From positions 1 through 64,000 of the forward strand of contig JBDRKL010000009.1 in the NCBI GenBank assembly GCA_043814055.1: a stretch of 64,000 nucleotides of DNA, read 5' to 3'. The translations under genes were made by a program, and so were the position numbers. How positions within the stretch are numbered: position 1 is the first letter of the stretch; every line of letters starts with the position of its first letter. Of the stretch, positions 1 through 64,000 are shown piece after piece. The notes under the pieces are model-generated. The model made no database searches and was not told where the DNA came from. It saw nothing but the letters and a program-made list of their open reading frames with translations. Origin of the DNA: an archaeon (GTDB lineage: Archaea; Undinarchaeota; Undinarchaeia; Undinarchaeales; JBDRKL01).

Positions 1-49
1 GTAGGTTACGAAAGATATATATACCAGAAAAACAGGTCTATTTAAAACT

Positions 50-274
50 ATGCGTTTGATAGGGCAAGTTCTTCATTCTTCAAAAAACAGCCGGCTTGTT
101 CTCCGTACGGACTGCGTTCCAAAGGGAAACGAACGGGTTTATACAGAAGGAGGAGAGCCGATTGGCAGAGTAGCTGAAGTTTTTGGACCTGTGAAAAAAC
201 CATTTGTTTCCGTCAAGCCCTTCAAGAACGTGAATCTGGAAAAAATTATTGGAGAAAAAATATTCACAAAATAA
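50..274 (+). CDS. gar1: H/ACA RNP Gar1/Naf1-family protein
   Basis: IGRVAEVFGPVKKPFVSVKP matches the archaeal Gar1 motif; conserved position upstream of tfb. Confidence 0.85.
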   Translation: MRLIGQVLHSSKNSRLVLRTDCVPKGNERVYTEGGEPIGRVAEVFGPVKKPFVSVKPFKNVNLEKIIGEKIFTK

Positions 275-333
275 GACACAAAGCAATCTTTGTGTTTATT
301 TTGAAATCGATGAAATAAAGGAAATTTCAAAAT
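271..333 (+). repeat. Family C leader element, degenerate copy
   Basis: GACACAAAGCAAT..TTTGTGTTTATTTTGAAAT..ATTTCAAAATAA aligns with the copies at 27616, 38011 and 58151; two hairpins; no bridging ORF. Confidence 0.65.
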
Positions 334-339
334 AAGAAA

Positions 340-1407
340 ATGACTACTAAAAAATCAAAACCAACACCTAAAAAAACTGCGCCAAAAAAAGCAGCTGTAA
401 AAAAGAATGCATTAACAAAAAAAACCACTGCAAAGCCAAGACCAAAACCAAGTGCAAAACATGCACAAAAGCCAGTTGAACACAAGACCGCAACCCCGCC
501 AGGCGATAATTGCCCGGAGTGCGGCTCAACCAGCTTGGGATTTGACCCGCGCAGGGCTGAAAAGACCTGCAACAAGTGCGGCCTGGTTGTAGAGGACAGG
601 CAGATTGACACTTCACAGGAATGGAGAGCGTTTGACCATGAGCAGAGGCAGAAGAGGGACAGGACAGGCTCATTCCTTACTTACACAAGGCACGACAAGG
701 GGCTTAGCACCTCAATCGGGGACCACGGTTATTCTGACTTGTATAAATTGGCGCCTTCAAAGCGCGCATCATTCTACAGGATGAGAAAGTGGCACAGCCA
801 GGTTTCAACAGCCACTGAACGCAATTTGCGTTATGCCCTGTCTGAGCTGGACAGGATTTCCTCAGCGCTCGGCCTGCCGAAGAACATCAGAGAAACCACT
901 GCACTTGTTTACAGGAAAGCAGTCACGAAAGGTCTTGTGCGCGGAAGGTCAATGGAATCCGTTGTCGCTGCTGCGCTTTACGCAGCGTGCAGAAAGCACA
1001 ATGTGCCGAGAACTCTGGACGAGATTGCAGAGGGCTCAAATGTCAAGAAGCGCGAAGTAGGGAGAACTTACAGGTTCATCACGCGCGAGTTGGGAATGAA
1101 GCTCCTGCCGACATCACCGGTTGATTATGTTTCAAGGTTTGCTTCTGAGCTCAAGCTTTCGCCAAAGGTTCAGGAGAAGGCGATTGAGATTCTCAAGACC
1201 GCGCAGACAAAGGACCTTGTATCAGGAAGAGGACCGACAGGGGTTGCAGCAGCTTCCATTTACGTTGCGAGCACGCTAAGTGGCGAGAAGAGAACTCAGC
1301 GCGAGGTTGCAGAGGTTGCTGGAGTAACAGAGGTTACAATTAGGAACAGGTACAAGGAATTGATTGAAGAGCTGGGAATTGAAGATAAGATGGCGGAAGC
1401 TATTTGA
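340..1407 (+). CDS. tfb: Transcription initiation factor B with a Lys/Pro-rich N-terminal extension
   Basis: CPECG..CNKCG zinc ribbon, EWRAF, two cyclin repeats ([19 protein letters not shown]). Confidence 0.97.
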
Positions 1408-1423
1408 GCTAAGTAAGTTCGTT

Positions 1424-1720
1424 TTAGATAAAAAACAAACTTAGGTAAATTAGAGGTAAGAGCGTTACCACAAGGGCAATTATAGCCATTTTATGGTTCT
1501 TCTGGATGAACAGGAGAACAGTCCATGCCACTCCGAAGATTATGAGGAGTATAGAATCAATTATTGAGAGTATTGCATAGCCAAAGGCCCAGTCTGCATA
1601 TGCGGCGCCTGCTGAACCAATGACCCAGAAAAGCAGTATTCCAAGGTTTAGTATAAGGAATATACCGATTGTTCCAAGCAAGCAGAACTTGTTTGAGTTG
1701 TCTTGAGTTTTAGTTTTCAT
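1424..1720 (-). CDS. Small membrane protein (about 3 TM)
   Basis: Hydrophobic ORF; ATG at 1720 (MKTKTQ) preferred over the longer overlapping start. Confidence 0.6.
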   Translation of the reverse strand: MKTKTQDNSNKFCLLGTIGIFLILNLGILLFWVIGSAGAAYADWAFGYAILSIIDSILLIIFGVAWTVLLFIQKNHKMAIIALVVTLLPLIYLSLFFI

Positions 1721-1934
1721 TGGACACCTCGCGGCACTCACCCCGTCCAGATACAATTAAACCCCCTTCTTCGAAACACGTCCCTGGGCATGGCTCTTCA
1801 GAAAATCTCTGGCATTGTTGAGTTTCCGCGCACCATTGGTATGAGGAGGAGGCATCACAACCATGCTCATCAAGTGAACCTACCACCAAAACTACCAAAA
1901 TTAGTAGTATCCCTATGAGTATTTTAGATTTCAT
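1710..1934 (-). CDS. Small secreted Cys-rich protein
   Basis: Signal/TM helix followed by a DEHGC..YQWC..C..EEPC motif. Confidence 0.65.
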   Translation of the reverse strand: MKSKILIGILLILVVLVVGSLDEHGCDASSSYQWCAETQQCQRFSEEPCPGTCFEEGGLIVSGRGECREVSNEN

Positions 1935-3775
1935 GTTTCAATGGCATTTTGGATTATTGTTGGTAGATAACATGAAGACGAAATAGAATCATAAAAAGCG
2001 CGAGGATTTCTTCGCAAGAAATCTTCGTTTTCAGATTCGATAGCTTCTTTTACCATTGTCTGTGCTGAATCGCAAAGATTCAAATCATTTTGTGCAGCAC
2101 CCATGTTATAGTAGCATTGAAATTCTAGATCTTCATCAGATTTAGAAATAGGGATTGGAGAGTACATCTCTTTTAAAAAACTCTTGCATGAAGACACATC
2201 TTCAAAAAACTTATACCTGCAATCCATATAATTTTGTTCTATGTCACCTATGTAAATATTATTAAGAACAGCTGTAATATTTAGCGCATCATTAAGAATT
2301 TGATCACAATCTGACGCACTCTTTGCTTTTTCTATAATACACTTGTACCTTAAGAAATCTGAAGGGACAACTCCGTAAGGATCTGACGCATAATAGGCTG
2401 AAGCATTACAGTAAGCTATATCATTTGAATCAAAATCCACAAAACAAGGCCGGTCTGAGTAAATACAAATATTATCCTTGGAAATTAGATAATTGCAATA
2501 GCCAACAAAATCATTGTTAATGTAATAGGTGTGTGCCTCTGAATCCACCCATTCAACGTCAGGTTCGTATTTATGGGCCTTACCACTAATTACAGAATGA
2601 TCATCAAGATAAGCTTCATCAACGCTTTTTTCCGTGAAGAGCGAACAAGCTTCTTTGTTTCCTGACAAAATTATTCTTTGAAGAACATCCTGAAGGCAAT
2701 AACGACGATCAAAAAGGTCCGAGTATTCCTCACACATCCGAGGGTCTTCTTTTATAACTGCCAAAACACCAAGGCAATTGTATGTGTTTGCTACTGTTGC
2801 ATAAGACCCAGATTTTAATTTATCCCCATAGTACTCAACACAAATAGACTCGTCCTTTTGTTTTACCGCTATTTCTCGTATATATGTCGCAAAATCTCTT
2901 TCACAGGAAAATATTGGAATATCCTTTTTAAGACTATTACAAAGACTTAAATCTTCCCGTATAATTGCCTCACACCCCATTTTATTATCAATATCCTCGA
3001 GTCTATCACAAATGTCTGAAAACACTATACCTTTCTCTTTCTCAGGCTCTTTCTCGGGTTCTTTCTCCACTTCAGGTGCGCAGAGCTTTTTCACTAGCAA
3101 ATCAGCGTAAGTTTCAAGGTAATCTTCTTCTACCGCAGTCCGGGGGTTTCCGTGCCCTGCTGAAATCTCCTCTTGGATTACTAAATTCTCAGCCCTGTAA
3201 TACGCAAATGTTGTTAAGTAGGGATCTCCATTCCCATCCATCCCAAGGCTTGAATAGATAAAACCCTCGTCGCCAAAATCAAATTCACTGACTTCTATTC
3301 TGCTGCCGTCTATATTCGAGCTGTATCCTGCAATTTCTTTCTTGTTCTTGTAGTAATTGTCAGCATCATTTTTATTTGTGAACTTTTCTATGGTAACTGT
3401 TAAATCTGCTACAACGCCTTCCGATGCAACACGTTCGGGAGTATTTATTGATGACATTTCAACATAGGGAGCAAAACCATCTGACCTCTCAATGTCGCTT
3501 TCATAGTTAACTGTACTTTCCGTTTTATAGGTTGTTTTTGTTGCAGTTCTTAATTCGTATTTATGATAACCCTCAAGGTAGGTCCAGCCTGATGGCAGAT
3601 CTTCCTGTATAAGAACTAAGTCGCCAGATTTTTCACTAAGATGGCATTTGACACCAGAAACTGCCACGTTGCTTGAGCCGCCGCCAGTTTCTCCATTGCC
3701 GCCACCTCCACCGACGCAGCCGGCGACGAGTATTACTAAAAGCAGAGAAAATAAAACAATGAGTTGTTTTTTCAT
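1931..3775 (-). CDS. Lipoprotein-like surface protein with Cys-rich helical repeats
   Basis: LVAGC lipobox-like motif, Gly linker, repeated C-x(8-12)-C spacing; AT-rich. Confidence 0.75.
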   Translation of the reverse strand: MKKQLIVLFSLLLVILVAGCVGGGGGNGETGGGSSNVAVSGVKCHLSEKSGDLVLIQEDLPSGWTYLEGYHKYELRTATKTTYKTESTVNYESDIERSDGFAPYVEMSSINTPERVASEGVVADLTVTIEKFTNKNDADNYYKNKKEIAGYSSNIDGSRIEVSEFDFGDEGFIYSSLGMDGNGDPYLTTFAYYRAENLVIQEEISAGHGNPRTAVEEDYLETYADLLVKKLCAPEVEKEPEKEPEKEKGIVFSDICDRLEDIDNKMGCEAIIREDLSLCNSLKKDIPIFSCERDFATYIREIAVKQKDESICVEYYGDKLKSGSYATVANTYNCLGVLAVIKEDPRMCEEYSDLFDRRYCLQDVLQRIILSGNKEACSLFTEKSVDEAYLDDHSVISGKAHKYEPDVEWVDSEAHTYYINNDFVGYCNYLISKDNICIYSDRPCFVDFDSNDIAYCNASAYYASDPYGVVPSDFLRYKCIIEKAKSASDCDQILNDALNITAVLNNIYIGDIEQNYMDCRYKFFEDVSSCKSFLKEMYSPIPISKSDEDLEFQCYYNMGAAQNDLNLCDSAQTMVKEAIESENEDFLRRNPRAFYDSISSSCYLPTIIQNAIET

Positions 3776-3809
3776 ACTTTGACGTAAGTGAAAGGACTTT
3801 ATAAAAGTT

Positions 3810-5105
3810 TCACCCCTCGCAATAGCACTTGTAGCCTTCCTGCTTTATGTACGCAAAACCTTTGCTTTTGCACCATTTATAGCAACAGTCATAATCGCTT
3901 GAACAGGTGAACGGCATGTTTCTCGCACTGCATTTGATAAATGAACTGGCAGGGTTGGGGTATTGATCATTGCAGCCATTCCCAAGCTTATTTTGCACAA
4001 GAGCAGTTGAAGAGGCAGAGCTCCCATAGCAACAAGCCCTTACATTATTGTAGGAGGTGCCCTCGCTCTCAGGCTCGGAATCGGACTCAACAGCTTCGGG
4101 CTCCGGCTCTTCTGCCCCTCCGGATTCAATTTTGGATTCAGACTTGGTTTCACCCGCTTCATCTGTAGTGCCCCCCTCGGTGTCAAGGTAGTGCTTGGGC
4201 TGGCCGCCAAGGCATTCAACGTAGATGTCAGCCAGGTCTGTAATGCAGGAATTGTCCTTGGGCAGGACAGCTGCAGATGGATCTTGGTTTGAAAAAATAA
4301 GCAAGGCATCCCCGGTACGGACTACCATTAAAAATACTATGTTTTTAGAAGCGAAAATTTTGGTTTCGTCGCCGTAGACAAATTGAGGGGTTCCTGCAGG
4401 GGAAGGGGGCTCTGCGAAAGCTTCTTTTGCTCCATCTTCAGATGAGAACTCCGTCAATAGTAGACCATAATACTCACCCCCATCTTCTGTACACGTAAAT
4501 TTTACAGTCTCCATATGAGCAGCACCTGGAGTATATGAAAGCTCTTCCTGAGTCATAGATGCTACTGACTTCAGCTTGAACTTTGACTCAAGCTCAGGCT
4601 CACATATTGGGGAATACTTCGGCTCTGAGCTGTAGCCGGCCTCCACGCCGACGCGGGCCGCAATGCTTGGGTTGCTACTGGCCGAACCCTTGCTAAAACT
4701 GTCAAATGGCACAAGTGCCATGGCAACAACAGCGACTACAACTGCTATTATTAGAATTATAAAAAAGAGCATTTTCTTGTTCAGCGGGAAATGCACGGGC
4801 GTAGCTTTCTCGCTTTTTGGCTTTGCCTTGCTTTGCTTTGGGACTGACTCAGAAATCTTTGATGCTGCAGTGGCTGCCTTTACTTGTATCTTTTTGAGGA
4901 CAGAGTCCTTTGGCGGAGTTTCTGCAGCTGGCTTTCCCTTGCCCAAAAAACGAGCAATGAAGCTGGACGATATTATTGACACCCATCCTAAGAGCAGGAA
5001 CAGGTAAAAGGCTGACTTTCCAATAAAGAGGAATGAAAAACAGCCCAACAGCATTAGCACCAAGCCGGCAGCAAGAACAAGCCTTTGTAGTTTTAAGGGG
5101 TCCAT
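3810..5105 (-). CDS. Membrane-anchored protein with acidic linker and Cys-rich C-terminal domain
   Basis: 3 TM segments, E/P/S-rich linker, C-terminal CC..C..C..CC..C..CxC. Confidence 0.7.
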   Translation of the reverse strand: MDPLKLQRLVLAAGLVLMLLGCFSFLFIGKSAFYLFLLLGWVSIISSSFIARFLGKGKPAAETPPKDSVLKKIQVKAATAASKISESVPKQSKAKPKSEKATPVHFPLNKKMLFFIILIIAVVVAVVAMALVPFDSFSKGSASSNPSIAARVGVEAGYSSEPKYSPICEPELESKFKLKSVASMTQEELSYTPGAAHMETVKFTCTEDGGEYYGLLLTEFSSEDGAKEAFAEPPSPAGTPQFVYGDETKIFASKNIVFLMVVRTGDALLIFSNQDPSAAVLPKDNSCITDLADIYVECLGGQPKHYLDTEGGTTDEAGETKSESKIESGGAEEPEPEAVESDSEPESEGTSYNNVRACCYGSSASSTALVQNKLGNGCNDQYPNPASSFIKCSARNMPFTCSSDYDCCYKWCKSKGFAYIKQEGYKCYCEG

Positions 5106-5157
5106 AAAAAGTATAAGGAGCTACTAGTTATAAAGGTATTTGATAAAATGGCTGAGG

Positions 5158-6156
5158 CTATTTAATCCTAATTCCGTCCAGCTTAAAATGCGTCCTTGTC
5201 GCCTTATGCTCTTTCAAAACTACTTCAAGTTTGGGAATTTCTTTGTAAAGCTCGCGCGTGGTGTAAAACAAAGGCTTGCCCTCTGCTTCAGCTTTCATAA
5301 AAACAAGAATCTTTGAAAGCTCCTTGTCTTCTGTATTTAATTTGTTCAAGAACACATAATCCCAGAGTTTTCCAATCCACAATCGGCCGGCGTGCTTGAA
5401 TGCTGTGCCGCATTTGCACTTGATTTTCTTTTGAGCTGAAACAGAACGCGCGCCGCACTTGAAGCAGTGATTCACATACCCGAGCTCTTTTGTTCCAGTT
5501 GGTTTCACAAAGACCCTGAGGTAGTGCCTGTTACTCAGGCTGAGCAAAGGAGTTATTCCATTCTCTGATTTCTGCGCGATGAGACCAAGCAGAATCCGAA
5601 TCGCAATTTCGTGAACATACTCGCACTTCAGCGTTGTTGCATCATTGTATTTCACCATAGGAGTTCCTGCAGGCGGAGCTGCGCCGCACAGCGCTCTTGT
5701 GTCAGTCGCAGTAATCCCAAGCAAACCGTTCTTCTTGCAGCCCTTGAGCGCTGAGTCAATGAAATCCGCAGGGCTTCCGAACGGGTCAAGGTCAATTAAG
5801 TCATACTTGCGTTTCTCAAGAAGCTCGCACGCGTCGCTGTGGAACACTTGAACATTCTCAAGCTCGTTGAGCGCAATGTTCTTTTCAAGAATTTCAACCG
5901 CGGTTTTGCGTATGTCCCCTGCGTAAACTTGGGTGTTCAGCACTTCTTTGGCATATCTTAAAGCGCGGACTCCTGTTGCTGAGAGCGGTTCGCAAACTGA
6001 AACAGCTTTTCGTGTTTTAAAAAACTCCTGGGCCACAAGAATACTTAAGTCGCGGTTAAGCTTCATTTCCGGATTGTAGAACGCTTCGGATTCCTTTGGG
6101 CTACTGGGCTGAGCAGGTATGCTGATTTGAACTGAGCCTTCGGATATCGTTTCCAT
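5158..6156 (-). CDS. trm1: tRNA (guanine26-N2)-dimethyltransferase
   Basis: FYNPEMKLNRDLS, SATGVRALRY, IDLDPFGSP, TATD motifs. Confidence 0.93.
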   Translation of the reverse strand: METISEGSVQISIPAQPSSPKESEAFYNPEMKLNRDLSILVAQEFFKTRKAVSVCEPLSATGVRALRYAKEVLNTQVYAGDIRKTAVEILEKNIALNELENVQVFHSDACELLEKRKYDLIDLDPFGSPADFIDSALKGCKKNGLLGITATDTRALCGAAPPAGTPMVKYNDATTLKCEYVHEIAIRILLGLIAQKSENGITPLLSLSNRHYLRVFVKPTGTKELGYVNHCFKCGARSVSAQKKIKCKCGTAFKHAGRLWIGKLWDYVFLNKLNTEDKELSKILVFMKAEAEGKPLFYTTRELYKEIPKLEVVLKEHKATRTHFKLDGIRIK

Positions 6157-6197
6157 AAACAAAGCTTAAATATACTCAAACCTATTTAAAAGCACAC

Positions 6198-7808
6198 ATG
6201 GATGTTAACACCCTGCTTGACTTTGTGGAAGAGCTTCTAAACATGTACGGGTACGAGACCCGCAGGAATGTTGGGATTAAGGGGCACGAGATTCACACAA
6301 CTCCGCTTGAGCGCGAGACCGGAACCCTTGACGAGCACAAGAAAATGCCTGTAAAACACGAGCCAGGCATCGCATACAAGGTTGATATTCTCGCTGAGAA
6401 GAAGGATATTGAACGACCTTTTGGAAGATTAATCGTAAGGTACAAGAGAGGCCAGGGGCCTGTAACACGGCAGGATGTTGAGCACCTTGGGCACATCAAG
6501 GAGTACGCGGACGCGCACTCAGCAATTCTGTTAACAACCACAGGCTTTGACCACGAGGCAGAGCATGCTTCACACTTCATGCACGTTACCCTAATGACCC
6601 CTGAGAAGATACAGAGTTTACTTGGGAAAGCAATGGTCAAGGACAAGTGGTGGTTCAACGCTCCAGCTTACCCGGTCAAGTGGGACTATGAGAAGGTCAA
6701 ATGGAAGCTCAAGTGGTTCTTTGAGAAAATTATGATGATTAACTTTGACTGCATCTGGTTCTGGAACAAGGAGCTTGCGTATGAGCCGCACTGGAAGTTC
6801 TCGTACCACATTGCACCAAAGGTCAAAAGCGAGGGGATGAAAGAAGGTTATTTCTCAATCAATGCCCATACAGGAGAGATTGACACCTGGATTGACCAGG
6901 TGCCTGAAGTGGCAGCAGGAGGCGATTCAGGAACAACTTTGAAAGACGCCTGGTTCGGCAGGGAAGCAGTGCACACCGTGGAAGCAATACATATGGTCTC
7001 GCGCACCAAGATAAAGAAGCCGAAACTGCCGAAGGGCGTGAACTTCGTTGTGTTCAAGCCATCAATGGAGAAGCACGAGGCAAAGCTTGCGGCAATCCAG
7101 TGGATTTCATATGTTGAGAATGTACTACCTGAAGATGTTGTAATAACCAGCAGGGAACTTGTTTATTACCCGTGGTGGAAATTCTTCTATTTCTACCGGC
7201 CGATTGTAAAGAACTCCTGGCAGGATACTGAGTATTTCGGCATCAAGATGTCCGGTGTGTACGGCGATATATTCAACCAGTACAGGGCTTATTCAATGAA
7301 GCGTGATGTCATCTATTATTATATGGAAAAGTCCCTCATCAAGATGCTCGGCAGGGACCGCTACGTGAAGATGATGCGAAAAGTCACGCTTGGGATAAGC
7401 GTGCTTTGGTGGAACTACCACTTGGTAATAAAGCCTAACTACATTTGGGCATTCTTGCTCCTGCTCACGGGTGGAACCATATACGCGTTCATCACAGCAT
7501 CATTTGGCCTGAGCATTGTGCTGGGCATACTGCTCGCGCTCATATTCATGGGGCCGGGTTATGCTTTCCTGTACATCCTACAGGACTACCTGAAGCGCTA
7601 CCCAGTAGCTAGCTACCAGCACCCGGTACTCACAAAGAAGAAGTATGAGAAACTCACAAAGCCAGTGGTTGAGGCAAACATAGCATTTGCTCAGCTGGAG
7701 AAACTGGAGATTGAAGACAAGCTCAATAGCAAGGAGAAGAAGGCGCTTGAAAAAATCAGGAATAAGAGAACAAAAGGCCTAGTGAAGAAAGTAAAGAAGG
7801 CGAACTAA
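6198..7808 (+). CDS. Mrr-like restriction-endonuclease-fold protein with C-terminal TM helices
   Basis: N-terminal VDILAEK..LIVRYKR..AILLTTTGF resembles the Mrr catalytic domain; two TM helices near the C-terminus. Confidence 0.6.
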   Translation: MDVNTLLDFVEELLNMYGYETRRNVGIKGHEIHTTPLERETGTLDEHKKMPVKHEPGIAYKVDILAEKKDIERPFGRLIVRYKRGQGPVTRQDVEHLGHIKEYADAHSAILLTTTGFDHEAEHASHFMHVTLMTPEKIQSLLGKAMVKDKWWFNAPAYPVKWDYEKVKWKLKWFFEKIMMINFDCIWFWNKELAYEPHWKFSYHIAPKVKSEGMKEGYFSINAHTGEIDTWIDQVPEVAAGGDSGTTLKDAWFGREAVHTVEAIHMVSRTKIKKPKLPKGVNFVVFKPSMEKHEAKLAAIQWISYVENVLPEDVVITSRELVYYPWWKFFYFYRPIVKNSWQDTEYFGIKMSGVYGDIFNQYRAYSMKRDVIYYYMEKSLIKMLGRDRYVKMMRKVTLGISVLWWNYHLVIKPNYIWAFLLLLTGGTIYAFITASFGLSIVLGILLALIFMGPGYAFLYILQDYLKRYPVASYQHPVLTKKKYEKLTKPVVEANIAFAQLEKLEIEDKLNSKEKKALEKIRNKRTKGLVKKVKKAN

Positions 7809-8477
7809 ATGGGAATAGACAAAATTTATACAAACAAACTTGCAGACCTGAAAAAACAGGATGCAAAAGCCGTGAGTAATCACCTCAATAAGGTTGCTGA
7901 AGCACTGAACAGGAAGAAGGACATATTGGATGGCAATATTGAAGAACTGCTTGAGAACATAACAAACCCGCGTGAGGAAGTCACGCAGATTATGGCACTA
8001 ATTGACGAGGTTGAAAGCACGGTGAAAGCAGACCTGCTTGCAGAGCTCCTTGCGCTTGAAGTTAGCGCGCGCGAACTCGTGGAATCAATAGACAGGGAAT
8101 ATGCAATGGTCATAGGGCTTGAAGCCAGTAACGACACCAGCCAGACTGGCATTGAAAAAGAGATTGCTGATGAGATGGAAGTGGTGCACAACATTGAGCA
8201 CCAGTTGAACAGAGCAGTTGAGATTCACGCGCTCACCAAAGGAATCATAGAAAAAGCCGCAGCACACGAGAACGAAGAGCAGAGAAACAAGATAAGTGAA
8301 AGCGCAGTCAACATAAATGACATTGTTAGCTACATATCAAATATCATACTCAGGGAAGAGCTTCCAAACCTGAAGATAGTATACAGCCTGCTCCGGCTGG
8401 CGGATTGGCCGGATGCAATGGATAGAATCTTAACACTAGAGAAGAAATTTGAAGAAATTGAGCCAAAACTTCTCTAA
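7809..8477 (+). CDS. Hypothetical helical/coiled-coil protein
   Basis: 222-aa ORF abutting the previous stop; acidic amphipathic helices. Confidence 0.65.
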   Translation: MGIDKIYTNKLADLKKQDAKAVSNHLNKVAEALNRKKDILDGNIEELLENITNPREEVTQIMALIDEVESTVKADLLAELLALEVSARELVESIDREYAMVIGLEASNDTSQTGIEKEIADEMEVVHNIEHQLNRAVEIHALTKGIIEKAAAHENEEQRNKISESAVNINDIVSYISNIILREELPNLKIVYSLLRLADWPDAMDRILTLEKKFEEIEPKLL

Positions 8478-8556
8478 CGTAAAGAATATATAAGGGTAAG
8501 GCAGCTATATATGAGAACTGGTTTTGAGGCCAGCTTATTTGTTTCATGGGAATATC

Positions 8557-9036
8557 ATGGCAGAAAAGAGACAGCACACAATCATACGAGTGGCAGGGAA
8601 AGATTTAGCCGGGGCTGAAACCGTAGAGAACTCACTGAGAGGAATTCGCGGAGTCAGTTTTATGACAGCCCGGGCGATACTAATCAGAAGCGGCATAGAC
8701 AGAAGCATAAAGCTGGGCGACCTGCCTGATGCTGACATCAAGAAGCTTGAGAGGATAATGGAGAACCCGCAGGACTTTGATTTCCCGCACTGGCTCCTGA
8801 ACAAGAGGAAGGATTACGAGACAGGCGTTGACACTCATTTAGTTGAAACAGACTTGATGCTAAAGAACCGTGAAGAGCTTGAAAGGATGAAGAAGCTTAG
8901 GACATACCGCGGAATAAGGCACATGTTCGGCCTCAAGGTGCGCGGCCAGAGGACGCGCTCAACAGGCAGGAAAAACAAGATGGTCACCACAAGGCGAAAG
9001 GTATCAAAACCAGCAGCAATCGGAGGCAAGAGATAA
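8557..9036 (+). CDS. rps13: 30S ribosomal protein uS13
   Basis: YRGIRHMFGLKVRGQRTRSTGR; S13-S4-S11-rpoD order. Confidence 0.97.
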   Translation: MAEKRQHTIIRVAGKDLAGAETVENSLRGIRGVSFMTARAILIRSGIDRSIKLGDLPDADIKKLERIMENPQDFDFPHWLLNKRKDYETGVDTHLVETDLMLKNREELERMKKLRTYRGIRHMFGLKVRGQRTRSTGRKNKMVTTRRKVSKPAAIGGKR

Positions 9037-9653
9037 TGGGCGACCCTGGCGTTTCAAGGAAACAATATAATACTCCGTCGCATCCTTGGCAGGGCGACAG
9101 AATAAAGGCAGAGGGCAAAGTCGTAAGCGAATACGGGCTGAAGAACAGGAAAGAAATTTGGAAGAGTGAGTCCGACGTCAGAAACTTCAGGAGGCAGGCC
9201 CGCGACCTTATTGGGAAAACAGACGCATATGCAGAAGAGCGAAAGAAAGAACTTATGGCAAAACTTATTCGCAATGGGATTCTTGCAAAAAGCGGAACAC
9301 TTGATGACATTCTTGCACTAGAGTTACGCGACCTTTTAGAGCGCAGACTGCAGACAATTGTTTATAAGAAAGGAATTGGCAGCAGTTCAAGGGATGCGCG
9401 ACAGCTCATACTTCACGGACACATCACAGTCAAAGGCAGGAAATGCACAGCTCCGAGCATGATTCTAACTCAGGAAGAAGAAGAAACACTCGCATACATC
9501 GGGCCTTCAAGAGAGCCGCCAAAACCAGTAGCTCCAAAGAAAGAGAAGAAAGCTGAGAGCGACACCGCATCTGGGGCGAAGAAAGATGAAGTTGTTAAGG
9601 CGCCAAAAGATGCAAAACCTGCAGAAGATAAGATTATAGAGGCGAAAAAATGA
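9036..9653 (+). CDS. rps4: 30S ribosomal protein uS4
   Basis: [37 protein letters not shown]. Confidence 0.97.
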
Positions 9654-10189
9654 GCCCAGAAAAAGTTGAGGAAAAAAAAGTAGAAGCTGCAAAGCCTGAA
9701 GCGAAAAAGGCAGAGGCTTCTCCAAAGGAGAACGCCACTGCTCAGCCTCCACGAGCAGGCGGGTTTCAAAAGCACGAGTATGCACCAAGGTATGAAAGGC
9801 CAAAGGACAGCAAGAGAGCAGTCGCTCACATATATTCATCCTTTAATAACACCATAATAAACATAACTGACATAACCGGGGCAGAGACCATTGCAAATTA
9901 CTCCGGCGGGATGGTAGTCCGAAGCGGCCGAGAGAAACCATCGCCAATAGCGGCGATGCAGGTTGCGAACCAGGCTGCAGAAGAGGCAAAAGGCAAGGGG
10001 TTCTATGAAATTGACGTAAAGATTCGCGCACCAGGCGGAACTGACGCAAGGTCACACGGCCCAGGCGCTCAGGCAGCCATCAGAGCGTTTACAAGAGCGG
10101 GAATGAAAATTGGAAAGATAGAGGATGTAACCCCACTGCCGCACGGCAACATGAGAAAACCAGGCGGAAGGCGGGGCAGGAGGGTATAA
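9650..10189 (+). CDS. rps11: 30S ribosomal protein uS11 with N-terminal extension
   Basis: [38 protein letters not shown]. Confidence 0.97.
9713..9763 (+). repeat. Family A double-hairpin element, in frame within uS11
   Basis: GGCTTCTCCAAAGGAGAACGCC-ACTGCTCAG-CCTCCACGAGCAGGCGGG encodes [17 protein letters not shown]. Confidence 0.8.
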
Positions 10190-10953
10190 TGAAAATTCGC
10201 ATTCTTAACAAAAGCAACTCAAAACTCAGATTTGTACTGGAAGATTCTGATGTTGGCTTCGCAAACGCGCTGAGGCGCACAATGCTCTCGGAGCTTCCAA
10301 CGCTCGCAATAGAGGATGTTACTTTCTTTGAGAACACTTCCGCACTCTACAATGAGCTCGTTGCGCACAGGCTCGGCTTGATACCACTCACAACAGACCT
10401 CAAGACGTTCAAGCTTCCAGGGAGTTGCGGCTGCAAGGGCAAGGGTTGCCCGAAATGCCAGCTCATCTTCACTCTCGTTAGGAAAGGCCCAGGGATGGTT
10501 TATTCTGGTGACCTAAAGTCAAGCGACCCCAAGATAAAAGTCGCTGACGACAAGATACCAATCGTAAAGCTTCTTGAGCACCAGAACATCAAGCTTGAGG
10601 CAACAGCCATACTAGGCCAGGGCAAGACACACGCCAAGTGGCAGCCGGGAATTATTGCTTATCAATATTACCCAAATATTGACGTGAAAAAGCAGACGTG
10701 CATAAAGAGCGCGAAAGAAGTCTGCCCAAAAGATGTATTTGATGACAAGGGCGTTGCAGCGCTTGAGAAGTGCGACCTGTGCAGGGAGTGCGTTGACGTG
10801 TGCGGTAAGGATGCAATTGAAGTTACTGGCATTAACACCAAGTTCCTATTTAACATTGAGACCAACGGCAGCCACAAGCCGGAGAGCATTGTAATTGAGA
10901 GCGCAAAGTATCTTGGCGAAAAGGCGAAAGAGTTTGAGAAAGAGTTGAAGTAA
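10189..10953 (+). CDS. rpoD: DNA-directed RNA polymerase subunit D (Rpo3) with Fe-S domain
   Basis: ANALRR, AHRLGLIPL, HAKWQP, CDLCRECVDVC. Confidence 0.97.
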   Translation: MKIRILNKSNSKLRFVLEDSDVGFANALRRTMLSELPTLAIEDVTFFENTSALYNELVAHRLGLIPLTTDLKTFKLPGSCGCKGKGCPKCQLIFTLVRKGPGMVYSGDLKSSDPKIKVADDKIPIVKLLEHQNIKLEATAILGQGKTHAKWQPGIIAYQYYPNIDVKKQTCIKSAKEVCPKDVFDDKGVAALEKCDLCRECVDVCGKDAIEVTGINTKFLFNIETNGSHKPESIVIESAKYLGEKAKEFEKELK

Positions 10954-11295
10954 CTACTTCCTGCTCTCTTCAATCGCTTCTTCTATTTGTTTCTGCATAA
11001 CCAGCTTGGGCAGGTATACTATTCCGAGAACGCAAAAGAATGTTATTAAGAGAGCGACGAAAACCTGGTAAGACACGCCACTGCCGGAGATTCCTGCGCT
11101 GATTAGGAAAGAGTCAAAGAGTGAACGGATAGTGTCAACCCAAGTCAAAGCTATGACAAAGCCGAACGCGGTTGTGATTGCGTTTATCGCAGTATGCTCA
11201 AGCTGCTCAATGCTACGCTGAGCCTTCTTGACCGGCTCCTTGTCCTTCATATGGCTCAGGTGCGCGAGCTTTTCAAATTCCTCTATTGATGGCAT
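10954..11295 (-). CDS. Small 2-TM membrane protein (DUF5654-like)
   Basis: ITTAFGFVIALTWVDTI resembles the DUF5654 AFGxVAALAWxxAI motif. Confidence 0.65.
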   Translation of the reverse strand: MPSIEEFEKLAHLSHMKDKEPVKKAQRSIEQLEHTAINAITTAFGFVIALTWVDTIRSLFDSFLISAGISGSGVSYQVFVALLITFFCVLGIVYLPKLVMQKQIEEAIEESRK

Positions 11296-11345
11296 ACACA
11301 GGAATAGGGGCAGGGTATTAAAAAGGGTTTGGGAAAGAGAAATAA

Positions 11346-11386
11346 TGCAGGAGAAGGGATTTAGGAACCTCCGCCTGCTTGCGGAG
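11346..11386 (-). repeat. Family A hairpin 2 followed by a degenerate duplicate of the tRNA-Leu 3' end
   Basis: Minus strand CTCCGCAAGCAGGCGGAG, then GTTCCTAAATCCCTTCTCCTGCA versus tRNA GTTCAAATCCCTTCTCCCGCA. Confidence 0.8.
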
Positions 11387-11400
11387 AATAAGCTACGAGC

Positions 11401-11453
11401 GAAGCGAGTTTTTGATCAAACTTTTTGGACAAATTTCATAAATAAAAAGTTTG
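11401..11453 (-). repeat. Family B element at the tRNA-Leu 3' end
   Basis: Minus strand CAAACTTTTTATT..AAAAAGTTTGATCAAAAACTCGCTTC, closely matching 51767-51820. Confidence 0.8.
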
Positions 11454-11539
11454 GTGCGGGAGAAGGGATTTGAACCCTCGTATCCACTAAGGAACTAGGC
11501 CCTCAACCTAGCACGTTTTCCAGGCTCCGCCACCCCCGC
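11452..11539 (-). tRNA. tRNA-Leu(GAG)
   Basis: Cloverleaf with anticodon arm CTAGG-TTGAGGG-CCTAG, long variable arm, GTTCAAATC T-loop, encoded CCA. Confidence 0.95.
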
Positions 11540-11678
11540 AATTTTCGTCGTACATTTGTCTGCTAGGTAAAGTAGCATAAGTATAATTAAAGTGGTTAAA
11601 AAGGTTATCTATTAACACACTCCCCTTTATATACTATAACAACCATCAATTATGAAAACTAAACAAGGAGGTGAAAAA

Positions 11679-12008
11679 TTGAACATATATATTGGAAACA
11701 TTTCCTGGGATACTACCGACAGCGGCCTGAAGGCAGCTTTCGAAGCATTCGGGCAAGTTGAATCCGCGACCATCATAAAGGATCGCGCAACTGGAAGGTC
11801 AAAGGGATTCGCTTTTGTTGAAATGCCAAACGATGAAGAGGCTAAGGCAGCCATCACAGGCATGACCGGCAAGGAACTTGACGGACGAGAACTCAGAGTG
11901 AATGAAGCAAAGCCACGCGACGACGCGCCGGCACGAAGCTCATCTACAGCATCTTCAGAAGATGAAGAGCCGGTTTATGAGAACACACCAGAAGACGATT
12001 CCGCTTAA
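11679..12008 (+). CDS. RRM-domain RNA-binding protein (bacterial Rbp type)
   Basis: RNP2 IYIGNI and RNP1 SKGFAFVEM; GGAGGTGA SD before the TTG at 11679. Confidence 0.92.
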   Translation: MNIYIGNISWDTTDSGLKAAFEAFGQVESATIIKDRATGRSKGFAFVEMPNDEEAKAAITGMTGKELDGRELRVNEAKPRDDAPARSSSTASSEDEEPVYENTPEDDSA

Positions 12009-12168
12009 GGTTGATTCTATTTGTAAGTTGATTTAGATTTACAGATTTTGTCTTGATTAGCGTGAGCCACAAATTTATTTTTGTGTTTTTTATACCATAG
12101 CGTGAGCTTTAGGGGAAAACTTATTAAAGGAGTAGACAGAAAGGGACGGTCTAAAAGAGGTATTTCAA

Positions 12169-12492
12169 ATGAAAATAAATGAACTACAAGACAAAACAGC
12201 TGTTGACGAAATAACGCTTAAGATTACTGCGAAGGACGAACCACGCGCAGTGAGAGGCGGAACTTTGCAGGTATGCAACTGCACTGGCGAAGACGACACC
12301 GGAACCATTACGATTACGTTGTGGAACGACGACATTTTCGGGGTCAAGGTAGGCGACACCATAAAGATTACAAAGGGTTGGGCCGCGGTCTATCAGGACA
12401 ATATGCAGATTTCATCCGGCAAGTTCGGCAAGATTGAGGTTCTCGGCAAGGACGGCGAAGCTGCTCCTGCTGAAGACGCTGCTGAGGCTTAA
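12169..12492 (+). CDS. Single OB-fold ssDNA-binding protein (SSB/RPA-like), paralog 1
   Basis: EDDTGTITITLWND..GDTIKITKGW..GKFGKI with acidic tail. Confidence 0.88.
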   Translation: MKINELQDKTAVDEITLKITAKDEPRAVRGGTLQVCNCTGEDDTGTITITLWNDDIFGVKVGDTIKITKGWAAVYQDNMQISSGKFGKIEVLGKDGEAAPAEDAAEA

Positions 12493-12495
12493 TAT

Positions 12496-13452
12496 TTAGA
12501 ACAACAGAATTTGCACTGCGTTGAACATATAGCCAGTCAAGATTATAGCAGCCGCAACCACGCCAAAGAAGATTGCGATTAATTTTAGTTTCATTACCCT
12601 GCGCAGTATGACTGCCTCAGGCAGGCTTAATGCAGAGGTGGCCATCATGAACGCGAGCGCTGTGCCAAGTGGAACTCCTTTTCTGAACAGCACAACAGCA
12701 ATCGGCACTATTGCCGCGCAGCTGCCATACATCGGAACGCCGAGCGCGGTTGCAATTGGCACTGCTCCGAGGCCTGCCTTGCTCACAACTGCCTGGATGA
12801 TTTCCGCAGGTATGTAATTGTGAATCCACGCGCCTATTCCAACACCAACCAGAATCCAGAGCCACAGCTTTTTTAGTATTGATTTTGCCTCGCTGAAGCC
12901 GAAAAGCGCCCGCGCCTTGAGATTTTTGAACTGCATTTCTTTTGGAGCTTTATTAACATTGAAATCTTTGGATAGGTATTTCTCAAGCCCAAGCCTGCCG
13001 AGGATATTGCCTGCGATTGTACCTATTAGTATTCCGCTGATTACGTAAAGCGCGGTGATTTTCCAGCCGAAGAACGCGAGCATCAGCACGACAAGGTACT
13101 CGTTGACTATAGGTGATGTGATTAGGAAAGAGAATGCAACACCTAGAGGCACTCTTGCCTCAATGAAGCCTATGAAGAGAGGAATTGATGAGCAGGAGCA
13201 GAATGGAGTTACTGCGCCGAATGTGGACGCGAGCAGGTTGCCGGAGCCAAACCGCCTGTTAGTCACCCACTGCTTTATCTTGCCAGGGGGCAGGTAAGAC
13301 CTGAAAAATCCTATTAGGAAAATCATCACGAACAAGAGCGCAATGATTTTTATTGAGTCATAGATAAAAAAGTTCAGCGACTGAGCTGCCCTGGATGCAG
13401 GATCCAGATTCACAAGGCTGTACAATATCCAATCAACAATTGATTGCAGCAT
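12496..13452 (-). CDS. ArsP/DUF318-family permease
   Basis: TPFCSCSSIP motif, ALSLPE, multiple TM helices. Confidence 0.88.
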   Translation of the reverse strand: MLQSIVDWILYSLVNLDPASRAAQSLNFFIYDSIKIIALLFVMIFLIGFFRSYLPPGKIKQWVTNRRFGSGNLLASTFGAVTPFCSCSSIPLFIGFIEARVPLGVAFSFLITSPIVNEYLVVLMLAFFGWKITALYVISGILIGTIAGNILGRLGLEKYLSKDFNVNKAPKEMQFKNLKARALFGFSEAKSILKKLWLWILVGVGIGAWIHNYIPAEIIQAVVSKAGLGAVPIATALGVPMYGSCAAIVPIAVVLFRKGVPLGTALAFMMATSALSLPEAVILRRVMKLKLIAIFFGVVAAAIILTGYMFNAVQILLF

Positions 13453-13456
13453 TTAG

Positions 13457-13552
13457 CTATCCGCAGCAGGAGCAAGGCTTTTTCTTTGATTTCGCTTCAA
13501 GCTTCTTGTCCAGCTTCTCAGCTGCTCGCTTTAGGAATCCTTTCTTTTTCAT
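13457..13552 (-). CDS. 31-aa basic peptide ending in CSCCG (not in the ORF track)
   Basis: MKKKGFLKRAAEKLDKKLEAKSKKKPCSCCG; start overlaps the upstream stop and it ends 4 nt before the permease start. Confidence 0.65.
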   Translation of the reverse strand: MKKKGFLKRAAEKLDKKLEAKSKKKPCSCCG

Positions 13553-13902
13553 TAGTCAATTAGTCCTGTGCATCGCCAGTTTATCTCAGCTGTCTTGCTG
13601 TTCACGTCCACGACGCACGCCGGGCTGCAGCCGCTTAAAGGCTCTGCGGGCTCAAGCTCAATCCACCAAGTGCCTGTGTTCTCGTTGCACGTGTAATCCT
13701 CCGCAAGCTCGCCTTGCGCGTAGCACTCGCTGTCAAGCGCGATTATCCAGGCCTCAGAAATTGTGAGGTATTCCCCAGTCTCTGTGTCCGTGCACTTCTC
13801 CGCGCGCTCTGCCGCAAGATCCTGCTCAGTCACCAGGATGCAGCCGCTGGACAGCACAACAAGGACTAGCATAAGAACTGCTATAATTTTCATAAAATTC
13901 AA
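13552..13902 (-). CDS. Secreted/lipoprotein with Cys-rich domain
   Basis: LSSGC signal; CNENTGTWWI..GCSPACVVD..AEINWRCTGL. Confidence 0.7.
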   Translation of the reverse strand: MNFMKIIAVLMLVLVVLSSGCILVTEQDLAAERAEKCTDTETGEYLTISEAWIIALDSECYAQGELAEDYTCNENTGTWWIELEPAEPLSGCSPACVVDVNSKTAEINWRCTGLID

Positions 13903-13945
13903 TAAGAACTTGCCGTATTTAAGGTTTTCAAACGCCGCTCACAAC

Positions 13946-14305
13946 TTACTTCTTTCCGTAACCAAACACCCTGTCATAGAATTTGTGGTTTATTAAGTCC
14001 AGGACAAAGCATATGATTTCAATTTGGTCGCCTTTTATTGTGTAAAGCATTCTCCAGAAATTACTCAGTTCAACTCTCCACAAATTTGTTGCGTTATATT
14101 TTGTTGGAATTTGACTTTTCTTAATGCTGTTGCCGTAAAATGGATTCTGCTTAATCAACTCAACTTTTTGGTTTATTGACCTTAAGAGGCTGCTTTCGTC
14201 AGTATTTTCTTTCCCTTCTGCAATTTGAGCCCCGACTAGCCCGTTCAGTTTTTTGTATGCTATTTCTGCATCCCCTAAAAGTATTACTCTTGCCGGCTTG
14301 TTCAC
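13946..14305 (-). CDS. RelE/ParE-like toxin candidate
   Basis: NLWRVELSNFWRMLYTI..H..YDRVFGY; 4-nt overlap with the upstream HTH gene. Confidence 0.6.
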   Translation of the reverse strand: MNKPARVILLGDAEIAYKKLNGLVGAQIAEGKENTDESSLLRSINQKVELIKQNPFYGNSIKKSQIPTKYNATNLWRVELSNFWRMLYTIKGDQIEIICFVLDLINHKFYDRVFGYGKK

Positions 14306-14571
14306 AATTCTGTTCCTGCGGCGGCCATTGCTTCAAGTTCTGCCCTTGGCGTAAAGACCCAGAGGATTCCCTTTGTCCCGATGAGTATTTTTCCGCTGAG
14401 CTGGAGATAGTCCAAAATGCTCAGTAACGTATTGTGCATTACCTGCCTTGGGAGTTTGCGCTTCAACTCGGCAACGCTCATCGTGGCTTCTGCATTTTTC
14501 AATGTTTCTTCAACCATTAGCACTGTGTTTAGCGTGGGGGAATGTTCTGGTTTTTGGATTGTTTGCTGCAT
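14302..14571 (-). CDS. Winged-helix protein, candidate antitoxin
   Basis: PTLNTVLMVE..AELKRKLP..ILDYLQLSGKI wHTH pattern. Confidence 0.6.
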   Translation of the reverse strand: MQQTIQKPEHSPTLNTVLMVEETLKNAEATMSVAELKRKLPRQVMHNTLLSILDYLQLSGKILIGTKGILWVFTPRAELEAMAAAGTEL

Positions 14572-14693
14572 TTTAGTATAAATATATACCAATAAAGTAT
14601 ATACTTATATATAAAGCTTCCCTTGGCCGCTCGCAGAATAATAAGCGGATTAAGAGTTTATAAATTTAATTTAACTCGCGCGAGTTTGGTGAG

Positions 14694-15602
14694 TTAAACA
14701 CCGCTCACGAGTTCACTCTTCATCTTAACCACGAACGCTGCGCCGATTAAGATTAATCCTGAGCCAACGAGCTGCAGCATTGGCGCTGGCTCGCCGAACC
14801 AGTAGATTCCGGCAATGAGCGAGATTACAGGGGCGAGCAGGAGAATCATCGCGGCTTTTGAAACATTGATGAACTTCAGGCTACCAAACCAGAAGAGCAC
14901 GTAGAGCGTTAAAATGCCTGTTGAAATGAACAAATTCCTCAGCTGAATTGCAGAGAGCTCAAGAATCAAGTCCCACCTGCCGAGCACAATCACAGCGCCC
15001 CATAGGACCAGCGCGCCAAAGAACATTCTGCCGAACACAACTACGAAATTGCTCTCGCCGTCTTTCATTACCTTGCGCGCGATTATGGCTTCAACTGCCC
15101 AGAGAATTGTGCCAAGGATTATGAGCACGTCGCCGAGCCCGGGGTTCGCCCACATTGCGCCAGGCGCGATTTGGGTGTAGTAAATTGCAGCTGTGCCTGC
15201 GAGCATTGCAACGAGCGCTAGTGATTGTTTAAGGTCAAATTTCTCGCGCAGGAACACGTATGCGAGCACTGCGACGTAGAGTGGGAGAGTCTTGTGAAGG
15301 AATGCACCGCGGCCTGAGGTTGTTAGTTGTAGACCGGAGAAGTATAATAGGAATGCTAATCCACCACCTATGACACCAATCAAAAGCAACCAGGACCACT
15401 GGGTCTGCTTGAACTTTTTAAAATCAAACTTGCACTGCGCGCTGGCGATTATGAAAAAGACCACGCCGATTATTAATGCCCGGACTGCGGTGAAAACAAC
15501 TGGATCAAGCCCGACGAGAAACATCTTGTTTATCGGAATTGCGAAACCAGAGACTACTGCAGTAAGAACTGCTAATAATGTGCCCAATGCTTCCTTGTTC
15601 AT
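14694..15602 (-). CDS. EamA/DMT-family transporter
   Basis: About 10 TM, FLREK and FGEP repeats. Confidence 0.88.
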   Translation of the reverse strand: MNKEALGTLLAVLTAVVSGFAIPINKMFLVGLDPVVFTAVRALIIGVVFFIIASAQCKFDFKKFKQTQWSWLLLIGVIGGGLAFLLYFSGLQLTTSGRGAFLHKTLPLYVAVLAYVFLREKFDLKQSLALVAMLAGTAAIYYTQIAPGAMWANPGLGDVLIILGTILWAVEAIIARKVMKDGESNFVVVFGRMFFGALVLWGAVIVLGRWDLILELSAIQLRNLFISTGILTLYVLFWFGSLKFINVSKAAMILLLAPVISLIAGIYWFGEPAPMLQLVGSGLILIGAAFVVKMKSELVSGV

Positions 15603-16069
15603 TTTTGCTCACTAAGTTTTTCTATTATATAATTGTAATGCAACACAACCTTATCCCCTGATTTCGCATCCGGGCAGAACTCCTTGTTAAAGCTTTCATC
15701 AAACTCAACAACCCGAGTTTTGCATGCTTCCTTATCAAAGTCCTGCTTGAGCAGCCAGCGCTGTTCCACTGCCTCGTCGTGCCGATTTATGAAATACTCT
15801 CGAATCACTTCAGCGTCAATCTCAGCTTTGCCTAAATCATCAGCAGCCACGCAGCACATCACTGACGCGACCTTGAAAATATCGTGGAGCTCCTGTGAAG
15901 TTGGTTCACTGGGCTCGCTAAGCTGCCCAGCGGACTGGTTGGTTAATACCCACTCGCGAAGCTCATCAATCCGCGCCTGCTTGACATCTCCGCGCCTGAC
16001 CAGAGTGCTTGAGCACGGTATTGCGTATTTCAAGAAGAGTTTCTTGTCTGTAATGTCTGGTTTAACCAT
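15599..16069 (-). CDS. Hypothetical protein with HypC-like C-terminus (DUF6390-like)
   Basis: LFLKYAIPC N-terminus and KSGDKVVLHYNYIIEKL C-terminus. Confidence 0.5.
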   Translation of the reverse strand: MVKPDITDKKLFLKYAIPCSSTLVRRGDVKQARIDELREWVLTNQSAGQLSEPSEPTSQELHDIFKVASVMCCVAADDLGKAEIDAEVIREYFINRHDEAVEQRWLLKQDFDKEACKTRVVEFDESFNKEFCPDAKSGDKVVLHYNYIIEKLSEQK

Positions 16070-16132
16070 GATACAGAATAAACTCACTTGAGTTAATAAA
16101 GGTTTATAAAAGGTGTAATCTCCAGCCATGGC

Positions 16133-16396
16133 ATGAATTATGATAGGTATAACTGGATAAAATATCTCATATTGAGAAGAATGCTGAGGGACCATATATG
16201 GGATGGTGCATACCGACCACTGCAGAAGTTTTTAGGAAGCATAAAAGGCCATGAAAAAGGTTTTGCGCTGGAGATTTTAAACGACCTGATTAAAGAAGGT
16301 ATACTGCTGAGCCATAAAGGCAGTGCTTGCATCTCATTATCAACGCAGAAAAAGAGAGAAATTGAGGAATTCATTGTATGGATGAAAAATGAATGA
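16133..16396 (+). CDS. Small winged-helix-like protein
   Basis: LNDLIKEGILL..ISL pattern; TATA-like TTTATAAA upstream. Confidence 0.6.
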   Translation: MNYDRYNWIKYLILRRMLRDHIWDGAYRPLQKFLGSIKGHEKGFALEILNDLIKEGILLSHKGSACISLSTQKKREIEEFIVWMKNE

Positions 16397-16457
16397 TTGT
16401 ATAATTTTTATACAATACTGCATAAAGTTTATATAGTACTTAAATTAAGCATTCACC

Positions 16458-16781
16458 ATGGACCAAAGCATTTTCCTAAAAGTGGTGGGGAATAACCCGG
16501 AAACAAGGGTGCTTGACTTCTTTCTAGACAACGAGATATACGATTATTCAAAGTCTCACATAGCGAGATCAGCAAACATTTCAAGGGTAACACTTGAGCC
16601 AATTCTCAAAAGAATTCTTAAGATAGGCATTGTCAAACAAACCAGGAATTCTGGGGCGTCCAAGATGTACCAGATTGACCGCAAAAATGAAATCGCCAAG
16701 AAACTAATTGACTTTGACATAGAACTTAGTTTTTTGTTCGCCCCTAAAATTCCTGTTGAAGTTACGGCAAAAACTAAATGA
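16458..16781 (+). CDS. Winged-helix transcriptional regulator
   Basis: RVLDFFL..YSKSHIARSANISRVTL..GASKMY. Confidence 0.75.
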   Translation: MDQSIFLKVVGNNPETRVLDFFLDNEIYDYSKSHIARSANISRVTLEPILKRILKIGIVKQTRNSGASKMYQIDRKNEIAKKLIDFDIELSFLFAPKIPVEVTAKTK

Positions 16782-16935
16782 GTTTCTCAATCACATAATT
16801 CCCAAAGCACTTCACTTTGTCCCCAACTTTAACCTCAACATAAGGAGTCCGGACTTCCTGCTGCGTTCCACCTATGTCAACTATCGCGGTCTTTTCCCTG
16901 ACCTCTACAACTGTGGCTTCGAGTGATATGCACAT
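16774..16935 (-). CDS. HypC/HupF-like small protein, 53 aa (not in the ORF track)
   Basis: MCISLEATVVEVREKTAIVDIGGTQQEVRTPYVEVKVGDKVKCFGNYVIEKLI has the MC start and V-G-D..IEK pattern of HypC. Confidence 0.75.
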   Translation of the reverse strand: MCISLEATVVEVREKTAIVDIGGTQQEVRTPYVEVKVGDKVKCFGNYVIEKLI

Positions 16936-16965
16936 AATAAAACAATAGCGCGGCTGCTTAATAAA

Positions 16966-17319
16966 TTAATCGAAAATATTCCTGGTTATGTCAAGAGCCA
17001 CGAAAATCGGGATTATAAACAGCGCGTTGGCCAGCAGAAAGTCAGTAACCCCAGAGTCAGGAAAGCTGTAAATGGCCTTCATCATGATTAGCGCTGAAAA
17101 AGTGATTATAAGCATCAGAACGTAGCCAATCGGGTTCTTGATACCGAACATGAGGTGAATAAACTGCGACGCGAACAATATGATTGCAAAGATAAAGAAA
17201 TACATTGTAGGGAACGCCGCACTCATTAGCAGGTAAGTGAAGTAGATGCCGCTCACTATGACAGCCCCCTGTATTCCGAGGCAGAGCGGATTCATGTGCG
17301 CTTTTCTGTTTCTTAGCAT
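16966..17319 (-). CDS. 4-TM membrane protein
   Basis: Hydrophobic ORF. Confidence 0.6.
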   Translation of the reverse strand: MLRNRKAHMNPLCLGIQGAVIVSGIYFTYLLMSAAFPTMYFFIFAIILFASQFIHLMFGIKNPIGYVLMLIITFSALIMMKAIYSFPDSGVTDFLLANALFIIPIFVALDITRNIFD

Positions 17320-17402
17320 AAAGCATATATTAACAATTGTTAAATTTATATAGATTTTGAACCGCAAGCTTTAAATAGAGTTATGAATATATATTCATAA
17401 CT

Positions 17403-17855
17403 ATGGTAAGGTCAAGGCGATGTAGGTGGATACAGAACGAACCAAATGTTACATATTTCAAGCCAGCAGGAGCAAGAATATCACATAGCGAAATTATTGA
17501 ACTGCAGATGGACGAATACGAGGCGCTGCGGCTTAAGCATATTAAAAAACTGGACCAGGAGAAAGCGGCAGAAAAGATGAACATATCACAGCCGACTTTT
17601 CACAGGCTGCTGGAGAGCGCACATGAGAAAATTACCATTGCGCTAACAAAAGGCATTGCGATAAAAATTAAAGGAGGTGATTATATGACTGAAGAAGAGA
17701 GAAAAGGAGTTGCCAAGAGGGACGGCTCTGGAGAAGGAAGGCGCGCAAACAGGGGAAGAGGTGGATGCGAGCCTCCACAGGACAAGGGAACAGATTTTGG
17801 ACCAGGCAGGCGCTGCCCACGAGGGCGTGGAAGAAGGCGCGGACCGCCGGCATAG
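17403..17855 (+). CDS. DUF134 HTH protein with Gly/Arg-rich C-terminal extension
   Basis: FKPAG..DEYEALRL..QEKAAEKMNISQPTFHRLL..IKGG. Confidence 0.85.
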   Translation: MVRSRRCRWIQNEPNVTYFKPAGARISHSEIIELQMDEYEALRLKHIKKLDQEKAAEKMNISQPTFHRLLESAHEKITIALTKGIAIKIKGGDYMTEEERKGVAKRDGSGEGRRANRGRGGCEPPQDKGTDFGPGRRCPRGRGRRRGPPA

Positions 17856-17890
17856 AAAGGTAAATAAAAGCCGAATTCAAAAGTGAGCAG

Positions 17891-19288
17891 ATGAGAAAAG
17901 CAGCCCTTTTGGTTTTAATTCTTGCACTCAGTTTAATTAGCCCTGCTCTTGCCCAGATTGAAGAGCCACACTGCGCGGTCTACTTCACTGGAATTGGCTG
18001 CCCGCATTGTGCAAACGCAGACCCTGTTGTTTTCGGCGAGCTCCTTGACAGCTGCGACGACTTGGTCGTGATTGAGTACGAGGTGTACCAGGACAGCGGG
18101 AACGCGGGGCTCATGTTCTACTATGACCAAGAGTTCAGCAGTGGCCTCAGCATCCCGCTTTTGATATTCGGCAAGGACAATATGATTGCCGGCGACAACC
18201 CGATAATCACTGAGTGCATCGCAGGAACAAATGCAAGGCACCAGAGAATTTGCCCTGTAATAAATGGGGAAACTGAGTTTGAGAACCTTGACATCACAAA
18301 GCTCAGCGGCAAACCGAAAATCTGGACTAGCAGCGGAATACTTCTTAGCTACGGAGACAAGGAAGGAGATTCTGAGCTTTTAAAATCACTCGTGCTTGGC
18401 GGGGATGTTGAAACACTCCTGAACGGCGAGGACTACAAAGTGGTTGAGCCGGTTGAAGTTGAACTCTCTGGCAGTTCTGTGGAGTTTGAGAACGCTGTGC
18501 AGATTGAGGACTGGGTGTTCCAGTGGAACGCAGGAGGTGCTGAAGGGGAAACTGGAGAGATAAATGACACTGGCGGCGGAGCAGGAGAAACTAAAGACCT
18601 CTCGCTCGCAACCATTTTCGCACTTGCCGCAGTTGACGCCATAAACCCGTGCGCGCTCGCTGTGCTCACGCTTATGCTCATCGCGATAATCACTTACAAC
18701 CCGAAGCGCAGGGAGAAGATACTCCACGCAGGGCTTGCGTTCGTGTTTTCAGTTTTTGTAATGTACTTGTTCTATGGCTTGGTGATAATCCGCTTCTTCC
18801 AGCTCGTTGACGCGCTCACTTCAGTCCGCTTAATGCTTTACACAATCCTTGGCATAGTCGCGATTGCGCTCGGCCTGCTCAACATTAAGGACTATTTCAA
18901 ATACAAGCCCGGCGGGCTCGCCACAGAAATGCCGATGAAGCTCAGGCCAATGGTCAAGAAGCTTACAGAGGGCGTGACATCTGCAAAGGGCGCTGCGCTC
19001 GTTGGCGTGTTTGTTACACTCTTCCTCCTGCCATGCACAATCGGGCCTTATGTAATCGCGGGCGGGATGCTCTCCGCGCTTGAGCTTTTAAAAACCCTGC
19101 CGTGGCTCCTGATTTACAATTTCATATTCGTCCTTCCAATGCTCGTGATAACACTTATTATCTACAGTGGAATAAAGAAAGTTGATGACGTTTCAGAGTG
19201 GAAGGACAATAATATAAAGAAACTGCACTTAATCGCAGGTATTGTAATGCTCCTGCTGGGCATTGGAATGATTGGAGGATTCATATAA
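17891..19288 (+). CDS. Thioredoxin-like domain fused to a CcdA/DsbD-type TM domain
   Basis: CPHC motif; DAINPCA and LPCTIGPY TM cysteines. Confidence 0.82.
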   Translation: MRKAALLVLILALSLISPALAQIEEPHCAVYFTGIGCPHCANADPVVFGELLDSCDDLVVIEYEVYQDSGNAGLMFYYDQEFSSGLSIPLLIFGKDNMIAGDNPIITECIAGTNARHQRICPVINGETEFENLDITKLSGKPKIWTSSGILLSYGDKEGDSELLKSLVLGGDVETLLNGEDYKVVEPVEVELSGSSVEFENAVQIEDWVFQWNAGGAEGETGEINDTGGGAGETKDLSLATIFALAAVDAINPCALAVLTLMLIAIITYNPKRREKILHAGLAFVFSVFVMYLFYGLVIIRFFQLVDALTSVRLMLYTILGIVAIALGLLNIKDYFKYKPGGLATEMPMKLRPMVKKLTEGVTSAKGAALVGVFVTLFLLPCTIGPYVIAGGMLSALELLKTLPWLLIYNFIFVLPMLVITLIIYSGIKKVDDVSEWKDNNIKKLHLIAGIVMLLLGIGMIGGFI

Positions 19289-19301
19289 GGAGGTAAGAAA
19301 A

Positions 19302-19472
19302 ATGGGTAATAATCCAATAACATTAAGGCACGTGGCAGGCGGAATTATCGGAGTGCTTGGAATTCTATTGATAGTTATACCAGGGATATTGACAAGCTGG
19401 AGCTGGTGGAACGAGACAATCGGGGTGCTTTTGCTGCTCTCGGCGTTTTTTGTATTGATTGGCGGAAGGTAA
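19302..19472 (+). CDS. Small 2-TM protein
   Basis: GGAGGT SD, hydrophobic 56 aa. Confidence 0.55.
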   Translation: MGNNPITLRHVAGGIIGVLGILLIVIPGILTSWSWWNETIGVLLLLSAFFVLIGGR

Positions 19473-19508
19473 TATTTCTCTCGAGCTGATTGTGGGGAAT
19501 AAAACTAG

Positions 19509-21170
19509 CTAATTTCTTCGCCCGCTCTTCTCGCTCTCAAGGTCGTCGTAAACATCCTTGATTGAGACCTCATCCCAGCCGTACTTGATTAGGTGCTGGC
19601 GTATCTTTTCAGGGTGGTGGCCTTGTGCCATATAAGTTTTAACATAATTCTTTAGCCGGGTGTGCTTCTCCGAGCCGGCCTCTTTTGGAATCTTATGCTC
19701 CTTGTTGAACCTGAAAATGTCCATTGATTTGTGGAACTTCTTCCTCGCGTTCTCGTTAAGCAGAATTACTGAAAAAAATCCTAAAACCCCAACTGCTGAG
19801 AAAATTGCGATTAAAAAAACAGGGTTTAGTTCAAGCCCTGGTGGCATCGTAGTAGTGTTTGTGGTATTGTTGCTTGTGTTCTGCACTACAACCGACTCAG
19901 GTGGATTCTCTGAAACAGTAACTGCGTCAATTGTCAGTTCGCGCGAAGCGGATGTGTAATTATGAGCAGTAATATCAGAACATCGAACCCACCATTCCCA
20001 AACACCGTTTGACAACTCAACATCATCAAACTTATTGTCCGTGTCCTTTGTAATGGACTTATCAGTTTCACGGGTACTGCCATTGGTTATAAGCTCACAA
20101 TAGTCTACTGAAGCGGCAGAGGTGTATACCTCATACTCAAAATCGTTCGCGCGTGAAGTGCTGCGGCTGTTGTCTGCGGGAGATGTTAGCTTGATGTCCA
20201 GGAATGTGCTAGCCAGGGCAATTGTGTTCACAGTCATCATTCTATTATCCGCCCACCCGTGATATCCCTCGCTGTCCGTGCAGTTCACAGTCCAGTTCCA
20301 GTAGCCGTCCGCGATTGACACGTACTTGAACGCATTGTAAGAATTGTTGATTATGTTGTTATCGCTTTGGTTCACTGAACCATTTATGAGTAGCGCGCAG
20401 GATATCAGTTTGTTTGGAGAGGCTGGTGTGTAGTTGAAAGTGATTTGGCGGCTTGGGATTATAGCACCCGATATTGGACTATTGAGTGCAACAATTGGCT
20501 TAGATGACGAAGTTATTACGTCAACTAGGGACTGGCTGCTAACAGCGTAGTTGCCGCGCCTATCACTGCAATTAACATACCAGGTATAGTAACCAGATGT
20601 CAGAGTCTTTGAGAACTGGTTGGTGTTGTTATTTGAGATGGTGCTGTCATTCTCCATAAGCTCGCCGCCGATGTAAAGGAGACAGAACTCTATGCCGGTG
20701 TGCACGTCAACAGGCAGGTATGAGAAGTTGACGTTGCCGGCGCTGTTGCTCGTTATGTTCGCCGAGTTCAGCGAAATCACTGGCTTTGTTATATCCAGGT
20801 CAATGATTACGCTCCAATTTGAAGAGTACCCTATGTTATGTGTCGGCGTGGCGTTGTCCTCGCACTTCACGTACCAAGTCCAAGTACCGTTGGTGATGTT
20901 GCGGTAGAACAAGTTGTCAGTATTGTTACCAGGCGATGACTCCCCAATTATGATATTACTGACAGAGTTGTTCGCAAAGAGAGTACAGCTTATGAATCCT
21001 GTGTCGTCAACCGGCTTGTACTTGAACGTGATATTGTCATAATAACTTGTTGCGGCGTTCGCAGGAGCGACCAGCGTTATCACAGGAGCGTTCGCTTCAT
21101 CCGCGAGCGCGCAGTGAGCAAATGCTAAAAAGAACAAGAAAGTTGTGAATAGGGCAACGGATTTTCGCAT
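19509..21170 (-). CDS. Surface glycoprotein with four Ig-like repeats, TM anchor and cytoplasmic tail
   Basis: Repeated P-x-I-x-L..C.L..G..W.W.V.C.D units; many N-x-T/S sequons. Confidence 0.8.
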   Translation of the reverse strand: MRKSVALFTTFLFFLAFAHCALADEANAPVITLVAPANAATSYYDNITFKYKPVDDTGFISCTLFANNSVSNIIIGESSPGNNTDNLFYRNITNGTWTWYVKCEDNATPTHNIGYSSNWSVIIDLDITKPVISLNSANITSNSAGNVNFSYLPVDVHTGIEFCLLYIGGELMENDSTISNNNTNQFSKTLTSGYYTWYVNCSDRRGNYAVSSQSLVDVITSSSKPIVALNSPISGAIIPSRQITFNYTPASPNKLISCALLINGSVNQSDNNIINNSYNAFKYVSIADGYWNWTVNCTDSEGYHGWADNRMMTVNTIALASTFLDIKLTSPADNSRSTSRANDFEYEVYTSAASVDYCELITNGSTRETDKSITKDTDNKFDDVELSNGVWEWWVRCSDITAHNYTSASRELTIDAVTVSENPPESVVVQNTSNNTTNTTTMPPGLELNPVFLIAIFSAVGVLGFFSVILLNENARKKFHKSMDIFRFNKEHKIPKEAGSEKHTRLKNYVKTYMAQGHHPEKIRQHLIKYGWDEVSIKDVYDDLESEKSGRRN

Positions 21171-21314
21171 AGCTAGAGTAAAGTGGGAGAATATAAAAAG
21201 GTAACGTGGCAGCGGGAAGAAGCCTTTTATTGTGTTTTAGTTCACTAAATTCACCTAGAAAAGTTAAGAAAGCTATTTAAGTCAAATTTCCCGGAGATAA
21301 GCTGAGGTGGGAAA

Positions 21315-24300
21315 ATGAATGGGAAAATTTGGATGTTTGTGGTACTATTTCTTCTCAGCGGAATTTCAGGGGGTTTTGCTGAAGGCGTAATTGAAACGGC
21401 TGCTGCGCCAGTTGTAACAGTCTGCCCGAGCGGTTGTGATTTTACTACGCTACAGGTAGCGGTTGATGCGGTTTCAGAAGGTGGGAAGGTTGAGGTTAGC
21501 AGCGGAGTTTACGTGGAGAATATTAGCATTACAAAGGGCATAAACATTACTGGAACGTTCTTGCCAAGTATCACAGGAGGTTTCAACATAAATGCGAACA
21601 ACACCATTATCCAGGGGTTCAGCATTTCACAGGGAACTGCCTCGGGAACCTTCTGGCCGCCAAATACACTCAGCCCTGGCATTTCCCACGCTGGCATAAT
21701 CGTTGAGGGCGACAATATCACTATTCACAGCAACAGCATCTCAAGTATACAAGGGACTGGCGGTGCGTCTGATTGCAACAACAACTTTGTTGGCGGCGGA
21801 GTAGGCGGAGAGGCATTCGGAATAAAAGTAAAGAACTCCAATAATGTTACAATCACCTCAAATTATATCATATCCATAACAGGCGGCAACGGCGGGATTA
21901 CTTCTGCCGGCGGCGGCACAGGAGGAATGGCATCTGGCATATACCTTGATTCAGCCAGCGGGGTTGTGCAGGAGAATACACTAGTAGGCCTGACTGGAGG
22001 CCCTGGCGGGTCAGGAGGGGCTTGCTACAGCCACGCTGGAGGCGGCACAGGAGCAATCGCCACGGGCATATACACTATTAATTCACCAAACGTCAACGTC
22101 TCCTTAAATGATTTGAAAAATGTGAAGGGCGGTCCTGCGGGTCTTGGGGGAAATTATAATACCGGAGGAGGCTCAGGCGGGAAAGGCGCTGGTATTCATG
22201 TAAAATCTTCCAGCGAGCCCATCGCATTGTCAAATAGTGTTGAGAACTGTAGTGGCGGGGCGGGGCGCTGTGGAACGATTTATTGCGGAGCGGATGGCAT
22301 CGGCGCCGGGCTTCTGGTTGAGGGGTCTAGCAATGGAGTGTTCCATTCAAACAACTTCACGTTAAGTGAGTATGGCGCGAGATTGGAGTCTGCTACTGGG
22401 AATATCCTCCACTGGAATAACTTCACTTCAAATACAGTGAACGCGTGGGACAATGGAGTTAATCACTGGAACAGCAGTTACGAGGTTGGCGGGAACTACT
22501 GGGACGATTACGCGGGCGCTGACGATGGTTCTGGGGAGCCGCCGTACCACCAAGCAGGAGACGGCATTGGGGACACACTCATACCTTATAACTCATCAGG
22601 CAACATAACCAAAGGAGGAGACTACCTGCCATTGCTTGGAGGAAATCGGCCGCCGGTGATAAATAACATGTACAAAGCTCCGGCAAACCCTGCGCTTGGC
22701 AACACTTATTGGACAGTTGCCGAGATAGTGGACCCTGAGGGGGACGCCATAAATCTGGCTCAGTTTGCTCTGGTCAACCCGAGCGAAGTAACTGTGCTGA
22801 ACAGCACGCAAAGCACAAACTGGAACACTAACACATGGAATTCCACTAGCCACCAGCTCAATGCAGGCGGGACGTGGAAAGTCTATGTGTACGCCAGATC
22901 GGACGGGAACTCCAAGATCATCACAAAAACATTCAACTTCTCGATTGCAGGGGACGCCACCATAAGCCCAATGTCCCGCAATGTAACAGATATGCACCTC
23001 GGCAGCTATGAGGTGTTTGAACTGAATATTTCACACAGCTCCGCAGAGAGCCTGCAGTATGATTTGAGCACAAACCTGAACAGCACCTGGTTTGATGTAA
23101 AATTTGACCAGAATCCGGTGACTGTTCCTGGCAGCAACAACATTAAAACAGTCGAGGTCAATATAAGCAATAAATACGGAACGCCACTCCAGTCATACAC
23201 AGGGAATATAACAATAAACAGGACATTGGACGGCTTAATCCAACCCCTTTCGCTTAATTATACCATAACTGACACTGCTCCAACAATAGACTCAATATCG
23301 CCAATGGATATAGATGTGAACGAGGGTGAAACAGCTTACATAACACCGGAAGTATCAGATCCTGACGGCGACCCAGTAATGATTACAGTTATCAATAATA
23401 ATACCAACTTCACAAAAAACGGCAACAAATGGGAATGGCAAACCAGTATAGGCAATATGGGCAATTATAACATCACTATAATAGCAAATGACTCTGTCTT
23501 AACAGACATATTAAAAGTCAATATAATTGTGAACAAAACCCAAACCGCACCTATCATTACAATCCTCTCGCCAATAAATAACACCAATTACAACACCACA
23601 GAAATTGACCTGAACTGGAGCGTGAATCAGGAGCTGGACTGGGCTGCATTCTCGCTCAACGGAGCAGAAAACAACACTTCAATCTATGATGGCGGGCAGA
23701 AGAACGTGACGCTTTACCCTCTGGAGGGACTGAACCAAATCATACTTTACGCCAACAACAGCTACGGGAATATGAGCAGCAGTAGCGCAGAGTTCCGAAT
23801 TGACAGGACCGGTCCGAGCATAACTAAAGTGACACGGCCTGACACTGCAAGACCGGGAATTAGCTACAACATAACAGCGACCATAGAGGATGCCACTACA
23901 AATGTTTCAGGAGTTAATTTAACAATAAGGAATGAGAATGGCAATAACACAACCGCAGCTATAGTCAATACAGAGAACACTATGCAGTGGCAGTACGAAT
24001 TCAACGGAAGCAATACAACCAACGGGGATAAATATTATTTCGGGATAACCGCTGTCGACGCACTTGGCAACAAAAACGTTCACGAGGACAATTTTATTGT
24101 AGAAACATATGTTGAACCACCACCAGATCCGAGTGGAGGTCCTAGCGGCGGAGGACCAAGCAGCACGCCAAAAGAAATCTGCGACGATGGCAAGGACAAT
24201 GACGGGGACAAAGACATTGACTGCGCGGACTCTAACTGCTTGCTAGATGATGCCTGTGCTGTGAAGCTTGAAGAGCCGGTAAGCGCTCCAATCCCGCCGC

Positions 24301-24812
24301 CACCAGAAACCGTGAAGCCGGCGCAGGAAACGCAGCAGGCGCCCACCGGGCTTTCAATATATCAAAGAATGAAAAATCCGCTTCTCGCAGTTTTGCTTGG
24401 ATGCCTGGTTATAGCAGCCCTGGTTGGGTACTCAATGCGAGAAAGAGAAATTGTGTATATTCCAAAAGAGACACAAGTTCAAGTTAAGCCAAAAGTTGAA
24501 CCAGCACCAGTCCAGGCACCTGTTGAAAAACCAACCTTGGTTGAAAAGCGAATTGAGCTCCCAGAACACTCAAGCTCAATTATGCAGGGGCTCTCCCTGC
24601 GCGAGCAGGAAATCATGAACTCGTTGATTGAGCACGGCGGCGAAACTACCCAGGCAAGAATTTATCACCACACCGGCTTGAGCACAAGCGCACTGTCCCG
24701 CTGGGTAAACGCGCTTGAGCAAAAAGGACTTATTGAGAGCCATTACGTGGGAAAGTTAAGAAAGGTGAAGCTGGGTAAAAAGTTTATTGAAAATGGGAAG
24801 AGCGGGGTTTGA
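21315..24812 (+). CDS. Large surface protein: Gly-rich beta-helix, Ig-like domains, TM, C-terminal winged helix
   Basis: VCPSGCDFTTLQ start, GGNYWDDY, CDDGKDNDGDKDIDCADSNC, TM, then TQARIYHHTGLSTSALSRWVNALEQKGLI. Confidence 0.8.
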   Translation: MNGKIWMFVVLFLLSGISGGFAEGVIETAAAPVVTVCPSGCDFTTLQVAVDAVSEGGKVEVSSGVYVENISITKGINITGTFLPSITGGFNINANNTIIQGFSISQGTASGTFWPPNTLSPGISHAGIIVEGDNITIHSNSISSIQGTGGASDCNNNFVGGGVGGEAFGIKVKNSNNVTITSNYIISITGGNGGITSAGGGTGGMASGIYLDSASGVVQENTLVGLTGGPGGSGGACYSHAGGGTGAIATGIYTINSPNVNVSLNDLKNVKGGPAGLGGNYNTGGGSGGKGAGIHVKSSSEPIALSNSVENCSGGAGRCGTIYCGADGIGAGLLVEGSSNGVFHSNNFTLSEYGARLESATGNILHWNNFTSNTVNAWDNGVNHWNSSYEVGGNYWDDYAGADDGSGEPPYHQAGDGIGDTLIPYNSSGNITKGGDYLPLLGGNRPPVINNMYKAPANPALGNTYWTVAEIVDPEGDAINLAQFALVNPSEVTVLNSTQSTNWNTNTWNSTSHQLNAGGTWKVYVYARSDGNSKIITKTFNFSIAGDATISPMSRNVTDMHLGSYEVFELNISHSSAESLQYDLSTNLNSTWFDVKFDQNPVTVPGSNNIKTVEVNISNKYGTPLQSYTGNITINRTLDGLIQPLSLNYTITDTAPTIDSISPMDIDVNEGETAYITPEVSDPDGDPVMITVINNNTNFTKNGNKWEWQTSIGNMGNYNITIIANDSVLTDILKVNIIVNKTQTAPIITILSPINNTNYNTTEIDLNWSVNQELDWAAFSLNGAENNTSIYDGGQKNVTLYPLEGLNQIILYANNSYGNMSSSSAEFRIDRTGPSITKVTRPDTARPGISYNITATIEDATTNVSGVNLTIRNENGNNTTAAIVNTENTMQWQYEFNGSNTTNGDKYYFGITAVDALGNKNVHEDNFIVETYVEPPPDPSGGPSGGGPSSTPKEICDDGKDNDGDKDIDCADSNCLLDDACAVKLEEPVSAPIPPPPETVKPAQETQQAPTGLSIYQRMKNPLLAVLLGCLVIAALVGYSMREREIVYIPKETQVQVKPKVEPAPVQAPVEKPTLVEKRIELPEHSSSIMQGLSLREQEIMNSLIEHGGETTQARIYHHTGLSTSALSRWVNALEQKGLIESHYVGKLRKVKLGKKFIENGKSGV

Positions 24813-24927
24813 GAAAACTGGGAAGGAGGAACTTCTAGTTATTGATTTCCACCACATCCTTCCCACCCCTTTTCCCGCCGAGTTTTAATATAAGTTCCCA
24901 GTCGCAGTTGTTCCTGAGGTGATATGA

Positions 24928-25311
24928 ATGGATGAAATCGTTCACTACATGCAGAAACTCGGATTGAACCTTTACCAGAGCAGGGCAATGGTTGTTCTGC
25001 TCGCAACAGGCGAGGCAGAAGCGAAGCAGATATGCGAGTGCTCAGGAGTTCCGTACACCAAGATATACCAAATATTGAAACAGCTGGAAGACAAAGGACT
25101 GATTGAGTATAAACTCAACAGCCCGAGGACTTACAAGCCGCGCGGGAGAAAAGCCGTGCTGAACAAGCTCGTGAGAAAAGAGGCAAGGCGCGTGACATAT
25201 TTGGAGAATGAAAAAGAGCGCCAACTTCAAAAGATAGGAAGGCTTAAGCTTGGGGCAACAAAAGGAATTGAGCAAGTACACCCAGTGTTTAATTCAGAAC
25301 CAGGATTCTAG
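24928..25311 (+). CDS. TrmB-family HTH regulator (N-terminal domain only)
   Basis: LGLNLYQSRA..SGVPYTKIYQILKQLEDKGLI..PRTY. Confidence 0.85.
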   Translation: MDEIVHYMQKLGLNLYQSRAMVVLLATGEAEAKQICECSGVPYTKIYQILKQLEDKGLIEYKLNSPRTYKPRGRKAVLNKLVRKEARRVTYLENEKERQLQKIGRLKLGATKGIEQVHPVFNSEPGF

Positions 25312-26807
25312 AAAACCTTGCTCAGGAACCACTCAGCATCAAATGACTTCATGTCCGCGTAGCCCTGCCCAGTGCCGAAGTAGAGGATTGGAGCGTCTGT
25401 AACGTATGAGACCGAAATGCACGAGCCGCCCTTTGGGTCGCAGTCAACCTTTGTTAAGACCGAGCCGTCTATTCCGACTGCCTCGTGGAATGCCTTTGCC
25501 TGGTCTGCTGCGTCGTTTCCTGTGAGAGCGTCGCCAACGAAGATTTTGAGGTCAGGCTTGTTAACGCGCACGACCTTCTTGAGCTCGTCCATTAGGTTTA
25601 TGTTGGTTCCTGAGCGGCCTGCGGTGTCTGCGAGAACGACGTCAATCTTTCTTGCCTTTGCGTGCGCTATCGCGTCGTAAATCACAGCTGCTGAGTCAGA
25701 GCCGCGCACCTGCTTGATGATTGGAACATTAAGGTTCTTTGCGTGAACGTCTAGCTGCTCAATTGCCGCGGCGCGGAACGTGTCCCCTGCCGCCATAACA
25801 ACTGAAAGCCCAGCGTCCTGGAGCATTTTCGCGAACTTGCCTATGGTCATTGTCTTGCCAGTGCCGTTGAAGCCGAAAAAGACAATCACATAGGGTTTGT
25901 CCTTCTTGGCCTTGATGAGCTTGATTATGTCCGGCTGCTCCTTGGTGAGTATTTTTTGCAGCGAGTCCTTGATTGCAGATTCAATCATTTGCTCAGGGCT
26001 CTTGCTTGAGGTCTCCTCTTCCATCAGGCGCGCCTTGGTTTCGGCGGTTATTGCCTCTGTGACTTCTTTTGCAATGTCGTTCTCAAGCAGGAGTAGTTCA
26101 AGCTCCCAGAGTATTTTATCAAGATTTTTCTCTGAGATTTTTTTGCGGGTGATGGAAAGAAAACGCTTTTTTGGCTTTTCAGGTTCTTTATCAGGCTCTT
26201 TTGGCTTCCTGAATCTTCCGAAGAAACCTTTCTTTTTTGGTTCTCCGCCTGCTCGCGGAGGTAGAGCGGAGGCATTCGCCCCTGGCGAAGCCTCTATCTT
26301 GGTTTCTTCTTTTACTTCGGGTTCAATTTCAGGTTCTGGAGTTGGTTCCTCTTCAACAATTGGTTCTGGCTCGGGTTCTTCTTCAGATTCCTCCTCTACC
26401 TCTGGTTCAGGCTCATCCTCAATTTCAGGTTCAGGCTTGGACTCCGACTCGGATTCAGGTTCAGCAACTGGCTCTAGCTCTTCAGGTTTTTCAGGTTCTG
26501 GCTCAAGCTCGACCTTAACTTCAGGCTTGGGTTCTTCAACCACCAGCTCAAGTTCCGGCTCAACCTGCCCCGGCTCAAGCTCGGCTTCAACCTCTTTTAG
26601 AATTTCGTCTTCAACCGCAGCCGCCTTTTTCTTTTCTTTCTTCGACTTCGTTTCCTTCTTCTTGGCTATTGGCGGTTGGCTCTTGGCTTTTGGCGCTTTA
26701 GGAACTTCCTCAACAACTTCGTCTACTGGCTCCTTTACCTCAACCTCAACTTCAGCTGAGGCCTTGGACAAAAAGCCCTTGAGCTTCTTCTTGAGATTTT
26801 CAAACAT
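25308..26807 (-). CDS. ftsY: SRP receptor FtsY with long acidic N-terminal region
   Basis: GFNGTGKT, DTFRAAAIEQL, DTAGR, TKVD, GTGQGY. Confidence 0.97.
   Translation of the reverse strand: MFENLKKKLKGFLSKASAEVEVEVKEPVDEVVEEVPKAPKAKSQPPIAKKKETKSKKEKKKAAAVEDEILKEVEAELEPGQVEPELELVVEEPKPEVKVELEPEPEKPEELEPVAEPESESESKPEPEIEDEPEPEVEEESEEEPEPEPIVEEEPTPEPEIEPEVKEETKIEASPGANASALPPRAGGEPKKKGFFGRFRKPKEPDKEPEKPKKRFLSITRKKISEKNLDKILWELELLLLENDIAKEVTEAITAETKARLMEEETSSKSPEQMIESAIKDSLQKILTKEQPDIIKLIKAKKDKPYVIVFFGFNGTGKTMTIGKFAKMLQDAGLSVVMAAGDTFRAAAIEQLDVHAKNLNVPIIKQVRGSDSAAVIYDAIAHAKARKIDVVLADTAGRSGTNINLMDELKKVVRVNKPDLKIFVGDALTGNDAADQAKAFHEAVGIDGSVLTKVDCDPKGGSCISVSYVTDAPILYFGTGQGYADMKSFDAEWFLSKVF
26243..26294 (-). 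repeat. Family A element, in frame within FtsY
   Basis: GGCTTCGCCAGGGGCGAATGCC-TCCGCTCTA-CCTCCGCGAGCAGGCGGAG encodes EASPGANASALPPRAGG. Confidence 0.85.
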
Positions 26808-26837
26808 AGAATATGATTAGAACTCAGGCGTTAATAA

Positions 26838-27260
26838 CTATTTCTTCTTCGCCTGCATCGTCTGTAGGTATGCCTGAAGCTCCGGCTCAAGCGCGCCAAG
26901 GCGCTCGCCCATCTTCTTTATCTGCCCCTCAAGCTTTGCCCTGCCGTCTGTAAGTGTCTCCAGCTGCGTTCCGATTGACTCCACAGCGTCGCTGACCTTT
27001 TTCTCAACCACAACACCAGCGCCGACGCCAGTTAAAACATAGCCCTTGTCCTTGAGGTCTGCCATAACAAATGAGTTGCCGCCAAGCGGCACCATAATCT
27101 CAGAGTCCTTTGCGCCCTTCAGGCTCTCTATGGTGTTCTTCGCAGCCAGAAGCTCCATCTCGACTCCGCCCATCGCGTTTAGTTCCTGAATAAGACTTTC
27201 GATTTGGGTTTTTAAAATAGTGTATTCAGCGTACTTTTGTTGGAATTCTTCTTCCTTCAT
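26838..27260 (-). CDS. pfdA: Prefoldin alpha subunit
   Basis: EIMVPLGGNSFV..VGAGVVVEK; position before ftsY. Confidence 0.92.
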   Translation of the reverse strand: MKEEEFQQKYAEYTILKTQIESLIQELNAMGGVEMELLAAKNTIESLKGAKDSEIMVPLGGNSFVMADLKDKGYVLTGVGAGVVVEKKVSDAVESIGTQLETLTDGRAKLEGQIKKMGERLGALEPELQAYLQTMQAKKK

Positions 27261-27619
27261 TCTCCGGCTGCTCCCGGAGGGTGAGCGGAGGCATTCGCAT
27301 CCGGCGAAGCCGCTTTATTATCTCCTTTTTCCTTAGGCGCACCTTCGTGCGCTGCTTCTTTTTCCCTGACTGAGGTGCCTTCTGCTTTTAACATCCCTTT
27401 CTTTGCCTTTGCCGGCAGAACTTTCTTTGCTTCTGGCTTGAACTCCTCAACTTTCTCAATCTTTATTTGAGCTCGCTTTATCCCGTGATTTGAGCCAACC
27501 AATGAATAGACCTTGTCAAGCGCGCGTGCTTCTTTAAGTTCGGTAACTTCCTTGGTAAAAATCTGCTTATTTCCACGCTGTACAAAACTTCCTATGATTC
27601 TAAAATGTTTAACACTCAT
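27257..27619 (-). CDS. rpl18a: 50S ribosomal protein eL20 (LX/L18Ae) with C-terminal extension
   Basis: FTKEV..ALDKVYSLVGSNHGIKRAQIKI. Confidence 0.9.
   Translation of the reverse strand: MSVKHFRIIGSFVQRGNKQIFTKEVTELKEARALDKVYSLVGSNHGIKRAQIKIEKVEEFKPEAKKVLPAKAKKGMLKAEGTSVREKEAAHEGAPKEKGDNKAASPDANASAHPPGAAGE
27262..27311 (-). repeat. Family A element forming the eL20 C-terminus
   Basis: GGCTTCGCCGGATGCGAATGCC-TCCGCTCAC-CCTCCGGGAGCAGCCGGAG encodes ASPDANASAHPPGAAG. Confidence 0.85.
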
Positions 27620-27696
27620 TTTGAATTTTCCTCCACTTCATCAGCTTTAAAATAAACACGAAGCTGATTGACCTGCGTTATTGCTTTGCGTCTCAT
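27616..27696 (-). repeat. Family C element / 26-aa bridging mini-ORF between eL31 and eL20
   Basis: ATGAGACGCAAAGCA..CAGCTTCGTGTTTATTTTAAAGCTG..GGAGG..AAATGA; TGA overlaps the eL20 ATG. Confidence 0.8.
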
Positions 27697-27701
27697 TATA
27701 T

Positions 27702-28241
27702 TTACCTGAGCTTGATCACTGCTCTGCCGTTTTCATCTTCGCCAATCACAACTCGAAGCTGATATGGCGGTTTCTTGCGGCCGCGCTCCCAGATTTTCTC
27801 GTTTACTTCCTTTGTGATTACGACTTTGTCCGCCTTGGTGTGCTTCTTTGCGAACGCCTTGAGCATAGAAATTGTGTATCGCGCTTTCTTGCCCCTTACT
27901 GCGTTATTCCTAAGCGGGATTGTGTAAAGGTGGTCAGTGCCCTTGAGCCTGGTTGGCTTGACATTCTTCGGCGCAGCCTTGGATTCCTTGAGCTCGCTGA
28001 TGGTGTCCATTGCGCGCTCCACAACCGTGCCCTTCTTCTTTGGCTGCGGCTTTGCCTTTGCCTCTTTCTTATCCTTGACTGCTGGCTCTTCCTTTGAGGC
28101 AGCCTTTGGCTTAGCCTTCTCTTCTTCTGCCGCTGCAGACTGACGCTTCGCGTCAGTTGCACGCTTGACTTCGTCAAGCTGTGCCTCTGCCTGAGCTTCT
28201 TTCAGAATTTCATCTTCTACACTTGCTTTATCTTTAGCCAT
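27702..28241 (-). CDS. rpl31e: 50S ribosomal protein eL31 with a long K/A/E-rich N-terminal extension
   Basis: YTIPLR..VNEKIWERGRKKPP. Confidence 0.9.
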   Translation of the reverse strand: MAKDKASVEDEILKEAQAEAQLDEVKRATDAKRQSAAAEEEKAKPKAASKEEPAVKDKKEAKAKPQPKKKGTVVERAMDTISELKESKAAPKNVKPTRLKGTDHLYTIPLRNNAVRGKKARYTISMLKAFAKKHTKADKVVITKEVNEKIWERGRKKPPYQLRVVIGEDENGRAVIKLR

Positions 28242-28242
28242 T

Positions 28243-28362
28243 TCAAAGTCTCCTAATCTTCATCTGCTTTGAAACTTCGGACGCGGGGCGTCCGAGGCAC
28301 ACACACTTCGTGTGTGATGTGCAGACGAAGCTGAAATTATTTAACATGCTTTGTCTCGTCAT
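28243..28362 (-). repeat. Family C element with two extra internal hairpins / 39-aa bridging mini-ORF
   Basis: ATGACGAGACAAAGCA..CAGCTTCGTC[hairpins]TTTCAAAG..AGGAGACTTTGA-A-ATG. Confidence 0.75.
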
Positions 28363-28364
28363 GA

Positions 28365-28520
28365 TTATTCACCGATGTCTGACGCGCGCCAGTACCTTCT
28401 TTGTGGATGCGTCCTAACCTTGCGGTTGGTCTTCATTATCACCCACAGTGGAACTATCCTGTTCTGTCGCCCTTTCTTGGCGAGGCGCGTTTTTGTTGAT
28501 ATGTGTTTTATTGAACTCAT
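28365..28520 (-). CDS. rpl39e: 50S ribosomal protein eL39 (not in the ORF track)
   Basis: [51 protein letters not shown]. Confidence 0.93.
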
Positions 28521-29125
28521 TTTTTGTACCCTTTTACTATTGTATGATAATGGTTCTCTGGGAATATATCCTTTTCCAAGCCATCTCCGCGAGCCCTGAG
28601 TGTGGCGCGTATCTCAGTTTCATACTCAGAAGTCGGTATAGAACCTGCCTGGACTGACTCTGTTAAGAAGATAGCGTCGGTTAAATACTTTATGGTCTTG
28701 TATGAAAGCCCGCAAAGAATTGGGCTGTATTCTATTTTGTGCCTGTCCTCCAGGGACTGCATTTCCGCAAGGGTTAGGCGCGGGGTTTTGTCATCCCGGC
28801 GCGTGCCATCGGTTATCAGCTTGTACGTGTCCTTATATTTTGCGCAAATTCCTTCCAAAGCGGCATGGTGTGCAATGTTTATCGCGTTGAGCGGGAACCC
28901 GTCCTTCTGCGCCTGGTCTGCTGCTTCCTCAATTGTTTTTGAATCAAGCGTGATTGGCTCAAATGGGAAACCGATTGACTCCGCTGCTTTCTGCGCGGTT
29001 TCAATGCACTCCGGCATTACCCCGAAGTTCGCCGTGACTAAAAGGACTTCGTATCCCCATTGCTTCAGGAAGTGCGCAACGAGCGAGGAGTCCTTGCCGC
29101 CTGAGTAGAGGACTATTGCTTTCAT
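28517..29125 (-). CDS. PP-loop ATPase-family protein of the archaeal eS19-eL39 cluster
   Basis: [23 protein letters not shown]. Confidence 0.85.
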
Positions 29126-29457
29126 ACCCGCCTAATCTTAAACTCCCTATGCGTTTGACTTGAAACTGCACCCAGAACTATCTTGAGCTGCTCAAGAGTG
29201 ATTTTGCCCTTGATTTGCCCGGATTCAACCGCTTTCACAAGAGTTATCGCAGCTGCGTAGGCGTTGTTCTCGTTGGCCATCCGCGCAGTGCTCCATTGCG
29301 CCCAGGCTTCCTGTGTCAAAATCTGCCTTAGAACCTGCTGAACTTGCTTCTTTGCATTTGTCTCAGCCTGGTGCATTTGAGCCTCTTGCTCCTGCTCCTG
29401 CTGGAGCTCAGCCATCTTACGCTGCCTAATTGCCTCAAGTTCTGCGTCGTCGTTCAT
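29122..29457 (-). CDS. PDCD5/TFAR19-family DNA-binding protein
   Basis: ELEAIRQRKMAEL..LRQILTQEA..EFKIRR. Confidence 0.88.
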   Translation of the reverse strand: MNDDAELEAIRQRKMAELQQEQEQEAQMHQAETNAKKQVQQVLRQILTQEAWAQWSTARMANENNAYAAAITLVKAVESGQIKGKITLEQLKIVLGAVSSQTHREFKIRRV

Positions 29458-29466
29458 GAGAATAAG

Positions 29467-30051
29467 TTACTTCTTTTCCGATTTTGCCGCTGCCGGCTTT
29501 GACTCTTCTTTCTTTCCTTCGGCTTTTGGCTGATGGGACTTTGCCCTCTGCTCTTGCTTGAACTTTTCATGACCAGGGAGTGCTATCTTCTCCTTTCTCG
29601 GAGCTTCCTTATAAACCGCCTCTTTCTTTACTTTCGGCGTTTTGTAAACCACATAAGCCACATTGTCCAAGAGCTTCTGCCCCTGCGGGGTGATGCTCCT
29701 GCCTTTCTTGGAGTTTTTCACGTAGCCTGCGAGCTCAAGCTGCTTCATAAGCGCCCTGATAATTGAGCCTGACGCTTTTCTGTGCTCTTCCGGCTTTACC
29801 CCGCGGTTCCTTGCCCCGCCGTATTCTGTCCTTAGCCTTGAAACACCAACAGGACCTCTTACGTAAATCTTGCGCAGCATTGAAGCGGCGCGGATATACC
29901 AAAAGTCCGGCTGCTCAGGCGGCCTCTCGCAGTGCGCTCCGCTCTTGGCGAACTGCGCCCACTCCGGCGGCTTTATCTGCTCGTTCTTCTTCAGCTCTTC
30001 TTTTACCGCATTGATTAAGTCCAATGCGTCAACATCGTTTACATTTACCAT
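29467..30051 (-). CDS. rps19e: 30S ribosomal protein eS19
   Basis: PPEWAQFAKSG..WYIRAASMLRK..GSIIR..QLE. Confidence 0.96.
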   Translation of the reverse strand: MVNVNDVDALDLINAVKEELKKNEQIKPPEWAQFAKSGAHCERPPEQPDFWYIRAASMLRKIYVRGPVGVSRLRTEYGGARNRGVKPEEHRKASGSIIRALMKQLELAGYVKNSKKGRSITPQGQKLLDNVAYVVYKTPKVKKEAVYKEAPRKEKIALPGHEKFKQEQRAKSHQPKAEGKKEESKPAAAKSEKK

Positions 30052-30124
30052 TTTTATTCCTGTAACCCTAATTAACTGGAAATCGTGCTTTATGAAATGG
30101 GTTAAGTAATATATAAAAGCATCT

Positions 30125-30688
30125 TTGAATAATCAAACAAAGATGGAGATTAAGAAGTTTAGTAAAAAAGGCATAGAGAAGCGTTTTGCTAAACTTTCAG
30201 AGGATTACATAAAATTTCTCAAAGAAGCCGGGGAATTCACGAATAAATTTAACGCAAAGGAGAGCATACGGGACTCAAGCGTCATTTTTGCAGCGTATTG
30301 GTTTGGTGACATAATTGGGTGGGTTACTTTAATAGAGAAAGACAGTCCATTATATGAAAGATACTATGCGGAAGTCAAAGCGGAAAAGTTTCTCCCTAAG
30401 AAAGATATTGCATTTGGAGCGGACCTTTTAGTCCATCCAAAACACAGAGAAGGGAAATTGGAGATAGAACTCTATCAAAAACACGTCAAGGATGCCATAA
30501 AGAGAAATCTTGTTTTTGTTGATATTGTAAATTTTGACAAAGTTGAAATGTACACTAAAGCAGTGAATGAGAAAGACATGACTCTGGATTATACAGGGTT
30601 AGTATCAAATAGGAGCATTTTAAAAGAGGAAGAAGTGCTTATTTGCATAAAGAAGAAGATTAAACGAAAAAGAAAGAAGCGGAAATAA
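30125..30688 (+). CDS. Hypothetical AT-rich protein, possible GNAT fold
   Basis: LLVHPKHREGK resembles GNAT motif A. Confidence 0.5.
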   Translation: MNNQTKMEIKKFSKKGIEKRFAKLSEDYIKFLKEAGEFTNKFNAKESIRDSSVIFAAYWFGDIIGWVTLIEKDSPLYERYYAEVKAEKFLPKKDIAFGADLLVHPKHREGKLEIELYQKHVKDAIKRNLVFVDIVNFDKVEMYTKAVNEKDMTLDYTGLVSNRSILKEEEVLICIKKKIKRKRKKRK

Positions 30689-30997
30689 TTATTTCTTATA
30701 CGGAATCCGCATTACTTCACCGCATTCCTCGCAGTGAATTACAAGATGAGGGAAGCGGTTTTGGTTCAGCCTGACCTTGCAGTTCTTGCCCATTTTCAGG
30801 TACGCGTGGCAGTGCTTGCAGTATTTGCGCTTGTATTCCTTTGAGATTCGCACGCGGTATTTCATCCCGATTTTTCTTGCCAGCTCAACATAGCGGTTGG
30901 CGTGCTCTGAGCTTCCCTCAGCTTCCTTGAATAAAATTTCAATCCGCTCAGCTGCGATAGACTTCTGCGCAGGGGATTTCTTGAATCTTCGTTTCAT
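30689..30997 (-). CDS. rnp4: RNase P protein Rpp21
   Basis: IAAERIEIL..RYVELARKI..CKHC..CEECG..RIPY. Confidence 0.93.
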   Translation of the reverse strand: MKRRFKKSPAQKSIAAERIEILFKEAEGSSEHANRYVELARKIGMKYRVRISKEYKRKYCKHCHAYLKMGKNCKVRLNQNRFPHLVIHCEECGEVMRIPYKK

Positions 30998-30998
30998 C

Positions 30999-31229
30999 TC
31001 AGGAGTTCGCAACAGCCATCAGGTCGCGCTCTTGCTTGGTGACTTTCTTCCAGCACTTCTTGCAGTAGCGCTCGTTCTTCCACTGGCGCGAGCAGGACTT
31101 GTGCATTGGTTTTTCGCAGTTTTTGCACACGAGGTCCGGGTTTGCTCCTGCGCAGGTCACGCAATTTGAGCTTTCGCTCGGCTGTTCAGATTCCTCTGCT
31201 TCTTTTTTCTTGAATAGGTTTAGAGCCAT
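30999..31229 (-). CDS. Small zinc-finger protein
   Basis: CxxC, CxxC, HxxC, CxxC pattern. Confidence 0.65.
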   Translation of the reverse strand: MALNLFKKKEAEESEQPSESSNCVTCAGANPDLVCKNCEKPMHKSCSRQWKNERYCKKCWKKVTKQERDLMAVANS

Positions 31230-31323
31230 AAGATAGAATAGATTAGCAGGATATTAAAGCTTAGCATTGAGCGCCCGATAGAAAACATATAAATCACCTA
31301 ATAGAAAAGAACCAGAGGTTAAA

Positions 31324-31608
31324 ATGAAAGTAAAAGAACTAATGGACAGAATCCCTGTGGACGAGATAACGCTGAAGATAACTGACAAGCAGGAGCCGCG
31401 CAAAATACCAGGCAAAACGCTCACGGTCTGCGAGTGCACAGGCGAGGACGACACAGGCAAGGTTATAGTGACGCTTTGGAACGACGAGATTCGCCTGATT
31501 GACATAGATGACACTGTAAAAATCACCAAGGGCTGGGCGTCCAGGTATGATGACGAGTTAACGGTTTCAGCCGGCAAGTTTGGGAAGATTGAAGTTGTGG
31601 ATGAGTAG
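31324..31608 (+). CDS. Single OB-fold ssDNA-binding protein, paralog 2
   Basis: Highly similar to 12169..12492 (VDEITLKIT, CTGEDDTG, ITKGWA, GKFGKIEV). Confidence 0.88.
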   Translation: MKVKELMDRIPVDEITLKITDKQEPRKIPGKTLTVCECTGEDDTGKVIVTLWNDEIRLIDIDDTVKITKGWASRYDDELTVSAGKFGKIEVVDE

Positions 31609-31697
31609 AGAAAAGATATTAAAAAAATAAACCCACAATAGTTAAGAAAAGTATAAAAGAACAGCAATAAATAAACAGATAAGGGGTAGGCAAAAGA

Positions 31698-32519
31698 ATG
31701 ATGGAATCATACTACGAAAAACCAGGATTTAAGCTATATCACTCGGATTCGTTTGAACTTTTGAAGGATTTGCCAGAGAATTCTGTAGATATGATTTTTG
31801 CCGATCCACCATATTTCCTTTCAAACGGCAGTTTCACATGTCAAAATGGAAAAATGGTTAGCGTAAAGAAAGGAAATTGGGACATGGGCAATGGCACAAA
31901 ACAAGATTTTGATTTTCATTTGGATTGGCTAAACGCTTGCAGGAGAGTCCTAAAGCCAAATGGAACAATTTGGATTAGCGGAACATACCACTCAATTTAC
32001 CAGTGCGGCTTTGCACTACAAATGAATAATTTCCACATTTTGAATGATATTGCCTGGTTTAAGCCTAACGCCTCACCTAATTTGAGCTGCAGATTCTTTA
32101 CCGCTAGCCACGAAACCCTAATTTGGGCTCGCAAGAATAAGGAAGCAAAGCACACTTTTAATTATGATATTACTAAAACCGGAAACTGGCCTGAAGACCA
32201 GTTAAAAAAAGAGGGGTTACAGATGCGCTCTGTTTGGTCAATACCAACGCCCAAGCCACAGGAGAAAACCTTCGGCAAACACCCAACGCAAAAGTCATTG
32301 GATCTGCTGAGAAGAATTGTATTAGCAAGCACTAACAAGGGCGATTTGATTCTTGATCCTTTTACAGGAAGCTCCACAACAGGTCTGGCTGCCCATATGT
32401 ATGGAAGGGATTTTATTGGAATTGACAATGAACAAAAATATCTAGATCTATCCATTAAACGCTTTGAAGAACTGGAAAATAATCTAAAAAAAGAGAAAAC
32501 CACCGGCGGTTTGATATGA
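31698..32519 (+). CDS. Beta-class adenine DNA methyltransferase (DpnA/MboIB-like)
   Basis: IFADPPYFLSNG, ISGTYH, HPTQK, LDPFTGSSTTG. Confidence 0.9.
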   Translation: MMESYYEKPGFKLYHSDSFELLKDLPENSVDMIFADPPYFLSNGSFTCQNGKMVSVKKGNWDMGNGTKQDFDFHLDWLNACRRVLKPNGTIWISGTYHSIYQCGFALQMNNFHILNDIAWFKPNASPNLSCRFFTASHETLIWARKNKEAKHTFNYDITKTGNWPEDQLKKEGLQMRSVWSIPTPKPQEKTFGKHPTQKSLDLLRRIVLASTNKGDLILDPFTGSSTTGLAAHMYGRDFIGIDNEQKYLDLSIKRFEELENNLKKEKTTGGLI

Positions 32520-33433
32520 AAAAAATTGAATTTTATGAAAAGACGCTAAAATGCAACACAGCGGATGAAGTTTTTAACCACATTATTTCAACTTTTAAAC
32601 CAAGCATACTTACATGGTCTTATTTTGTGAATTGGGATAAGGTTTTTCAGAACACGAAAGATATTGAGATAGGGCTTAACAAACTAAATTATCTAATCGG
32701 CAAAGAGGATTTTGATAAAGAATTCAGATATCTAATAAAAAAAGAGGCAGAGCTTCTAAAAATCATTCCAGCACTGGTTGTGAGGGATGGTCAGAACACT
32801 TTAAAATTCAAAATTTTGGTTGATTACAGTCAAAAAAAGATGGTGTATGAAGAATATGACTTTAACAAAGATACTTTAACAGACGAGAATATTGAAAAGT
32901 GCCTGACTTTTGTTAAGGAAACTGGCTTGAAAAAATTGATTACCTCCGGAAGTATCAAAAATTTAGTGGATTATATGATTGGGGTTGAGGCAGGATTGGA
33001 CAGCAATGGACGAAAAAACCGTTCCGGCAGTGCAATGGAAAACATTGTTGAAATGTTCATAAAAGACATTTGCAACAGGAAGAACTTCAGATATTTAAGG
33101 CAGGCAGATGCAAAAAAGATCAAAGAAGAGTTTGGATACGATGTCCCGGTTGACAAGTCATCAAGAAGGTATGATTTTGTAATTGACACTGGAAAAGAGC
33201 TTGTCCTTTTTGAAACAAACTTTTACGGCGGCGGTGGCTCAAAACTAAAATCAACAGCAGGCGAGTACAGAAATCTGTTTGACATACTTGAAGACAAATA
33301 CAAATTTATTTGGATTACAGACGGACTTGGCTGGAAAACAACTCAAAAACCGTTGCGAGAAACATTTGAGCATAATGATTATCTGTTTAATTTGGATATG
33401 CTGGAAAAAAAGGTATTAGATGTAGTGTTGTAG
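32516..33433 (+). CDS. DpnII/MboI-family type II restriction endonuclease
   Basis: GVEAGLDSNGRKNRSG..ME, YDFVI, ETNFYGGGGSKL, WITDGLGW. Confidence 0.9.
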   Translation: MKKIEFYEKTLKCNTADEVFNHIISTFKPSILTWSYFVNWDKVFQNTKDIEIGLNKLNYLIGKEDFDKEFRYLIKKEAELLKIIPALVVRDGQNTLKFKILVDYSQKKMVYEEYDFNKDTLTDENIEKCLTFVKETGLKKLITSGSIKNLVDYMIGVEAGLDSNGRKNRSGSAMENIVEMFIKDICNRKNFRYLRQADAKKIKEEFGYDVPVDKSSRRYDFVIDTGKELVLFETNFYGGGGSKLKSTAGEYRNLFDILEDKYKFIWITDGLGWKTTQKPLRETFEHNDYLFNLDMLEKKVLDVVL

Positions 33434-33444
33434 GAGAGTAAGAG

Positions 33445-33516
33445 TGGACCCGGCCCGGATTGAACGGGCGACCTCTGCCATGTGAGGGCAGTGTCATACC
33501 ACTAGACCACGGGTCC
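33445..33516 (-). tRNA. tRNA-Val(CAC)
   Basis: GGACCCG/CGGGTCC acceptor, CTGCC-CTCACAT-GGCAG anticodon arm; CCA not encoded. Confidence 0.93.
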
Positions 33517-33544
33517 AACGGCATACAAATCAGCTAGAATCTAT

Positions 33545-34111
33545 TTAAACCTTAGTTAGCTCAGCAAAATTCTTAAAAATCTCCGCCCCGTGCTCTGTGT
33601 GCTGGACTTCAGGGTGGAATTGCACGCCGAATATTGGTTTTGACACGTGCCTGATTGCCTCGTAGGGGCAGTCCTTTGAATGCGCCAGAGCCTTGAGCTG
33701 GTCAGAGATTGCGGTTACTTCGTCATTGTGCGAGTTCCATACCTTTATTGTGCTCGGCAGGCCTTTGAAGAGCTCGTCGGGCTCGTCGATTATTAGTTCT
33801 GTAATGCCGTACTCAGGAGTTCCCGCGGGTTTTGCCTCCCCGCCGAAGTGCTTTGCGATTAACTGGTGTCCTGCGCACATGCCGAGTATTGGGCCGTTGA
33901 ACTTGTCCAGGTATAACTCGCAGTTGCCCATGCCGAATTCTTCACCGCCGCCAACGCTCAACCCAGAGCCGGAGAACGCGACTGCATCCGCGCTGAGCTC
34001 TTCAATCGGAGTTGTGTTCGGCAGGATTTCGGAGTCGTACTCTAAGTCCTGAAAAGTGCGCATAATGCGATGCGTGTACTGCCCTCCGTTGTCGATAACT
34101 GCGATGTTCAT
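33545..34111 (-). CDS. guaAA: GMP synthase glutamine amidotransferase subunit A
   Basis: IDNGGQY, GMCAGHQ, VQFHPEV. Confidence 0.93.
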   Translation of the reverse strand: MNIAVIDNGGQYTHRIMRTFQDLEYDSEILPNTTPIEELSADAVAFSGSGLSVGGGEEFGMGNCELYLDKFNGPILGMCAGHQLIAKHFGGEAKPAGTPEYGITELIIDEPDELFKGLPSTIKVWNSHNDEVTAISDQLKALAHSKDCPYEAIRHVSKPIFGVQFHPEVQHTEHGAEIFKNFAELTKV

Positions 34112-34115
34112 TTTA

Positions 34116-35075
34116 TTATTCCCACTCAATAGTCCCCGGCGGCTTGTTCGTGATGTCATAAACCACGCGGTTCACGTCCTTCTTCAGCGTGTTCGTGATT
34201 CTTGTTGAAATACGCTCCATCAATTCAGGCGGAAACCTTGAAAAGTTCGCAGTCATCCCGTCCGCGCTCGCGACTGCGCGCAGGCCAATCACGTAGCCGT
34301 ATGTCCTCAAATCACCCTGCACCCCAACAGTCCGCACTGGAAGCAGAACCGCGAAGTACTGCCACGGTTCTTCAATCTCGCCGCGCTCTACTGCCTGTTT
34401 GATTTCATCTCGGTAAATATAATCTGCTTCCTGAAGAACTGCGGCTTTTTCAGGCGTAACCTCGCCCAAAATTCGTACTCCAAGCCCTGGACCTGGAAAT
34501 GGCTGTTTCTCGTAAAGCTCTTTCGGAACTCCGAGAGCTTCGCAGACCTGCCGCACCTCGTCCTTGTAAAGGTCGCGTAGCGGTTCTACGAGTTTAAGAT
34601 TCATTTTTTCAGGGAGTCCACCCACGTTGTGATGCGATTTAATATTGTCGCGCAGTCCACCCCCAGATTCAATCCAGTCAGGCGCGATTGTGCCTTGAAC
34701 TAAGTACTCAGCACCCACTGCTTTTGCCTTTTTCTCAAAAACTTCAATGAATTTGTTCCCGATAATCTTGCGCTTCTCTTCCGGCTCTGTTGCGCCCTTG
34801 AGCGCTGTGAAGAATAAATCTTTCTCATCCGCGAGCTCTGCGTTAACACCCATCATTTTGAGCGCTTCAACAACTTCAATGCTCTCGTTTTTCCTCATTA
34901 AGCCAGTGTCAACGTGAACTGCGTGCAATCTGTCACCAAGAGCTTTGGCGCACAATGCCGTGGCTGCTGTAGAATCAACCCCGCCTGAGACTGCGATTAT
35001 TGCCTTGCCTGGAGCTGGGATGTCCTGCTTGAGCTTGTTTATTGCTTTTTGAATAAATGCGTTTGGGTCTTTCAT
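34116..35075 (-). CDS. guaAB: GMP synthase ATPase subunit B
   Basis: SGGVDS, IKSHHNVGG, PFPGPGL, KPPGTIEWE. Confidence 0.96.
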   Translation of the reverse strand: MKDPNAFIQKAINKLKQDIPAPGKAIIAVSGGVDSTAATALCAKALGDRLHAVHVDTGLMRKNESIEVVEALKMMGVNAELADEKDLFFTALKGATEPEEKRKIIGNKFIEVFEKKAKAVGAEYLVQGTIAPDWIESGGGLRDNIKSHHNVGGLPEKMNLKLVEPLRDLYKDEVRQVCEALGVPKELYEKQPFPGPGLGVRILGEVTPEKAAVLQEADYIYRDEIKQAVERGEIEEPWQYFAVLLPVRTVGVQGDLRTYGYVIGLRAVASADGMTANFSRFPPELMERISTRITNTLKKDVNRVVYDITNKPPGTIEWE

Positions 35076-36064
35076 TAGTATACCGTGCCCTTGAACTTAA
35101 CGTGATTTCCGTTCACTGCCTTGCCCAAAATCATTGGCTGGTCTTTCTCAAGCAATCTGAGCGTTGGCTCAACATTACTCTCTGAAACCACTACGCAGAA
35201 GCCGATGCCCATGTTGAATGTCTTGTACATTTCGTCTTCAGGAATATTACCGCCGCGCTGGATTTTCTCAAATATCAGGTGCGGGTTGGGCCAGTTCTTT
35301 ACGTCAAAACCGATTTCCTTGTTTAATCTTTTCAGGTTCATCAGCCCACCACCGGTCATATGAGCCAATCCCTTTACCGGGACGTGGTTGAGCAGGTGGA
35401 GTATTTGTTTGACGTAAATCTTGGTTGGTGTCAAAAGTTCCGCGAGAATAGCTGTGTCATTCATGTCAAGAACTTTGCGCGCAAGCGTCAGCCCGTTTGA
35501 ATGAACCCCTGAGCTCTTCAGGCCGATGAGCACGTCGCCTTCCTTGATGTGCTCGCCTGTGATGACTTTGTCCTTGTCAATTATGCCGAGCGCGGTTCCT
35601 GCCAAATCATAGCCCTTGAGCATATCCGGCAGAGTCGCGGTTTCCCCGCCGATTACAGCAACCCCTGCCTGGTTCGCGCCGTCGCATATTCCGCGCATCA
35701 ATTGTTCAATTACAGCAGGCTCGTGCTTCTCCACCGCGAGATAGTCAACCATGGCAATTGGAGTTGCGCCAAGGCAGATTAAGTCGTTCACGTTCATCGC
35801 GACCATGTCTATGCCAACTGTGTCAAACTTGCCAAGCGCTTCAGCAACTAGCATTTTTGAGCCTACTCCGTCAGTGCACATCACAACTGCCTGGCCGTGG
35901 CCAACATCAACCAAATTAGCATAATGCCCCATTGAGGCCATCACCTTGTCAGGCTGGTTCTCAAAAGTGCTGGACAGCATCGCGGTTATCCTGCCGACTG
36001 AATCGTCCTCCTGTTTCCGGTCAACCCCTGCGTTCGCGTAGGTCCAGAAGTCGGTCAAAACCAA
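35075..36064 (-). CDS. purM: AIR synthetase
   Basis: [26 protein letters not shown]. Confidence 0.96.
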
Positions 36065-36660
36065 TCACCTCTTCGCTCTTTCTTTTTTGGCTTTGGCGCT
36101 TCTTCAGTTGTTGAGCTTTCCTCGCTTCCGAAAAAGCCTCCAATATTAACTGGCTCGTCAGGCTTTGTGGAGCGCATGAAATCTGGAACATAGTCCGCGC
36201 TTGAGCTGGTTGAGCTTTCGTAAGAACGAGGACTCTCGTCAGAGTCAGATGACCGCTCTCTGAGAACCTCAGGATACTTTATCGCGAGTATGCGTATTGC
36301 AAGATACGCTGCGTTCTTGCCGTTGTCAATGCCTACTGTTGCAGTCGGGACACCTGGAGGCATTTGAACAATTGACAAAAGCGCGTCAAGCCCGCCGAGC
36401 TTGGAATCAACAGGCACTCCGATTACAGGCTTCGCGGTCATTGAAGCAACAACACCCGGCAACGCAGCTGCGAGGCCAGCGATGCATATGAAAACATCAG
36501 ACTCAGCGCTTCGCACAATATCCTTGACCTTATCTGGGTTGCGGTGCGCGGACGCGACCTGAAGGTCGTAGGGGATTGAATACTTCTCAAGAACCTCAAC
36601 AGCTTTGTCAGCGATGTGCTTGTCGCTTTCAGAGCCCATTAGGATTGTTACGTGTTTCAT
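36055..36660 (-). CDS. purE: AIR carboxylase/N5-CAIR mutase with acidic Ser-rich tail
   Basis: [25 protein letters not shown]. Confidence 0.95.
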
Positions 36661-36691
36661 AGGTTAGTCTATGCCTCCGTACTTATTAATA

Positions 36692-38014
36692 TTATCCACG
36701 CAGCTCTTTCATATGGTCAATGCGCTTCTGCACCAGCTCTGGCTTGCCAATGTCAGGCCTGTAGAACAATTTGTCGCACTGCACGGATGAGATTGCAGAC
36801 TCTGCGATTTTCTCAGCTTCTTCAATCGTGTCTGCGAAGCCTGTGATTCCAAATGAGCGCGATGTGCTTGTGTAAAGCTCGCCATCTTTCAGGTCAACTG
36901 AGGCGTAGTAGAGCTTTGCGCCGAGCCGCGTGATTTCTTCCTCGTCAATTGAGACCTTTGCGCCTGACTCAGGGCTCTCAGGGTAGCCTGTTGGGACAAG
37001 GTACTTGCAGACCGAGGCAAGATTTTCAAACTCAATAACTTTTGGCAAACTACCCTCAAGCATTGACTGGCACAGGAAGCTGAAATCGGTCTTGAGTAAT
37101 GGGAGAATGTTCATCGCTTCCGGGTCGCCGAAGCGCACGTTGTATTCAATAATTTTTGGTCCGTCCTTTGTGAGCATAAACTGCCCGTAGAGAACGCCCT
37201 TGTAAATTGTTCCGGTTCTTTTCTTCAGCGCAGCGATTGTGCGCTTCATAATGTCAAGCGCTTCGTCAACATCTTTCTGCTCAAGAAAAGGCAATAGGTG
37301 ATTTGCGTCAGAGTATGAGCCCATTCCGCCTGTCATCGGTCCTGTGTCGCCCTCGTGCGCCTGCTTGTGGTCCTGCACAAGTGGAAGCGGAACAACTTCT
37401 GTGCCGTCTGTGAAAACATGGAGCGTGAACTCCTCCCCAACGAGTTTTTCCTCAATTACCACAACGCCTGAGCCGCCAATTTGGTTCTCAACAACCTCAA
37501 GCGCGTAGTCCCGCGCCTCATACAAGTCCCTGAGCTGCTGACCCATGACCTTGACGCCCTTGCCGCCGGTGAGCCCTGCGGGCTTGATGACTATTTCTGT
37601 GTCAAATTCCTGAATCGCTTTGAGAACATCCTCGCGGTTGGAGCACACGCGGAACTTGGGGTAGCCGCCGTCAAGATGCTCCTGCATCAGGTCGCGGCAG
37701 AACGCCTTGTCAGACTCAAGCCGGGCTGCAGCGCTTGTCGGACCAACCACGCCAAAGCCGTTCTTCTGCAATTCATCCCCAACGCCTTTAGCAAGCGGGT
37801 CCTCAGGGCCGATGAAAATGTAGTCAGGCTTCACGTGGAGCGCGTATTTCAAAACTGCTTTTGAATTATTAATGTCGCCGAGTTCGTGACCTTTTGCAAG
37901 CGCCATTATGCCAGGGTTGCGGGCCTTCATAAACGCGTAGAGCTCTGAGCCCTTTGCCATCTGCTCAGCAAGCGCGTGTTCACGCGCTCCGTTGCCTATT
38001 AGGAGGGATTTCAA
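36692..38014 (-). CDS. purD: GAR synthetase
   Basis: GNGAREHA, GPE, GGKGV, TGGMG, EYNVRFGDPE. Confidence 0.96.
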   Translation of the reverse strand: MKSLLIGNGAREHALAEQMAKGSELYAFMKARNPGIMALAKGHELGDINNSKAVLKYALHVKPDYIFIGPEDPLAKGVGDELQKNGFGVVGPTSAAARLESDKAFCRDLMQEHLDGGYPKFRVCSNREDVLKAIQEFDTEIVIKPAGLTGGKGVKVMGQQLRDLYEARDYALEVVENQIGGSGVVVIEEKLVGEEFTLHVFTDGTEVVPLPLVQDHKQAHEGDTGPMTGGMGSYSDANHLLPFLEQKDVDEALDIMKRTIAALKKRTGTIYKGVLYGQFMLTKDGPKIIEYNVRFGDPEAMNILPLLKTDFSFLCQSMLEGSLPKVIEFENLASVCKYLVPTGYPESPESGAKVSIDEEEITRLGAKLYYASVDLKDGELYTSTSRSFGITGFADTIEEAEKIAESAISSVQCDKLFYRPDIGKPELVQKRIDHMKELRG

Positions 38015-38085
38015 AGCTTCACCGCCCTTAACAGCTTTGAAATAAACGCGAAGCTGTATAACAAATTTCTTGCTTTGCGTTTCAC
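38011..38085 (-). repeat. Family C element / 24-aa bridging mini-ORF between purF and purD
   Basis: GTGAAACGCAAAGCA..CAGCTTCGCGTTTATTTCAAAGCT..AGCTTTGA; TGA overlaps the purD TTG. Confidence 0.8.
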
Positions 38086-38086
38086 T

Positions 38087-39532
38087 TCAATTGTCCTCCC
38101 CGCGCTCGCACTTCCTGCACTTGTCAAGAAGGTCTGCGTATTTTTTAATATCAGTTGGGTATTCCCCGTTTAGGCAGGCAAGGCAGAGGTTTTCCTTTGG
38201 CATTCCGGTTGACTCCACGAGGCCGTCAATTGTCTGGTAAGTGAGGGAGTCTGCTCCGATTTTCTTTGCGATTTCATCAACCGACAGCCCAGAAGCTATG
38301 AGCTCATCCTTAGTTGGGAAGTCAACGCCGTAGTAGCACGGCTCTGTGAGCGGCGGGCAGGAGCTGAGGAAGTGTACTTCCTTTGCGCCGACTTCGCGGA
38401 GCATTTGGATTATGCGCTTTGAAGTTGTGCCGCGGACAATGCTGTCGTCAACGAGCGCAACGCGCTTCCCGCTGATTTCTTTGATTACAGGATTGAGCTT
38501 TGTGCGCACAGCGCTTTCCCTGTTTTTCTGAGTAGGCATTAAGAATGTTCTCCCCACGTAGCGGTTCTTGATAAGGCCTTCGCGATATGGGACTCCGATT
38601 TCAGTTGCAAAAGTTAGCGCAGCTGTTCGGGAAGTGTCTGGCGCAGGTATTACAACATCAACTTCAATCTTCTTTTTCATCCACTCCTTGGCAAGCATCC
38701 TGCCGAGCTCAAGCCGAGCTTCGTAAACGCCGTGCTTTTCTATAACAGAGTCAGGCCGTGCGAAGTAGACCCATTCAAACATGCAGTGCCTGCGCTGTTC
38801 TTTTTTTATGCTTTTTGTAGTGACTACTCCGTCCTTGGAAATGAACACTGCTTCGCCGGGCTCTAAATCTTTAACAACCTTGTAGCCGAGTACGTCAAGC
38901 ACAACGGTTTCGGATGCAAATATGTGTTGATCTTTTCCATCAACCACGCGCTTGCCCCAGATGATTGGCCTTATGCCGTGCGGGTCGCGGAAAGCGAGCA
39001 GGCCTTCGCGCGCGATAAGCGTTACTACAGAATAGCTACCGTTCAGGCGCTCCATTGTTTTTGAAATTGCGTCAAATATGATTTCAGGGTTGAGGCCGTT
39101 GCCGTTTGCTTTTGAAAGCTCGGTCGCGAAGAGCTTGAGTATGAGTTCAGCATCGCAGTTAGTGCGTATCTGCCTGTGGCACTCACCCATCAGGTGCTTG
39201 CGGAGCTCGTCGTAGTTCACTGTGTTTCCGTTGTGCGCCATCCCAATGCCATATGGGTAGCCGGTCTGGATTGGCTGGGCGTCCCTGCGCACGTCAGAGC
39301 CGATGGTGGGGTAGCGCACGTGGCCGATGCCAATATTGCCTTTGAGTTCGTGCAGGTTCACGCTGTTGAAGCATTCTGATACAAGCCCTGGGCCTTTCTT
39401 CATGTGAAGCGCATCACCATCAAAAGTTAGAATTCCACAGCCATCCTGCCCGCGGTGCTGTATCTGCAGCAATCCATTGAATAGCTCAAATGCAACATTT
39501 TCCGGGCCAATGATTCCTATAAATCCGCACAT
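38087..39532 (-). CDS. purF: Amidophosphoribosyltransferase
   Basis: MCG start, QHRGQD, VDDSIVRGTT. Confidence 0.97.
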   Translation of the reverse strand: MCGFIGIIGPENVAFELFNGLLQIQHRGQDGCGILTFDGDALHMKKGPGLVSECFNSVNLHELKGNIGIGHVRYPTIGSDVRRDAQPIQTGYPYGIGMAHNGNTVNYDELRKHLMGECHRQIRTNCDAELILKLFATELSKANGNGLNPEIIFDAISKTMERLNGSYSVVTLIAREGLLAFRDPHGIRPIIWGKRVVDGKDQHIFASETVVLDVLGYKVVKDLEPGEAVFISKDGVVTTKSIKKEQRRHCMFEWVYFARPDSVIEKHGVYEARLELGRMLAKEWMKKKIEVDVVIPAPDTSRTAALTFATEIGVPYREGLIKNRYVGRTFLMPTQKNRESAVRTKLNPVIKEISGKRVALVDDSIVRGTTSKRIIQMLREVGAKEVHFLSSCPPLTEPCYYGVDFPTKDELIASGLSVDEIAKKIGADSLTYQTIDGLVESTGMPKENLCLACLNGEYPTDIKKYADLLDKCRKCERGEDN

Positions 39533-39577
39533 GCCATTTCTCCGTGTTGTATTTTGATTCGTGGGTTATATATGTTG

Positions 39578-40354
39578 TTATAATAATTGTTTTTCAGCAT
39601 ACTCAACCGCATTCTTGAATATTTTAATTCCTTCAGGCTCTTTAACATCCTCGCGGGTCCACCTTGGGTGGTTGGTCCTGTGGATGAACGCTTCAGGGTG
39701 CGGCATAAGACCAAAGATTCTTCCTGATTTGCCGCAGAAACCTGCAATTCCATCTACTGAGCCGTTCGGATTAAATGGATAAGGAGGATTTAGGTTTCCT
39801 TCTGAATCTGTGTAGCGCATCACGAGCTGCTTGTTCTTCTGCATTTCTTTGAGCACTGAATCGTCTTTTGGAACGAATTTGCCTTCGCCGTGCCTCACTG
39901 GGAGATACATTTTTTCAATTCCTTTTGTCCAGATGCACGGCGAGTCCTGCTCAACTTTCAGATAGGTCCAGCGGTCTTCAAGCCGCGCAGAATCGTTGTG
40001 CGTCAAGGTGAAAGATTGCTCGTCAGGAGTTGGGAGAAGCGGGTATTTCATAAGCACTTGGAAGCCGTTGCAGATTCCGATTATGAGCTTCTGGTCAGAA
40101 ACGAACTGCTGAATCTGCTCATCCAGGTTGTTCTTCATCTTGAGCATCAGCACTTTGCCGCCGCCGAGGTTGTCCGCGAATGAGAACCCACCGGGCAGTG
40201 CGAGGATTTGGTAGTCCTCAAGCTTCTTCGCGCCGTTGATTAATTCATTAATGTGAACTTTTTCAGCTTCAGCACCGGCTAGCTCAAACACGTGCTGCGT
40301 TTCGTAGTCGCAGTTTATTCCATAGCCGGTTAGGATGAGTGCTTTAACGTCCAT
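39578..40354 (-). CDS. purQ: FGAM synthase glutaminase subunit
   Basis: PGGFSF, GICNGFQ, HGEG, LMPHPE. Confidence 0.95.
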   Translation of the reverse strand: MDVKALILTGYGINCDYETQHVFELAGAEAEKVHINELINGAKKLEDYQILALPGGFSFADNLGGGKVLMLKMKNNLDEQIQQFVSDQKLIIGICNGFQVLMKYPLLPTPDEQSFTLTHNDSARLEDRWTYLKVEQDSPCIWTKGIEKMYLPVRHGEGKFVPKDDSVLKEMQKNKQLVMRYTDSEGNLNPPYPFNPNGSVDGIAGFCGKSGRIFGLMPHPEAFIHRTNHPRWTREDVKEPEGIKIFKNAVEYAEKQLL

Positions 40355-40355
40355 T

Positions 40356-43301
40356 TTAGAATCCTCCAAACGTGCTTTGCCACGCCCCCTTGAGCTCTGC
40401 AATGCTCTTATTGATTAGTTCGTTTCCGCCCTGAGTTATTTTGAGAATTGGTTCTTTTGTTACAACCCCAACCTCTGCAAATGGAATACCTTCCATTAGT
40501 TTTTCAAACTCTGCTTTTTTCTCTGGGTTGATTGTAACCACAAACCTGCCCGGGCTTTCTGAGTATAAAATCCGGGTTTCGTCATCCATATCAGCTGGGA
40601 CTTTTGCCAGGTCAATTTCCAAGCCAAGCCCGCCGCCGAACGCAACCTCTGCGAGCGAAACCGCTAAGCCGCCGAGGTAAACTCCGTGACAAGATTGAAT
40701 CAAGCTGTTTGAAATTGCAGATGAAACCGCTTTGTAAGTGTCAAGCGCGATTTCCTTGTCAAGTGTTGGAACATTTTTCCCAACTTTGTTGTGCATTTCG
40801 TAAAACTCAGAAGCTCCTAATTCATCTCGTGTTCCGCCAATCACATAAACCAAATCACCTTGGCTTTTCGCGTCCATTGAAACGCACTTCTCAACATCCT
40901 CAACTTTCGCAATTGCAGTGAAGTGGAGAGCAGGAAGCCCTGAGACTTTGTGCATCTTGCCTTTTGAGTCTTCAATGTTGCCGTCCACGAACATGCTGTC
41001 TTTTCCAGAAATACACGGCGTGTTGAAATGAGTTGTGTAATCGTAGAGCGCTTTGTTCGCACGGACTAGCTGGGCAAGCTTGTGCTTGCCGTCAGGGTTA
41101 TGCTTTTTGTCATAGATTGAGTTCGGCCAACAGAAGTTGTCGTTGAGCGCGATTTGCTCAAGTGAGCCTCCGACTGCAATTACGCGGCGGATTGCTTCAT
41201 CCAAAACGCACGCAGTCATGTGATAAGCGTCAATTTTTGAATACCGCGGGTTTATGGCAGACGCAGTTGCAAGCCCTTCGTTTGAATCCAGCAGAGGTTT
41301 CACAACTGCTGCATCTCCGCGCGCATCGTTCTCCGCGCCGATGAACATCTTCAGGGCGCTGCCTGCTTGAACTTCGTGGTCGTATTGCCGCTGGATGAAC
41401 TCCTTGCTCGCGATGTTCTCGCGGGCAAGCATCTTGAGAAGTGTTTCGTTGTGATCTTTTACTTTAATTTTTGGCTCAGCCTCAGATTTTGGATTGAACT
41501 CTGCCTCAAGCTCCAGTCTTGGAAAGCCGGAGTGCAGGAACTCCATATCAAGATACGCTGCTGTTTTGCCATCGTAGAGCAGGTGCAGTTTGCCAGTGCT
41601 CTTATACTCGCCAACAACAGCCATTTCAACATCATGCACTTTTGCAAGTGCCTCAAGCTCCCTGAGTTTGCCTGGCTTTGTTGCGATTATCATTCTTTCC
41701 TGTGATTCTGAAATCCAAATTTCCCACGGCGCTAAGCCGGCATATTTTGACTTGACTTTATCCAAGTGCACTTCGCACCCGTTTGAGTAGCGCGCGGTTT
41801 CTCCAATCGCTGAAGACAAACCCCCACCGCCGCAGTCGGTTATGCAGTTGTACATTCCTTTGTCCCTTGCTTCAAGCAAAAAGTCGTGCACTTTCTTCTG
41901 CGTGTAAGGGTCTCCAATTTGCACGTGGCCTGCGGTTATTTTCTCACTCAGCTCAAGCGAGGATTCTGTAACTCCGTGTATGCCGTCCTTCCCAACTCTG
42001 CCGCCGAGAATTATTATCAAGTCGCCGTTGTCTATGCTTTTCTCGTGCGCTGGAGCTCCGTTCACTTCTTTTGGCATCATCCCGAGCGCAGTAACATAAA
42101 CAAGCGGTTTTCCAATGTAAGAGTTATCAAAGAATGTCAAGCCGAAAGAAGTTGGAATTCCAGAGTTGTTACCGCCGTCTTTCACGCCTTCAATTATTCC
42201 TTCCAGCAGTCTGCGCGGTGGCATCTTCGGTTTTAAATCTCCAGTGTAAAAAGGGCTTCCTGTGCAGTAGCCGTACATTCCTGCGATGATTTTTGAGCCA
42301 AGTCCTGTGCCCATTGGATCCCTGTAAACTCCAACTATTCCAGTGAGCGCGCCGCCGTAGGGGTCCATTGCCGAAGGGCTGTTGTGCGTCTCGCACTTCA
42401 CAACATAGTTCCAAGCGTCATTGAATTTTGCCACACCTGCGTTGTCCCAGAACATTGAAACAATCCAAGGCACTTTTTTCCTGATTTCCTCTGCGGATTT
42501 TTTTATGTAAGTGTCAAACAGGCTGTCAATCTGCCAGCCCTCATAGTTTATCAAGCCGTTGAAAATTCTGTGCTTGCAGTGCTCGCTCTGGGTCTGCCCA
42601 ATCATTTCAAGCTCTACATCTGTTGGTTTCTCGCTGAGTCCTGCTTTTTTTCTCGCTTCCTGCACCTCGGGTTTTTCGTAATATGATTTTACCACGTGCA
42701 TGTCCGCCAAGCTTAAAGCAAGCGACCTGGACTCGCTGAGTTTTAAAAGCTCCTTGTCATTGCCAAGCTCAAGCTCTTTCACTTCTGGCTCGTGCTTGAG
42801 CTCAACTTTAGGGATTTTGAATTCCGGCTTGAACTCAGATTTTGAAAAAATGCTCCACCGCTCAATCATGTCGTTTCCGAGCAGCTCGCCAGCGATTTGC
42901 TCAGCCTGCTTTTTCGTGATTTTGCCCTTGAGCAGGTACTGCGCCGCGGTGTAAACGTGCTCCCCGCCCTTGAGCTTGAATTTCAGAACATCTTCAATCG
43001 CTCTTGCAGCCACGTCGCCTGTGTTGTCCTTCACACCCGGCAGATAGCCAACTTCAACAATGTAGTCCAAATCCTCTGCGAGCGAGTCGTAAGAGGAGGT
43101 TTGCGTGATTTGGTCTGTGAAAACTTCATTCTTAACTTTCTCAAGCTGCTCATCGCTCAGCACAGCATCAATCAAAAACAAGTCAATCTTCTGCACTGAG
43201 TCCAGCGCGATGCCAAAATAGTCCCTGACGCGCTTTTTGACATAGTCTCCCTTAGAGTCCGTGAACTCCGGCTTGAACATTACAGATAAGCGGTGCGCCA
43301 T
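40356..43301 (-). CDS. purL: FGAM synthase PurL with PurS-like N-terminal region
   Basis: SEHCKH, ETHNSPS, ISESQER, QYDHEVQ, YSESPGR; about 980 aa. Confidence 0.95.
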   Translation of the reverse strand: MAHRLSVMFKPEFTDSKGDYVKKRVRDYFGIALDSVQKIDLFLIDAVLSDEQLEKVKNEVFTDQITQTSSYDSLAEDLDYIVEVGYLPGVKDNTGDVAARAIEDVLKFKLKGGEHVYTAAQYLLKGKITKKQAEQIAGELLGNDMIERWSIFSKSEFKPEFKIPKVELKHEPEVKELELGNDKELLKLSESRSLALSLADMHVVKSYYEKPEVQEARKKAGLSEKPTDVELEMIGQTQSEHCKHRIFNGLINYEGWQIDSLFDTYIKKSAEEIRKKVPWIVSMFWDNAGVAKFNDAWNYVVKCETHNSPSAMDPYGGALTGIVGVYRDPMGTGLGSKIIAGMYGYCTGSPFYTGDLKPKMPPRRLLEGIIEGVKDGGNNSGIPTSFGLTFFDNSYIGKPLVYVTALGMMPKEVNGAPAHEKSIDNGDLIIILGGRVGKDGIHGVTESSLELSEKITAGHVQIGDPYTQKKVHDFLLEARDKGMYNCITDCGGGGLSSAIGETARYSNGCEVHLDKVKSKYAGLAPWEIWISESQERMIIATKPGKLRELEALAKVHDVEMAVVGEYKSTGKLHLLYDGKTAAYLDMEFLHSGFPRLELEAEFNPKSEAEPKIKVKDHNETLLKMLARENIASKEFIQRQYDHEVQAGSALKMFIGAENDARGDAAVVKPLLDSNEGLATASAINPRYSKIDAYHMTACVLDEAIRRVIAVGGSLEQIALNDNFCWPNSIYDKKHNPDGKHKLAQLVRANKALYDYTTHFNTPCISGKDSMFVDGNIEDSKGKMHKVSGLPALHFTAIAKVEDVEKCVSMDAKSQGDLVYVIGGTRDELGASEFYEMHNKVGKNVPTLDKEIALDTYKAVSSAISNSLIQSCHGVYLGGLAVSLAEVAFGGGLGLEIDLAKVPADMDDETRILYSESPGRFVVTINPEKKAEFEKLMEGIPFAEVGVVTKEPILKITQGGNELINKSIAELKGAWQSTFGGF

Positions 43302-43363
43302 TCTAAAGCTTATTAGGCGCGGCAATATATAAAAACTTTGAGGATGAAAAGAATAAATTAATT

Positions 43364-44119
43364 ATGAACGAACACAGTAAAAAATTCTGTGCATTTGAGC
43401 ATGAAAGGTATGGGCATATTTTTAACGGGTACTGCATGCGGCCGAACTCGCCAGCAACAAAACTAAGAGCTGATATAGGCGAGATTAGGGTTGTGGGAAC
43501 TGACTTTAAAGTACTACAGGAATTTCTGCTGAAACATGGAACCCGCTATTACCCTAAGGGTCTGCTGGGGAATGACTGGATTGGGGACATTAACATTTTA
43601 TGGTTTTACGAAGCTGTGAATGCTGAAAGCGGCTACAGGAAAGAGCTGGATAGAAAGGTAATAAGCGCGCTTGGGGATGAAAGAAAAACACTGGCTGAGA
43701 TAAGCAAGGAATTGGAACTGCAGACGAGAGCTACATGGGATTGCATGCGCGAAGCTTTAAGAATAAATATCATAGTAAAAGAGCACGATACAATAAAAGG
43801 GACTGTCTACAGAGTTAATTATGAATTCTTAAAGGCAGTGCTGGAGTATCACAATAGCCATGCTGAGCGCTTTGTTAAAATCATGGAAGCAGCCCTGAAA
43901 GATGACATGGAAAAAAGAAAGATTGGAAGTTTGCAGGGCTTGGCAATAAAATCCAATATTATAAGAGATAAATATGAAAACGCAGAGAGAATCACAATGC
44001 ACGTCAAGACCAATACGAGGAAGCATAAAAGGAAATTAGAGCTAAAGATTGCATTTTTTGCAAACCCGATACTGGTAAATCTGGATGAGGGGGGAATACC
44101 CTTGGAAAAATTGGAATAA
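43364..44119 (+). CDS. Hypothetical protein with possible winged helix
   Basis: KTLAEISKEL..GTVYRVN; AT-richer than flanking genes. Confidence 0.55.
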   Translation: MNEHSKKFCAFEHERYGHIFNGYCMRPNSPATKLRADIGEIRVVGTDFKVLQEFLLKHGTRYYPKGLLGNDWIGDINILWFYEAVNAESGYRKELDRKVISALGDERKTLAEISKELELQTRATWDCMREALRINIIVKEHDTIKGTVYRVNYEFLKAVLEYHNSHAERFVKIMEAALKDDMEKRKIGSLQGLAIKSNIIRDKYENAERITMHVKTNTRKHKRKLELKIAFFANPILVNLDEGGIPLEKLE

Positions 44120-45718
44120 TCAACCCAAACACGCTTTAATGAAACTCTTAAACAGCGGCGCCGGCTTCTCAACCCTAGACTTGAACTCCGGGTGGAACTG
44201 CGACGCGATGAAGAACGGATGCTCTTTCTTTGGCAGTTCAAGTATCTCCATTATTTCACCATCCGGCGACCTGCCTGAGAATACCAATCCTGCTTTCTCC
44301 AGAGTCTTGACATACTTTGGATTGAACTCATACCGGTGCCTGTGCCTCTCGTCAATCCTGTCCTTGTTGTAAATTGAATGCGCGAGTGTTCCTTTCTTCA
44401 GCCTGCACGGCCACGTGCCCAATCTCATTGTCGCGCCCATATCAATTCCCTTGTATTGCGTGGGCAGGATGAATATGACCGGGTGCTTTGTTTTTGGATC
44501 AACTTCAGTGCTGTTCGCTCCTTTCAACCCAGCGGCATCTCTTGCAAACCCCACACTCGCCAATTGGAACCCATAGCACAACCCGAGGAATGGAATCTTG
44601 TTCTTCCTTGCGTAGTTAATCGCTGCGATTTTGCCCTCTACCCCGCGACCGCCGAACCCGCCAGGCACAATTAAACCGTCAATATCATCAAGAACCTTAA
44701 GCTTTTTTGGGTCATTCTCAAAGTCAGTCATCTCAAGCCATTTTATCTCAACCTTGCAGTTGTTCGCGCCTGCCGCGTGCTTGAGCGACTCGGTTATGCT
44801 CACATAAGAATCGTTAAGCGCGGTGTATTTGCCTGCCATTGCGATTTTCACAGTTTTCTTCGCGTTGTTCATATCCTGCACGACTTTCTTCCAGCTCTTG
44901 AAATCATTCTTTCGTTTCTTCAAACCCAGCTTCTTCAGGATTTTTTCCCCGATTCGTTCTTCCTGCAGGACAAGCGGGACCTCATACAGGTTTGAAACAT
45001 CCGGGTCTGAGATTATGTATTTCTCGTCAACATTGCAGAACAGGGAAATTTTCTCCTTGGTCTTCTTTAACAGCTTGTTCGGCGAGCGCGCCAGTATGAA
45101 ATCCGGCTGTACCCCGGCTTCCTGCAGTCTTTGAATTGAGTGCTGTGTCGGCTTGGTCTTCTGCTCCCCGACAACTGAAATCTCCGGCACAAGCGTTACG
45201 TGGAGAAACAGGACATTCTCAGGCCCTGCCTCCCTGTGCAACTGCCTCGCTGCCTCCAGAAATGGCATGCTCTCTATGTCCCCGACTGTTCCGCCAATTT
45301 CAACTATCACAAAATCCGTGCCTTTTGAAACTGCTTTTATCTGATTCTTGATTTCGTCTATGACGTGCGGGATAATTTGAACGGTTTTTCCAAGGTAGTC
45401 GCCCTTGCGCTCCTTGTCAATAACGGCCTTGTAAACCTTGCCGGTCGTTATGTTATTTTTCCGCTCCAGATTCAAGTTTAAGAACCGCTCGTAATTGCCA
45501 AGGTCCATGTCCACTTCGCCGCCATCGTCCAAAACGAAGACCTCGCCGTGCTCAAATGGATTCATTGTGCCGGCGTCAACATTCAAGTAGGGGTCAACCT
45601 TGACCATATTAACCTTAAAACCGTAGCACTGCAGAATCTTGCCAATAGAAGAAGATACGATGCCCTTGCCTAATCCTGAAAGAACTCCACCTGTTGTGAT
45701 TATGTACTTGGTTTGCAT
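44120..45718 (-). CDS. pyrG: CTP synthase
   Basis: [38 protein letters not shown]. Confidence 0.98.
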
Positions 45719-45764
45719 AATTATTGATGGTCGAGGTTATATAAAAGGATTTCTTTGAGATAGG

Positions 45765-45814
45765 GGCTTCGCCGAAGGTGAATGCCCCAGCTTTACCTCC
45801 GCAAGCAGGCGGAG
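45765..45814 (+). repeat. Family A element, free intergenic copy
   Basis: GGCTTCGCCGAAGGTGAATGCC-CCAGCTTTA-CCTCCGCAAGCAGGCGGAG. Confidence 0.85.
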
Positions 45815-45825
45815 ATATAAAAGAC

Positions 45826-46155
45826 TTACTCAGCCCTTATGAACGCGCAGCTCGTGGTGACCTCAACAAAGTGGTGCGTTTCGCCGTTTATGAAAGACTC
45901 GCACTGGTTCTCAGCCAAGTCATCAACTGCCTGCCGCGGTGAGTGCGCGATGTCGCAGACCCAGTCCTCAGCAATTTCCTGGTTTAAACATGGTCCTGCC
46001 TCGGTTAAAGTGCCGTCAGCCATTGAGCGAATGCACGCGGTTATGCAGAACTGCTTGGCGTCTTCAACTGGCGCGGGAATTTTTTCCTTAGCGCTGATGC
46101 AGCCGCTCATAAGAATTACAAGAATAAGAACAATTGCAAATGTCTTAAGCTTCAT
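45826..46155 (-). CDS. Small Cys-rich lipoprotein-like protein
   Basis: LMSGC signal; GPCL..WVCDIAHSPRQAVD..NQC..HFVEV. Confidence 0.7.
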   Translation of the reverse strand: MKLKTFAIVLILVILMSGCISAKEKIPAPVEDAKQFCITACIRSMADGTLTEAGPCLNQEIAEDWVCDIAHSPRQAVDDLAENQCESFINGETHHFVEVTTSCAFIRAE

Positions 46156-46191
46156 GATTGCACAAAGGGCTCTGCGTTTATAAGGGTTACG

Positions 46192-46845
46192 CTACGCTAC
46201 AAATTCAAGCAGTTTTGGGGCGAGCAGAATCGCAAAATAATAATTTATAACAAAGCAGGTCATGTTTGAGACTCCGACTTTTATAGGGGGTATTTGACCC
46301 ACTATCAAAAGAGCCATTTTCATAGAACGGCCTGCTGCAAATGCAATCATGTAAACCAGCAGAAAATTTGCAAGCACAAAATTCATGCCAAAGAATGACA
46401 AGAACACCCAAAGAACCGTGGACGATGTCATTAAATTAAGAAAATTTGACAAGTTGTGAAGGAAGCTCTTCTCAATAAATGCATCCAGTGGGGTTTCATA
46501 TAATTCAAGGAGGAATGTAACCATTGCTGCAGCAAGCGCAGTGATAAACCCCACAGTTGGACCAAAGGTTATAGTTATCACAAACAGCATGAGAAATGCC
46601 ATTTCCAAACCGTTTCTATTCATTTGCGCCGCGCTTGAAAACGCAAATATAGGGAACAATAAGAACAGCATTAGATAGGAAGGTCCGCTTGAAGGGCTGG
46701 AAATACCTGAAGTGAAGAGACCAAGCAAGATTAAAAACGTAAGAACTCCAAGCAAGATGATAATAAGGAGAATAGCCCATGCTGGAAGTCTGAAAATGAG
46801 GTCCTTGACCTTCTGAAATGGACCAGATCGCTTTCCATAGGTCAT
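46192..46845 (-). CDS. Multi-pass membrane protein
   Basis: About 6 hydrophobic segments. Confidence 0.6.
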   Translation of the reverse strand: MTYGKRSGPFQKVKDLIFRLPAWAILLIIILLGVLTFLILLGLFTSGISSPSSGPSYLMLFLLFPIFAFSSAAQMNRNGLEMAFLMLFVITITFGPTVGFITALAAAMVTFLLELYETPLDAFIEKSFLHNLSNFLNLMTSSTVLWVFLSFFGMNFVLANFLLVYMIAFAAGRSMKMALLIVGQIPPIKVGVSNMTCFVINYYFAILLAPKLLEFVA

Positions 46846-46889
46846 GAACAACTAATAGATTAAGAGTTTAATAAGCTATTGCATATAGG

Positions 46890-47771
46890 TTAGAACAGCT
46901 CTTCGCCGACTAGGCGGACATATGCCTCAAGGTACTTGTCGCTCGTGTTCTTCACAACTTCAGGGGGTAGTTTTGGCACAGGCGGCGCCTTGTTCCAGTT
47001 CTGACTTACTAGGTAATCGCGTACGTACTGCTTGTCAAAGCTCGGCTGGTCCGCGCCTGGCACATAATTATCAAACGGCCAGAAGCGCGAAGAGTCTGGT
47101 GTTAAAACTTCGTCAATGATTATGACTTCATTGCCGAATTTGCCGAACTCAAATTTGGTGTCCGCGAGAATTATGTTCTTTGTGAGCGCGTATTCAGCCG
47201 CCTTGTTGTAAATTGCGATTGACTTTTCCTGAAGCTCGTAAATCACGTCACCAACTTGTTTTGCCGCTTCGTCAATGCTGGTATTAACATCGTGACCGCC
47301 AACCGCCGCCTTGGTTGAGGGAGTGAATATTGGCTGGGGCAACTGCTCTCCGTTCGTGAGGCCGCCAGGCAATTCCTGCCCGCAGACCTTGCCTGTTTTT
47401 TGGTATTCTTTCCAGCCAGAGCCAGCAAGATAGCCACGCACAATGCACTCAATCGGGAACGGCTTGGCCTTTTTTACTATAAGCGAGCGGTCCTGAAGCT
47501 CAATGTGCTGTCTCAACTCCTCTGGGAATTGCGCAAAGTCCCACTGAACCACATGATTTGGAACTATGTCCTTGATGAGATCAAACCAGAATACTGAGAG
47601 CTTTGTTAGAACAACGCCCTTGTAGGGAATGCCATTTGGCAGTATGTGGTCAAACGCGGAAATCCTGTCAGTCGCTACCATCAGGTAGTTGTCGCCAAGG
47701 TCGTACATCTCGCGCACCTTGCCAGAGTTCACGTGCTTGAAAGGGAGGTTTAGTTTTGTTACAACATTCAT
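46890..47771 (-). CDS. purC: SAICAR synthetase
   Basis: SGKVRE, DRISAFD, DTKFEFG, DEVLTPDSSRFW, FDKQYVR. Confidence 0.97.
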   Translation of the reverse strand: MNVVTKLNLPFKHVNSGKVREMYDLGDNYLMVATDRISAFDHILPNGIPYKGVVLTKLSVFWFDLIKDIVPNHVVQWDFAQFPEELRQHIELQDRSLIVKKAKPFPIECIVRGYLAGSGWKEYQKTGKVCGQELPGGLTNGEQLPQPIFTPSTKAAVGGHDVNTSIDEAAKQVGDVIYELQEKSIAIYNKAAEYALTKNIILADTKFEFGKFGNEVIIIDEVLTPDSSRFWPFDNYVPGADQPSFDKQYVRDYLVSQNWNKAPPVPKLPPEVVKNTSDKYLEAYVRLVGEELF

Positions 47772-47772
47772 T

Positions 47773-49299
47773 TTAGTGCCTGAAAGCCCTCACCCCTGTG
47801 AAAGCCATTGCAATTCCGTGTTCGTCAGCAGCCTTTATTACCTCTTCGTCCCGAACTGAGCCGCCCGGCTGCACGATTGCGATTACTCCGCCCTTTGCAA
47901 CCTCGTCAATCCCGTCGCGGAACGGGAAGAATCCGTCAGAGGCGAGAACCGCGCCCTTTGAAAGTTCACCCGCCTTCTTGGTCGCGAGCATTGAGGAATC
48001 CACGCGAGACATCTGCCCTGCGCCTACGCCGACTGTTTTTTTATCCTTAACTAATAGAATTGCGTTTGACTTCACGTATTTTATCACATTGTACGCGAAG
48101 AGCATGTCCGCAATTTGCTCTTTTGTCGGCTTTTTCTTGGTGACAACCTTGAGGTCTTTCTCAGTTATAGTCGGGGTGTTGTTCTCGCGCACGAGTATGC
48201 CGCCGCCAACTGAAGTAATGAAATGCTCGCGGGTGCGCTCAAGCCCAGGATCCTTCAGCCGGATGATTCGAATATTCTTTTTCCCCTTTAGGATTTCAAG
48301 CGCCTCTGGCTCAAAGTCAGGGGCATAAACAACTTCCATGAAGATTTCCGCAATCTGGTTCGCGACTTCAGCGCAGCAGGTCCTGTTAAGCCCGACAACG
48401 CCGCCGAAAGCTGAAACCGGGTCGCAGTCCAGCGCGTTCCTGAACGCGTCAACTATGTTCGTTGCTGATGCCACGCCGCATGGAGTGACGTGCTTGAGTA
48501 TTATAGCTGTCGGCTCTGTGAAGTCGTGAGCCATTTCAATCGCAGTGTCTATGTCTAATATATTATTATAGGAGAGCTCTTTGCCGTGGAGCTGCTCAGC
48601 ATTGGGGAAGCACGCACCCTGCGGGTTCTTCTTCGCGTAGAACGCTGCGCCCTCGTGCGGGTTTTCGCCGTAGCGCAGGTTTTCCACTTTTGAATAGGAG
48701 CCCAGAAGCTGGGCTGGGAATTTTTCCTTCTCAAGGTAATTTGAAATCGCAACATCGTAATTCGCAGTGTGCTGGAACGCTTCTTTAGCAAGTTCGTATC
48801 TGAACCCGGAGTCAATTTTTCCTTTTTTAAGCTCTGCCAGGACCCTGCTGTATCTTGAAGGGTCAACCACCACAAGAACATTCTCGTGGTTCTTCGCTGC
48901 AGCGCGAATCATTGTGGGCCCGCCGATGTCAATGTTCTCTATTGCGTCCTCAAACGTGTGTTCGCCTGAGATTACACTTTCAAATGGATAGAGGTTAACA
49001 ACAACAATGTCAATCGGCTCAATGCCGTGCTCTTTCATCTCCTTTATGTGGCCATTGTCATTTCTGTTTGCAAGTATGCCGCCGTGGATTTTCGGGTGCA
49101 GGGTCTTCATGCGACCGCCGAGCATATGCGGGTATTCTGTGAGCTCTGAAACTTCTGTGACTGCGATTCCAGCTCCTTGTAGGTGCTTAGCTGTGCCGCT
49201 GGAGGAAATTATTTCATAGCCGAGCTCAGTGAGCCCTTTGCAAAATTCAGCAATGCCTTCCTTGTCATAAACGCTAATAAGCGCTAGTTTTTTTGCCAT
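47773..49299 (-). CDS. purH: Bifunctional AICAR transformylase/IMP cyclohydrolase
   Basis: KTLHP, VNLYPF, IDIGGP, LRYGENPH, GQMSRVD, QPGGS. Confidence 0.97.
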   Translation of the reverse strand: MAKKLALISVYDKEGIAEFCKGLTELGYEIISSSGTAKHLQGAGIAVTEVSELTEYPHMLGGRMKTLHPKIHGGILANRNDNGHIKEMKEHGIEPIDIVVVNLYPFESVISGEHTFEDAIENIDIGGPTMIRAAAKNHENVLVVVDPSRYSRVLAELKKGKIDSGFRYELAKEAFQHTANYDVAISNYLEKEKFPAQLLGSYSKVENLRYGENPHEGAAFYAKKNPQGACFPNAEQLHGKELSYNNILDIDTAIEMAHDFTEPTAIILKHVTPCGVASATNIVDAFRNALDCDPVSAFGGVVGLNRTCCAEVANQIAEIFMEVVYAPDFEPEALEILKGKKNIRIIRLKDPGLERTREHFITSVGGGILVRENNTPTITEKDLKVVTKKKPTKEQIADMLFAYNVIKYVKSNAILLVKDKKTVGVGAGQMSRVDSSMLATKKAGELSKGAVLASDGFFPFRDGIDEVAKGGVIAIVQPGGSVRDEEVIKAADEHGIAMAFTGVRAFRH

Positions 49300-49386
49300 T
49301 CTCTACCTCAGGTTCTGCTAAGCCGCGTGACTATTTAATTCTTGCGCCGCGCAACATTTATAACCCCTCTGCACTTACGATTTTTC

Positions 49387-49854
49387 ATGGTTGTACCAAT
49401 AATTGAATTACTCGCAGGCGGCGAAGGAACTGTTGGGCTCATCAGGACTCTCGTACTGCTTTTAGTAGTTTTGATATCCATCCTCTCGCTTTACTTCTCG
49501 CGGCTCCAGGGCGCAAAGCTCAAACTAATTGACATTCGGGAGCAGGTCCCTCTGAGCGCGGCACACCACACAATCATATTCACGAACTATGGGAACAAGA
49601 CTGGTGTTGTCATAGGTCCGAAAGTGATTGCAGGCGAGGATGCCGAGTGCGAGGACATCAACGCTGACAAAGACGTTCTTGCAATAGAGCCGCACAGCAC
49701 GCTGGTCCGCAACGTGGAAGTTCACTCAGAAGTGGAGAAGAACTTTGACTACCACATAGAATACACAACGCACAAGGGCAAAATCTTGAAGCTTCCGAAG
49801 AGCACCTATCTTGGTAGCTCAAAGGGCCTGGGCGACGCAGGCAGTAGTCAGTAA
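49387..49854 (+). CDS. Single-pass membrane protein
   Basis: N-terminal TM helix followed by a beta-rich domain. Confidence 0.6.
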   Translation: MVVPIIELLAGGEGTVGLIRTLVLLLVVLISILSLYFSRLQGAKLKLIDIREQVPLSAAHHTIIFTNYGNKTGVVIGPKVIAGEDAECEDINADKDVLAIEPHSTLVRNVEVHSEVEKNFDYHIEYTTHKGKILKLPKSTYLGSSKGLGDAGSSQ

Positions 49855-50034
49855 AAGCTATAAAAACTATAGCTTACATAGTTTTGTTGCATCCTTTCCG
49901 AAAGGGGAAGGGATGCTGTTCAAAAGTTAATTTCGCAAAACGGTGACCAAAGGCAACCAGATTGCTTTTGTAAGGTGGCTTCGCGAACGCAGTGAGCGAA
50001 TGCCGCCTAAAGTGTCAACTGCTTTTGCAGTTGT

Positions 50035-50123
50035 GTCGGGGTGGCACAACCTGGTACTGCGTAGGGTTGCTAACCCTATTGGACGTAAGTCCTTCGCGAG
50101 TTCAAATCTCGTCCCCGACGCCA
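50035..50123 (+). tRNA. tRNA-Ser(GCT)
   Basis: GTCGGGG/CCCCGAC acceptor, TAGGG-TTGCTAA-CCCTA anticodon arm, long variable arm, G discriminator plus CCA. Confidence 0.95.
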
Positions 50124-50130
50124 TACTCAC

Positions 50131-50670
50131 ATGAGCAATGACATAACAATACGTCAAATTAGAATTCAGGATGAGATTCCGCTCTTGAATTCCTTGTATT
50201 GGGGAGAATATGAAAAGGGAACATTGGGTGGTGTTTTGCCTCCAATGTCTGAGAAAGAGATAGTTGACAATAAGTACTATTTTATTCAGAAAAAAGAGCA
50301 AATAATAGGAGCTTTTGCATTTCTATCATTCCCAGCTCTTCCAATACAGTTTACTGACCAGCCACATTTTATGAGACTCATACTAAAAGAGGAGTTCCGA
50401 GGGAAAAAAATATTTAGAAAAGTGCATGAGCTTGCATTAATAGAAGCAAAAAAGCTTGGTTACACAGCAATATACACTAGAATAAATCCATCCAATAGCC
50501 AAATGTTGTGGGTAATACAAAAGTATGGATGGGAAAAAATTGCAGATGATTCTGTAGATTCTTCACAACTTGACAAAAAGCAGATGTATAAACGTGTTTT
50601 GTCACTTATTTTAGAAAAATCTGGGAAAGAGCAAGTATACGAGGATATAATTTTTAAGAAAGAATTATAA
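50131..50670 (+). CDS. GNAT-family acetyltransferase
   Basis: LKEEFRGKKI..N..QKYGW; AT-rich. Confidence 0.7.
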   Translation: MSNDITIRQIRIQDEIPLLNSLYWGEYEKGTLGGVLPPMSEKEIVDNKYYFIQKKEQIIGAFAFLSFPALPIQFTDQPHFMRLILKEEFRGKKIFRKVHELALIEAKKLGYTAIYTRINPSNSQMLWVIQKYGWEKIADDSVDSSQLDKKQMYKRVLSLILEKSGKEQVYEDIIFKKEL

Positions 50671-50697
50671 GTATAGACAAATAGATATTACAATCTT

Positions 50698-50845
50698 GGG
50701 CCCGTGGTCTAGTGGCTATGACGTCTCCCTTACAACCCTTTTGCTTCGCAAAAGCGTTGACGGAAAAGAAACCGTCTTCGCGGCGATTGGAGCACGAGGG
50801 AAAGAACGGAGAAGTTCACAGGTTCGACTCCTGTTGGGCCCACCA
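50698..50845 (+). tRNA. tRNA-Val(TAC) with a 72-nt intron (50735-50806)
   Basis: GGGCCCG/TGGGCCC acceptor, TCTCC/GGAGA anticodon stem, intron at 37/38 with relaxed bulge-helix-bulge, CCA. Confidence 0.9.
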
Positions 50846-50867
50846 ATCTTTATAGTGGCAAGAAACA

Positions 50868-50953
50868 TAGCCACTTCGCGACTTGATGGCGCGAATGTGG
50901 CTAGACCTACGTCCGCGGTCAGGCGGACGTTTGAGTCCTGTTGGACCCACTAA
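50868..50953 (+). repeat. Family A-like double hairpin plus degenerate duplicate of the tRNA-Val 3' end
   Basis: TAGCCACTTCGCG..CGCGAATGTGGCTA, ACGTCCGCGGTCAGGCGGACGT, then GTTTGAGTCCTGTTGGACCCACTAA versus tRNA GTTCGACTCCTGTTGGGCCCACCAA. Confidence 0.75.
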
Positions 50954-50960
50954 TACTCAA

Positions 50961-51281
50961 ATGACAAGAATACAGCACGAAGTAATCGGAGGGCAGGACT
51001 ATCTCAAGATAGGCGATGATTATGCACTTGTGGTATTTGACCATAAAGACCCACAAAGGATACTCGCTGAGCTGAGGACGCTACACGTTTTTGATGAGGG
51101 GCAGGGACACGGCAGAGCGCTCGTGGAAGCTGCAGTTGAATTTGCAGAAGGTAAACACGCGAAAGTTATATGGGGAACAATTGCGGCAATGCCTCAAAAC
51201 CACCACGCCAAAGTAATTCGCATACTCACAGGATTAGGATTTAAAGTTGAGCCGGGTGGCGACTTCTCAAAGAATCTTTAG
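50961..51281 (+). CDS. GNAT-family acetyltransferase
   Basis: EGQGHGRALVEAAV..LGF. Confidence 0.7.
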   Translation: MTRIQHEVIGGQDYLKIGDDYALVVFDHKDPQRILAELRTLHVFDEGQGHGRALVEAAVEFAEGKHAKVIWGTIAAMPQNHHAKVIRILTGLGFKVEPGGDFSKNL

Positions 51282-51339
51282 ACTACCAATCTTTTTATAT
51301 AATCATTAGAGCATAGAATACTCGGCACGGGCTCGTCCG

Positions 51340-51399
51340 CAACCTTTTTCTATGCTCTGTTGAAGTGATTACTCTGGTTAAAAAAGCTTGACCAAAAAC
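51340..51399 (+). repeat. Family B element
   Basis: CAACCTTTTT..AAAAAAGCTTGACCAAAAAC; the last 20 nt are identical to the copy after SRP RNA. Confidence 0.75.
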
Positions 51400-51491
51400 A
51401 CAGTCCCGCGCCAAGAGCTTGATGCAGCGGGACTACCAGGCAAATTGAGCGCCACCATACTTTTATATAATTGGGAACAGAAGAATTACCC

Positions 51492-51765
51492 GGTACAGGC
51501 TAGGCCGGGAGAGTAGCAGTCTCCCTTTCTCAAATCTGCTTTAGGAGGGCTGAATGCCGGTGTGAGTTGCAGTATTGGGGGAGTCGTCTTGGGCTCTGGC
51601 GTCGAAGCCTCGTCCTGCGGGACTGACTGCCCTGCTAACCGGGTCAGATGGGGAACCAAGCAGCCCTACACAGGGCGCGTTGGTGCTCGCGGGTTCGCGG
51701 GGTGGAGCCTCTGCTCAAGGTCAGCGGCTTTCTTAGTATTGCAGCGAGCTCCGGATGCCTGTGCC
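51492..51765 (+). ncRNA. ffs: Archaeal SRP (7S) RNA
   Basis: Helix 8 GGGTCAGATGG-GGAA-CCAAGCAGCCC; terminal helix GGTACAGGC/GCCTGTGCC; TATA box upstream. Confidence 0.9.
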
Positions 51766-51766
51766 A

Positions 51767-51820
51767 CAAACTTTTTATTGATTATATTTGTGAAAAAAGC
51801 TTGACCAAAAAACTCGCTTC
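51767..51820 (+). repeat. Family B element at the SRP RNA 3' end
   Basis: CAAACTTTTTATT..AAAAAAGCTTGACCAAAAACTCGCTTC. Confidence 0.8.
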
Positions 51821-51881
51821 AGCACACAGCGCTTACGCGCCGTGTGTCTCTACATGCTTCGCATGTAGACCGCTCGGCAGT

Positions 51882-52781
51882 TTAAATTTCTTCCAAAGTC
51901 GCACAATACTTGCAAATTTTAGCAGGAGTTCTTTCTCCGCACTCTGGGCAGTTGTTCAATTTGGGATTGTCAAACTTGCCCTCAAGCAATGGCATAAGAT
52001 TGTTAACGCCCTTGAGAATCTGGAACTTTGTACCAGGGTGCGCTGCCTCTAATTCATTGAGCTTGTTCCTGATTGAGCAGCGCAGGGACTGCTGGACATA
52101 TGGGCACTCGTCGTTGTGGAATGGAAAACCCTGCACGATTGTGTACAACCCAATTTCCTTTTCAGGCACTTCGCGTAGCGGCTTCACGCGCGGCACATAG
52201 CCCTTTTGAGTTGGAGTTTTTGCACCAATGCGGGACATTCTTGCGAAGTCCCCGCGGAAATAATTCATCACTGTGCTCTGCACTTCATCGTCCAAATTGT
52301 GCCCTGTTGCGACAACATCAGCTTTTAATTCTTTCGCCGCGTTGTTCATGATTCGCCTGCGGATTACGCCGCAGTAGGTGCACGGAATTTTGTCGCCCTT
52401 CTTCGCAATCTGATCCATTGTCTTCCCGACTTCGTCCTTGAAATTGTAAATCACTGCAGGCACGTCAAGCTCTTCAAAATTCTTAATCGCGATTTTGACA
52501 CTTTCGTCACGGTAGCCCTTGATGCCCTCGTCAACCACAATGCCTGTGAGCCTGAGTGGCATTTGCTTTGCGAACTTGTGCATAAACCTGAGCAGTGTGA
52601 CTGAGTCCTTGCCGCCGGAGATGCCCATCACAACGTGGTCGTTGCGTTTGAAAAGTTTGTTCTTGCTGATGTTCTTTCTGATTCTGTCATCGGTCAATTT
52701 GATAAAATGGTCTGTGCAGAGCTTGCGATTCATATAGCGCAGGTAGGCCACGGCTTTCTTGGAACAGCGGTCGCATTTCAT
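51882..52781 (-). CDS. tRNA 2-thiolation enzyme TtuA/NcsA
   Basis: CDRC..C..H, SGGKDS, CTYCGV, TGHNLDD, CPECG..CKYC. Confidence 0.92.
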   Translation of the reverse strand: MKCDRCSKKAVAYLRYMNRKLCTDHFIKLTDDRIRKNISKNKLFKRNDHVVMGISGGKDSVTLLRFMHKFAKQMPLRLTGIVVDEGIKGYRDESVKIAIKNFEELDVPAVIYNFKDEVGKTMDQIAKKGDKIPCTYCGVIRRRIMNNAAKELKADVVATGHNLDDEVQSTVMNYFRGDFARMSRIGAKTPTQKGYVPRVKPLREVPEKEIGLYTIVQGFPFHNDECPYVQQSLRCSIRNKLNELEAAHPGTKFQILKGVNNLMPLLEGKFDNPKLNNCPECGERTPAKICKYCATLEEI

Positions 52782-52840
52782 CTCGAAGCACCTCCGCTTT
52801 GAGATGAGCCCGGTCTCAAATTGCAAGGTCTGGGCCTCAT
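52778..52840 (-). repeat. Divergent family C-like element / 20-aa bridging mini-ORF
   Basis: ATGAGGCCC..GGGCTCATCTCAAAGC-GGAGGT-GCTTCGAGATGA; same hairpin layout, TGA overlaps the downstream ATG. Confidence 0.6.
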
Positions 52841-52841
52841 T

Positions 52842-53042
52842 CTATCCCCCGCTCACCACTCGAATCAACTCAACCTCGTCGCCTGATTTGAGCTTTTCAA
52901 TTTCAATCGCTACTTCGCTGTTGCGCTTTACAACATAGGACTCCGAGCACTCGCCGAGCTCGTTGAATAAGTCAAGAATTGTAGAGTTTGGCTTGAGCTC
53001 AACGGTCTTGGATTTGCCAGGGAGTTTGACGCGGATTTTCAT
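52842..53042 (-). CDS. Ubiquitin-like sulfur carrier (SAMP/ThiS/MoaD family)
   Basis: 66 aa ending GDEVELIRVVSGG; adjacent to the TtuA-like gene. Confidence 0.9.
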   Translation of the reverse strand: MKIRVKLPGKSKTVELKPNSTILDLFNELGECSESYVVKRNSEVAIEIEKLKSGDEVELIRVVSGG

Positions 53043-53722
53043 TTTGGCTTGCTGTTGAGACTAACAAATTTTGTAGCATACTGCTCTAATTGTGCCTCTG
53101 TAAGCCGATTAAACATGCGGTTATGATAACGACACAGTATATCGCGATTAACTCCATAAATCTCGCTCAGCGTAATCTCCCCATCAAACCTCTTATAGGA
53201 TCCTGCCTTTTTTAGGATGTCCTCCTCTGATACAAGACCATTCTTGCTCTTGCCAACAAGCTCCAGCCCAAGCTTGACAAAAAATAGGAGGGTCGCCCGT
53301 GTCCGTGCTATCACAGTCATAGTCAACAGCACCCTGTACAGTTTTCGTATGCCCTGTTTGTCAATTGTGTCCAGCCTGTACATTTCAAATATTTCCTGCA
53401 GTTCAGGGGCAATTATTGTGTAATTGATGATTGCCTCGTAGAGGCCTGACTCTACGTTGACCTCGTTGAAATTCACCTTTTTAAGGCGCGGAGCAACGTG
53501 ATTAACAAAGAGCTCCATCTGGAAGAATATGAACTTCAATTGGTCAGAGGTGGGCTTAAAATTTTCCATTTTAATTAGGTCAGCCCCCTGGGCTAGATAA
53601 GCGTAAGAGAAACCACGCACAGGTGCTACCTGTGCATCATCGGATGTATCGCCTTTTGGCGCAGCACTGACATCTAATTCCTTCTTCAATTGCTCAAGTG
53701 CAGCTTGGTTATACACACCCAT
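53039..53722 (-). CDS. Hypothetical protein
   Basis: 227-aa ORF with GAGGTGA SD, overlapping both neighbours. Confidence 0.65.
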   Translation of the reverse strand: MGVYNQAALEQLKKELDVSAAPKGDTSDDAQVAPVRGFSYAYLAQGADLIKMENFKPTSDQLKFIFFQMELFVNHVAPRLKKVNFNEVNVESGLYEAIINYTIIAPELQEIFEMYRLDTIDKQGIRKLYRVLLTMTVIARTRATLLFFVKLGLELVGKSKNGLVSEEDILKKAGSYKRFDGEITLSEIYGVNRDILCRYHNRMFNRLTEAQLEQYATKFVSLNSKPK

Positions 53723-54218
53723 TTTTCTTCACCTCTTTTCCGTTTTCCTTGGGACTTATATGCTGTTTCGCGTTCTTAAACTTTGGCTTGGTTGAGATGT
53801 TTTCAAGCAGAACAGCGAGCGCGGCAATCTCTGAGTGCGGCTGGTTCGTAACTCCGATGTTGTAATCAGCAATTTGGTAAACATCCGCGGGAACTTTCTG
53901 CCCGCCGACTATGATGAGCTTGTCTTTTGCGCTGAGCTTCCTGATCGTTTCTTCATACGGCAGACCATACATTGTCAGGTGGATTGTCTCGCCTTTGAAG
54001 TTCTTGATAAAGCTTGCGTAACCCTTGATGTGTTCAATTGTGAAAGGTCCGCCCCAGGACTCTACAATCTTCCGAACGCTCAGCTCAAGCTCAGAGTCCT
54101 TGTCTCCGGTGTAGTAAATCTTCTCAGCGCCGAAAGCTCGACCTACCAGAGCGCAGTGCGTTGAAACTCGCTTGTCGCGGGCTGTGCGGTGGCCTAAACG
54201 CAGTATTGAGATTGCCAT
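53709..54218 (-). CDS. trm56: tRNA (cytidine56-2'-O)-methyltransferase
   Basis: LRLGHR..RDKRVSTH, HLTMYG, NQPHSEIAALA. Confidence 0.95.
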   Translation of the reverse strand: MAISILRLGHRTARDKRVSTHCALVGRAFGAEKIYYTGDKDSELELSVRKIVESWGGPFTIEHIKGYASFIKNFKGETIHLTMYGLPYEETIRKLSAKDKLIIVGGQKVPADVYQIADYNIGVTNQPHSEIAALAVLLENISTKPKFKNAKQHISPKENGKEVKKNGCV

Positions 54219-54260
54219 GATAACACATATAAAAGAGGGCGCACACATATAATGATTGCT

Positions 54261-54677
54261 ATGAAAAACAGCCACTTTGAACTTACGTTTATACCAAATA
54301 ATAACTCAGCAATGGAATTGCTCGAGGTCAGCCTGAACGCGAACAACCTCAAGAAAGTAAAGGAAGGAACAGGCAAAAAGGACTCAATTTTTGAGGGCTT
54401 TGACTTTAAGAGGTATGAGGGCAAGGGGTTCAGCATACACCTGCTCTCCAGCAAAACTCGCAACGGGATAATGTTCAAGAGCGCGAGCGAAAAAGCAAAG
54501 GAAACCGGGCTTGAGGTTTACACCGAGCTCGTGAACTCAATCCGCGCGGAAATCGGAGCTGTGCCGTGGAACGAAATGGTCCGGATAGGTCCGAGCAACG
54601 TGGCGAGCGGGTTCAAGACCATGGGCGGCAAGGCTGCGCAACAACTGCCGGGTGGCTGGGCAACTGACTCGTTCTAA
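54261..54677 (+). CDS. Hypothetical protein
   Basis: ORF with codon usage like its neighbours. Confidence 0.55.
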   Translation: MKNSHFELTFIPNNNSAMELLEVSLNANNLKKVKEGTGKKDSIFEGFDFKRYEGKGFSIHLLSSKTRNGIMFKSASEKAKETGLEVYTELVNSIRAEIGAVPWNEMVRIGPSNVASGFKTMGGKAAQQLPGGWATDSF

Positions 54678-54743
54678 AGCCTGACCATCCCCGCAAAGTT
54701 TTAAAAGTTAAATTAGCTTAGCTTATAGCATAATCATAAATTT

Positions 54744-54844
54744 AGCCCCGTAGTGTAGCGGCCAAGCACTCCGGCCTTTGACCTGTGTTTGATAAAAACT
54801 CAGGAAGACAGCCGGTAACGGCAGTTCGAATCTGCCCGGGGCTA
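54744..54844 (+). tRNA. tRNA-Gln(TTG) with a 28-nt intron (54782-54809)
   Basis: AGCCCCG/CGGGGCT acceptor, CCGGC/GCCGG stem, canonical BHB (CTTT/GAAG helix), GTTCGAATC. Confidence 0.93.
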
Positions 54845-54845
54845 C

Positions 54846-56204
54846 TCAAAATTTAGTGGTTAGTATTTTTTGCTTTTTTGCATAGAGAGTGATAAGAAAG
54901 TTTAATTTTTGTTTCCATTTATGTGATTTAAAATCAGCAGGGTATATTTCTATAAGTTTGCTTTGAAACCCTAGTTTTTGATACAGAGGTAACTTAACCT
55001 CAATAGTTTTGATGTCATAAAATTCCTTTCCAGCAAGCCCCCAAATTTCAACCCAGTGCTGTCCTATTTTAAAATCCGTACGAGATTTTGGGTCTGTTTT
55101 AGATTTGGATATTCTCACCCCAACTTGATGGGAAATGCCATTATAAAATAGCCAATTGTCAACAACACGCTCATAAGTAGAATTAACCATATGGCCATCT
55201 TTACATACTAATTTCTCTGTGTAACCGAATAGAGAGGCTCGTATAGGGATATTATATTCTTTTAGCCACCTTATTACAGAAGTAGAAGCAACTCCACAGG
55301 ATAATGCAATCTCATAAGAAGATAGTTTATCATTTAAATACCATCCAATAAGCTCAGTTCTAGTAGGCTTATATGAATTAAATAATCGGGTCTCACTAGA
55401 GGTTCTTGATTCAACCCTATATCTTTTTAATAAGTTTGAAATGGACACATCACTAATGTTGTACATATTTGCTATCTGGCATATAGAGAATCCCTTTTTA
55501 ACATATAGGTCTTGCAATTCTTGTTTAATGGGGAACTTTGCGTCTTTTTTGAGATTTCGGGAACCCCCTTTTCGGATAGGTATACCATATTTTTTTAACC
55601 ATCTAGCAACACTGCCCTTGGTAACTCTGCAGATTTTTGCAATTTTAATAGTTGATTGATGTTCATCTAGATACCACTGTTCTAATTCTTTTTTTGAAGG
55701 CACATACGATTTAAAAAGACGAGTTTCAATACCTTTTCTTGCTGTTATCCCATATTTTTTCAGATAATCGGCAATCGTAGATGGATCGATATTACATAGT
55801 TTTCCTATCTTCAAAACAGATAAACCTTGAACTAAATACCAATCTTGAAGTTCTTCTTGAGTAGGCATATGAGCATTTGATTTAAGATTTGCTTCAGAAG
55901 CAGAACGGATAGAGACTTTGTATTTTTTTAATAGGCGTCCAATAACTGAACGGGATACACCATATTTTTTTGCTATTATTAGAGGATGTACTCTTTGTGT
56001 CAGATACATTGCCTCTAATTCACTTTTGGACGGAAGAACAACCCCTTCGTTTAAACGTGCCTCAGAGGGCGTCCTTACTAAATTTCTTTTTTTTAGAAAT
56101 TGCCAAACAAAACCCTGAGAAACATTTAAGATTTTTGCAATCTCGTGTGTTGTTTTTCTTTTAGTTATATATAAGTCGATAATTTGTTTCTCATCAATTT
56201 CCAT
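54846..56204 (-). CDS. Six tandem HTH repeats fused to a PD-(D/E)XK-like nuclease domain
   Basis: About 56-aa PxxxELxxxY..IA..LKKYxIxxR repeats; C-terminal DGH.V.S.YE..VDNWL..DF..VEIWG; strongly AT-rich. Confidence 0.75.
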   Translation of the reverse strand: MEIDEKQIIDLYITKRKTTHEIAKILNVSQGFVWQFLKKRNLVRTPSEARLNEGVVLPSKSELEAMYLTQRVHPLIIAKKYGVSRSVIGRLLKKYKVSIRSASEANLKSNAHMPTQEELQDWYLVQGLSVLKIGKLCNIDPSTIADYLKKYGITARKGIETRLFKSYVPSKKELEQWYLDEHQSTIKIAKICRVTKGSVARWLKKYGIPIRKGGSRNLKKDAKFPIKQELQDLYVKKGFSICQIANMYNISDVSISNLLKRYRVESRTSSETRLFNSYKPTRTELIGWYLNDKLSSYEIALSCGVASTSVIRWLKEYNIPIRASLFGYTEKLVCKDGHMVNSTYERVVDNWLFYNGISHQVGVRISKSKTDPKSRTDFKIGQHWVEIWGLAGKEFYDIKTIEVKLPLYQKLGFQSKLIEIYPADFKSHKWKQKLNFLITLYAKKQKILTTKF

Positions 56205-56235
56205 ACTAAATACTCCACTTAGTTTTCAAACCTTA

Positions 56236-56847
56236 TTAATCCAATTCAACCCCAAACCCTTTCAAATCCTCTTTGAGCTTTTCTGAATTTTCAAACAAAA
56301 CCGCATTCATACCCAAAGATTTCGCAATATCAACAAACGCCTGAATATCGTCAATAAACAAAACCTCTTCTGGTTTAAGATTCAACTTGTCCAGCGCGAA
56401 TTTGAAAAACTCAGGGTTGTCCTTGGTCATCTTCGCGTCAACTGATGCAATGATTCCCTCTAGAAAATCAAACCAGCCCTGCTGAACCACGATGTCTTTG
56501 TGCTTCTGTATCGCGTTTGTGAGCGCGACAATTTTGTAATTCTTTTTGAGCTCAAGCGCGATTTCTTTAACCGACTCGTTCACCTTGACCATTTCAGCAT
56601 AGTTCCAAACGAAGATTGCCTTGAGCAAGTCCAAATTCACGTCCTTGCCCATGCGCTCGTTGAGCTTTTTCAAGAACTCTGTGCCGCTCATCTCGCCCCT
56701 GCACGCAGGGAGCGATTCCATGTTTATTATTTTCCAGAACTCAGGCTTGCCCTCTCCCTTTACCCCGTAGAACTCCGCGGCTTTTTCAAGAATCGGGCGC
56801 ATGTCAAGCAATACACCGCCGATATCAAACATAATTGTAGTAATCAT
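56236..56847 (-). CDS. HAD-family phosphatase
   Basis: FDIGGVL, LTN, K, FIDD motifs. Confidence 0.9.
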   Translation of the reverse strand: MITTIMFDIGGVLLDMRPILEKAAEFYGVKGEGKPEFWKIINMESLPACRGEMSGTEFLKKLNERMGKDVNLDLLKAIFVWNYAEMVKVNESVKEIALELKKNYKIVALTNAIQKHKDIVVQQGWFDFLEGIIASVDAKMTKDNPEFFKFALDKLNLKPEEVLFIDDIQAFVDIAKSLGMNAVLFENSEKLKEDLKGFGVELD

Positions 56848-58019
56848 TTAAACCCCAGGAGAATGTCCCGCGCGGTCTTTCCAACCTTTTTCAAATTTTC
56901 CTCCTTGCAGTAAACTCCAACATTCCAGTAGGCCCATTGCTCGTCCTTGAGCGACTTGAGCAGGAGCGACACATCCGTGAGCTTTACAGGCTTGCCCTTC
57001 TGCATTATGGTTGCCTCAGCCTCTTTTGGGTAGAGTGGCGGCGGAATGTCCAGGAGAACTTCGCCATCAGCCAACCCGCAGGTGTCTGTGAGCTCAATCT
57101 CAAGCGCGCGGAGCTTTTTTGACGTCAGGCTGATGAGCTTTTTGGGCGGTATTCCAAAATCAGAAATCTCCAGCACTGCGGCGCGCTTGTAGAGCCGCCT
57201 TGATTCTATTCGCTCTATCATTTCGTTGTCAAGCGACCTGAGCTTTGCGATTATACCAATGTCGTCCATTGCATAGAGCTCATCAACTGTGAATAAATTC
57301 TCGCGCAGGCAGGAAAGCACTGCGCTCGTGAACATTGAGTTTATTATACGCACTGTGTGATGCTCGTAGACATTCGGGTACATCAAGTACCTGCCCTGCA
57401 CAAGCGACTCAGCTGCGGAGAGTCCGCCCTCTGCAAGCACTAGCTTGCGGTTGTAGAGCTTCAAGACGCTGAGCAGGCGGTCAATGTCAATCATCCCGTA
57501 CGCAGCGCCTGTGTAATATGAATCGCGAACAAGATAGTCCATCCGGTCTATGTCAATCTCACCAGAAAGGATTTCGCCGAGCTGGGTTTCTCCAGATACA
57601 ATTTTTGCAATCTCGTCCGGCTTGAAACCGAGCTTTTTTATTAAATCCGCGAGCCTGCTCTTTTTTATCAGGTTAATGGTTTTCCCCTCGTGCTTGCCCT
57701 CGTCTCCGATATGCGCCTTTATGACATCCTCTGAAGTATGCGAAAGCGGGCCGTGGCCAACGTCGTGCAGGAGAGCGGCGAGCTTTATTTTCTCAGCAGC
57801 GTCCGTTTCAAGCTCAATGTTTTCCGCGAGCCTGCCCGCAAGATAGAAAGTTCCAAGAGAATGCTCAAAGCGGGTGTGCGTCGCTGTTGGGTAAACAAGG
57901 TATGTGAACCCGAGCTGCTTGATGTTCCGAAGGCGCTGCATCTGAGGCGAGTCCAGCATTTCAATCTCACCATCTGAGACTTTTATGTTGCCATGCACTG
58001 CGTCGCGTATCGTTTTCAT
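56844..58019 (-). CDS. HD-domain phosphohydrolase (SAMHD1/YwfO-like)
   Basis: QRLRNIKQLG, HTRFEHSLG, LLHDVGHGP, DIDRMDYLVRD. Confidence 0.92.
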   Translation of the reverse strand: MKTIRDAVHGNIKVSDGEIEMLDSPQMQRLRNIKQLGFTYLVYPTATHTRFEHSLGTFYLAGRLAENIELETDAAEKIKLAALLHDVGHGPLSHTSEDVIKAHIGDEGKHEGKTINLIKKSRLADLIKKLGFKPDEIAKIVSGETQLGEILSGEIDIDRMDYLVRDSYYTGAAYGMIDIDRLLSVLKLYNRKLVLAEGGLSAAESLVQGRYLMYPNVYEHHTVRIINSMFTSAVLSCLRENLFTVDELYAMDDIGIIAKLRSLDNEMIERIESRRLYKRAAVLEISDFGIPPKKLISLTSKKLRALEIELTDTCGLADGEVLLDIPPPLYPKEAEATIMQKGKPVKLTDVSLLLKSLKDEQWAYWNVGVYCKEENLKKVGKTARDILLGFK

Positions 58020-58150
58020 GGTAAAAAGTAGTGTATTTGCTTATTTATACCCTCCTAGAAAAACAAAAAGCTTAAAAACAATCAAGTATAGACATACTGC
58101 GTTAGGACACTTTTTCTCAAAGTTAGTCCACTGAGCGGGAGAATAATCAA

Positions 58151-58229
58151 ATGGCACAACAAAGCCTGACAAGGCACACCAGCTTTGTGTGGATTTCAAA
58201 GCTGGATAAAAAGGAGGAACTTTGAAATG
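58151..58229 (+). repeat. Family C element / 24-aa upstream mini-ORF before the PPIase
   Basis: ATGGCACAACAAAGC..CAGCTTTGTGTGGATTTCAAAGCTG..GGAGGAACTTTGA-A-ATG. Confidence 0.8.
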
Positions 58230-58940
58230 GCAGAAAAGATACAGGAAGGGGATTTCATCACAATAGATTACATTGGGCGTGTCAAGGACACGGGAATGAT
58301 TTTTGACCTCACGAATGAGGAGATTGCGAAAAAGGAAGGCCTGAACACAGAGGGTACGGTTTACGGCCCTGTCACGGTTGTTGTAGGAGCTAGGCATGTT
58401 GTGCCTGGGCTTGACAAACAGCTCAGCTCGCTCAGCGTGGGGGAGAAGAAAAAGATTGACATTGAATCAGCTGATGCATTCGGCAGCAAGGACGCTGAAC
58501 TCGTGAAGCTCGTTCCAATGAATGTTTTCAAGAGGCAGAAGGTGAACCCGATTCCGGGAATGCCTGTTGAGCTTGAAAGGCAGAAGGGAATTGTGAAATC
58601 AGTGAGCGGCGGCCGCGTTAAAGTGGATTTCAATCACCCGCTTGCTGGAAAAACACTGGAATATGAGGTTGAGGTCAAGGGAAAAATAATCAAGGCTGAG
58701 GAGCAGGTTAGAAGCATACTCAAACTGCACGTGCCAAGTGTTGAAATTAAGGACGTCAAGATAGCGGTTACGGAAAAAGAAGTTGAAATTAGCACGCCGA
58801 ATGAGATGCAAACCAGAAGGTATATAAACCTAACAGAGGAAATAACTGCACGAGATATACTTAAGTACGTCAAGGGGGCAAATCGCGTGCGGTTTGTTGA
58901 TGTATTTGAAAAGGGAGAATCTAATATTAAAAACTCTTAG
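58227..58940 (+). CDS. FKBP-type peptidyl-prolyl isomerase (long archaeal SlyD-like)
   Basis: GDFITIDYIG..FD, VDFNHPLAGKTL. Confidence 0.92.
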   Translation: MAEKIQEGDFITIDYIGRVKDTGMIFDLTNEEIAKKEGLNTEGTVYGPVTVVVGARHVVPGLDKQLSSLSVGEKKKIDIESADAFGSKDAELVKLVPMNVFKRQKVNPIPGMPVELERQKGIVKSVSGGRVKVDFNHPLAGKTLEYEVEVKGKIIKAEEQVRSILKLHVPSVEIKDVKIAVTEKEVEISTPNEMQTRRYINLTEEITARDILKYVKGANRVRFVDVFEKGESNIKNS

Positions 58941-58952
58941 AGGGAGGAAAAA

Positions 58953-60050
58953 ATGAAGCTTATGAAACATGAAGAGGGCACTGGTAAACTTTATCAGATG
59001 CCGTCAAATCCTAACTTGGAAGACCTTGTAAGGACAAAGAGAACTTCCATAAAAGTTATAGGAGCAGGCGGAGCAGGAAACAACACAATCAACCGATTGA
59101 TGGACATTGGTGTGGAAGGAGCAGACTGCATCGCAATCAACACAGACGCGCAGGACCTGCTTTACACCAACGCACACAGCAAGGTACTCATAGGCAAAGA
59201 GATTACCGGCGGGCTTGGAGCTGGAAGCGACCCACAGGTTGGCGCTGAAGCGGCCAAGGAAGATGAGAAGGAACTTAAGGAAGTTCTTCATGGCGCAGAC
59301 CTTGTTTTTGTCACATGCGGTCTTGGCGGCGGAACCGGAACAGGCAGCGCGCCAATTATCGCAGAGCTTGCAAAGAAGACCAAGGCGCTCACAATTGGAA
59401 TCGTAACACTGCCGTTCAGCATTGAAGGCGCTGTCCGATGGGAAAACGCACAGGCAGGACTCAGCGCGCTGCGCGAGAACACAGACACAGTTATTGTAAT
59501 ACCAAACGACAAGCTTCTTGAAATTGTCCCTGAACTTCCACTCAATGCAGCCTTCAAGGTTGCGGATGAGATTCTTGTGAACGCAGTGCGCGGAATCACT
59601 GAACTCGTCACTAAGGAAGGACTCGTGAACTTGGACTTCGCTGACATAAGGACAATAATGAGAGACGGCGGAACCGCGATGATAGGCCTTGGCGAGTCAG
59701 ATACCGAGGAGAAAGCAAGGGACGCTGTTGAGAAAGCACTTACAAACCCGCTTCTGGACATTGACATCACTGGCGCAAAGGGCGCACTGATAAATGTCAT
59801 CGGCGGCTCTGACATGACCCTGCAGGATGCGCGGGTTGTGATGGAAGCAGTTTCAGACAAGCTTGACTCGAATGCACGGATAATCTGGGGCGCACGAATT
59901 GACCCAGATCTTCAGAACCTTATGCGAGTCATGCTGGTTGTCACAGGACTGAAACAGCAGAAGCAGATTCTCGGCCCAGAGGGCGTTGAGGAAAAAAAGG
60001 TTTACAGAAGCAAGATGGAGAAGGAATACGGCATCGAGTTCGTCGGATAA
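58953..60050 (+). CDS. ftsZ: Cell division protein FtsZ
   Basis: [23 protein letters not shown]. Confidence 0.98.
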
Positions 60051-60085
60051 AGCCGCACTCGTTCCCTGACCCTTTTTGAGACCAG

Positions 60086-60241
60086 ATGAGGAAAATAAGA
60101 GATTATCTGCGCATATTGAAAGTGGCAAAGAAGCCCACGTTTACCGAGTACAAAACAATCCTGAAGGTTACGGGCATCGGCGTCATAATCATAGGCGCAA
60201 TCGGCTTTGCAGTAAGAATGCTGGCCAATCTCATAAAATAG
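60086..60241 (+). CDS. secE: Protein translocase SecE/Sec61-gamma (not in the ORF track)
   Basis: MRKIRDYLRILKVAKKPTFTEYKTILKVTGIGVIIIGAIGFAVRMLANLIK; ftsZ-secE-spt5 order. Confidence 0.92.
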   Translation: MRKIRDYLRILKVAKKPTFTEYKTILKVTGIGVIIIGAIGFAVRMLANLIK

Positions 60242-60796
60242 GTGATTTCTTTGGGAATATACGCGATACGAACAACTGCAAACAAGGAAAAGAATGTTGC
60301 GAGCAAGCTAGTTGACCGTATCGAGAGGGATAAGTTCCCGATTAGTTCAATAATCGTGCCTGGCTTGAAGGGCTACGTCCTCGTTGAGGGGGACAAGCAG
60401 GATATTGACAAGGCATACCGCGGAGTTGCGCACGCGCGCGGCCTCGTGGAAGGCGAGACAAGTGTCAACGAAATTGAGCACTTCCTAGCGCCAAAACCGG
60501 CTGCAACATCGCTTGAGGAGGGCTACACCATTGAAGTAACGTCCGGGCCGTTCAAGGGTGAGAAGGCAAAGATAATCAAGGTGGACAACACCAAGAATGA
60601 AGTCACTATTGAACTGCTTGAGGCAACAGTTCCGATTCCAATCACAGTCCCTGCTGAATCCGTGCGAGTGCTTGAGAGAGAGGGAAAAGAGAAGAAAGAC
60701 GGCGCAGAGGAAGCAGAAGAGAAAAAAGGAAAAGCTGATAAAGAAGAAAAGACAGAGGAGATAGAACCTGAGACGATTGATCCGTTTAAACTTTAG
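60242..60796 (+). CDS. spt5: Transcription elongation factor Spt5
   Basis: GYVLVE, KOW motif GPFKGEKAKI, VPIPITV. Confidence 0.95.
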   Translation: MISLGIYAIRTTANKEKNVASKLVDRIERDKFPISSIIVPGLKGYVLVEGDKQDIDKAYRGVAHARGLVEGETSVNEIEHFLAPKPAATSLEEGYTIEVTSGPFKGEKAKIIKVDNTKNEVTIELLEATVPIPITVPAESVRVLEREGKEKKDGAEEAEEKKGKADKEEKTEEIEPETIDPFKL

Positions 60797-60798
60797 AA

Positions 60799-61587
60799 AT
60801 GGTAGAAAAAATTAAGTCACTTGTTGAGGGAGGCAAGGCATCCGCCGGACCTCCGCTTGGCCCTGCGCTGGGACCTCTAGGAGTGCCCATAAACAAGGTG
60901 ATTGAAGCCATTAACGAGAAGACCAAAGACTACAAGGGGATGCAGGTTCCTGTTACTGTTTCTGTTGACCCGAAGACAAAGGCTTTTGAAATTGAAGTCG
61001 GCTCACCTCCTGTTTCAGCATTGATAAAAAAAGAACTCAACCTGGATAAGGGCTCAGGAAGCCCGAAGAGCGAGAAGGTCGCGAACATGGCTATTGAGCA
61101 GGCAATCAAGATTGCAAAGATGAAGGAAGACGCGATTCTTGCAAAGGACCTAAAAGCCCGCGTCAAATGCGTTATTGGCACTTGCGTTTCAATGGGAGTA
61201 CTTGTTGAAGGGAAAACCCCGCAGGAAACTACTGCAGATATCAACGCGGGAATTTATGATCAACCAATTTCTGAGGTAAGGACTGAAGCGAGCGCAGAGA
61301 AGCTGGCAAAGCTTGAAGCACAGAAGAAGGAGCTCGCTGCGGCAGCTGCAAAGGCACATGAGGAAGAGGAAAAGAAGGGCAAGGATATTCTGGAGAGCAT
61401 GAAGAACAAGGACAAGGCAGATATCCGCGCTGCGATGAAGGCAGAAGGACTAAGCACTGCGATAGTAATGAAGCTCGTGCCGGAAGATGTGGTTGTAGCC
61501 GAGGGTGCAGAAGGCGCGGCAGCCGAGGGCGAGAAGAAGGAAGGAGCAGCAGCTCCGGCAAAAGAAGAGAAGAAGAAAGAAGAATAA
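60799..61587 (+). CDS. rpl11: 50S ribosomal protein uL11 with long C-terminal extension
   Basis: GGKASAGPPLGPALGPLG, GTCVSMGV. Confidence 0.96.
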   Translation: MVEKIKSLVEGGKASAGPPLGPALGPLGVPINKVIEAINEKTKDYKGMQVPVTVSVDPKTKAFEIEVGSPPVSALIKKELNLDKGSGSPKSEKVANMAIEQAIKIAKMKEDAILAKDLKARVKCVIGTCVSMGVLVEGKTPQETTADINAGIYDQPISEVRTEASAEKLAKLEAQKKELAAAAAKAHEEEEKKGKDILESMKNKDKADIRAAMKAEGLSTAIVMKLVPEDVVVAEGAEGAAAEGEKKEGAAAPAKEEKKKEE

Positions 61588-61618
61588 TTATAAATACTTC
61601 TCAGGATTATTCGGTTCT

Positions 61619-62029
61619 ATGGCAGAATTACTTGGACTTGCTTGGGACGCCTGGCTTATGGGCATTATAGTTATCGTATTGTCAGTCGTGACTGCGTACA
61701 TTTTCATATGGAAAGTCGTGGGCGCGCTGAGGCAGTACCTTGACCGCTATATTGGCGACCACAAGCTGAGCGATGCGCTGATAAGGCTGCTCGGACTCTC
61801 AATACTGTTCAGCGCGCTTGACATTGGCTTTAACAATCTGCAGATACAATATATTTCAACCGTGCTTGAGCCCATCATAGACGTTGCGCTGATGGCACTG
61901 AGCATGCTCCGCTGGGGCGTTTACATAGCCGCCCTGCTGTTCATTGGGTTTGCAATATACCACGCGTCCACTAAAACAAAGGGAGCAGAACCAGCAGCTC
62001 AACAGCAGTACCAGCAACCACAGCAATAG
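61619..62029 (+). CDS. 3-TM membrane protein with Gln-rich tail
   Basis: Hydrophobic ORF. Confidence 0.6.
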   Translation: MAELLGLAWDAWLMGIIVIVLSVVTAYIFIWKVVGALRQYLDRYIGDHKLSDALIRLLGLSILFSALDIGFNNLQIQYISTVLEPIIDVALMALSMLRWGVYIAALLFIGFAIYHASTKTKGAEPAAQQQYQQPQQ

Positions 62030-62111
62030 AATTTGTGGACAAAGAGCCTACTTTATGGACTGACTCCTTTTATTCATAAAGATTAAATAAGCATATTTGT
62101 TATGTAAGGAT

Positions 62112-62978
62112 ATGAAAAAGTTATCAAAAATTCTATTGATAATAGGTATTATATTACTTATTCTTTCTATTGGAGCTATACTTCAAGCAACAAAATTTGT
62201 TTCTGAAGCAAAATCTATGCTTGAATCTAGAGACGCACAAGAAATTGAGTTATATTCTCCGGGGGAGATAGCAGAAGCGGAACTGAGCTGTTCATGGAGT
62301 GCAGATACAATGTTTAAACAACCGAACGAGGTAGTTAATATTATTACTGAAGAAGAAGCTAAAGATTATCTAGAATCTTATTATGCAAATACTATTTCTA
62401 GGGTTAAAAGTCAACCATTACTTCAATATTTCTCTTCGATTACCCTACTTGAAAGAGATAGTGATATCTTTGTCAAGATTGATAACAATCTTTGTTCAAA
62501 ATTATTTCCAATAACTGGTTTCAAATTTGAAGGAAAGTATGGTAATAGCATTGTAAATAGTTATTTAGTCACTAAAGCCGGAGAAGTATATCAGTATAAT
62601 CTAAATAAAGATAATTGTGTTGAATCTTACTTAGAACATTGTTTATCTAACACTGAAAATGAAAAGCTAGAACCTCTCGTTCCTTTAATCTCTACAGTGA
62701 TTATAGAAGAAGATGTAATTCGAGATGTAGAAACTAGAATCGCTCCTAGCAAAACAGCAGTAGATAATAATTGTATGTTTATAGATTATTCAGATATTCA
62801 AAAAGAGATTGCAGAAATAAGGGAGTCTAAAGGTTACATTGTAACTTTAACTATACGAGGAGACATAGAAAAAAGGGTTTATGATTGGGGCTCATGCCAA
62901 CCTGTTGAAATAAGGTCAATTTGCGGAGCTCATGAATGGCAGTGTATTAATGTTAAAGAAGTTATAGGTGTCGTATAA
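62112..62978 (+). CDS. AT-rich membrane-anchored hypothetical protein
   Basis: N-terminal TM helix; composition differs from flanks. Confidence 0.6.
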   Translation: MKKLSKILLIIGIILLILSIGAILQATKFVSEAKSMLESRDAQEIELYSPGEIAEAELSCSWSADTMFKQPNEVVNIITEEEAKDYLESYYANTISRVKSQPLLQYFSSITLLERDSDIFVKIDNNLCSKLFPITGFKFEGKYGNSIVNSYLVTKAGEVYQYNLNKDNCVESYLEHCLSNTENEKLEPLVPLISTVIIEEDVIRDVETRIAPSKTAVDNNCMFIDYSDIQKEIAEIRESKGYIVTLTIRGDIEKRVYDWGSCQPVEIRSICGAHEWQCINVKEVIGVV

Positions 62979-63153
62979 TCTATCTTATACTCCCCCCATA
63001 GCGCAACAGGGCAAAAGGAATGCTTAACTAATTCTGTTTAAAAAGTGACACTTGTTTTCGACTTATTAAACAAAGCTGTAGCAATAGAAACCTTTAAAAA
63101 GGTCTTGCTACATTAGAATAGCTCACCACTAACTGCTTCGGCAGTAGGACAAC

Positions 63154-63891
63154 ATGGAAGTTAAAGAAATCGTTGAATCCGTAAAGGCAGCCCGTGACGG
63201 CGCCAAAAAGCGAGGTTTTATCCAATCCTTCGACCTAGCCCTGAATCTAAAAGGCTTGGACTTGAAGAAGCCAGAGGGCAAGATTAAGGAAGAGGTTGTT
63301 CTCCCGCACGGCCGCGGAAAAAATATTACTGTTGCAGCTTTTGTTGAGGGTGAAGTCGCTGAAAGCGCGAAGAAAGCTGGCATTGAAACGCTCATAAACA
63401 AGGCAAAACTCTCTGAGCTCGGCGCGAACAAGAAGGAAGCAAAGAAGTTGTGCTCAAATTTTGATTTTCTCATAGCCCAGCCAGACCTAATGGCTGAGGT
63501 AGGCAAGAACCTTGGCGCTATTCTCGCGCCGAGGGGAAAAATGCCAAAACCAGTCCCGCCAAAAGGAGACCTGAAACCAGTTCTTGAAAGGCTCAAGCGG
63601 CTCGTGAACCTTCAGAATAAGGGTCAGCCTGTAGTTCACTGCCTGGTCGGAATTGAAACAATGGAAGATATGCAGATTGCGCAGAACATTGAGGCGGTTT
63701 ACAATGCAGTCACCAAAAAGCTTCCGCGTGGCGATGCCAACATAAAGTCCGCGCACGTCAAGCTCACAATGGGCCACGCAGCCAGAATTGGCGGCGAAAC
63801 CGCAATGAGCAAGGCAGGCGCAGAGGAGTCAAAAACTATTAACCACGAACTACCAACTACAAACTCCAAAAAGGATGGTGATTTAAAATGA
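63154..63891 (+). CDS. rpl1: 50S ribosomal protein uL1
   Basis: LPHGRG, LAPRGKMP, VKLTMG. Confidence 0.96.
   Translation: MEVKEIVESVKAARDGAKKRGFIQSFDLALNLKGLDLKKPEGKIKEEVVLPHGRGKNITVAAFVEGEVAESAKKAGIETLINKAKLSELGANKKEAKKLCSNFDFLIAQPDLMAEVGKNLGAILAPRGKMPKPVPPKGDLKPVLERLKRLVNLQNKGQPVVHCLVGIETMEDMQIAQNIEAVYNAVTKKLPRGDANIKSAHVKLTMGHAARIGGETAMSKAGAEESKTINHELPTTNSKKDGDLK
63834..63868 (+). repeat. Five degenerate 7-nt tandem repeats in the uL1 tail
   Basis: AACTATT AACCACG AACTACC AACTACA AACTCCA. Confidence 0.65.
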
Positions 63892-64000
63892 GAGACGGCA
63901 CAGTACCAGAGTGGAAAATAAAGGCCGTGTCCGACCTCGCCAACCTAATCAAGGAGTACCCAGTGGTGTGCGCGATAAACCTGCAGGGGCTTCCAGCAAA
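63888..64000 (+). CDS. rpl10: 50S ribosomal protein uL10 (P0), truncated by the window edge
   Basis: MRDGTVPEWKIKAVSDLANLIKEYPVV..GLPA after uL1. Confidence 0.88.
   Translation, partial: MRDGTVPEWKIKAVSDLANLIKEYPVVCAINLQGLPA

Follow-up and report, generated by a model that had tools for sequence, protein, structure and literature searches.

Rickettsia palindromic elements (RPEs) measure about 150 bp, form ten families and account for 44 insertions in genes of R. conorii, according to the review PMC10969869. Like RPEs, the archaeal element described here is a short palindromic repeat in a reduced genome that occurs both between genes and in frame within unrelated housekeeping genes, where its copies add a peptide segment (in the archaeon to four genes, outside Pfam domains). 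It differs in its archaeal host, in its size (~55-72 nt versus about 150), in its strong preference, with a fixed polarity, for places where tRNA or other stable-RNA genes end, and in that only 4 of ~40 copies are coding. Its pseudoknot and long, variable target duplications are not mentioned for RPEs in the accessible part of PMC10969869. We regard the likeness to RPEs as an analogy only.

Other small repeats resemble the element in different respects. REP/BIME repeats share with it an imperfect, strand-specific hairpin that has a bulged base, covarying stems, a conserved tetranucleotide (GTAG in E. coli REPs, ATAG here) immediately 5' of the hairpin foot, mosaic combination with other small modules and a location mostly downstream of genes. 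In contrast to REP-RAYT systems, no Y1 transposase was found in the four carrier genomes and copies are single or in direct tandem rather than in inverted pairs; unlike REPs, copies also lie inside genes, and the pseudoknot and target duplications are without a REP counterpart. MITEs, too, are small multicopy sequences that are non-coding, presumably move in trans and have target duplications on either side, whereas the archaeal element is without terminal inverted repeats, its duplications are not of fixed length, and neither a parent insertion sequence nor a DDE transposase was found in the carrier genomes. With SINE-type retroposons and template-switch insertions it has in common variable target duplications, a sharp 3' junction, dependence on a folded strand, a variable 5' side, fillers, and truncated and chimeric copies. 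In contrast to the SINE type, the four genomes yielded no reverse transcriptase, the element has no A-rich tail, and its duplications reach untranscribed or leader sequence. We know of no prokaryotic element of this kind, and our literature search turned up none. The element also calls to mind the double-hairpin elements of Allomyces mitochondria and the GC clusters of yeast mitochondria, tiny two-hairpin repeats of a small genome that have no obvious enzyme and invade intergenic DNA, introns and reading frames. Their hosts are organellar rather than archaeal, and we know of no description of a pseudoknot or a long target duplication in them.

We analysed a window of 64,000 nucleotides (the whole stretch of DNA under study) in which the original prediction had described four occurrences of a palindromic element. 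All four are real and lie within 1-4 nt of where they had been placed; three further members (the last three rows of Table 1) bring the window to seven. A genome-wide scan, proposed at the time as a check, uncovered a family of ~40 copies in the 0.98-Mb genome (G000). Three rounds of nhmmer returned 29 matches at E<1e-3, and a pseudoknot model (R2) returned 40. Searched against the whole genome with nhmmer, the four earlier copies reach E values of 7e-14 to 1e-15; with a covariance model (R1) they score 56.7-78.5 bits (E 2e-10 to 4e-15), partly by construction because R1 was built from these four and 15 other copies. All four match one another far beyond chance. Besides G000, the only carriers are three genomes of one sister genus (R2 matches: 13 in G010, 9 in G006 and 4 in G002). 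R2 found no match in the other nine genomes of the order or in four further genomes of the phylum, so the element is missing from 13 of 17 phylum genomes, and pattern scans of GTDB and viral sequences gave no true element match. Element sites are mostly not the same in the two carrier lineages. Rfam searches of the window and 11 element loci recovered only tRNAs and SRP RNA; the best other match, at 19 bits, is attributable to chance, and no family approached its gathering threshold for the element.

Table 1. Element copies in the window. R1 scores of the first four copies are partly by construction, as explained in the text.
Copy	Position	Strand	R1 score (bits)	Location
uS11	9711..9764	+	56.7	within gene 9650-10189; residues ~22-38 of the 50-aa N-terminal extension
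FtsY	26243..26296	-	78.5	within gene 25308-26807; residues 172-188, acidic A-domain, directly before GFF motif
eL20	27262..27315	-	68.3	final 17 codons of gene 27257-27619
Intergenic	45761..45814	+	73.2	CTP synthase promoter region (gene 44120-45718, - strand)
tRNA-Leu(gag)	11366..11395	-		pseudoknot-only, without hairpin 1; 56 nt downstream of tRNA (11452-11539, - strand)
tRNA-Ser(gct)	49973..50033	+	24.7 (for 49973-50010)	abuts tRNA 5' end (50035-50123)
tRNA-Val(tac)	50868..50928	+	55.7	23-29 nt downstream of same-strand tRNA (50698-50845)

Read 5' to 3', the unit consists of a leader, a bulged hairpin 1 and an H-type pseudoknot. The leader is short, A/T-rich and ends in ATAG; among type-A copies, most have ATAG or ATTG before hairpin 1, and the bulged pyrimidine is kept. 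Hairpin 1 combines an invariant core (C-UUCG / CGAA-Y-G, the pyrimidine bulged) with outer and distal pairs that covary freely. In the pseudoknot, a 4-bp S1, a 3-nt spacer and a 6-bp S2 (CUCCGC/GCGGAG) are arranged so that the 3' strand of S1 lies inside the S2 loop. The predicted double hairpin is borne out in RNA folds of the four earlier copies, which form two hairpins (-21 to -28 kcal/mol, z -0.95 to -3.8), but a third helix turns the 3' half into a pseudoknot. A perfect 4-bp S1 at fixed spacing accompanies 31 of 37 loci with an S2 hairpin, against 0-3 of 73 in shifted controls. By inspection, the 5' end (..ATAG-GAGGC) shows no complementarity to the 3' end (..GGCGGAG), leaving the unit without terminal inverted repeats.

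Both hairpin 1 and the pseudoknot carry strong compensatory changes. Across 40 pseudoknot modules, 95.9% of cells are paired versus 80.6% in shuffles, and each of the four S1 pairs shows double-sided changes, in 10-16 of 39 rows. Across 56 full or partial copies the values are 96.8% versus 78.8%, with double changes at 12 of 17 pairs, and none of 500 shuffles reached what was observed. The exchanges on which the original prediction had relied (TTCTCC/GGAGAA versus TTCGCC/GGCGAA, and CTCCGG/CCGGAG versus CTCCGC/GCGGAG) are present. U.G wobbles occur on the sense strand, nine of them at one pair in the 56-copy alignment, and are retained even in a copy lying antisense within a tRNA-Arg intron. 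Some sub-families keep the pseudoknot geometry with wholly different sequence (CAGCGG/CCGCTG; AACTT/AAGTT before tRNA-Pro and tRNA-Ser), and other variants include pseudoknot-only copies, nested hairpin insertions and one chimera, the second unit after tRNA-Pro(cgg). Within the window, every helix is intact in the FtsY copy, which is identical at 51 of 54 positions to a copy elsewhere (contig C12, 3741-3799). The eL20 copy has the compensated CTCCGG/CCGGAG pair in S2, and at its 3' end it overlaps a prefoldin gene (26838-27260) at the start codon. The uS11 copy is the most decayed, with S2 broken and 42 of 54 positions as in the best copy. At tRNA-Ser(gct), a variant hairpin 1 (GGTGGC..GCCGCC type) and a pseudoknot read by eye reproduce the same geometry in other sequence. 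With ~40 mostly non-coding copies and covarying stems, the claim of a repeated nucleic-acid element, rather than a protein motif, is supported.

Most copies are intergenic, and 15 of 38 lie ≤200 nt from a tRNA gene, 11 of these 15 downstream on the same strand. With respect to the upstream gene, 28 of 41 copies are co-oriented and 13 face away. Sites include the ends of tRNAs, RNase P RNA, ribosomal protein genes, thermosome, archease and GAPDH, and a copy stands 3' of RNase P RNA in two families (G000 and G010). Neighbouring copies are direct, not inverted, and neighbouring genes are housekeeping genes. Introns interrupt 17 of the genome's 40 tRNA genes, and element-like modules lie inside some of them. 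A flanking direct repeat scores above all 200 shuffles in 25 of 40 copies, a score inflated by array periodicity where repeats belong to tandem arrays; the downstream repeat begins 0-6 nt past S2 in 24 of these 25. The layout is a target segment, a filler of 0-100 nt, the element, 0-6 nt, and the target segment again. Duplicated segments, most often gene ends, comprise tRNA 3' ends, reverse-complemented tRNA 5' ends, gene 5' ends, protein-gene 3' ends with their stop codon and a TATA-like box. Perfect duplications span 9, 13, 13, 14, 14, 14, 15, 17, 20, 25 and 26 nt, and diverged ones reach ~50 nt. Direct repeats of 9 to ~50 nt fit no transposase known to us. In G000 the repeat can be recognised as a gene end in 15 cases, and there the intact gene lies, by our own reading, on the element's 5' side in 15 of 15: the target's terminal 9 to ~50 nt are duplicated, and the gene therefore stays intact on that side.

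In the window, the tRNA 3' end recurs behind two copies: in diverged form and together with the trailer after the tRNA-Val(tac) copy (50929-50970; repeat score 16.5 versus a shuffle maximum of 10), and after the tRNA-Leu(gag) copy at ~11346-11362 (14.5 versus 10.5). The copy at 45761 has the 9-nt repeat ATATAAAAG on both sides (45739-45747 and 45815-45823), with a score of 9 that is above the 95th percentile and below the maximum of shuffles. The remaining 15 of 40 copies, including all three window coding copies, are without a significant repeat. Because the closest relatives are only ~68-73% identical (FtsY), we infer mobility itself from target duplications and ortholog comparison.

The element has four open frames, one of which adds 17 residues rich in Ala, Ser, Pro and Gly. 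Coding copies are four of ~40: uS11, FtsY and eL20 in the window, and a hydrogenase/complex-I large subunit elsewhere. All four keep the reading frame in one common frame, and in the hydrogenase-like gene a nested 45-nt insertion is likewise frame-keeping. The three window copies are sense-oriented and, as originally described, share orientation, frame and translations; FtsY reads IEASPGANASALPPRAGGE and eL20 reads AASPDANASAHPPGAAGE, then stop, while the non-coding copy at 45761 would read ..NAPALPPQAGG. Each lies outside the Pfam domains (uS11 domain 58-175, FtsY NG domain 221-498, eL20 domain 3-58). The suggested ortholog comparison located the peptide in no relative: the motif is found in none of seven FtsY loci (one of which duplicates another), the N-terminal extension in none of 11 uS11 orthologs, and both alignable eL20 orthologs have other tails. 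Since orthologs are without the peptide, the coding copies are insertions and not an ancestral motif. In uS11 there is no in-frame ATG, GTG or TTG between element and conserved core, so that this copy must be translated unless it is cut from the RNA. In these four essential genes, the element is predicted from sequence to be read through as 17 extra amino acids. An example tryptic peptide predicted from a translated copy would span EASPGANASALPPR. The proposed RPE counterpart holds for in-frame copies in unrelated genes, but in-frame insertion is a minority fate, and the pseudoknot and long variable duplications set the element apart; it is associated above all with gene ends of tRNAs and other stable RNAs.

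Searches for a mobilising enzyme were negative in all four carrier genomes, which are 78-82% complete. The RAYT/IS200 partner that the original prediction had envisaged was not found, PF01797 (Y1_Tnp; Y1 HUH, RAYT) having no match in G000, G002, G006 or G010 with control genomes positive. RVT_1, Cas1, Phage_integrase, DDE_Tnp_1, rve and IS110 likewise had no match in any of the four, and TnpB had none in G000, the only genome searched for it. An integron attC site was considered and rejected, given no match to PF00589 (tyrosine recombinase) in the four carriers and neighbours that are housekeeping genes, not cassette arrays.

We think it probable that the element is a selfish, structure-dependent, lineage-specific, non-autonomous repeat that spreads as DNA and relies on the fold of one strand. 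It might instead be a functional cis-acting or small RNA, with a structure that protects 3' ends, directs processing or binds protein at stable-RNA genes and in UTRs of highly expressed mRNAs; copy number would then reflect use rather than selfish spread, and coding copies would be accidents. Such a role would suit the invariant core beside covarying stems, the pseudoknot geometry kept in sub-families of entirely different sequence, the downstream same-strand position of 11 of 15 tRNA-proximal copies, the copy after RNase P RNA in two families, the 28 of 41 co-oriented copies and the finding of no transposase in carrier genomes. We nevertheless consider it unlikely: 13 of the 41 copies point away from their upstream gene, the antisense copy in a tRNA intron still has a sense-strand wobble pair, and the essential FtsY frame contains an intact copy at its middle, where a strong processing or termination signal would not be tolerable. 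Moreover, target duplications, fillers, chimeras and nested insertions mark the scars of insertion and do not characterise a gene family; no Rfam family matches; and the element is missing from 13 of 17 phylum genomes.

Insertion scars could also be left by integrative plasmids or viruses, with duplicated tRNA ends as att sites and the element as the conserved border of integrated elements later shrunk by deletion. What brings this to mind is that the 3' ends of intact tRNA genes recur behind those genes as 18- to 26-nt duplicates; among the cases are tRNA-Ser(cga), where the 20-nt repeat is perfect, and tRNA-Pro, where units follow in succession. The insert is merely 60-150 nt, however, and the sites span at least 10 different tRNAs plus tRNA 5' ends, protein-gene ends and a promoter, with copies inside reading frames too. 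Local sequence is duplicated each time, often past the tRNA into trailer or leader, and at variable lengths that argue against fixed att cores; with no tyrosine recombinase in the four genomes, we judge this origin for the tRNA-linked copies quite improbable. Still less credible is that the coding copies are small introns (bulge-helix-bulge or other), removed from mRNA and adding no peptide. The intron-bearing tRNA genes (17 of 40) and element-like modules in tRNA introns make the idea conceivable, yet a spliced segment would be unconstrained, whereas four of four coding copies, and the nested 45-nt insertion, keep frame without stops. Folded with 30-nt flanks, the three window copies show no two 3-nt bulges with a 4-bp helix between them in their minimum-energy structures, and the element is mostly intergenic. 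Ancestry of ASPxxNAxAxPPxAGG as a protein motif with secondary DNA likeness would explain a similar peptide in the same frame of four proteins, but ortholog comparison rules it out for practical purposes: the motif is missing in all examined orthologs, ~36 other copies are non-coding or in other frames, a copy in G006 encodes part of an HTH protein's tail in another frame, and the nucleotide stems covary.

Returning to the selfish repeat, we read it as RPE-like in behaviour with a different anatomy, its copying route possibly enzyme-free. The likeliest route seems to us to be template switching, or some other process run by host enzymes, that copies the folded sense strand without a dedicated transposase. 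New copies would land chiefly at the ends of highly expressed genes, and insertions within coding sequence would survive only where the frame is kept and the extension is tolerant and disordered. A more specific and speculative proposal is a mobile sequence without a transposase, whose stable fold of hairpin and pseudoknot in single-stranded DNA is a preferred template for a template-switching nascent strand. The switch would occur where a replication fork has stalled at the border of a gene under heavy transcription; the sense strand would be copied from its 3' end, and the nascent strand would then return to the original template behind the stall point. Such stall-and-return copying would yield the target-filler-element-target layout, the fixed polarity and the sharp 3' junction, as well as donor-derived fillers and chimeric and nested copies, and the stems would stay paired through selection for copy-ability. 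If this is true, the element would represent a new class of selfish DNA that spreads through host replication or repair alone and, as a by-product, creates new peptide segments in ribosomal and other essential proteins.

The four copies in the window share ~54 nt by direct reading and alignment. A leader ending in (A/T)AG forms the 5' part and is followed, in the alignment of the four copies, by hairpin 1 (GRGGC-TTCGCC-loop-GGCGAA-T-GCCYC) and a 3' segment (N-GCTC-TAC-CTCCGC-GAGC-AG-GCGGAG). A double hairpin appears in the minimum-energy folds of all four (-21 to -28 kcal/mol), and the compensatory stem pairs quoted in the original prediction are real. A purely structural scan of the source genome, requiring a [C/G]TCCGN stem to pair with its 3' strand across a 6-nt loop, returned 37 loci. 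At 31 of these, the first 4 loop nt have a perfect pairing partner in the 4 nt located 3 nt upstream, compared with 0-3 of 73 when the upstream window was shifted by 1-12 nt. This difference argues that the 3' half is, as judged from sequence, an H-type pseudoknot rather than a simple hairpin, with helix S1 of 4 bp, a spacer of 3, helix S2 of 6 bp and, on the 3' side, 2 nt separating S1 from S2.

Covariation was measured in two alignments. Across 40 pseudoknot modules aligned without gaps, 95.9% of cells pair, versus 80.6% in shuffles and at most 45% with partners slid. S1 carries double-sided changes at all four pairs (10-16 of 39 distinct rows); S2 hardly varies apart from the closing pair, where 7 double changes occur. 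A covariance model of the whole unit recovered 56 full or partial copies from this genome and its relatives, with 96.8% of cells paired versus 78.8%, double changes at 12 of 17 pairs and observed values reached by 0 of 500 shuffles; this alignment, being fitted to the model, leans towards structure, a bias from which the ungapped one is free. It contains an invariant core (C-G, U-A, U-A, C-G) beside a bulged pyrimidine. U.G wobbles are frequent in the sense strand, 9 of them at one pair, which indicates that this is the strand that folds; an antisense variant copy in the tRNA-Arg(cct) intron retains the sense-strand wobble pair. Pseudoknot geometry is kept in a sub-family with S2 = CAGCGG/CCGCTG and, by eye, in other sequences directly before tRNA-Pro(cgg) and tRNA-Ser(gct). 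Hairpin 1 takes at least three forms. No Rfam family matches the element.

The assembly comprises 979,685 bp in 14 contigs at 45-48% G+C, and from this ~1-Mb genome we infer a reduced, DPANN-like organism. A profile built from the four copies recovered them in this assembly (E 7e-14 to 1e-15), and three rounds of nhmmer gave 29 matches at E<1e-3 plus weaker partial ones. The pseudoknot model gave 40 matches here; in a second family, the three genomes of one genus gave 13, 9 and 4, and the phylum's remaining 13 genomes gave none. The source genome is the sole member of its family among the species genomes compared. Copies in the sister genus have the same anatomy with a conserved 18-nt leader, and also adjoin tRNA genes with duplicated tRNA ends, mostly at different tRNAs. 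Exact-pattern scans yielded only low-scoring chance matches at 8 loci in species-representative genomes and 3 in viral contigs (at most 26 bits versus 50-80 bits for true copies); the pattern was so strict that it already failed for the sister genus, which makes the scans poorly informative on distant variants.

Placement is strongly biased towards gene ends. Aragorn found 40 tRNA genes, and 15 of the 38 matches with E<0.05 lie at most 200 nt from one (chance expectation ~1); 11 of the 15 are downstream on the same strand. RNase P RNA is likewise followed by a copy, both here and, separately, in the sister-genus genome G010. Reading the flanks revealed a second copy of the neighbouring gene's end directly after the element. 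We compared the 50 nt after S2 with the 160 nt before the pseudoknot against 200 shuffles. Direct repeats exceeded all shuffles at 25 of 40 copies, some of which lie in tandem arrays that inflate their scores. The remaining 15 fell below the threshold, including the three window coding copies; the intergenic window copy is borderline. Downstream repeats start 0 nt (12 copies), 1-2 nt (4), 5-6 nt (8) or 21 nt (1) after S2, whereas upstream repeats end anywhere from 0 to ~100 nt 5' of hairpin 1. Length is 9-26 nt for perfect repeats and up to ~50 nt for diverged ones.

The duplicated segments are varied. From tRNA genes they take 3' ends, often continuing into the trailer, or 5' ends in reverse complement, continuing into the leader. 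From protein genes they take the final codons with the stop codon (a thermosome gene), a 3' end (an archease gene) or the initial codons with the ribosome-binding site (a GAPDH gene and an Nre gene). At the intergenic window copy, the repeat is the TATA-like ATATAAAAG that precedes the CTP synthase gene. By reading, the intact gene lies 5' of the element in 15 of 15 cases in this genome with an identifiable gene end. Where the gene is on the 3' side (tRNA-Cys, tRNA-Gly, tRNA-Ser(gct), tRNA-Pro(cgg)), the element sits 0-3 nt from the gene boundary and no duplication was detected. Other scars comprise pseudoknot-only copies, copies with small hairpins nested inside and a chimeric unit with hairpin halves from two sub-families. 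Of 41 copies, 28 point the same way as the gene upstream of them and 13 do not. Orientation showed no association with local GC skew (8/11 versus 5/11), which in strongly skewed regions is confounded with gene orientation. At the archease locus, the copy occupies the spacer after the Pfam-identified gene, with a ~52-nt diverged duplicate of its 3' end; the next long ORF on that strand resembles RtcB by eye.

Coordinates of element copies, their contexts and other small repeat modules (window positions unless a contig of the same genome, C4 to C13, or the sister-genus genome G006 is named)
Feature	Location	Strand	Detail
Element copy, uS11	9711-9764	+	Pfam domain, residues 58-175
Element copy, FtsY	26243-26296	-	Pfam NG domain, residues 221-498
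Element copy, eL20	27262-27315	-	Pfam domain, residues 3-58
Element copy, intergenic	45761-45814	+	
Locus of fourth in-frame copy	C4 23502-24911	-	N-terminus of 469-aa Complex1_49kDa / NiFe-hydrogenase large-subunit protein
FtsY copy with flank helix	26213-26326	-	
Archease locus	C4 81793-84207		
ORF after archease	C4 82765-84207		
Copy in HTH-type protein (locus L049)	G006:C3, ~1446-1916 of the locus	-	
Ribosomal-protein extensions	9036-9653		uS4
Ribosomal-protein extensions	27702-28241		
Second repeat family	27617-27665		upstream of eL20
Second repeat family	38008-38079		
Second repeat family	58150-58239		
Second repeat family	C11 9165-9250		
Second repeat family	C12 140878-140958		
Second repeat family	C13 24748-24842		
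Second repeat family	C10 123841-123934		
Stable-RNA module	51767-51820		just after SRP RNA (51493-51764)
Stable-RNA module	C12 3809-3871		after RNase P RNA
Long tRNA intron	C12 117681-117863		tRNA-Arg(cct)
Long tRNA intron	C6 51029-51297		tRNA-Trp
Long tRNA intron	C12 115016-115203		
Further site of the hairpin-plus-pseudoknot variant that lies antisense in the tRNA introns	C10 136342-136385		

Translation confirmed the reading frames originally assigned to the copies in uS11, FtsY and eL20. Pfam identifies all three proteins, with each insert outside the conserved domain. The fourth in-frame copy, in the hydrogenase subunit, uses the same frame and carries, between S2 and the S1 3' strand, a nested insert of 45 nt that consists of two more hairpins and also keeps the frame. 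Of the six frames of the element consensus four are open, and each of the four coding copies uses the frame that reads EASPKANASALPPRAGG; strings rich in Cys, Arg or Leu would come from the other open frames. No in-frame ATG, GTG or TTG lies between the element and the conserved core of uS11, so the insert is translated unless removed from the RNA, and folds of the three window coding copies with their flanks contain no bulge-helix-bulge motif. A tryptic peptide across the FtsY insert would include EASPGANASALPPR. Identity to the best copy (FtsY 51/54, eL20 46/54, uS11 42/54) suggests that the coding insertions differ in age. The coding flanks of the FtsY copy, GAAGAAACC and GGUUUCUUC, pair in a 9-bp helix around it (fold z = -4.2), perhaps by chance, as the region is rich in GAA, or perhaps in connection with the mode of insertion. 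In G006, a small HTH-type protein apparently has a copy, read in another frame (..GERPRSTSASRRR..), as its C-terminal tail.

The original prediction set an inserted element against an ancestrally conserved peptide, and the orthologs speak against the latter, since the insert peptide is absent from them. In uS11, the proteins of 11 relatives in the order begin ~10 residues before the conserved core. The FtsY insert peptide occurs in none of seven relatives' loci, one of which duplicates another, though the acidic domain and the GFF motif after it are present in all. Two alignable eL20 orthologs have tails unrelated to the insert. The pseudoknot model found no copy in 91 FtsY loci (11 from relatives, 80 from metagenomes); the closest metagenome relative, 73% identical and of the same species as G006, is too distant for an empty-site comparison. 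Several ribosomal proteins carry Lys/Glu/Ala/Pro-rich terminal extensions that are missing or different in relatives, and the element inserts fall within such extensions.

The genome also holds other small repeat modules. A second family of ~60-90 nt lies directly before start codons, with an inverted repeat TTTCAAAG..CTTTGAAA around a GGAGG ribosome-binding site and ending in ATG; each copy gives 10-17 self-BLAST matches, and the family may be a shared 5'-UTR regulatory hairpin. Another module, CCA-ACCTTTTT..hairpin..AAAAAGCTTGACCAAAAA-N-TCTCGCT-NNNN-GCTCGT, follows stable-RNA genes, including tRNA-Ile, Leu(taa), Leu(gag), Ser(gga) and Pro(cgg), and also forms the start of long introns in tRNA-Gly(gcc) and tRNA-Met(cat). 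An TTGACCAAAA-like box occurs 25-36 nt upstream of some tRNA genes, and on this basis the module may be a terminator plus promoter. Long tRNA introns (84-193 nt) are made of the same small hairpin modules and include an antisense hairpin-plus-pseudoknot variant found elsewhere in the genome.

More probably than not, in our view, the element is a non-autonomous repeat that is selfish and depends on its structure. Its flanks are unrelated, target sequence is duplicated locally, fillers, chimeras and nested copies occur, sites are lineage-specific, and copies lie in reading frames and antisense positions; these are insertion marks rather than signs of a gene family, and together, with covariation explicable, they lead to this reading. 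Covariation would follow if only well-folded variants were copied. The main rival, a functional RNA module at the ends of stable RNAs and mRNAs, draws on the invariant core, conserved geometry and placement after stable-RNA genes, but is weakened by antisense and intragenic copies, and we judge it unlikely. Narrower RNA roles were rejected: the boxes of a C/D-box or K-turn RNA are absent, with no 3-nt bulge beside tandem G.A pairs; copies are too many, and some within genes, for a riboswitch; and RNase P RNA is present, which removes the case for a ribozyme replacing it. A guide-RNA reading of the downstream repeat was set aside, as repeats include promoters and both gene senses occur, and so was an origin from reverse-transcribed mature tRNA fragments, as repeats run past mature tRNA ends.

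How the element is copied is a separate matter. Variable duplication length, a sharp 3' junction against a loose 5' side and strict polarity fit a transposase poorly; they resemble target-primed or template-switch synthesis. The RAYT/IS200-like HUH transposase originally proposed as a partner found no counterpart: Y1 transposase, reverse transcriptase, Cas1, tyrosine recombinase, DDE_Tnp_1, rve and IS110 transposase were not found in the four carrier genomes, whose 78-82% completeness leaves absence unproven, nor was TnpB in the source genome. Control genomes gave matches in every enzyme search. With no reverse transcriptase found, template switching by a host polymerase is favoured; the polymerase would switch template at forks stalled beside heavily transcribed genes, a route that we offer very tentatively.

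Protein segments are known, though rarely, to be added by small palindromic repeats invading reading frames, a process best documented in Rickettsia. The original analogy with Rickettsia palindromic elements holds for entry into reading frames; on the available part of their description, the element otherwise probably falls outside that class by its defining tests. It also fails those of REP/BIME, MITEs, SINEs, attC sites and archaeal introns, while sharing with REP/BIME a bulged hairpin with a conserved 5' tetranucleotide and mosaic module use. The open-access literature searched describes no archaeal element of this kind. The family has a well-supported pseudoknot, favours the ends of highly expressed genes (tRNA and RNase P RNA genes among them), is associated with long duplications that spare the target and survives in frame within uS11, eL20, FtsY and a hydrogenase subunit, in a ~1-Mb genome where none of the eight transposase, integrase, reverse-transcriptase and Cas1 families searched matched. 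For annotation, gene callers and tRNA finders can go astray at the duplicated gene ends and in-frame segments. For biology, the family offers a tractable case of how repeats spread in streamlined genomes without mobile-element enzymes, and of how low-complexity extensions on archaeal ribosomal proteins originate.

Follow-up and report, generated by a model that had tools for sequence, protein, structure and literature searches.

Known repeats and leader cistrons at gene starts

Leader-peptide attenuators of the trp and erm type consist of a leader ORF and segments that pair 1:2, 2:3 and 3:4, with the start region in 3:4. In synthetic bicistronic designs (BCD), the Shine-Dalgarno (SD) sequence of the gene lies inside the leader and the leader stop codon abuts the gene start. 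Dispersed repeats that carry a ribosome-binding site (RBS) and an ATG ahead of ORFs are described from bacteria, namely REP2 of Neisseria and the IR repeats of Borrelia plasmids (feature list in PMC3184786). Some MITEs spare host genes: examples given in PMC10969869 are Chunjie, found in an operon, and the Rickettsia palindromic elements, which lie in frame. Spacing matters for translational coupling, as in Haloferax and E. coli an intergenic distance of ~20 nt nearly abolishes coupling by termination-reinitiation (PMC10666635).

The archaeal repeat described here resembles REP2 and the Borrelia IR repeats, as these are characterised in PMC3184786, in being dispersed directly upstream of many unrelated ORFs, in providing both an RBS and the ATG that starts the ORF, and in having two internal stem-loops while lacking terminal inverted repeats; how REP2 spreads is left unexplained in that account, as it is for the archaeal repeat. 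REP2 differs in that it carries a promoter and serves a co-regulated gene set, while the archaeal repeat lies mostly inside operons. The archaeal repeat, for its part, has a second, apparently ancestral 5' start and, between its two starts, a bridging mini-ORF with stop-start overlap. Like BCDs (as outlined in 10.1101/2023.02.09.527918 and PMC5995908), the repeat places ahead of the gene a short leader cistron that has an SD of its own, but BCDs are engineered and bacterial, while the repeat is natural, archaeal, present in ~30 copies and equipped with hairpins.

A repeat family at the start codons of 30 genes

Searches with nhmmer and with a covariance model built from 24 copies (R1) identified the repeat at 30 gene starts of the 0.98 Mb host genome, in 32 units, two of them tandem; divergent look-alikes at three further loci are counted apart. 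All 30 gene-start copies are in sense orientation and their 3' ends always lie at a real gene, either on the start codon or at most 5 nt upstream of it: 27 end on the gene ATG, two on a TTG start inside CTTTGAAAT and one ends 5 nt before the start. A unit measures 65-80 nt, and nested or tandem parts can extend it to ~140 nt; the only ORF has 20-46 codons, and there is no transposase gene inside. Several other dispersed hairpin repeat families are present in the genome, some of them nested within units of the start-codon repeat.

Of the 31 scanned genes downstream of the repeat, 28 have Pfam matches. They encode functionally unrelated housekeeping proteins: ribosomal proteins, EF-2, Top6A/B, transketolase, PyrI, Mrp subunits, NDK, Spt4 and RpoP. 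Many of the repeat-bearing junctions link subunits of one complex (Top6B/A, TktN/C, PyrB/I, Mrp).

Outside the host, R1 was run on 40 other archaeal genomes, on 12 genomes of the same order at E<=1 and on 16 genomes of the phylum. The only match was weak (G011, 40.9 bits; uninterrupted sense copies in the host score 53-93 bits) and the repeat is apparently lineage-specific. Rfam had no match at gathering score in the entire window (the whole stretch of DNA analysed, 64,000 nt), and no match to the repeat at E<=1 over positions 27500-28450 and 58100-58280, which hold three of the six window copies; the latter search returned a CRISPR-DR20 match inside the eL31 gene (E 0.08), unrelated to the repeat. 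The earlier statement that the element belongs to no described family thus holds for its sequence but not for its kind, since REP2 and the Borrelia IR repeats (PMC3184786) can be regarded as bacterial analogues, likened by description only.

The six sites of the window

The first-pass annotation had proposed a dispersed family oriented to gene starts from six related sites in the window (Table 1); genome-wide, the family is larger than that. The core CAAAGC..CAGCTTYG occurs five times in the window, compared to 0.14 occurrences expected from shuffles. R1 recovers five of the six sites, including the degenerate tfb copy; because the model has no match at the TtuA-like site, this site can be called a member by architecture only. 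The mini-ORFs read as they had been described: at five of the six sites there is an ORF of 20-39 aa with a TGA that overlaps the gene start or lies 1 nt before it, and at four sites the mini-ORF begins closely behind a co-directional upstream stop, at spacings of 5, 2, 1 and 1 nt.

Table 1. Repeat sites in the window. P1 and P3 are the 5' and 3' hairpins, P2 is the competing CAGCTT/AAGCTG pairing.
Site	Position	Strand	R1 search	Gene (Pfam)	Mini-ORF and gene start	Other features
eL20	27616..27696	-	E 2.4e-11	Ribosomal_L18A	26 codons; ATG 27696-27694; TGA 27618-27616 overlapping gene ATG 27619-27617 (ATGA)	co-directional upstream stop TAA 5 nt ahead of 5' ATG; P3 weak (-1.5 kcal/mol)
eL31	28243..28362	-	two halves matched separately	Ribosomal_L31e	39 codons; ATG 28362-28360; TGA 1 nt before gene ATG 28241-28239	nested hairpin insert 28275-28326 between P1 and P3; mini-ORF open across insert
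purD	38011..38085	-	E 2.7e-13	GARS (GARS_N match from residue 1)	24 codons; GTG 38085-38083; TGA overlapping gene TTG 38014-38012 (TTGA)	upstream stop TGA 1 nt before mini-ORF GTG
TtuA-like gene (look-alike)	52778..52842	-	no match even at E<=1	TtuA_LIM_N/PP-loop	20 codons; ATG 52840-52838; ATGA overlap with gene ATG 52781-52779	P3 CATCTCAAAGC/GCTTCGAGATG, GGAGGT in loop
FKBP PPIase	58151..58229	+	E 3.1e-11	FKBP	24 aa; TGA 58223-58225, 1 nt before gene ATG 58227-58229	5' ATG 58151-58153; P1 58155-58165 with 58182-58191; P3 58193-58201 with 58220-58228; SD GGAGG 58213-58217; minimum-free-energy fold is P2, 58179-58187 with 58197-58205
tfb (degenerate)	271..334	+	E 4.7e-8	TFIIB; ATG 340-342	none	5' ATG changed to ATA within ATAA, upstream stop kept; P3 rebuilt as TTATTTTGAAAT/ATTTCAAAATAA, ending 5 nt before start

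Insertion between two start codons

That the element is a mobile or regulatory module had been suggested from the window; the comparison of filled and empty orthologous junctions agrees with a mobile one, as five junctions are empty in relatives. The Top6B/Top6A junction is short or overlapping in 9/9 relatives, the PyrB/PyrI junction is an ATGA overlap in 10/12, the uS7/EF-2 genes are separated by 1-7 nt in 9/11, TktN/TktC have an ATGA overlap in 3/10, and FKBP is preceded by the repeat in 0/10. Judged from these junctions, the copies are lineage-specific insertions that spread by copy-and-paste.

The ends of the inserted unit are visible in a pair of copies at unrelated genes that are identical in 131 of 133 positions, from the 5' ATG to the ATGGC of the gene: the flanks are unrelated and the 5' side shares only (A)ATG. 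The copy-and-paste unit is therefore bounded by two start codons. The bases that follow the 5' ATG also match those that follow the gene ATG (sum of 34, versus 19.3 when permuted; 0/20,000 permutations reach it), so that each unit is flanked by a direct repeat of the ATG with 0-4 further matches, a variable length unlike a classical, fixed target-site duplication.

We therefore regard the repeat as a lineage-specific, non-autonomous copy-and-paste unit on start codons, with an ancestral 5' ATG and a bridging mini-ORF, and give this reading a probability of about 0.6.

The 5' ATG and the bridging mini-ORF

The 5' ATG has the surroundings of a gene start. In 22 of 27 copies it is preceded, at a distance of 3-12 nt, by an SD-like 4-mer, compared to a fraction of 0.15 for random ATGs. 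At 21 of 31 loci it also follows a co-directional ORF, whose end overlaps it or lies up to 10 nt ahead of it; the overlap with the upstream stop has the form ATGA (n=8) or TAATG (n=2). The 5' ATG thus appears to be the ancestral start of the gene, which has kept its old SD and often its old ATGA overlap.

In 24 of the 27 copies with a 5' start, the mini-ORF stops at position -1 (13 copies) or +4 (11 copies) relative to the gene start; in a further two the stop is at +7 and +16. Shuffles predict bridging ORFs in 6.3 of 26 copies, so that the stop-to-start ORFs noted in the window are in clear excess genome-wide. Copies are paralogues and may have inherited the ORF of a master copy, so that copy counts overstate independence; statistics were therefore done by length class. 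Over 12 distinct length classes the joint probability of bridging ORFs is 4e-9, and none of the 12 (0 mod 3) is in frame with the gene. The fourth base of the gene is A in 11 of 13 cases where the frame needs it and in 4 of 13 otherwise (Fisher p=0.015). Across the copies, the peptide comes from two different frames.

Both ends of the mini-ORF share their geometry, ATGA or a 1 nt spacing, with natural overlapping gene pairs that are coupled by termination-reinitiation (pairs described in PMC6728339 and PMC10666635); unlike in these pairs, the partner is not a gene but a repeated, inserted mini-ORF. The mini-ORF is probably translated at repeat copies, and its stop-start geometry would fit coupling by termination-reinitiation. 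At 4 of 31 loci the 5' start codon is gone (three of them now read ATC or ATA), and an early stop is present at one tandem locus; as the genes presumably still work, the bridge is dispensable, and the internal SD may suffice.

Two hairpins, and the question of a regulon

P1 adjoins the 5' ATG; P3 carries the SD in its loop, and its 3' arm, CTTTGAAAT(G), reaches the start codon. The 3' end of the repeat thus brings a GGAGG or GGTGA site as well as the ATG that now starts the gene. The hairpin arms quoted in the first-pass annotation are present, and across the family 86.1% of the cells of P1 and P3 are paired, with 10 pairs changed on both sides compared to 3.8 in shuffles (0/500 shuffles reach 10); RNAalifold returns the same two cores. 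The competing pairing P2, proposed from the window, did not find support: 16/500 and 39/500 shuffles attain its covariation, and 273/500 and 451/500 its number of pairs with changes on both sides, so that it does not exceed the controls. The suggested sequestration of the start is moderate: the mean stability of P3 is -6.6 kcal/mol and freeing the start costs on average +4.2 kcal/mol, but the cost is <=0 in 4 of 19 copies. Among the stem cells, A.C/C.A (n=42; G.U when read on the other strand) are more frequent than sense-strand G.U (n=29); folding of the sense-strand RNA is therefore not singled out over folding of DNA, and the hairpins may fold as RNA or DNA, on either strand.

Alternatively, the repeat might be the cis-regulatory RNA leader of a regulon of ~30 genes, acting as a bistable switch between P1+P3 and P2 or as a site for a protein or sRNA; one signal would then set translation, and spread by copying would only have built the regulon. 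The P3 arms and the start of its loop, GCTGrTGAAA, are indeed nearly invariant while the P1 loops have diverged, compensatory changes rebuild P3 in the degenerate copies at tfb and C4 23510, and the P2 fold equals or beats P1+P3 in several copies. We nevertheless consider a regulon unlikely, given the shuffle results for P2, the unrelated functions of the genes, the lack of an Rfam family, the absence of the repeat from the relatives scanned (the weak match in G011 apart) and the two frames of the peptide, which leave no conserved regulatory codons. Like the trp and erm attenuators, the repeat has a leader ORF and four pairable segments with the start region in 3:4; unlike in these, the 2:3 pairing has no covariation support, there are two reading frames and no evident control codons, and the ORF spans the whole structure. 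A leader-peptide attenuator was rejected on the mutually exclusive 2:3 pairing, P2 not exceeding shuffles.

Mobilisation

With prokaryotic MITEs, as reviewed in PMC10969869, the repeat has in common that it is small, present in many copies (32 units), codes for no transposase, has hairpins and shows filled and empty sites. It differs from MITEs in always lying in sense orientation and in exact register with start codons, and in having no evident fixed-length target duplication and no clear terminal inverted repeats: the termini ATGAGACRCAAAGC... and ...CTTTGAAATG have no more than the 5 nt core CAAAG/CTTTG in common, and the inverted repeats of the unit are internal, P1 and P3. Rickettsia palindromic elements, in the description of PMC10969869, fuse into the protein, while the ORF of the repeat is separate and ends at the gene start; a word search of the text of that review finds neither 'start codon' nor 'ribosom'.

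A cognate autonomous element was not found either: in the host assembly, which is 82% complete, PF01797, PF00589, PF01609, PF13358 and PF00078 have no match and PF07282 reaches 16.5 bits, below the cut-off. The Y1 (RAYT/TnpA) transposase profile PF01797 matched 6 of 14 control genomes, and, as it has no match in the 82% complete host assembly, a REP/RAYT or IS200/IS605-derived palindromic element with an associated Y1 transposase was rejected.

The repeat could also be purely selfish or neutral hairpin DNA, its hairpins serving only mobilisation as folded DNA, with translation from the internal SD alone and with SD and open frame as passive survivorship, only harmless inserts remaining. Such an origin would suit the other dispersed hairpin families of the genome, the common A.C mismatches (G.T on the other strand), the four loci without a 5' start and the relative G005, which has other junction inserts without a bridging ORF. 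It is improbable in this pure form: survivorship is itself selection for the bridge; the excess of ORFs, the lack of in-frame lengths and the ATGA link indicate that the frame matters to the host; and sense orientation in 30/30 copies together with exact ATG registration requires targeting or function.

Quite unlikely is a promoter, operator palindrome or recombination site acting at the DNA level rather than in mRNA: the spacer between P1 and P3 and the start of the P3 5' arm are T/A-rich (TTTATTTC in several copies), both hairpins are near-palindromic and the model has weak antisense echoes, but the TATA-like stretch is not conserved (GCATTTC, GGATTTC, TGATTCC), frame and stop geometry are meaningless for DNA, and about two thirds of the copies lie within operons right behind an upstream stop, the 21/31 loci within 10 nt of a co-directional upstream ORF arguing against the need for a promoter.

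A proposed translational bridge brought along by the insert

For the copy-and-paste unit on start codons, a course of translation can be proposed. Ribosomes would start at the old ATG, often passed on from the upstream gene, melt P1 and P3 while translating the mini-ORF, terminate on top of the gene start and reinitiate there, aided by the internal SD, so that stop-start coupling, which the insert would otherwise disrupt, is carried across it. Such a bridge would matter because gaps of ~20 nt nearly abolish coupling in the Haloferax and E. coli cases of PMC10666635.

Tentatively, and at somewhat less than even odds, the repeat may represent a novel class of mobile elements, neutral for translation, that home to start codons and have a built-in coupling cassette, a natural bicistronic design. 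Insertion between the ancestral ATG and the gene would regenerate the start, and the cassette of bridging mini-ORF, internal SD and start-closing hairpin would let the element settle even where the essential operons of a minimal archaeal genome have tightly coupled ATGA junctions. Spread may have proceeded by ATG-anchored microhomology recombination, with no dedicated transposase.

The repeat seems to have spread without silencing genes. If the bridging reading is right, even stop-start overlaps in essential operons, the most constrained places in a streamlined genome, are open to a repeat that supplies the translational bridge itself. Such a repeat would parallel in nature the engineered bicistronic translation elements and offer a test bed for archaeal termination-reinitiation, with ~30 natural variants in two frames, with and without a 5' start. 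Gene callers may pick the wrong ATG at such loci or overlook the mini-ORFs. Few repeats are known to bring both an RBS and a start codon, and this one adds an archaeal example.

A two-hairpin unit placed on gene starts

The dispersed leader element described in the first-pass annotation was confirmed and extended, and the interpretation offered there is partly supported. When both strands were read, the sequences, hairpin arms and mini-ORFs (short frames from the 5' ATG of the unit to a stop at or near the start of the gene) were as described at all six sites of the window, upstream of genes with Pfam matches to Ribosomal_L18A (eL20), Ribosomal_L31e, GARS (PurD), TtuA_LIM_N/PP-loop, FKBP and TFIIB. 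The core CAAAGC-N8-30-CAGCTTYG is found five times in the window; the expectation from 100 shuffles is 0.14. The products of two of the genes have N-terminal extensions: a Lys-, Glu- and Ala-rich stretch of ~115 residues in eL31 (the Pfam match covers residues 116-167 of 179) and ~55 Lys-rich residues ahead of the zinc ribbon in TFB.

The host assembly (G000; 979,685 bp, 14 contigs, 82% complete, with the window on contig 9) was searched with a covariance model, R1, built on a 24-copy alignment with both hairpins as structure, and with a separate HMM from 11 seeds. Both find the element at the same number of gene starts, 30; there are 32 units because two loci carry tandem pairs. The 40 matches of R1 consist of the sense copies, of split matches where a copy has a nested insert, and of antisense echoes that score low at these loci. 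All copies are sense relative to the following gene. At 27 of the 30 starts the unit ends with the ATG of the gene; for purD and an HTH regulator a TTG within CTTTGAAAT serves as the start, and the tfb copy stops 5 nt short of the ATG. Pfam matches were obtained for 28 of 31 downstream proteins scanned, many beginning at residue 1-10. The genes, which include EF-2, Top6B, Top6A, both transketolase halves, PyrI, eS28, NDK, Spt4, RpoP, SBDS, two Mrp-type subunits, a ferredoxin and an ABC ATPase, have no common pathway.

The consensus reads ATG-AG-ACRCAAAGC-(loop of 3-16 nt)-AGCTTYGYGT-n3-ATTTCAAAGCTGrTGAAAnnGGAGGnAACTTTGAA-ATG. It has no Rfam match: the whole window at gathering score returns only SRP RNA and five tRNAs, and two stretches comprising three of the six copies gave no match to the element at E<=1.

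Coordinates of element variants, other repeats and further features in the host genome and, for the last line, in genome G011
Feature	Location	Strand	Remark
Tandem two-unit loci	contig 10 34926-35065; contig 7 65142-65288		
Divergent sites, by architecture only (3)	TtuA site; contig 4 23510-23593; contig 7 111909-111985		
Repeats nested in units	window 28275-28326; contig 10 26419-26472; contig 11 6857-6910; contig 10 112075-112128; contig 12 143485-143575		
Free copies of nested repeats	contig 10 139290-139337; contig 12 9100-9153; contig 4 24812-24899; contig 8 32471-32521		
Second repeat family	window 26239-26299, 27262-27311, 45760-45815, 49972-50010		~15 further places in the host genome
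Third repeat	window 11395-11539, 51767-51820; contig 8 32636-32728; contig 10 138478-138654; contig 12 3809-3871		
47 nt repeat	contig 13 47429-47655; contig 12 153163-153209 (reverse complement)		both at contig ends
Long tRNA matches	window 50698-50842 (145 nt); 54744-54844 (101 nt)		intron-containing tRNA genes suggested
eL31 gene	window 27705-28241	-	
TFB gene	window 340-1404	+	
Leader in G011	locus L022 1498-1584	-	R1 match

Conservation of the hairpins

Pairing-preserving change is evident in the 5' hairpin (P1) and, as proposed, in the 3' hairpin with the SD in its loop (P3). In the 24-copy alignment 86.1% of the cells of the two stems are paired, against 27-47% in slid controls, and 10 of 21 pairs are changed on both sides, compared with 3.8 in shuffles (0/500 reach this value); RNAalifold independently recovers both cores. 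Single copies have private compensations in P1 (CAAACC/GGTTCG, CAAAAC/GTTTCG, CAAACTGC/GCAGTTCG) and in P3 (TGAAA/TTTCA in tfb, CGAAG/CTTCG at contig 4 23510). In the stems A.C/C.A cells (42) outnumber sense-strand G.U cells (29), and the fold under selection may be that of sense RNA, of antisense or of single-stranded DNA.

The competing pairing between the hairpins (P2, CCAGCTTTG with CAAAGCTGG) is possible because four segments share CAAAG/CTTTG, and it is the minimum-free-energy fold of some copies, but in two tests its covariation did not exceed that of controls. Folding energies lie below those of shuffled sequences (mean z -2.9; 31 copies, 40 shuffles each) and P3 alone has a mean of -6.6 kcal/mol. 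The suggestion that P3 sequesters the start survives in a weaker form: the mean cost of releasing the 3' arm together with the start is +4.2, with values of zero or less in 4 of 19 copies, and the start is therefore masked moderately rather than locked. Two other readings were rejected: CTGATGA in the P3 loop as a k-turn or C/D box, since the GA positions differ among copies (judged by eye), and TTTATTTC as a promoter, since the sequence is not conserved among copies.

Filled and empty junctions

Comparison of orthologous junctions found them empty in relatives at five places, which shows an insertion specific to this lineage. Top6B and Top6A overlap (TAATG) or lie at most ~11 nt apart in all nine relatives that have the junction on the locus. 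PyrB/PyrI overlap by ATGA in 10 of 12 relatives, with a 1 nt gap in one and a different insert of 191 nt in G005. For uS7/EF-2 the gap is 1-7 nt in 9 of 11 relatives; of the other two, G005 has a different insert of 93 nt and the second differs in its upstream region. TktN/TktC show the ATGA overlap in 3 of 10 relatives, the remainder being variable, and none of ten relatives has the element before FKBP. In the host genome the unit directly follows the conserved C-terminus and stop of the upstream gene; for example, ...ggtggaggtaaaATGA/cgacacaaagc...ctttgaa/ATGAgcgaa corresponds to ...ggtggaaccATGAgcagt in a relative.

The boundaries of the unit are defined by two copies, one preceding a TPP-enzyme (PorB-like) gene (contig 10) and the other spt4 (contig 11), which have the same nested 54 nt hairpin and are identical at 131 of 133 positions, from (A)ATGAGAC to ATGGC, with unrelated flanks. 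The mobile unit therefore extends from the 5' ATG to the ATG of the gene and is copied whole.

Unrelated sequences occupy some of these junctions elsewhere. The two inserts of G005 (L218 at uS7/EF-2 and L200 at PyrB/PyrI) share the ends GGGGAAATAAATT ... CTGAACCAATTTyACAGA, have internal palindromes and no bridging ORF, and look like another lineage-specific junction repeat. Between TktN and TktC, genomes G009 (L184) and G001 (L185) have a zinc-ribbon-like ORF of ~30 codons with CxxC...CxxC, which overlaps the upstream stop by ATGA and ends at or beside the downstream start: an unrelated bridging mini-gene in the same place.

An ancestral start and a bridging mini-ORF

A 5' ATG or GTG is present in 27 of 31 loci examined; it is absent from rpoP, dCMP deaminase and tfb (ATC or ATA there) and from the ferredoxin locus. 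Several features indicate that this 5' ATG is the ancestral start of the gene. An SD-like 4-mer lies 3-12 nt before it in 22 of 27 copies, compared with a fraction of 0.15 for random ATGs of the genome, and 21 of 31 loci have a co-directional ORF of 50 codons or more whose end overlaps it or lies no more than 10 nt before it; the upstream junctions comprise eight ATGA overlaps, two TAATG and one ATAA (tfb). The bases after the 5' ATG also repeat those after the ATG of the gene, as in ATGGCAC/ATGGCAC (EF-2), ATGGCAG/ATGGCAG (contig 12, 84961) and ATGACA twice: the matched-prefix sum (n=25) is 34 versus 19.3 when permuted, and none of 20,000 permutations attains 34. The match extends over 0 to 4 nt, and this variable length would seem to fit ATG-anchored microhomology recombination better than a target-site duplication of fixed length.

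In 24 of 27 copies the TGA of the mini-ORF adjoins or overlaps the start of the gene, with its last base 1 nt before the start in 13 and an ATGA/TTGA overlap in 11; in two others the frame closes 7 and 16 nt inside the gene, and the mini-ORF of the contig 7 tandem stops after 5 codons. Shuffling the non-stem positions of each copy, the control proposed for an excess of bridging ORFs, leaves 6.3 of 26 open, and the excess is thus borne out. The copies are paralogues, to which the source copy passes on an open frame, and the conservative answer is the count by length class: with one copy per ATG-to-ATG distance (12 distances, 59-137 nt), the joint probability is 4e-9. None of the 12 distances is divisible by 3 ((2/3)^12 = 0.008), so that no bridging mini-ORF shares the frame of its gene. 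The fourth base of the gene is A in 11 of 13 copies whose frame needs it and in 4 of 13 in the other frame (Fisher p=0.015). The mini-ORF stays open across nested inserts (the eL31 copy and three copies with the 54 nt hairpin) and across one tandem pair (46 codons). As the same nucleotides are read in two frame classes, conservation does not lie in the peptide.

Distribution outside the host genome

Across 40 other archaeal genomes R1 gave a single weak match, in G011 (40.9 bits, E 5e-5); otherwise nothing better than E 0.02 was found in 12 genomes of the same order searched at E<=1, and no match, G011 apart, in 16 other genomes of the phylum. The G011 match is a lone two-hairpin leader before a membrane-protein-like ORF, laid out as in the host family: ATGGGGAAG..CTTTCCCAT is followed by CATTTAAAC..GTTTAAATG, which closes on the ATG of the gene. 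The 40.9 bits were obtained on one strand and 27.7 bits on the strand reading into the gene; BLAST found no second copy in G011. Its homology is uncertain and it was left out of the count. G000 is the only member of its taxonomic family among the genomes compared.

Matches to the loose pattern TTTCAAAGC-N14-20-CTTTGAAATG in genome contigs are due to chance: those listed lie in unrelated bacteria, and R1 matches only 1 of the 80 listed loci, weakly (E 0.0036). The sole metagenome-contig locus with a fixed-gap 21-base pattern (L157) reaches 19.8 bits (E 0.015) without P1 and is not a member. A pattern scan of viral contigs and a blastn search of phages and plasmids with one copy found no element.

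Other repeats of the host genome

Five units harbour, between P1 and P3, small hairpin repeats that belong to other families, and the mini-ORF is open in all four of these units that have a 5' start. A second dispersed family, of two G+C-rich hairpins (CTCCGCCTGCTCGCGGAG... and GAGGCATTCGCC..GGCGAAGCCTC), is apparently intergenic and may be terminator-like or REP-like. A third repeat consists of a palindrome, CAAACTTTTT..AAAAAGTTTG, with ATCAAAAA after it; it adjoins tRNA genes and the SRP RNA in some of its copies and may be a shared promoter or terminator module. Finally, contig 13 has a 47 nt repeat (GTAGCGGGGGATGG...GTTCCGCACC) with a period of 90 nt; together with its counterpart on contig 12 it resembles a CRISPR array that the assembly has split.

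Proposed working and relation to known elements

The element is a copy-and-paste unit on start codons: it keeps the old start, adds an SD and a start context, and its ORF ends on the start of the gene. No Y1, DDE (two families), tyrosine recombinase or reverse transcriptase gene was found in the host assembly, which is 82% complete, and its sole TnpB-domain match is below the cut-off. One metatranscriptome run (X1) contributes five short G000 contigs within 20001-40000, all outside the elements, and is thus silent on their expression.

Overlapping stop-start pairs of archaea and bacteria are coupled by termination-reinitiation (PMC6728339), and a spacing of ~20 nt nearly abolishes such coupling (PMC10666635). 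Coupling at an ATGA junction would be broken by an insert of 60-140 nt, and the mini-ORF would restore it by replacing one long step with two short ones, upstream gene to mini-ORF and mini-ORF to gene, with P1 and P3 being melted by the translating ribosome. The internal GGAGG/GGTGA, located 7-12 nt upstream of the start of the gene, may aid reinitiation or permit some direct initiation. Of the readings considered, that of a coupling bridge has the best support, with a probability of roughly 60%. As there are loci without a 5' start, the bridge is not indispensable.

The nearest described elements are the REP2 repeats of Neisseria and the IR repeats of Borrelia, which are found directly upstream of many ORFs and have a promoter, RBS, ATG and two stem-loops, with no terminal inverted repeats (PMC3184786). 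Like MITEs, the element is small, multi-copy and has filled and empty sites; unlike them, it has no clear terminal inverted repeats and no transposase that we could find, and it seems to lack a target duplication of fixed length. A recent MITE review mentions in-frame Rickettsia elements and Chunjie, a MITE tolerated in operons, and a search of that review for 'start codon' and 'ribosom' returned nothing (PMC10969869). In the literature on MITEs, repeats and translation signals, archaea and DPANN included, our searches turned up no account of a repeat that has a bridging ORF. Functionally the element resembles the synthetic bicistronic design. We would file it as a dispersed non-autonomous repeat with translation signals, which is a known kind. 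New are its registration on start codons, the retention of the ancestral start and the bridging ORF from stop to start; the case is also an archaeal one.
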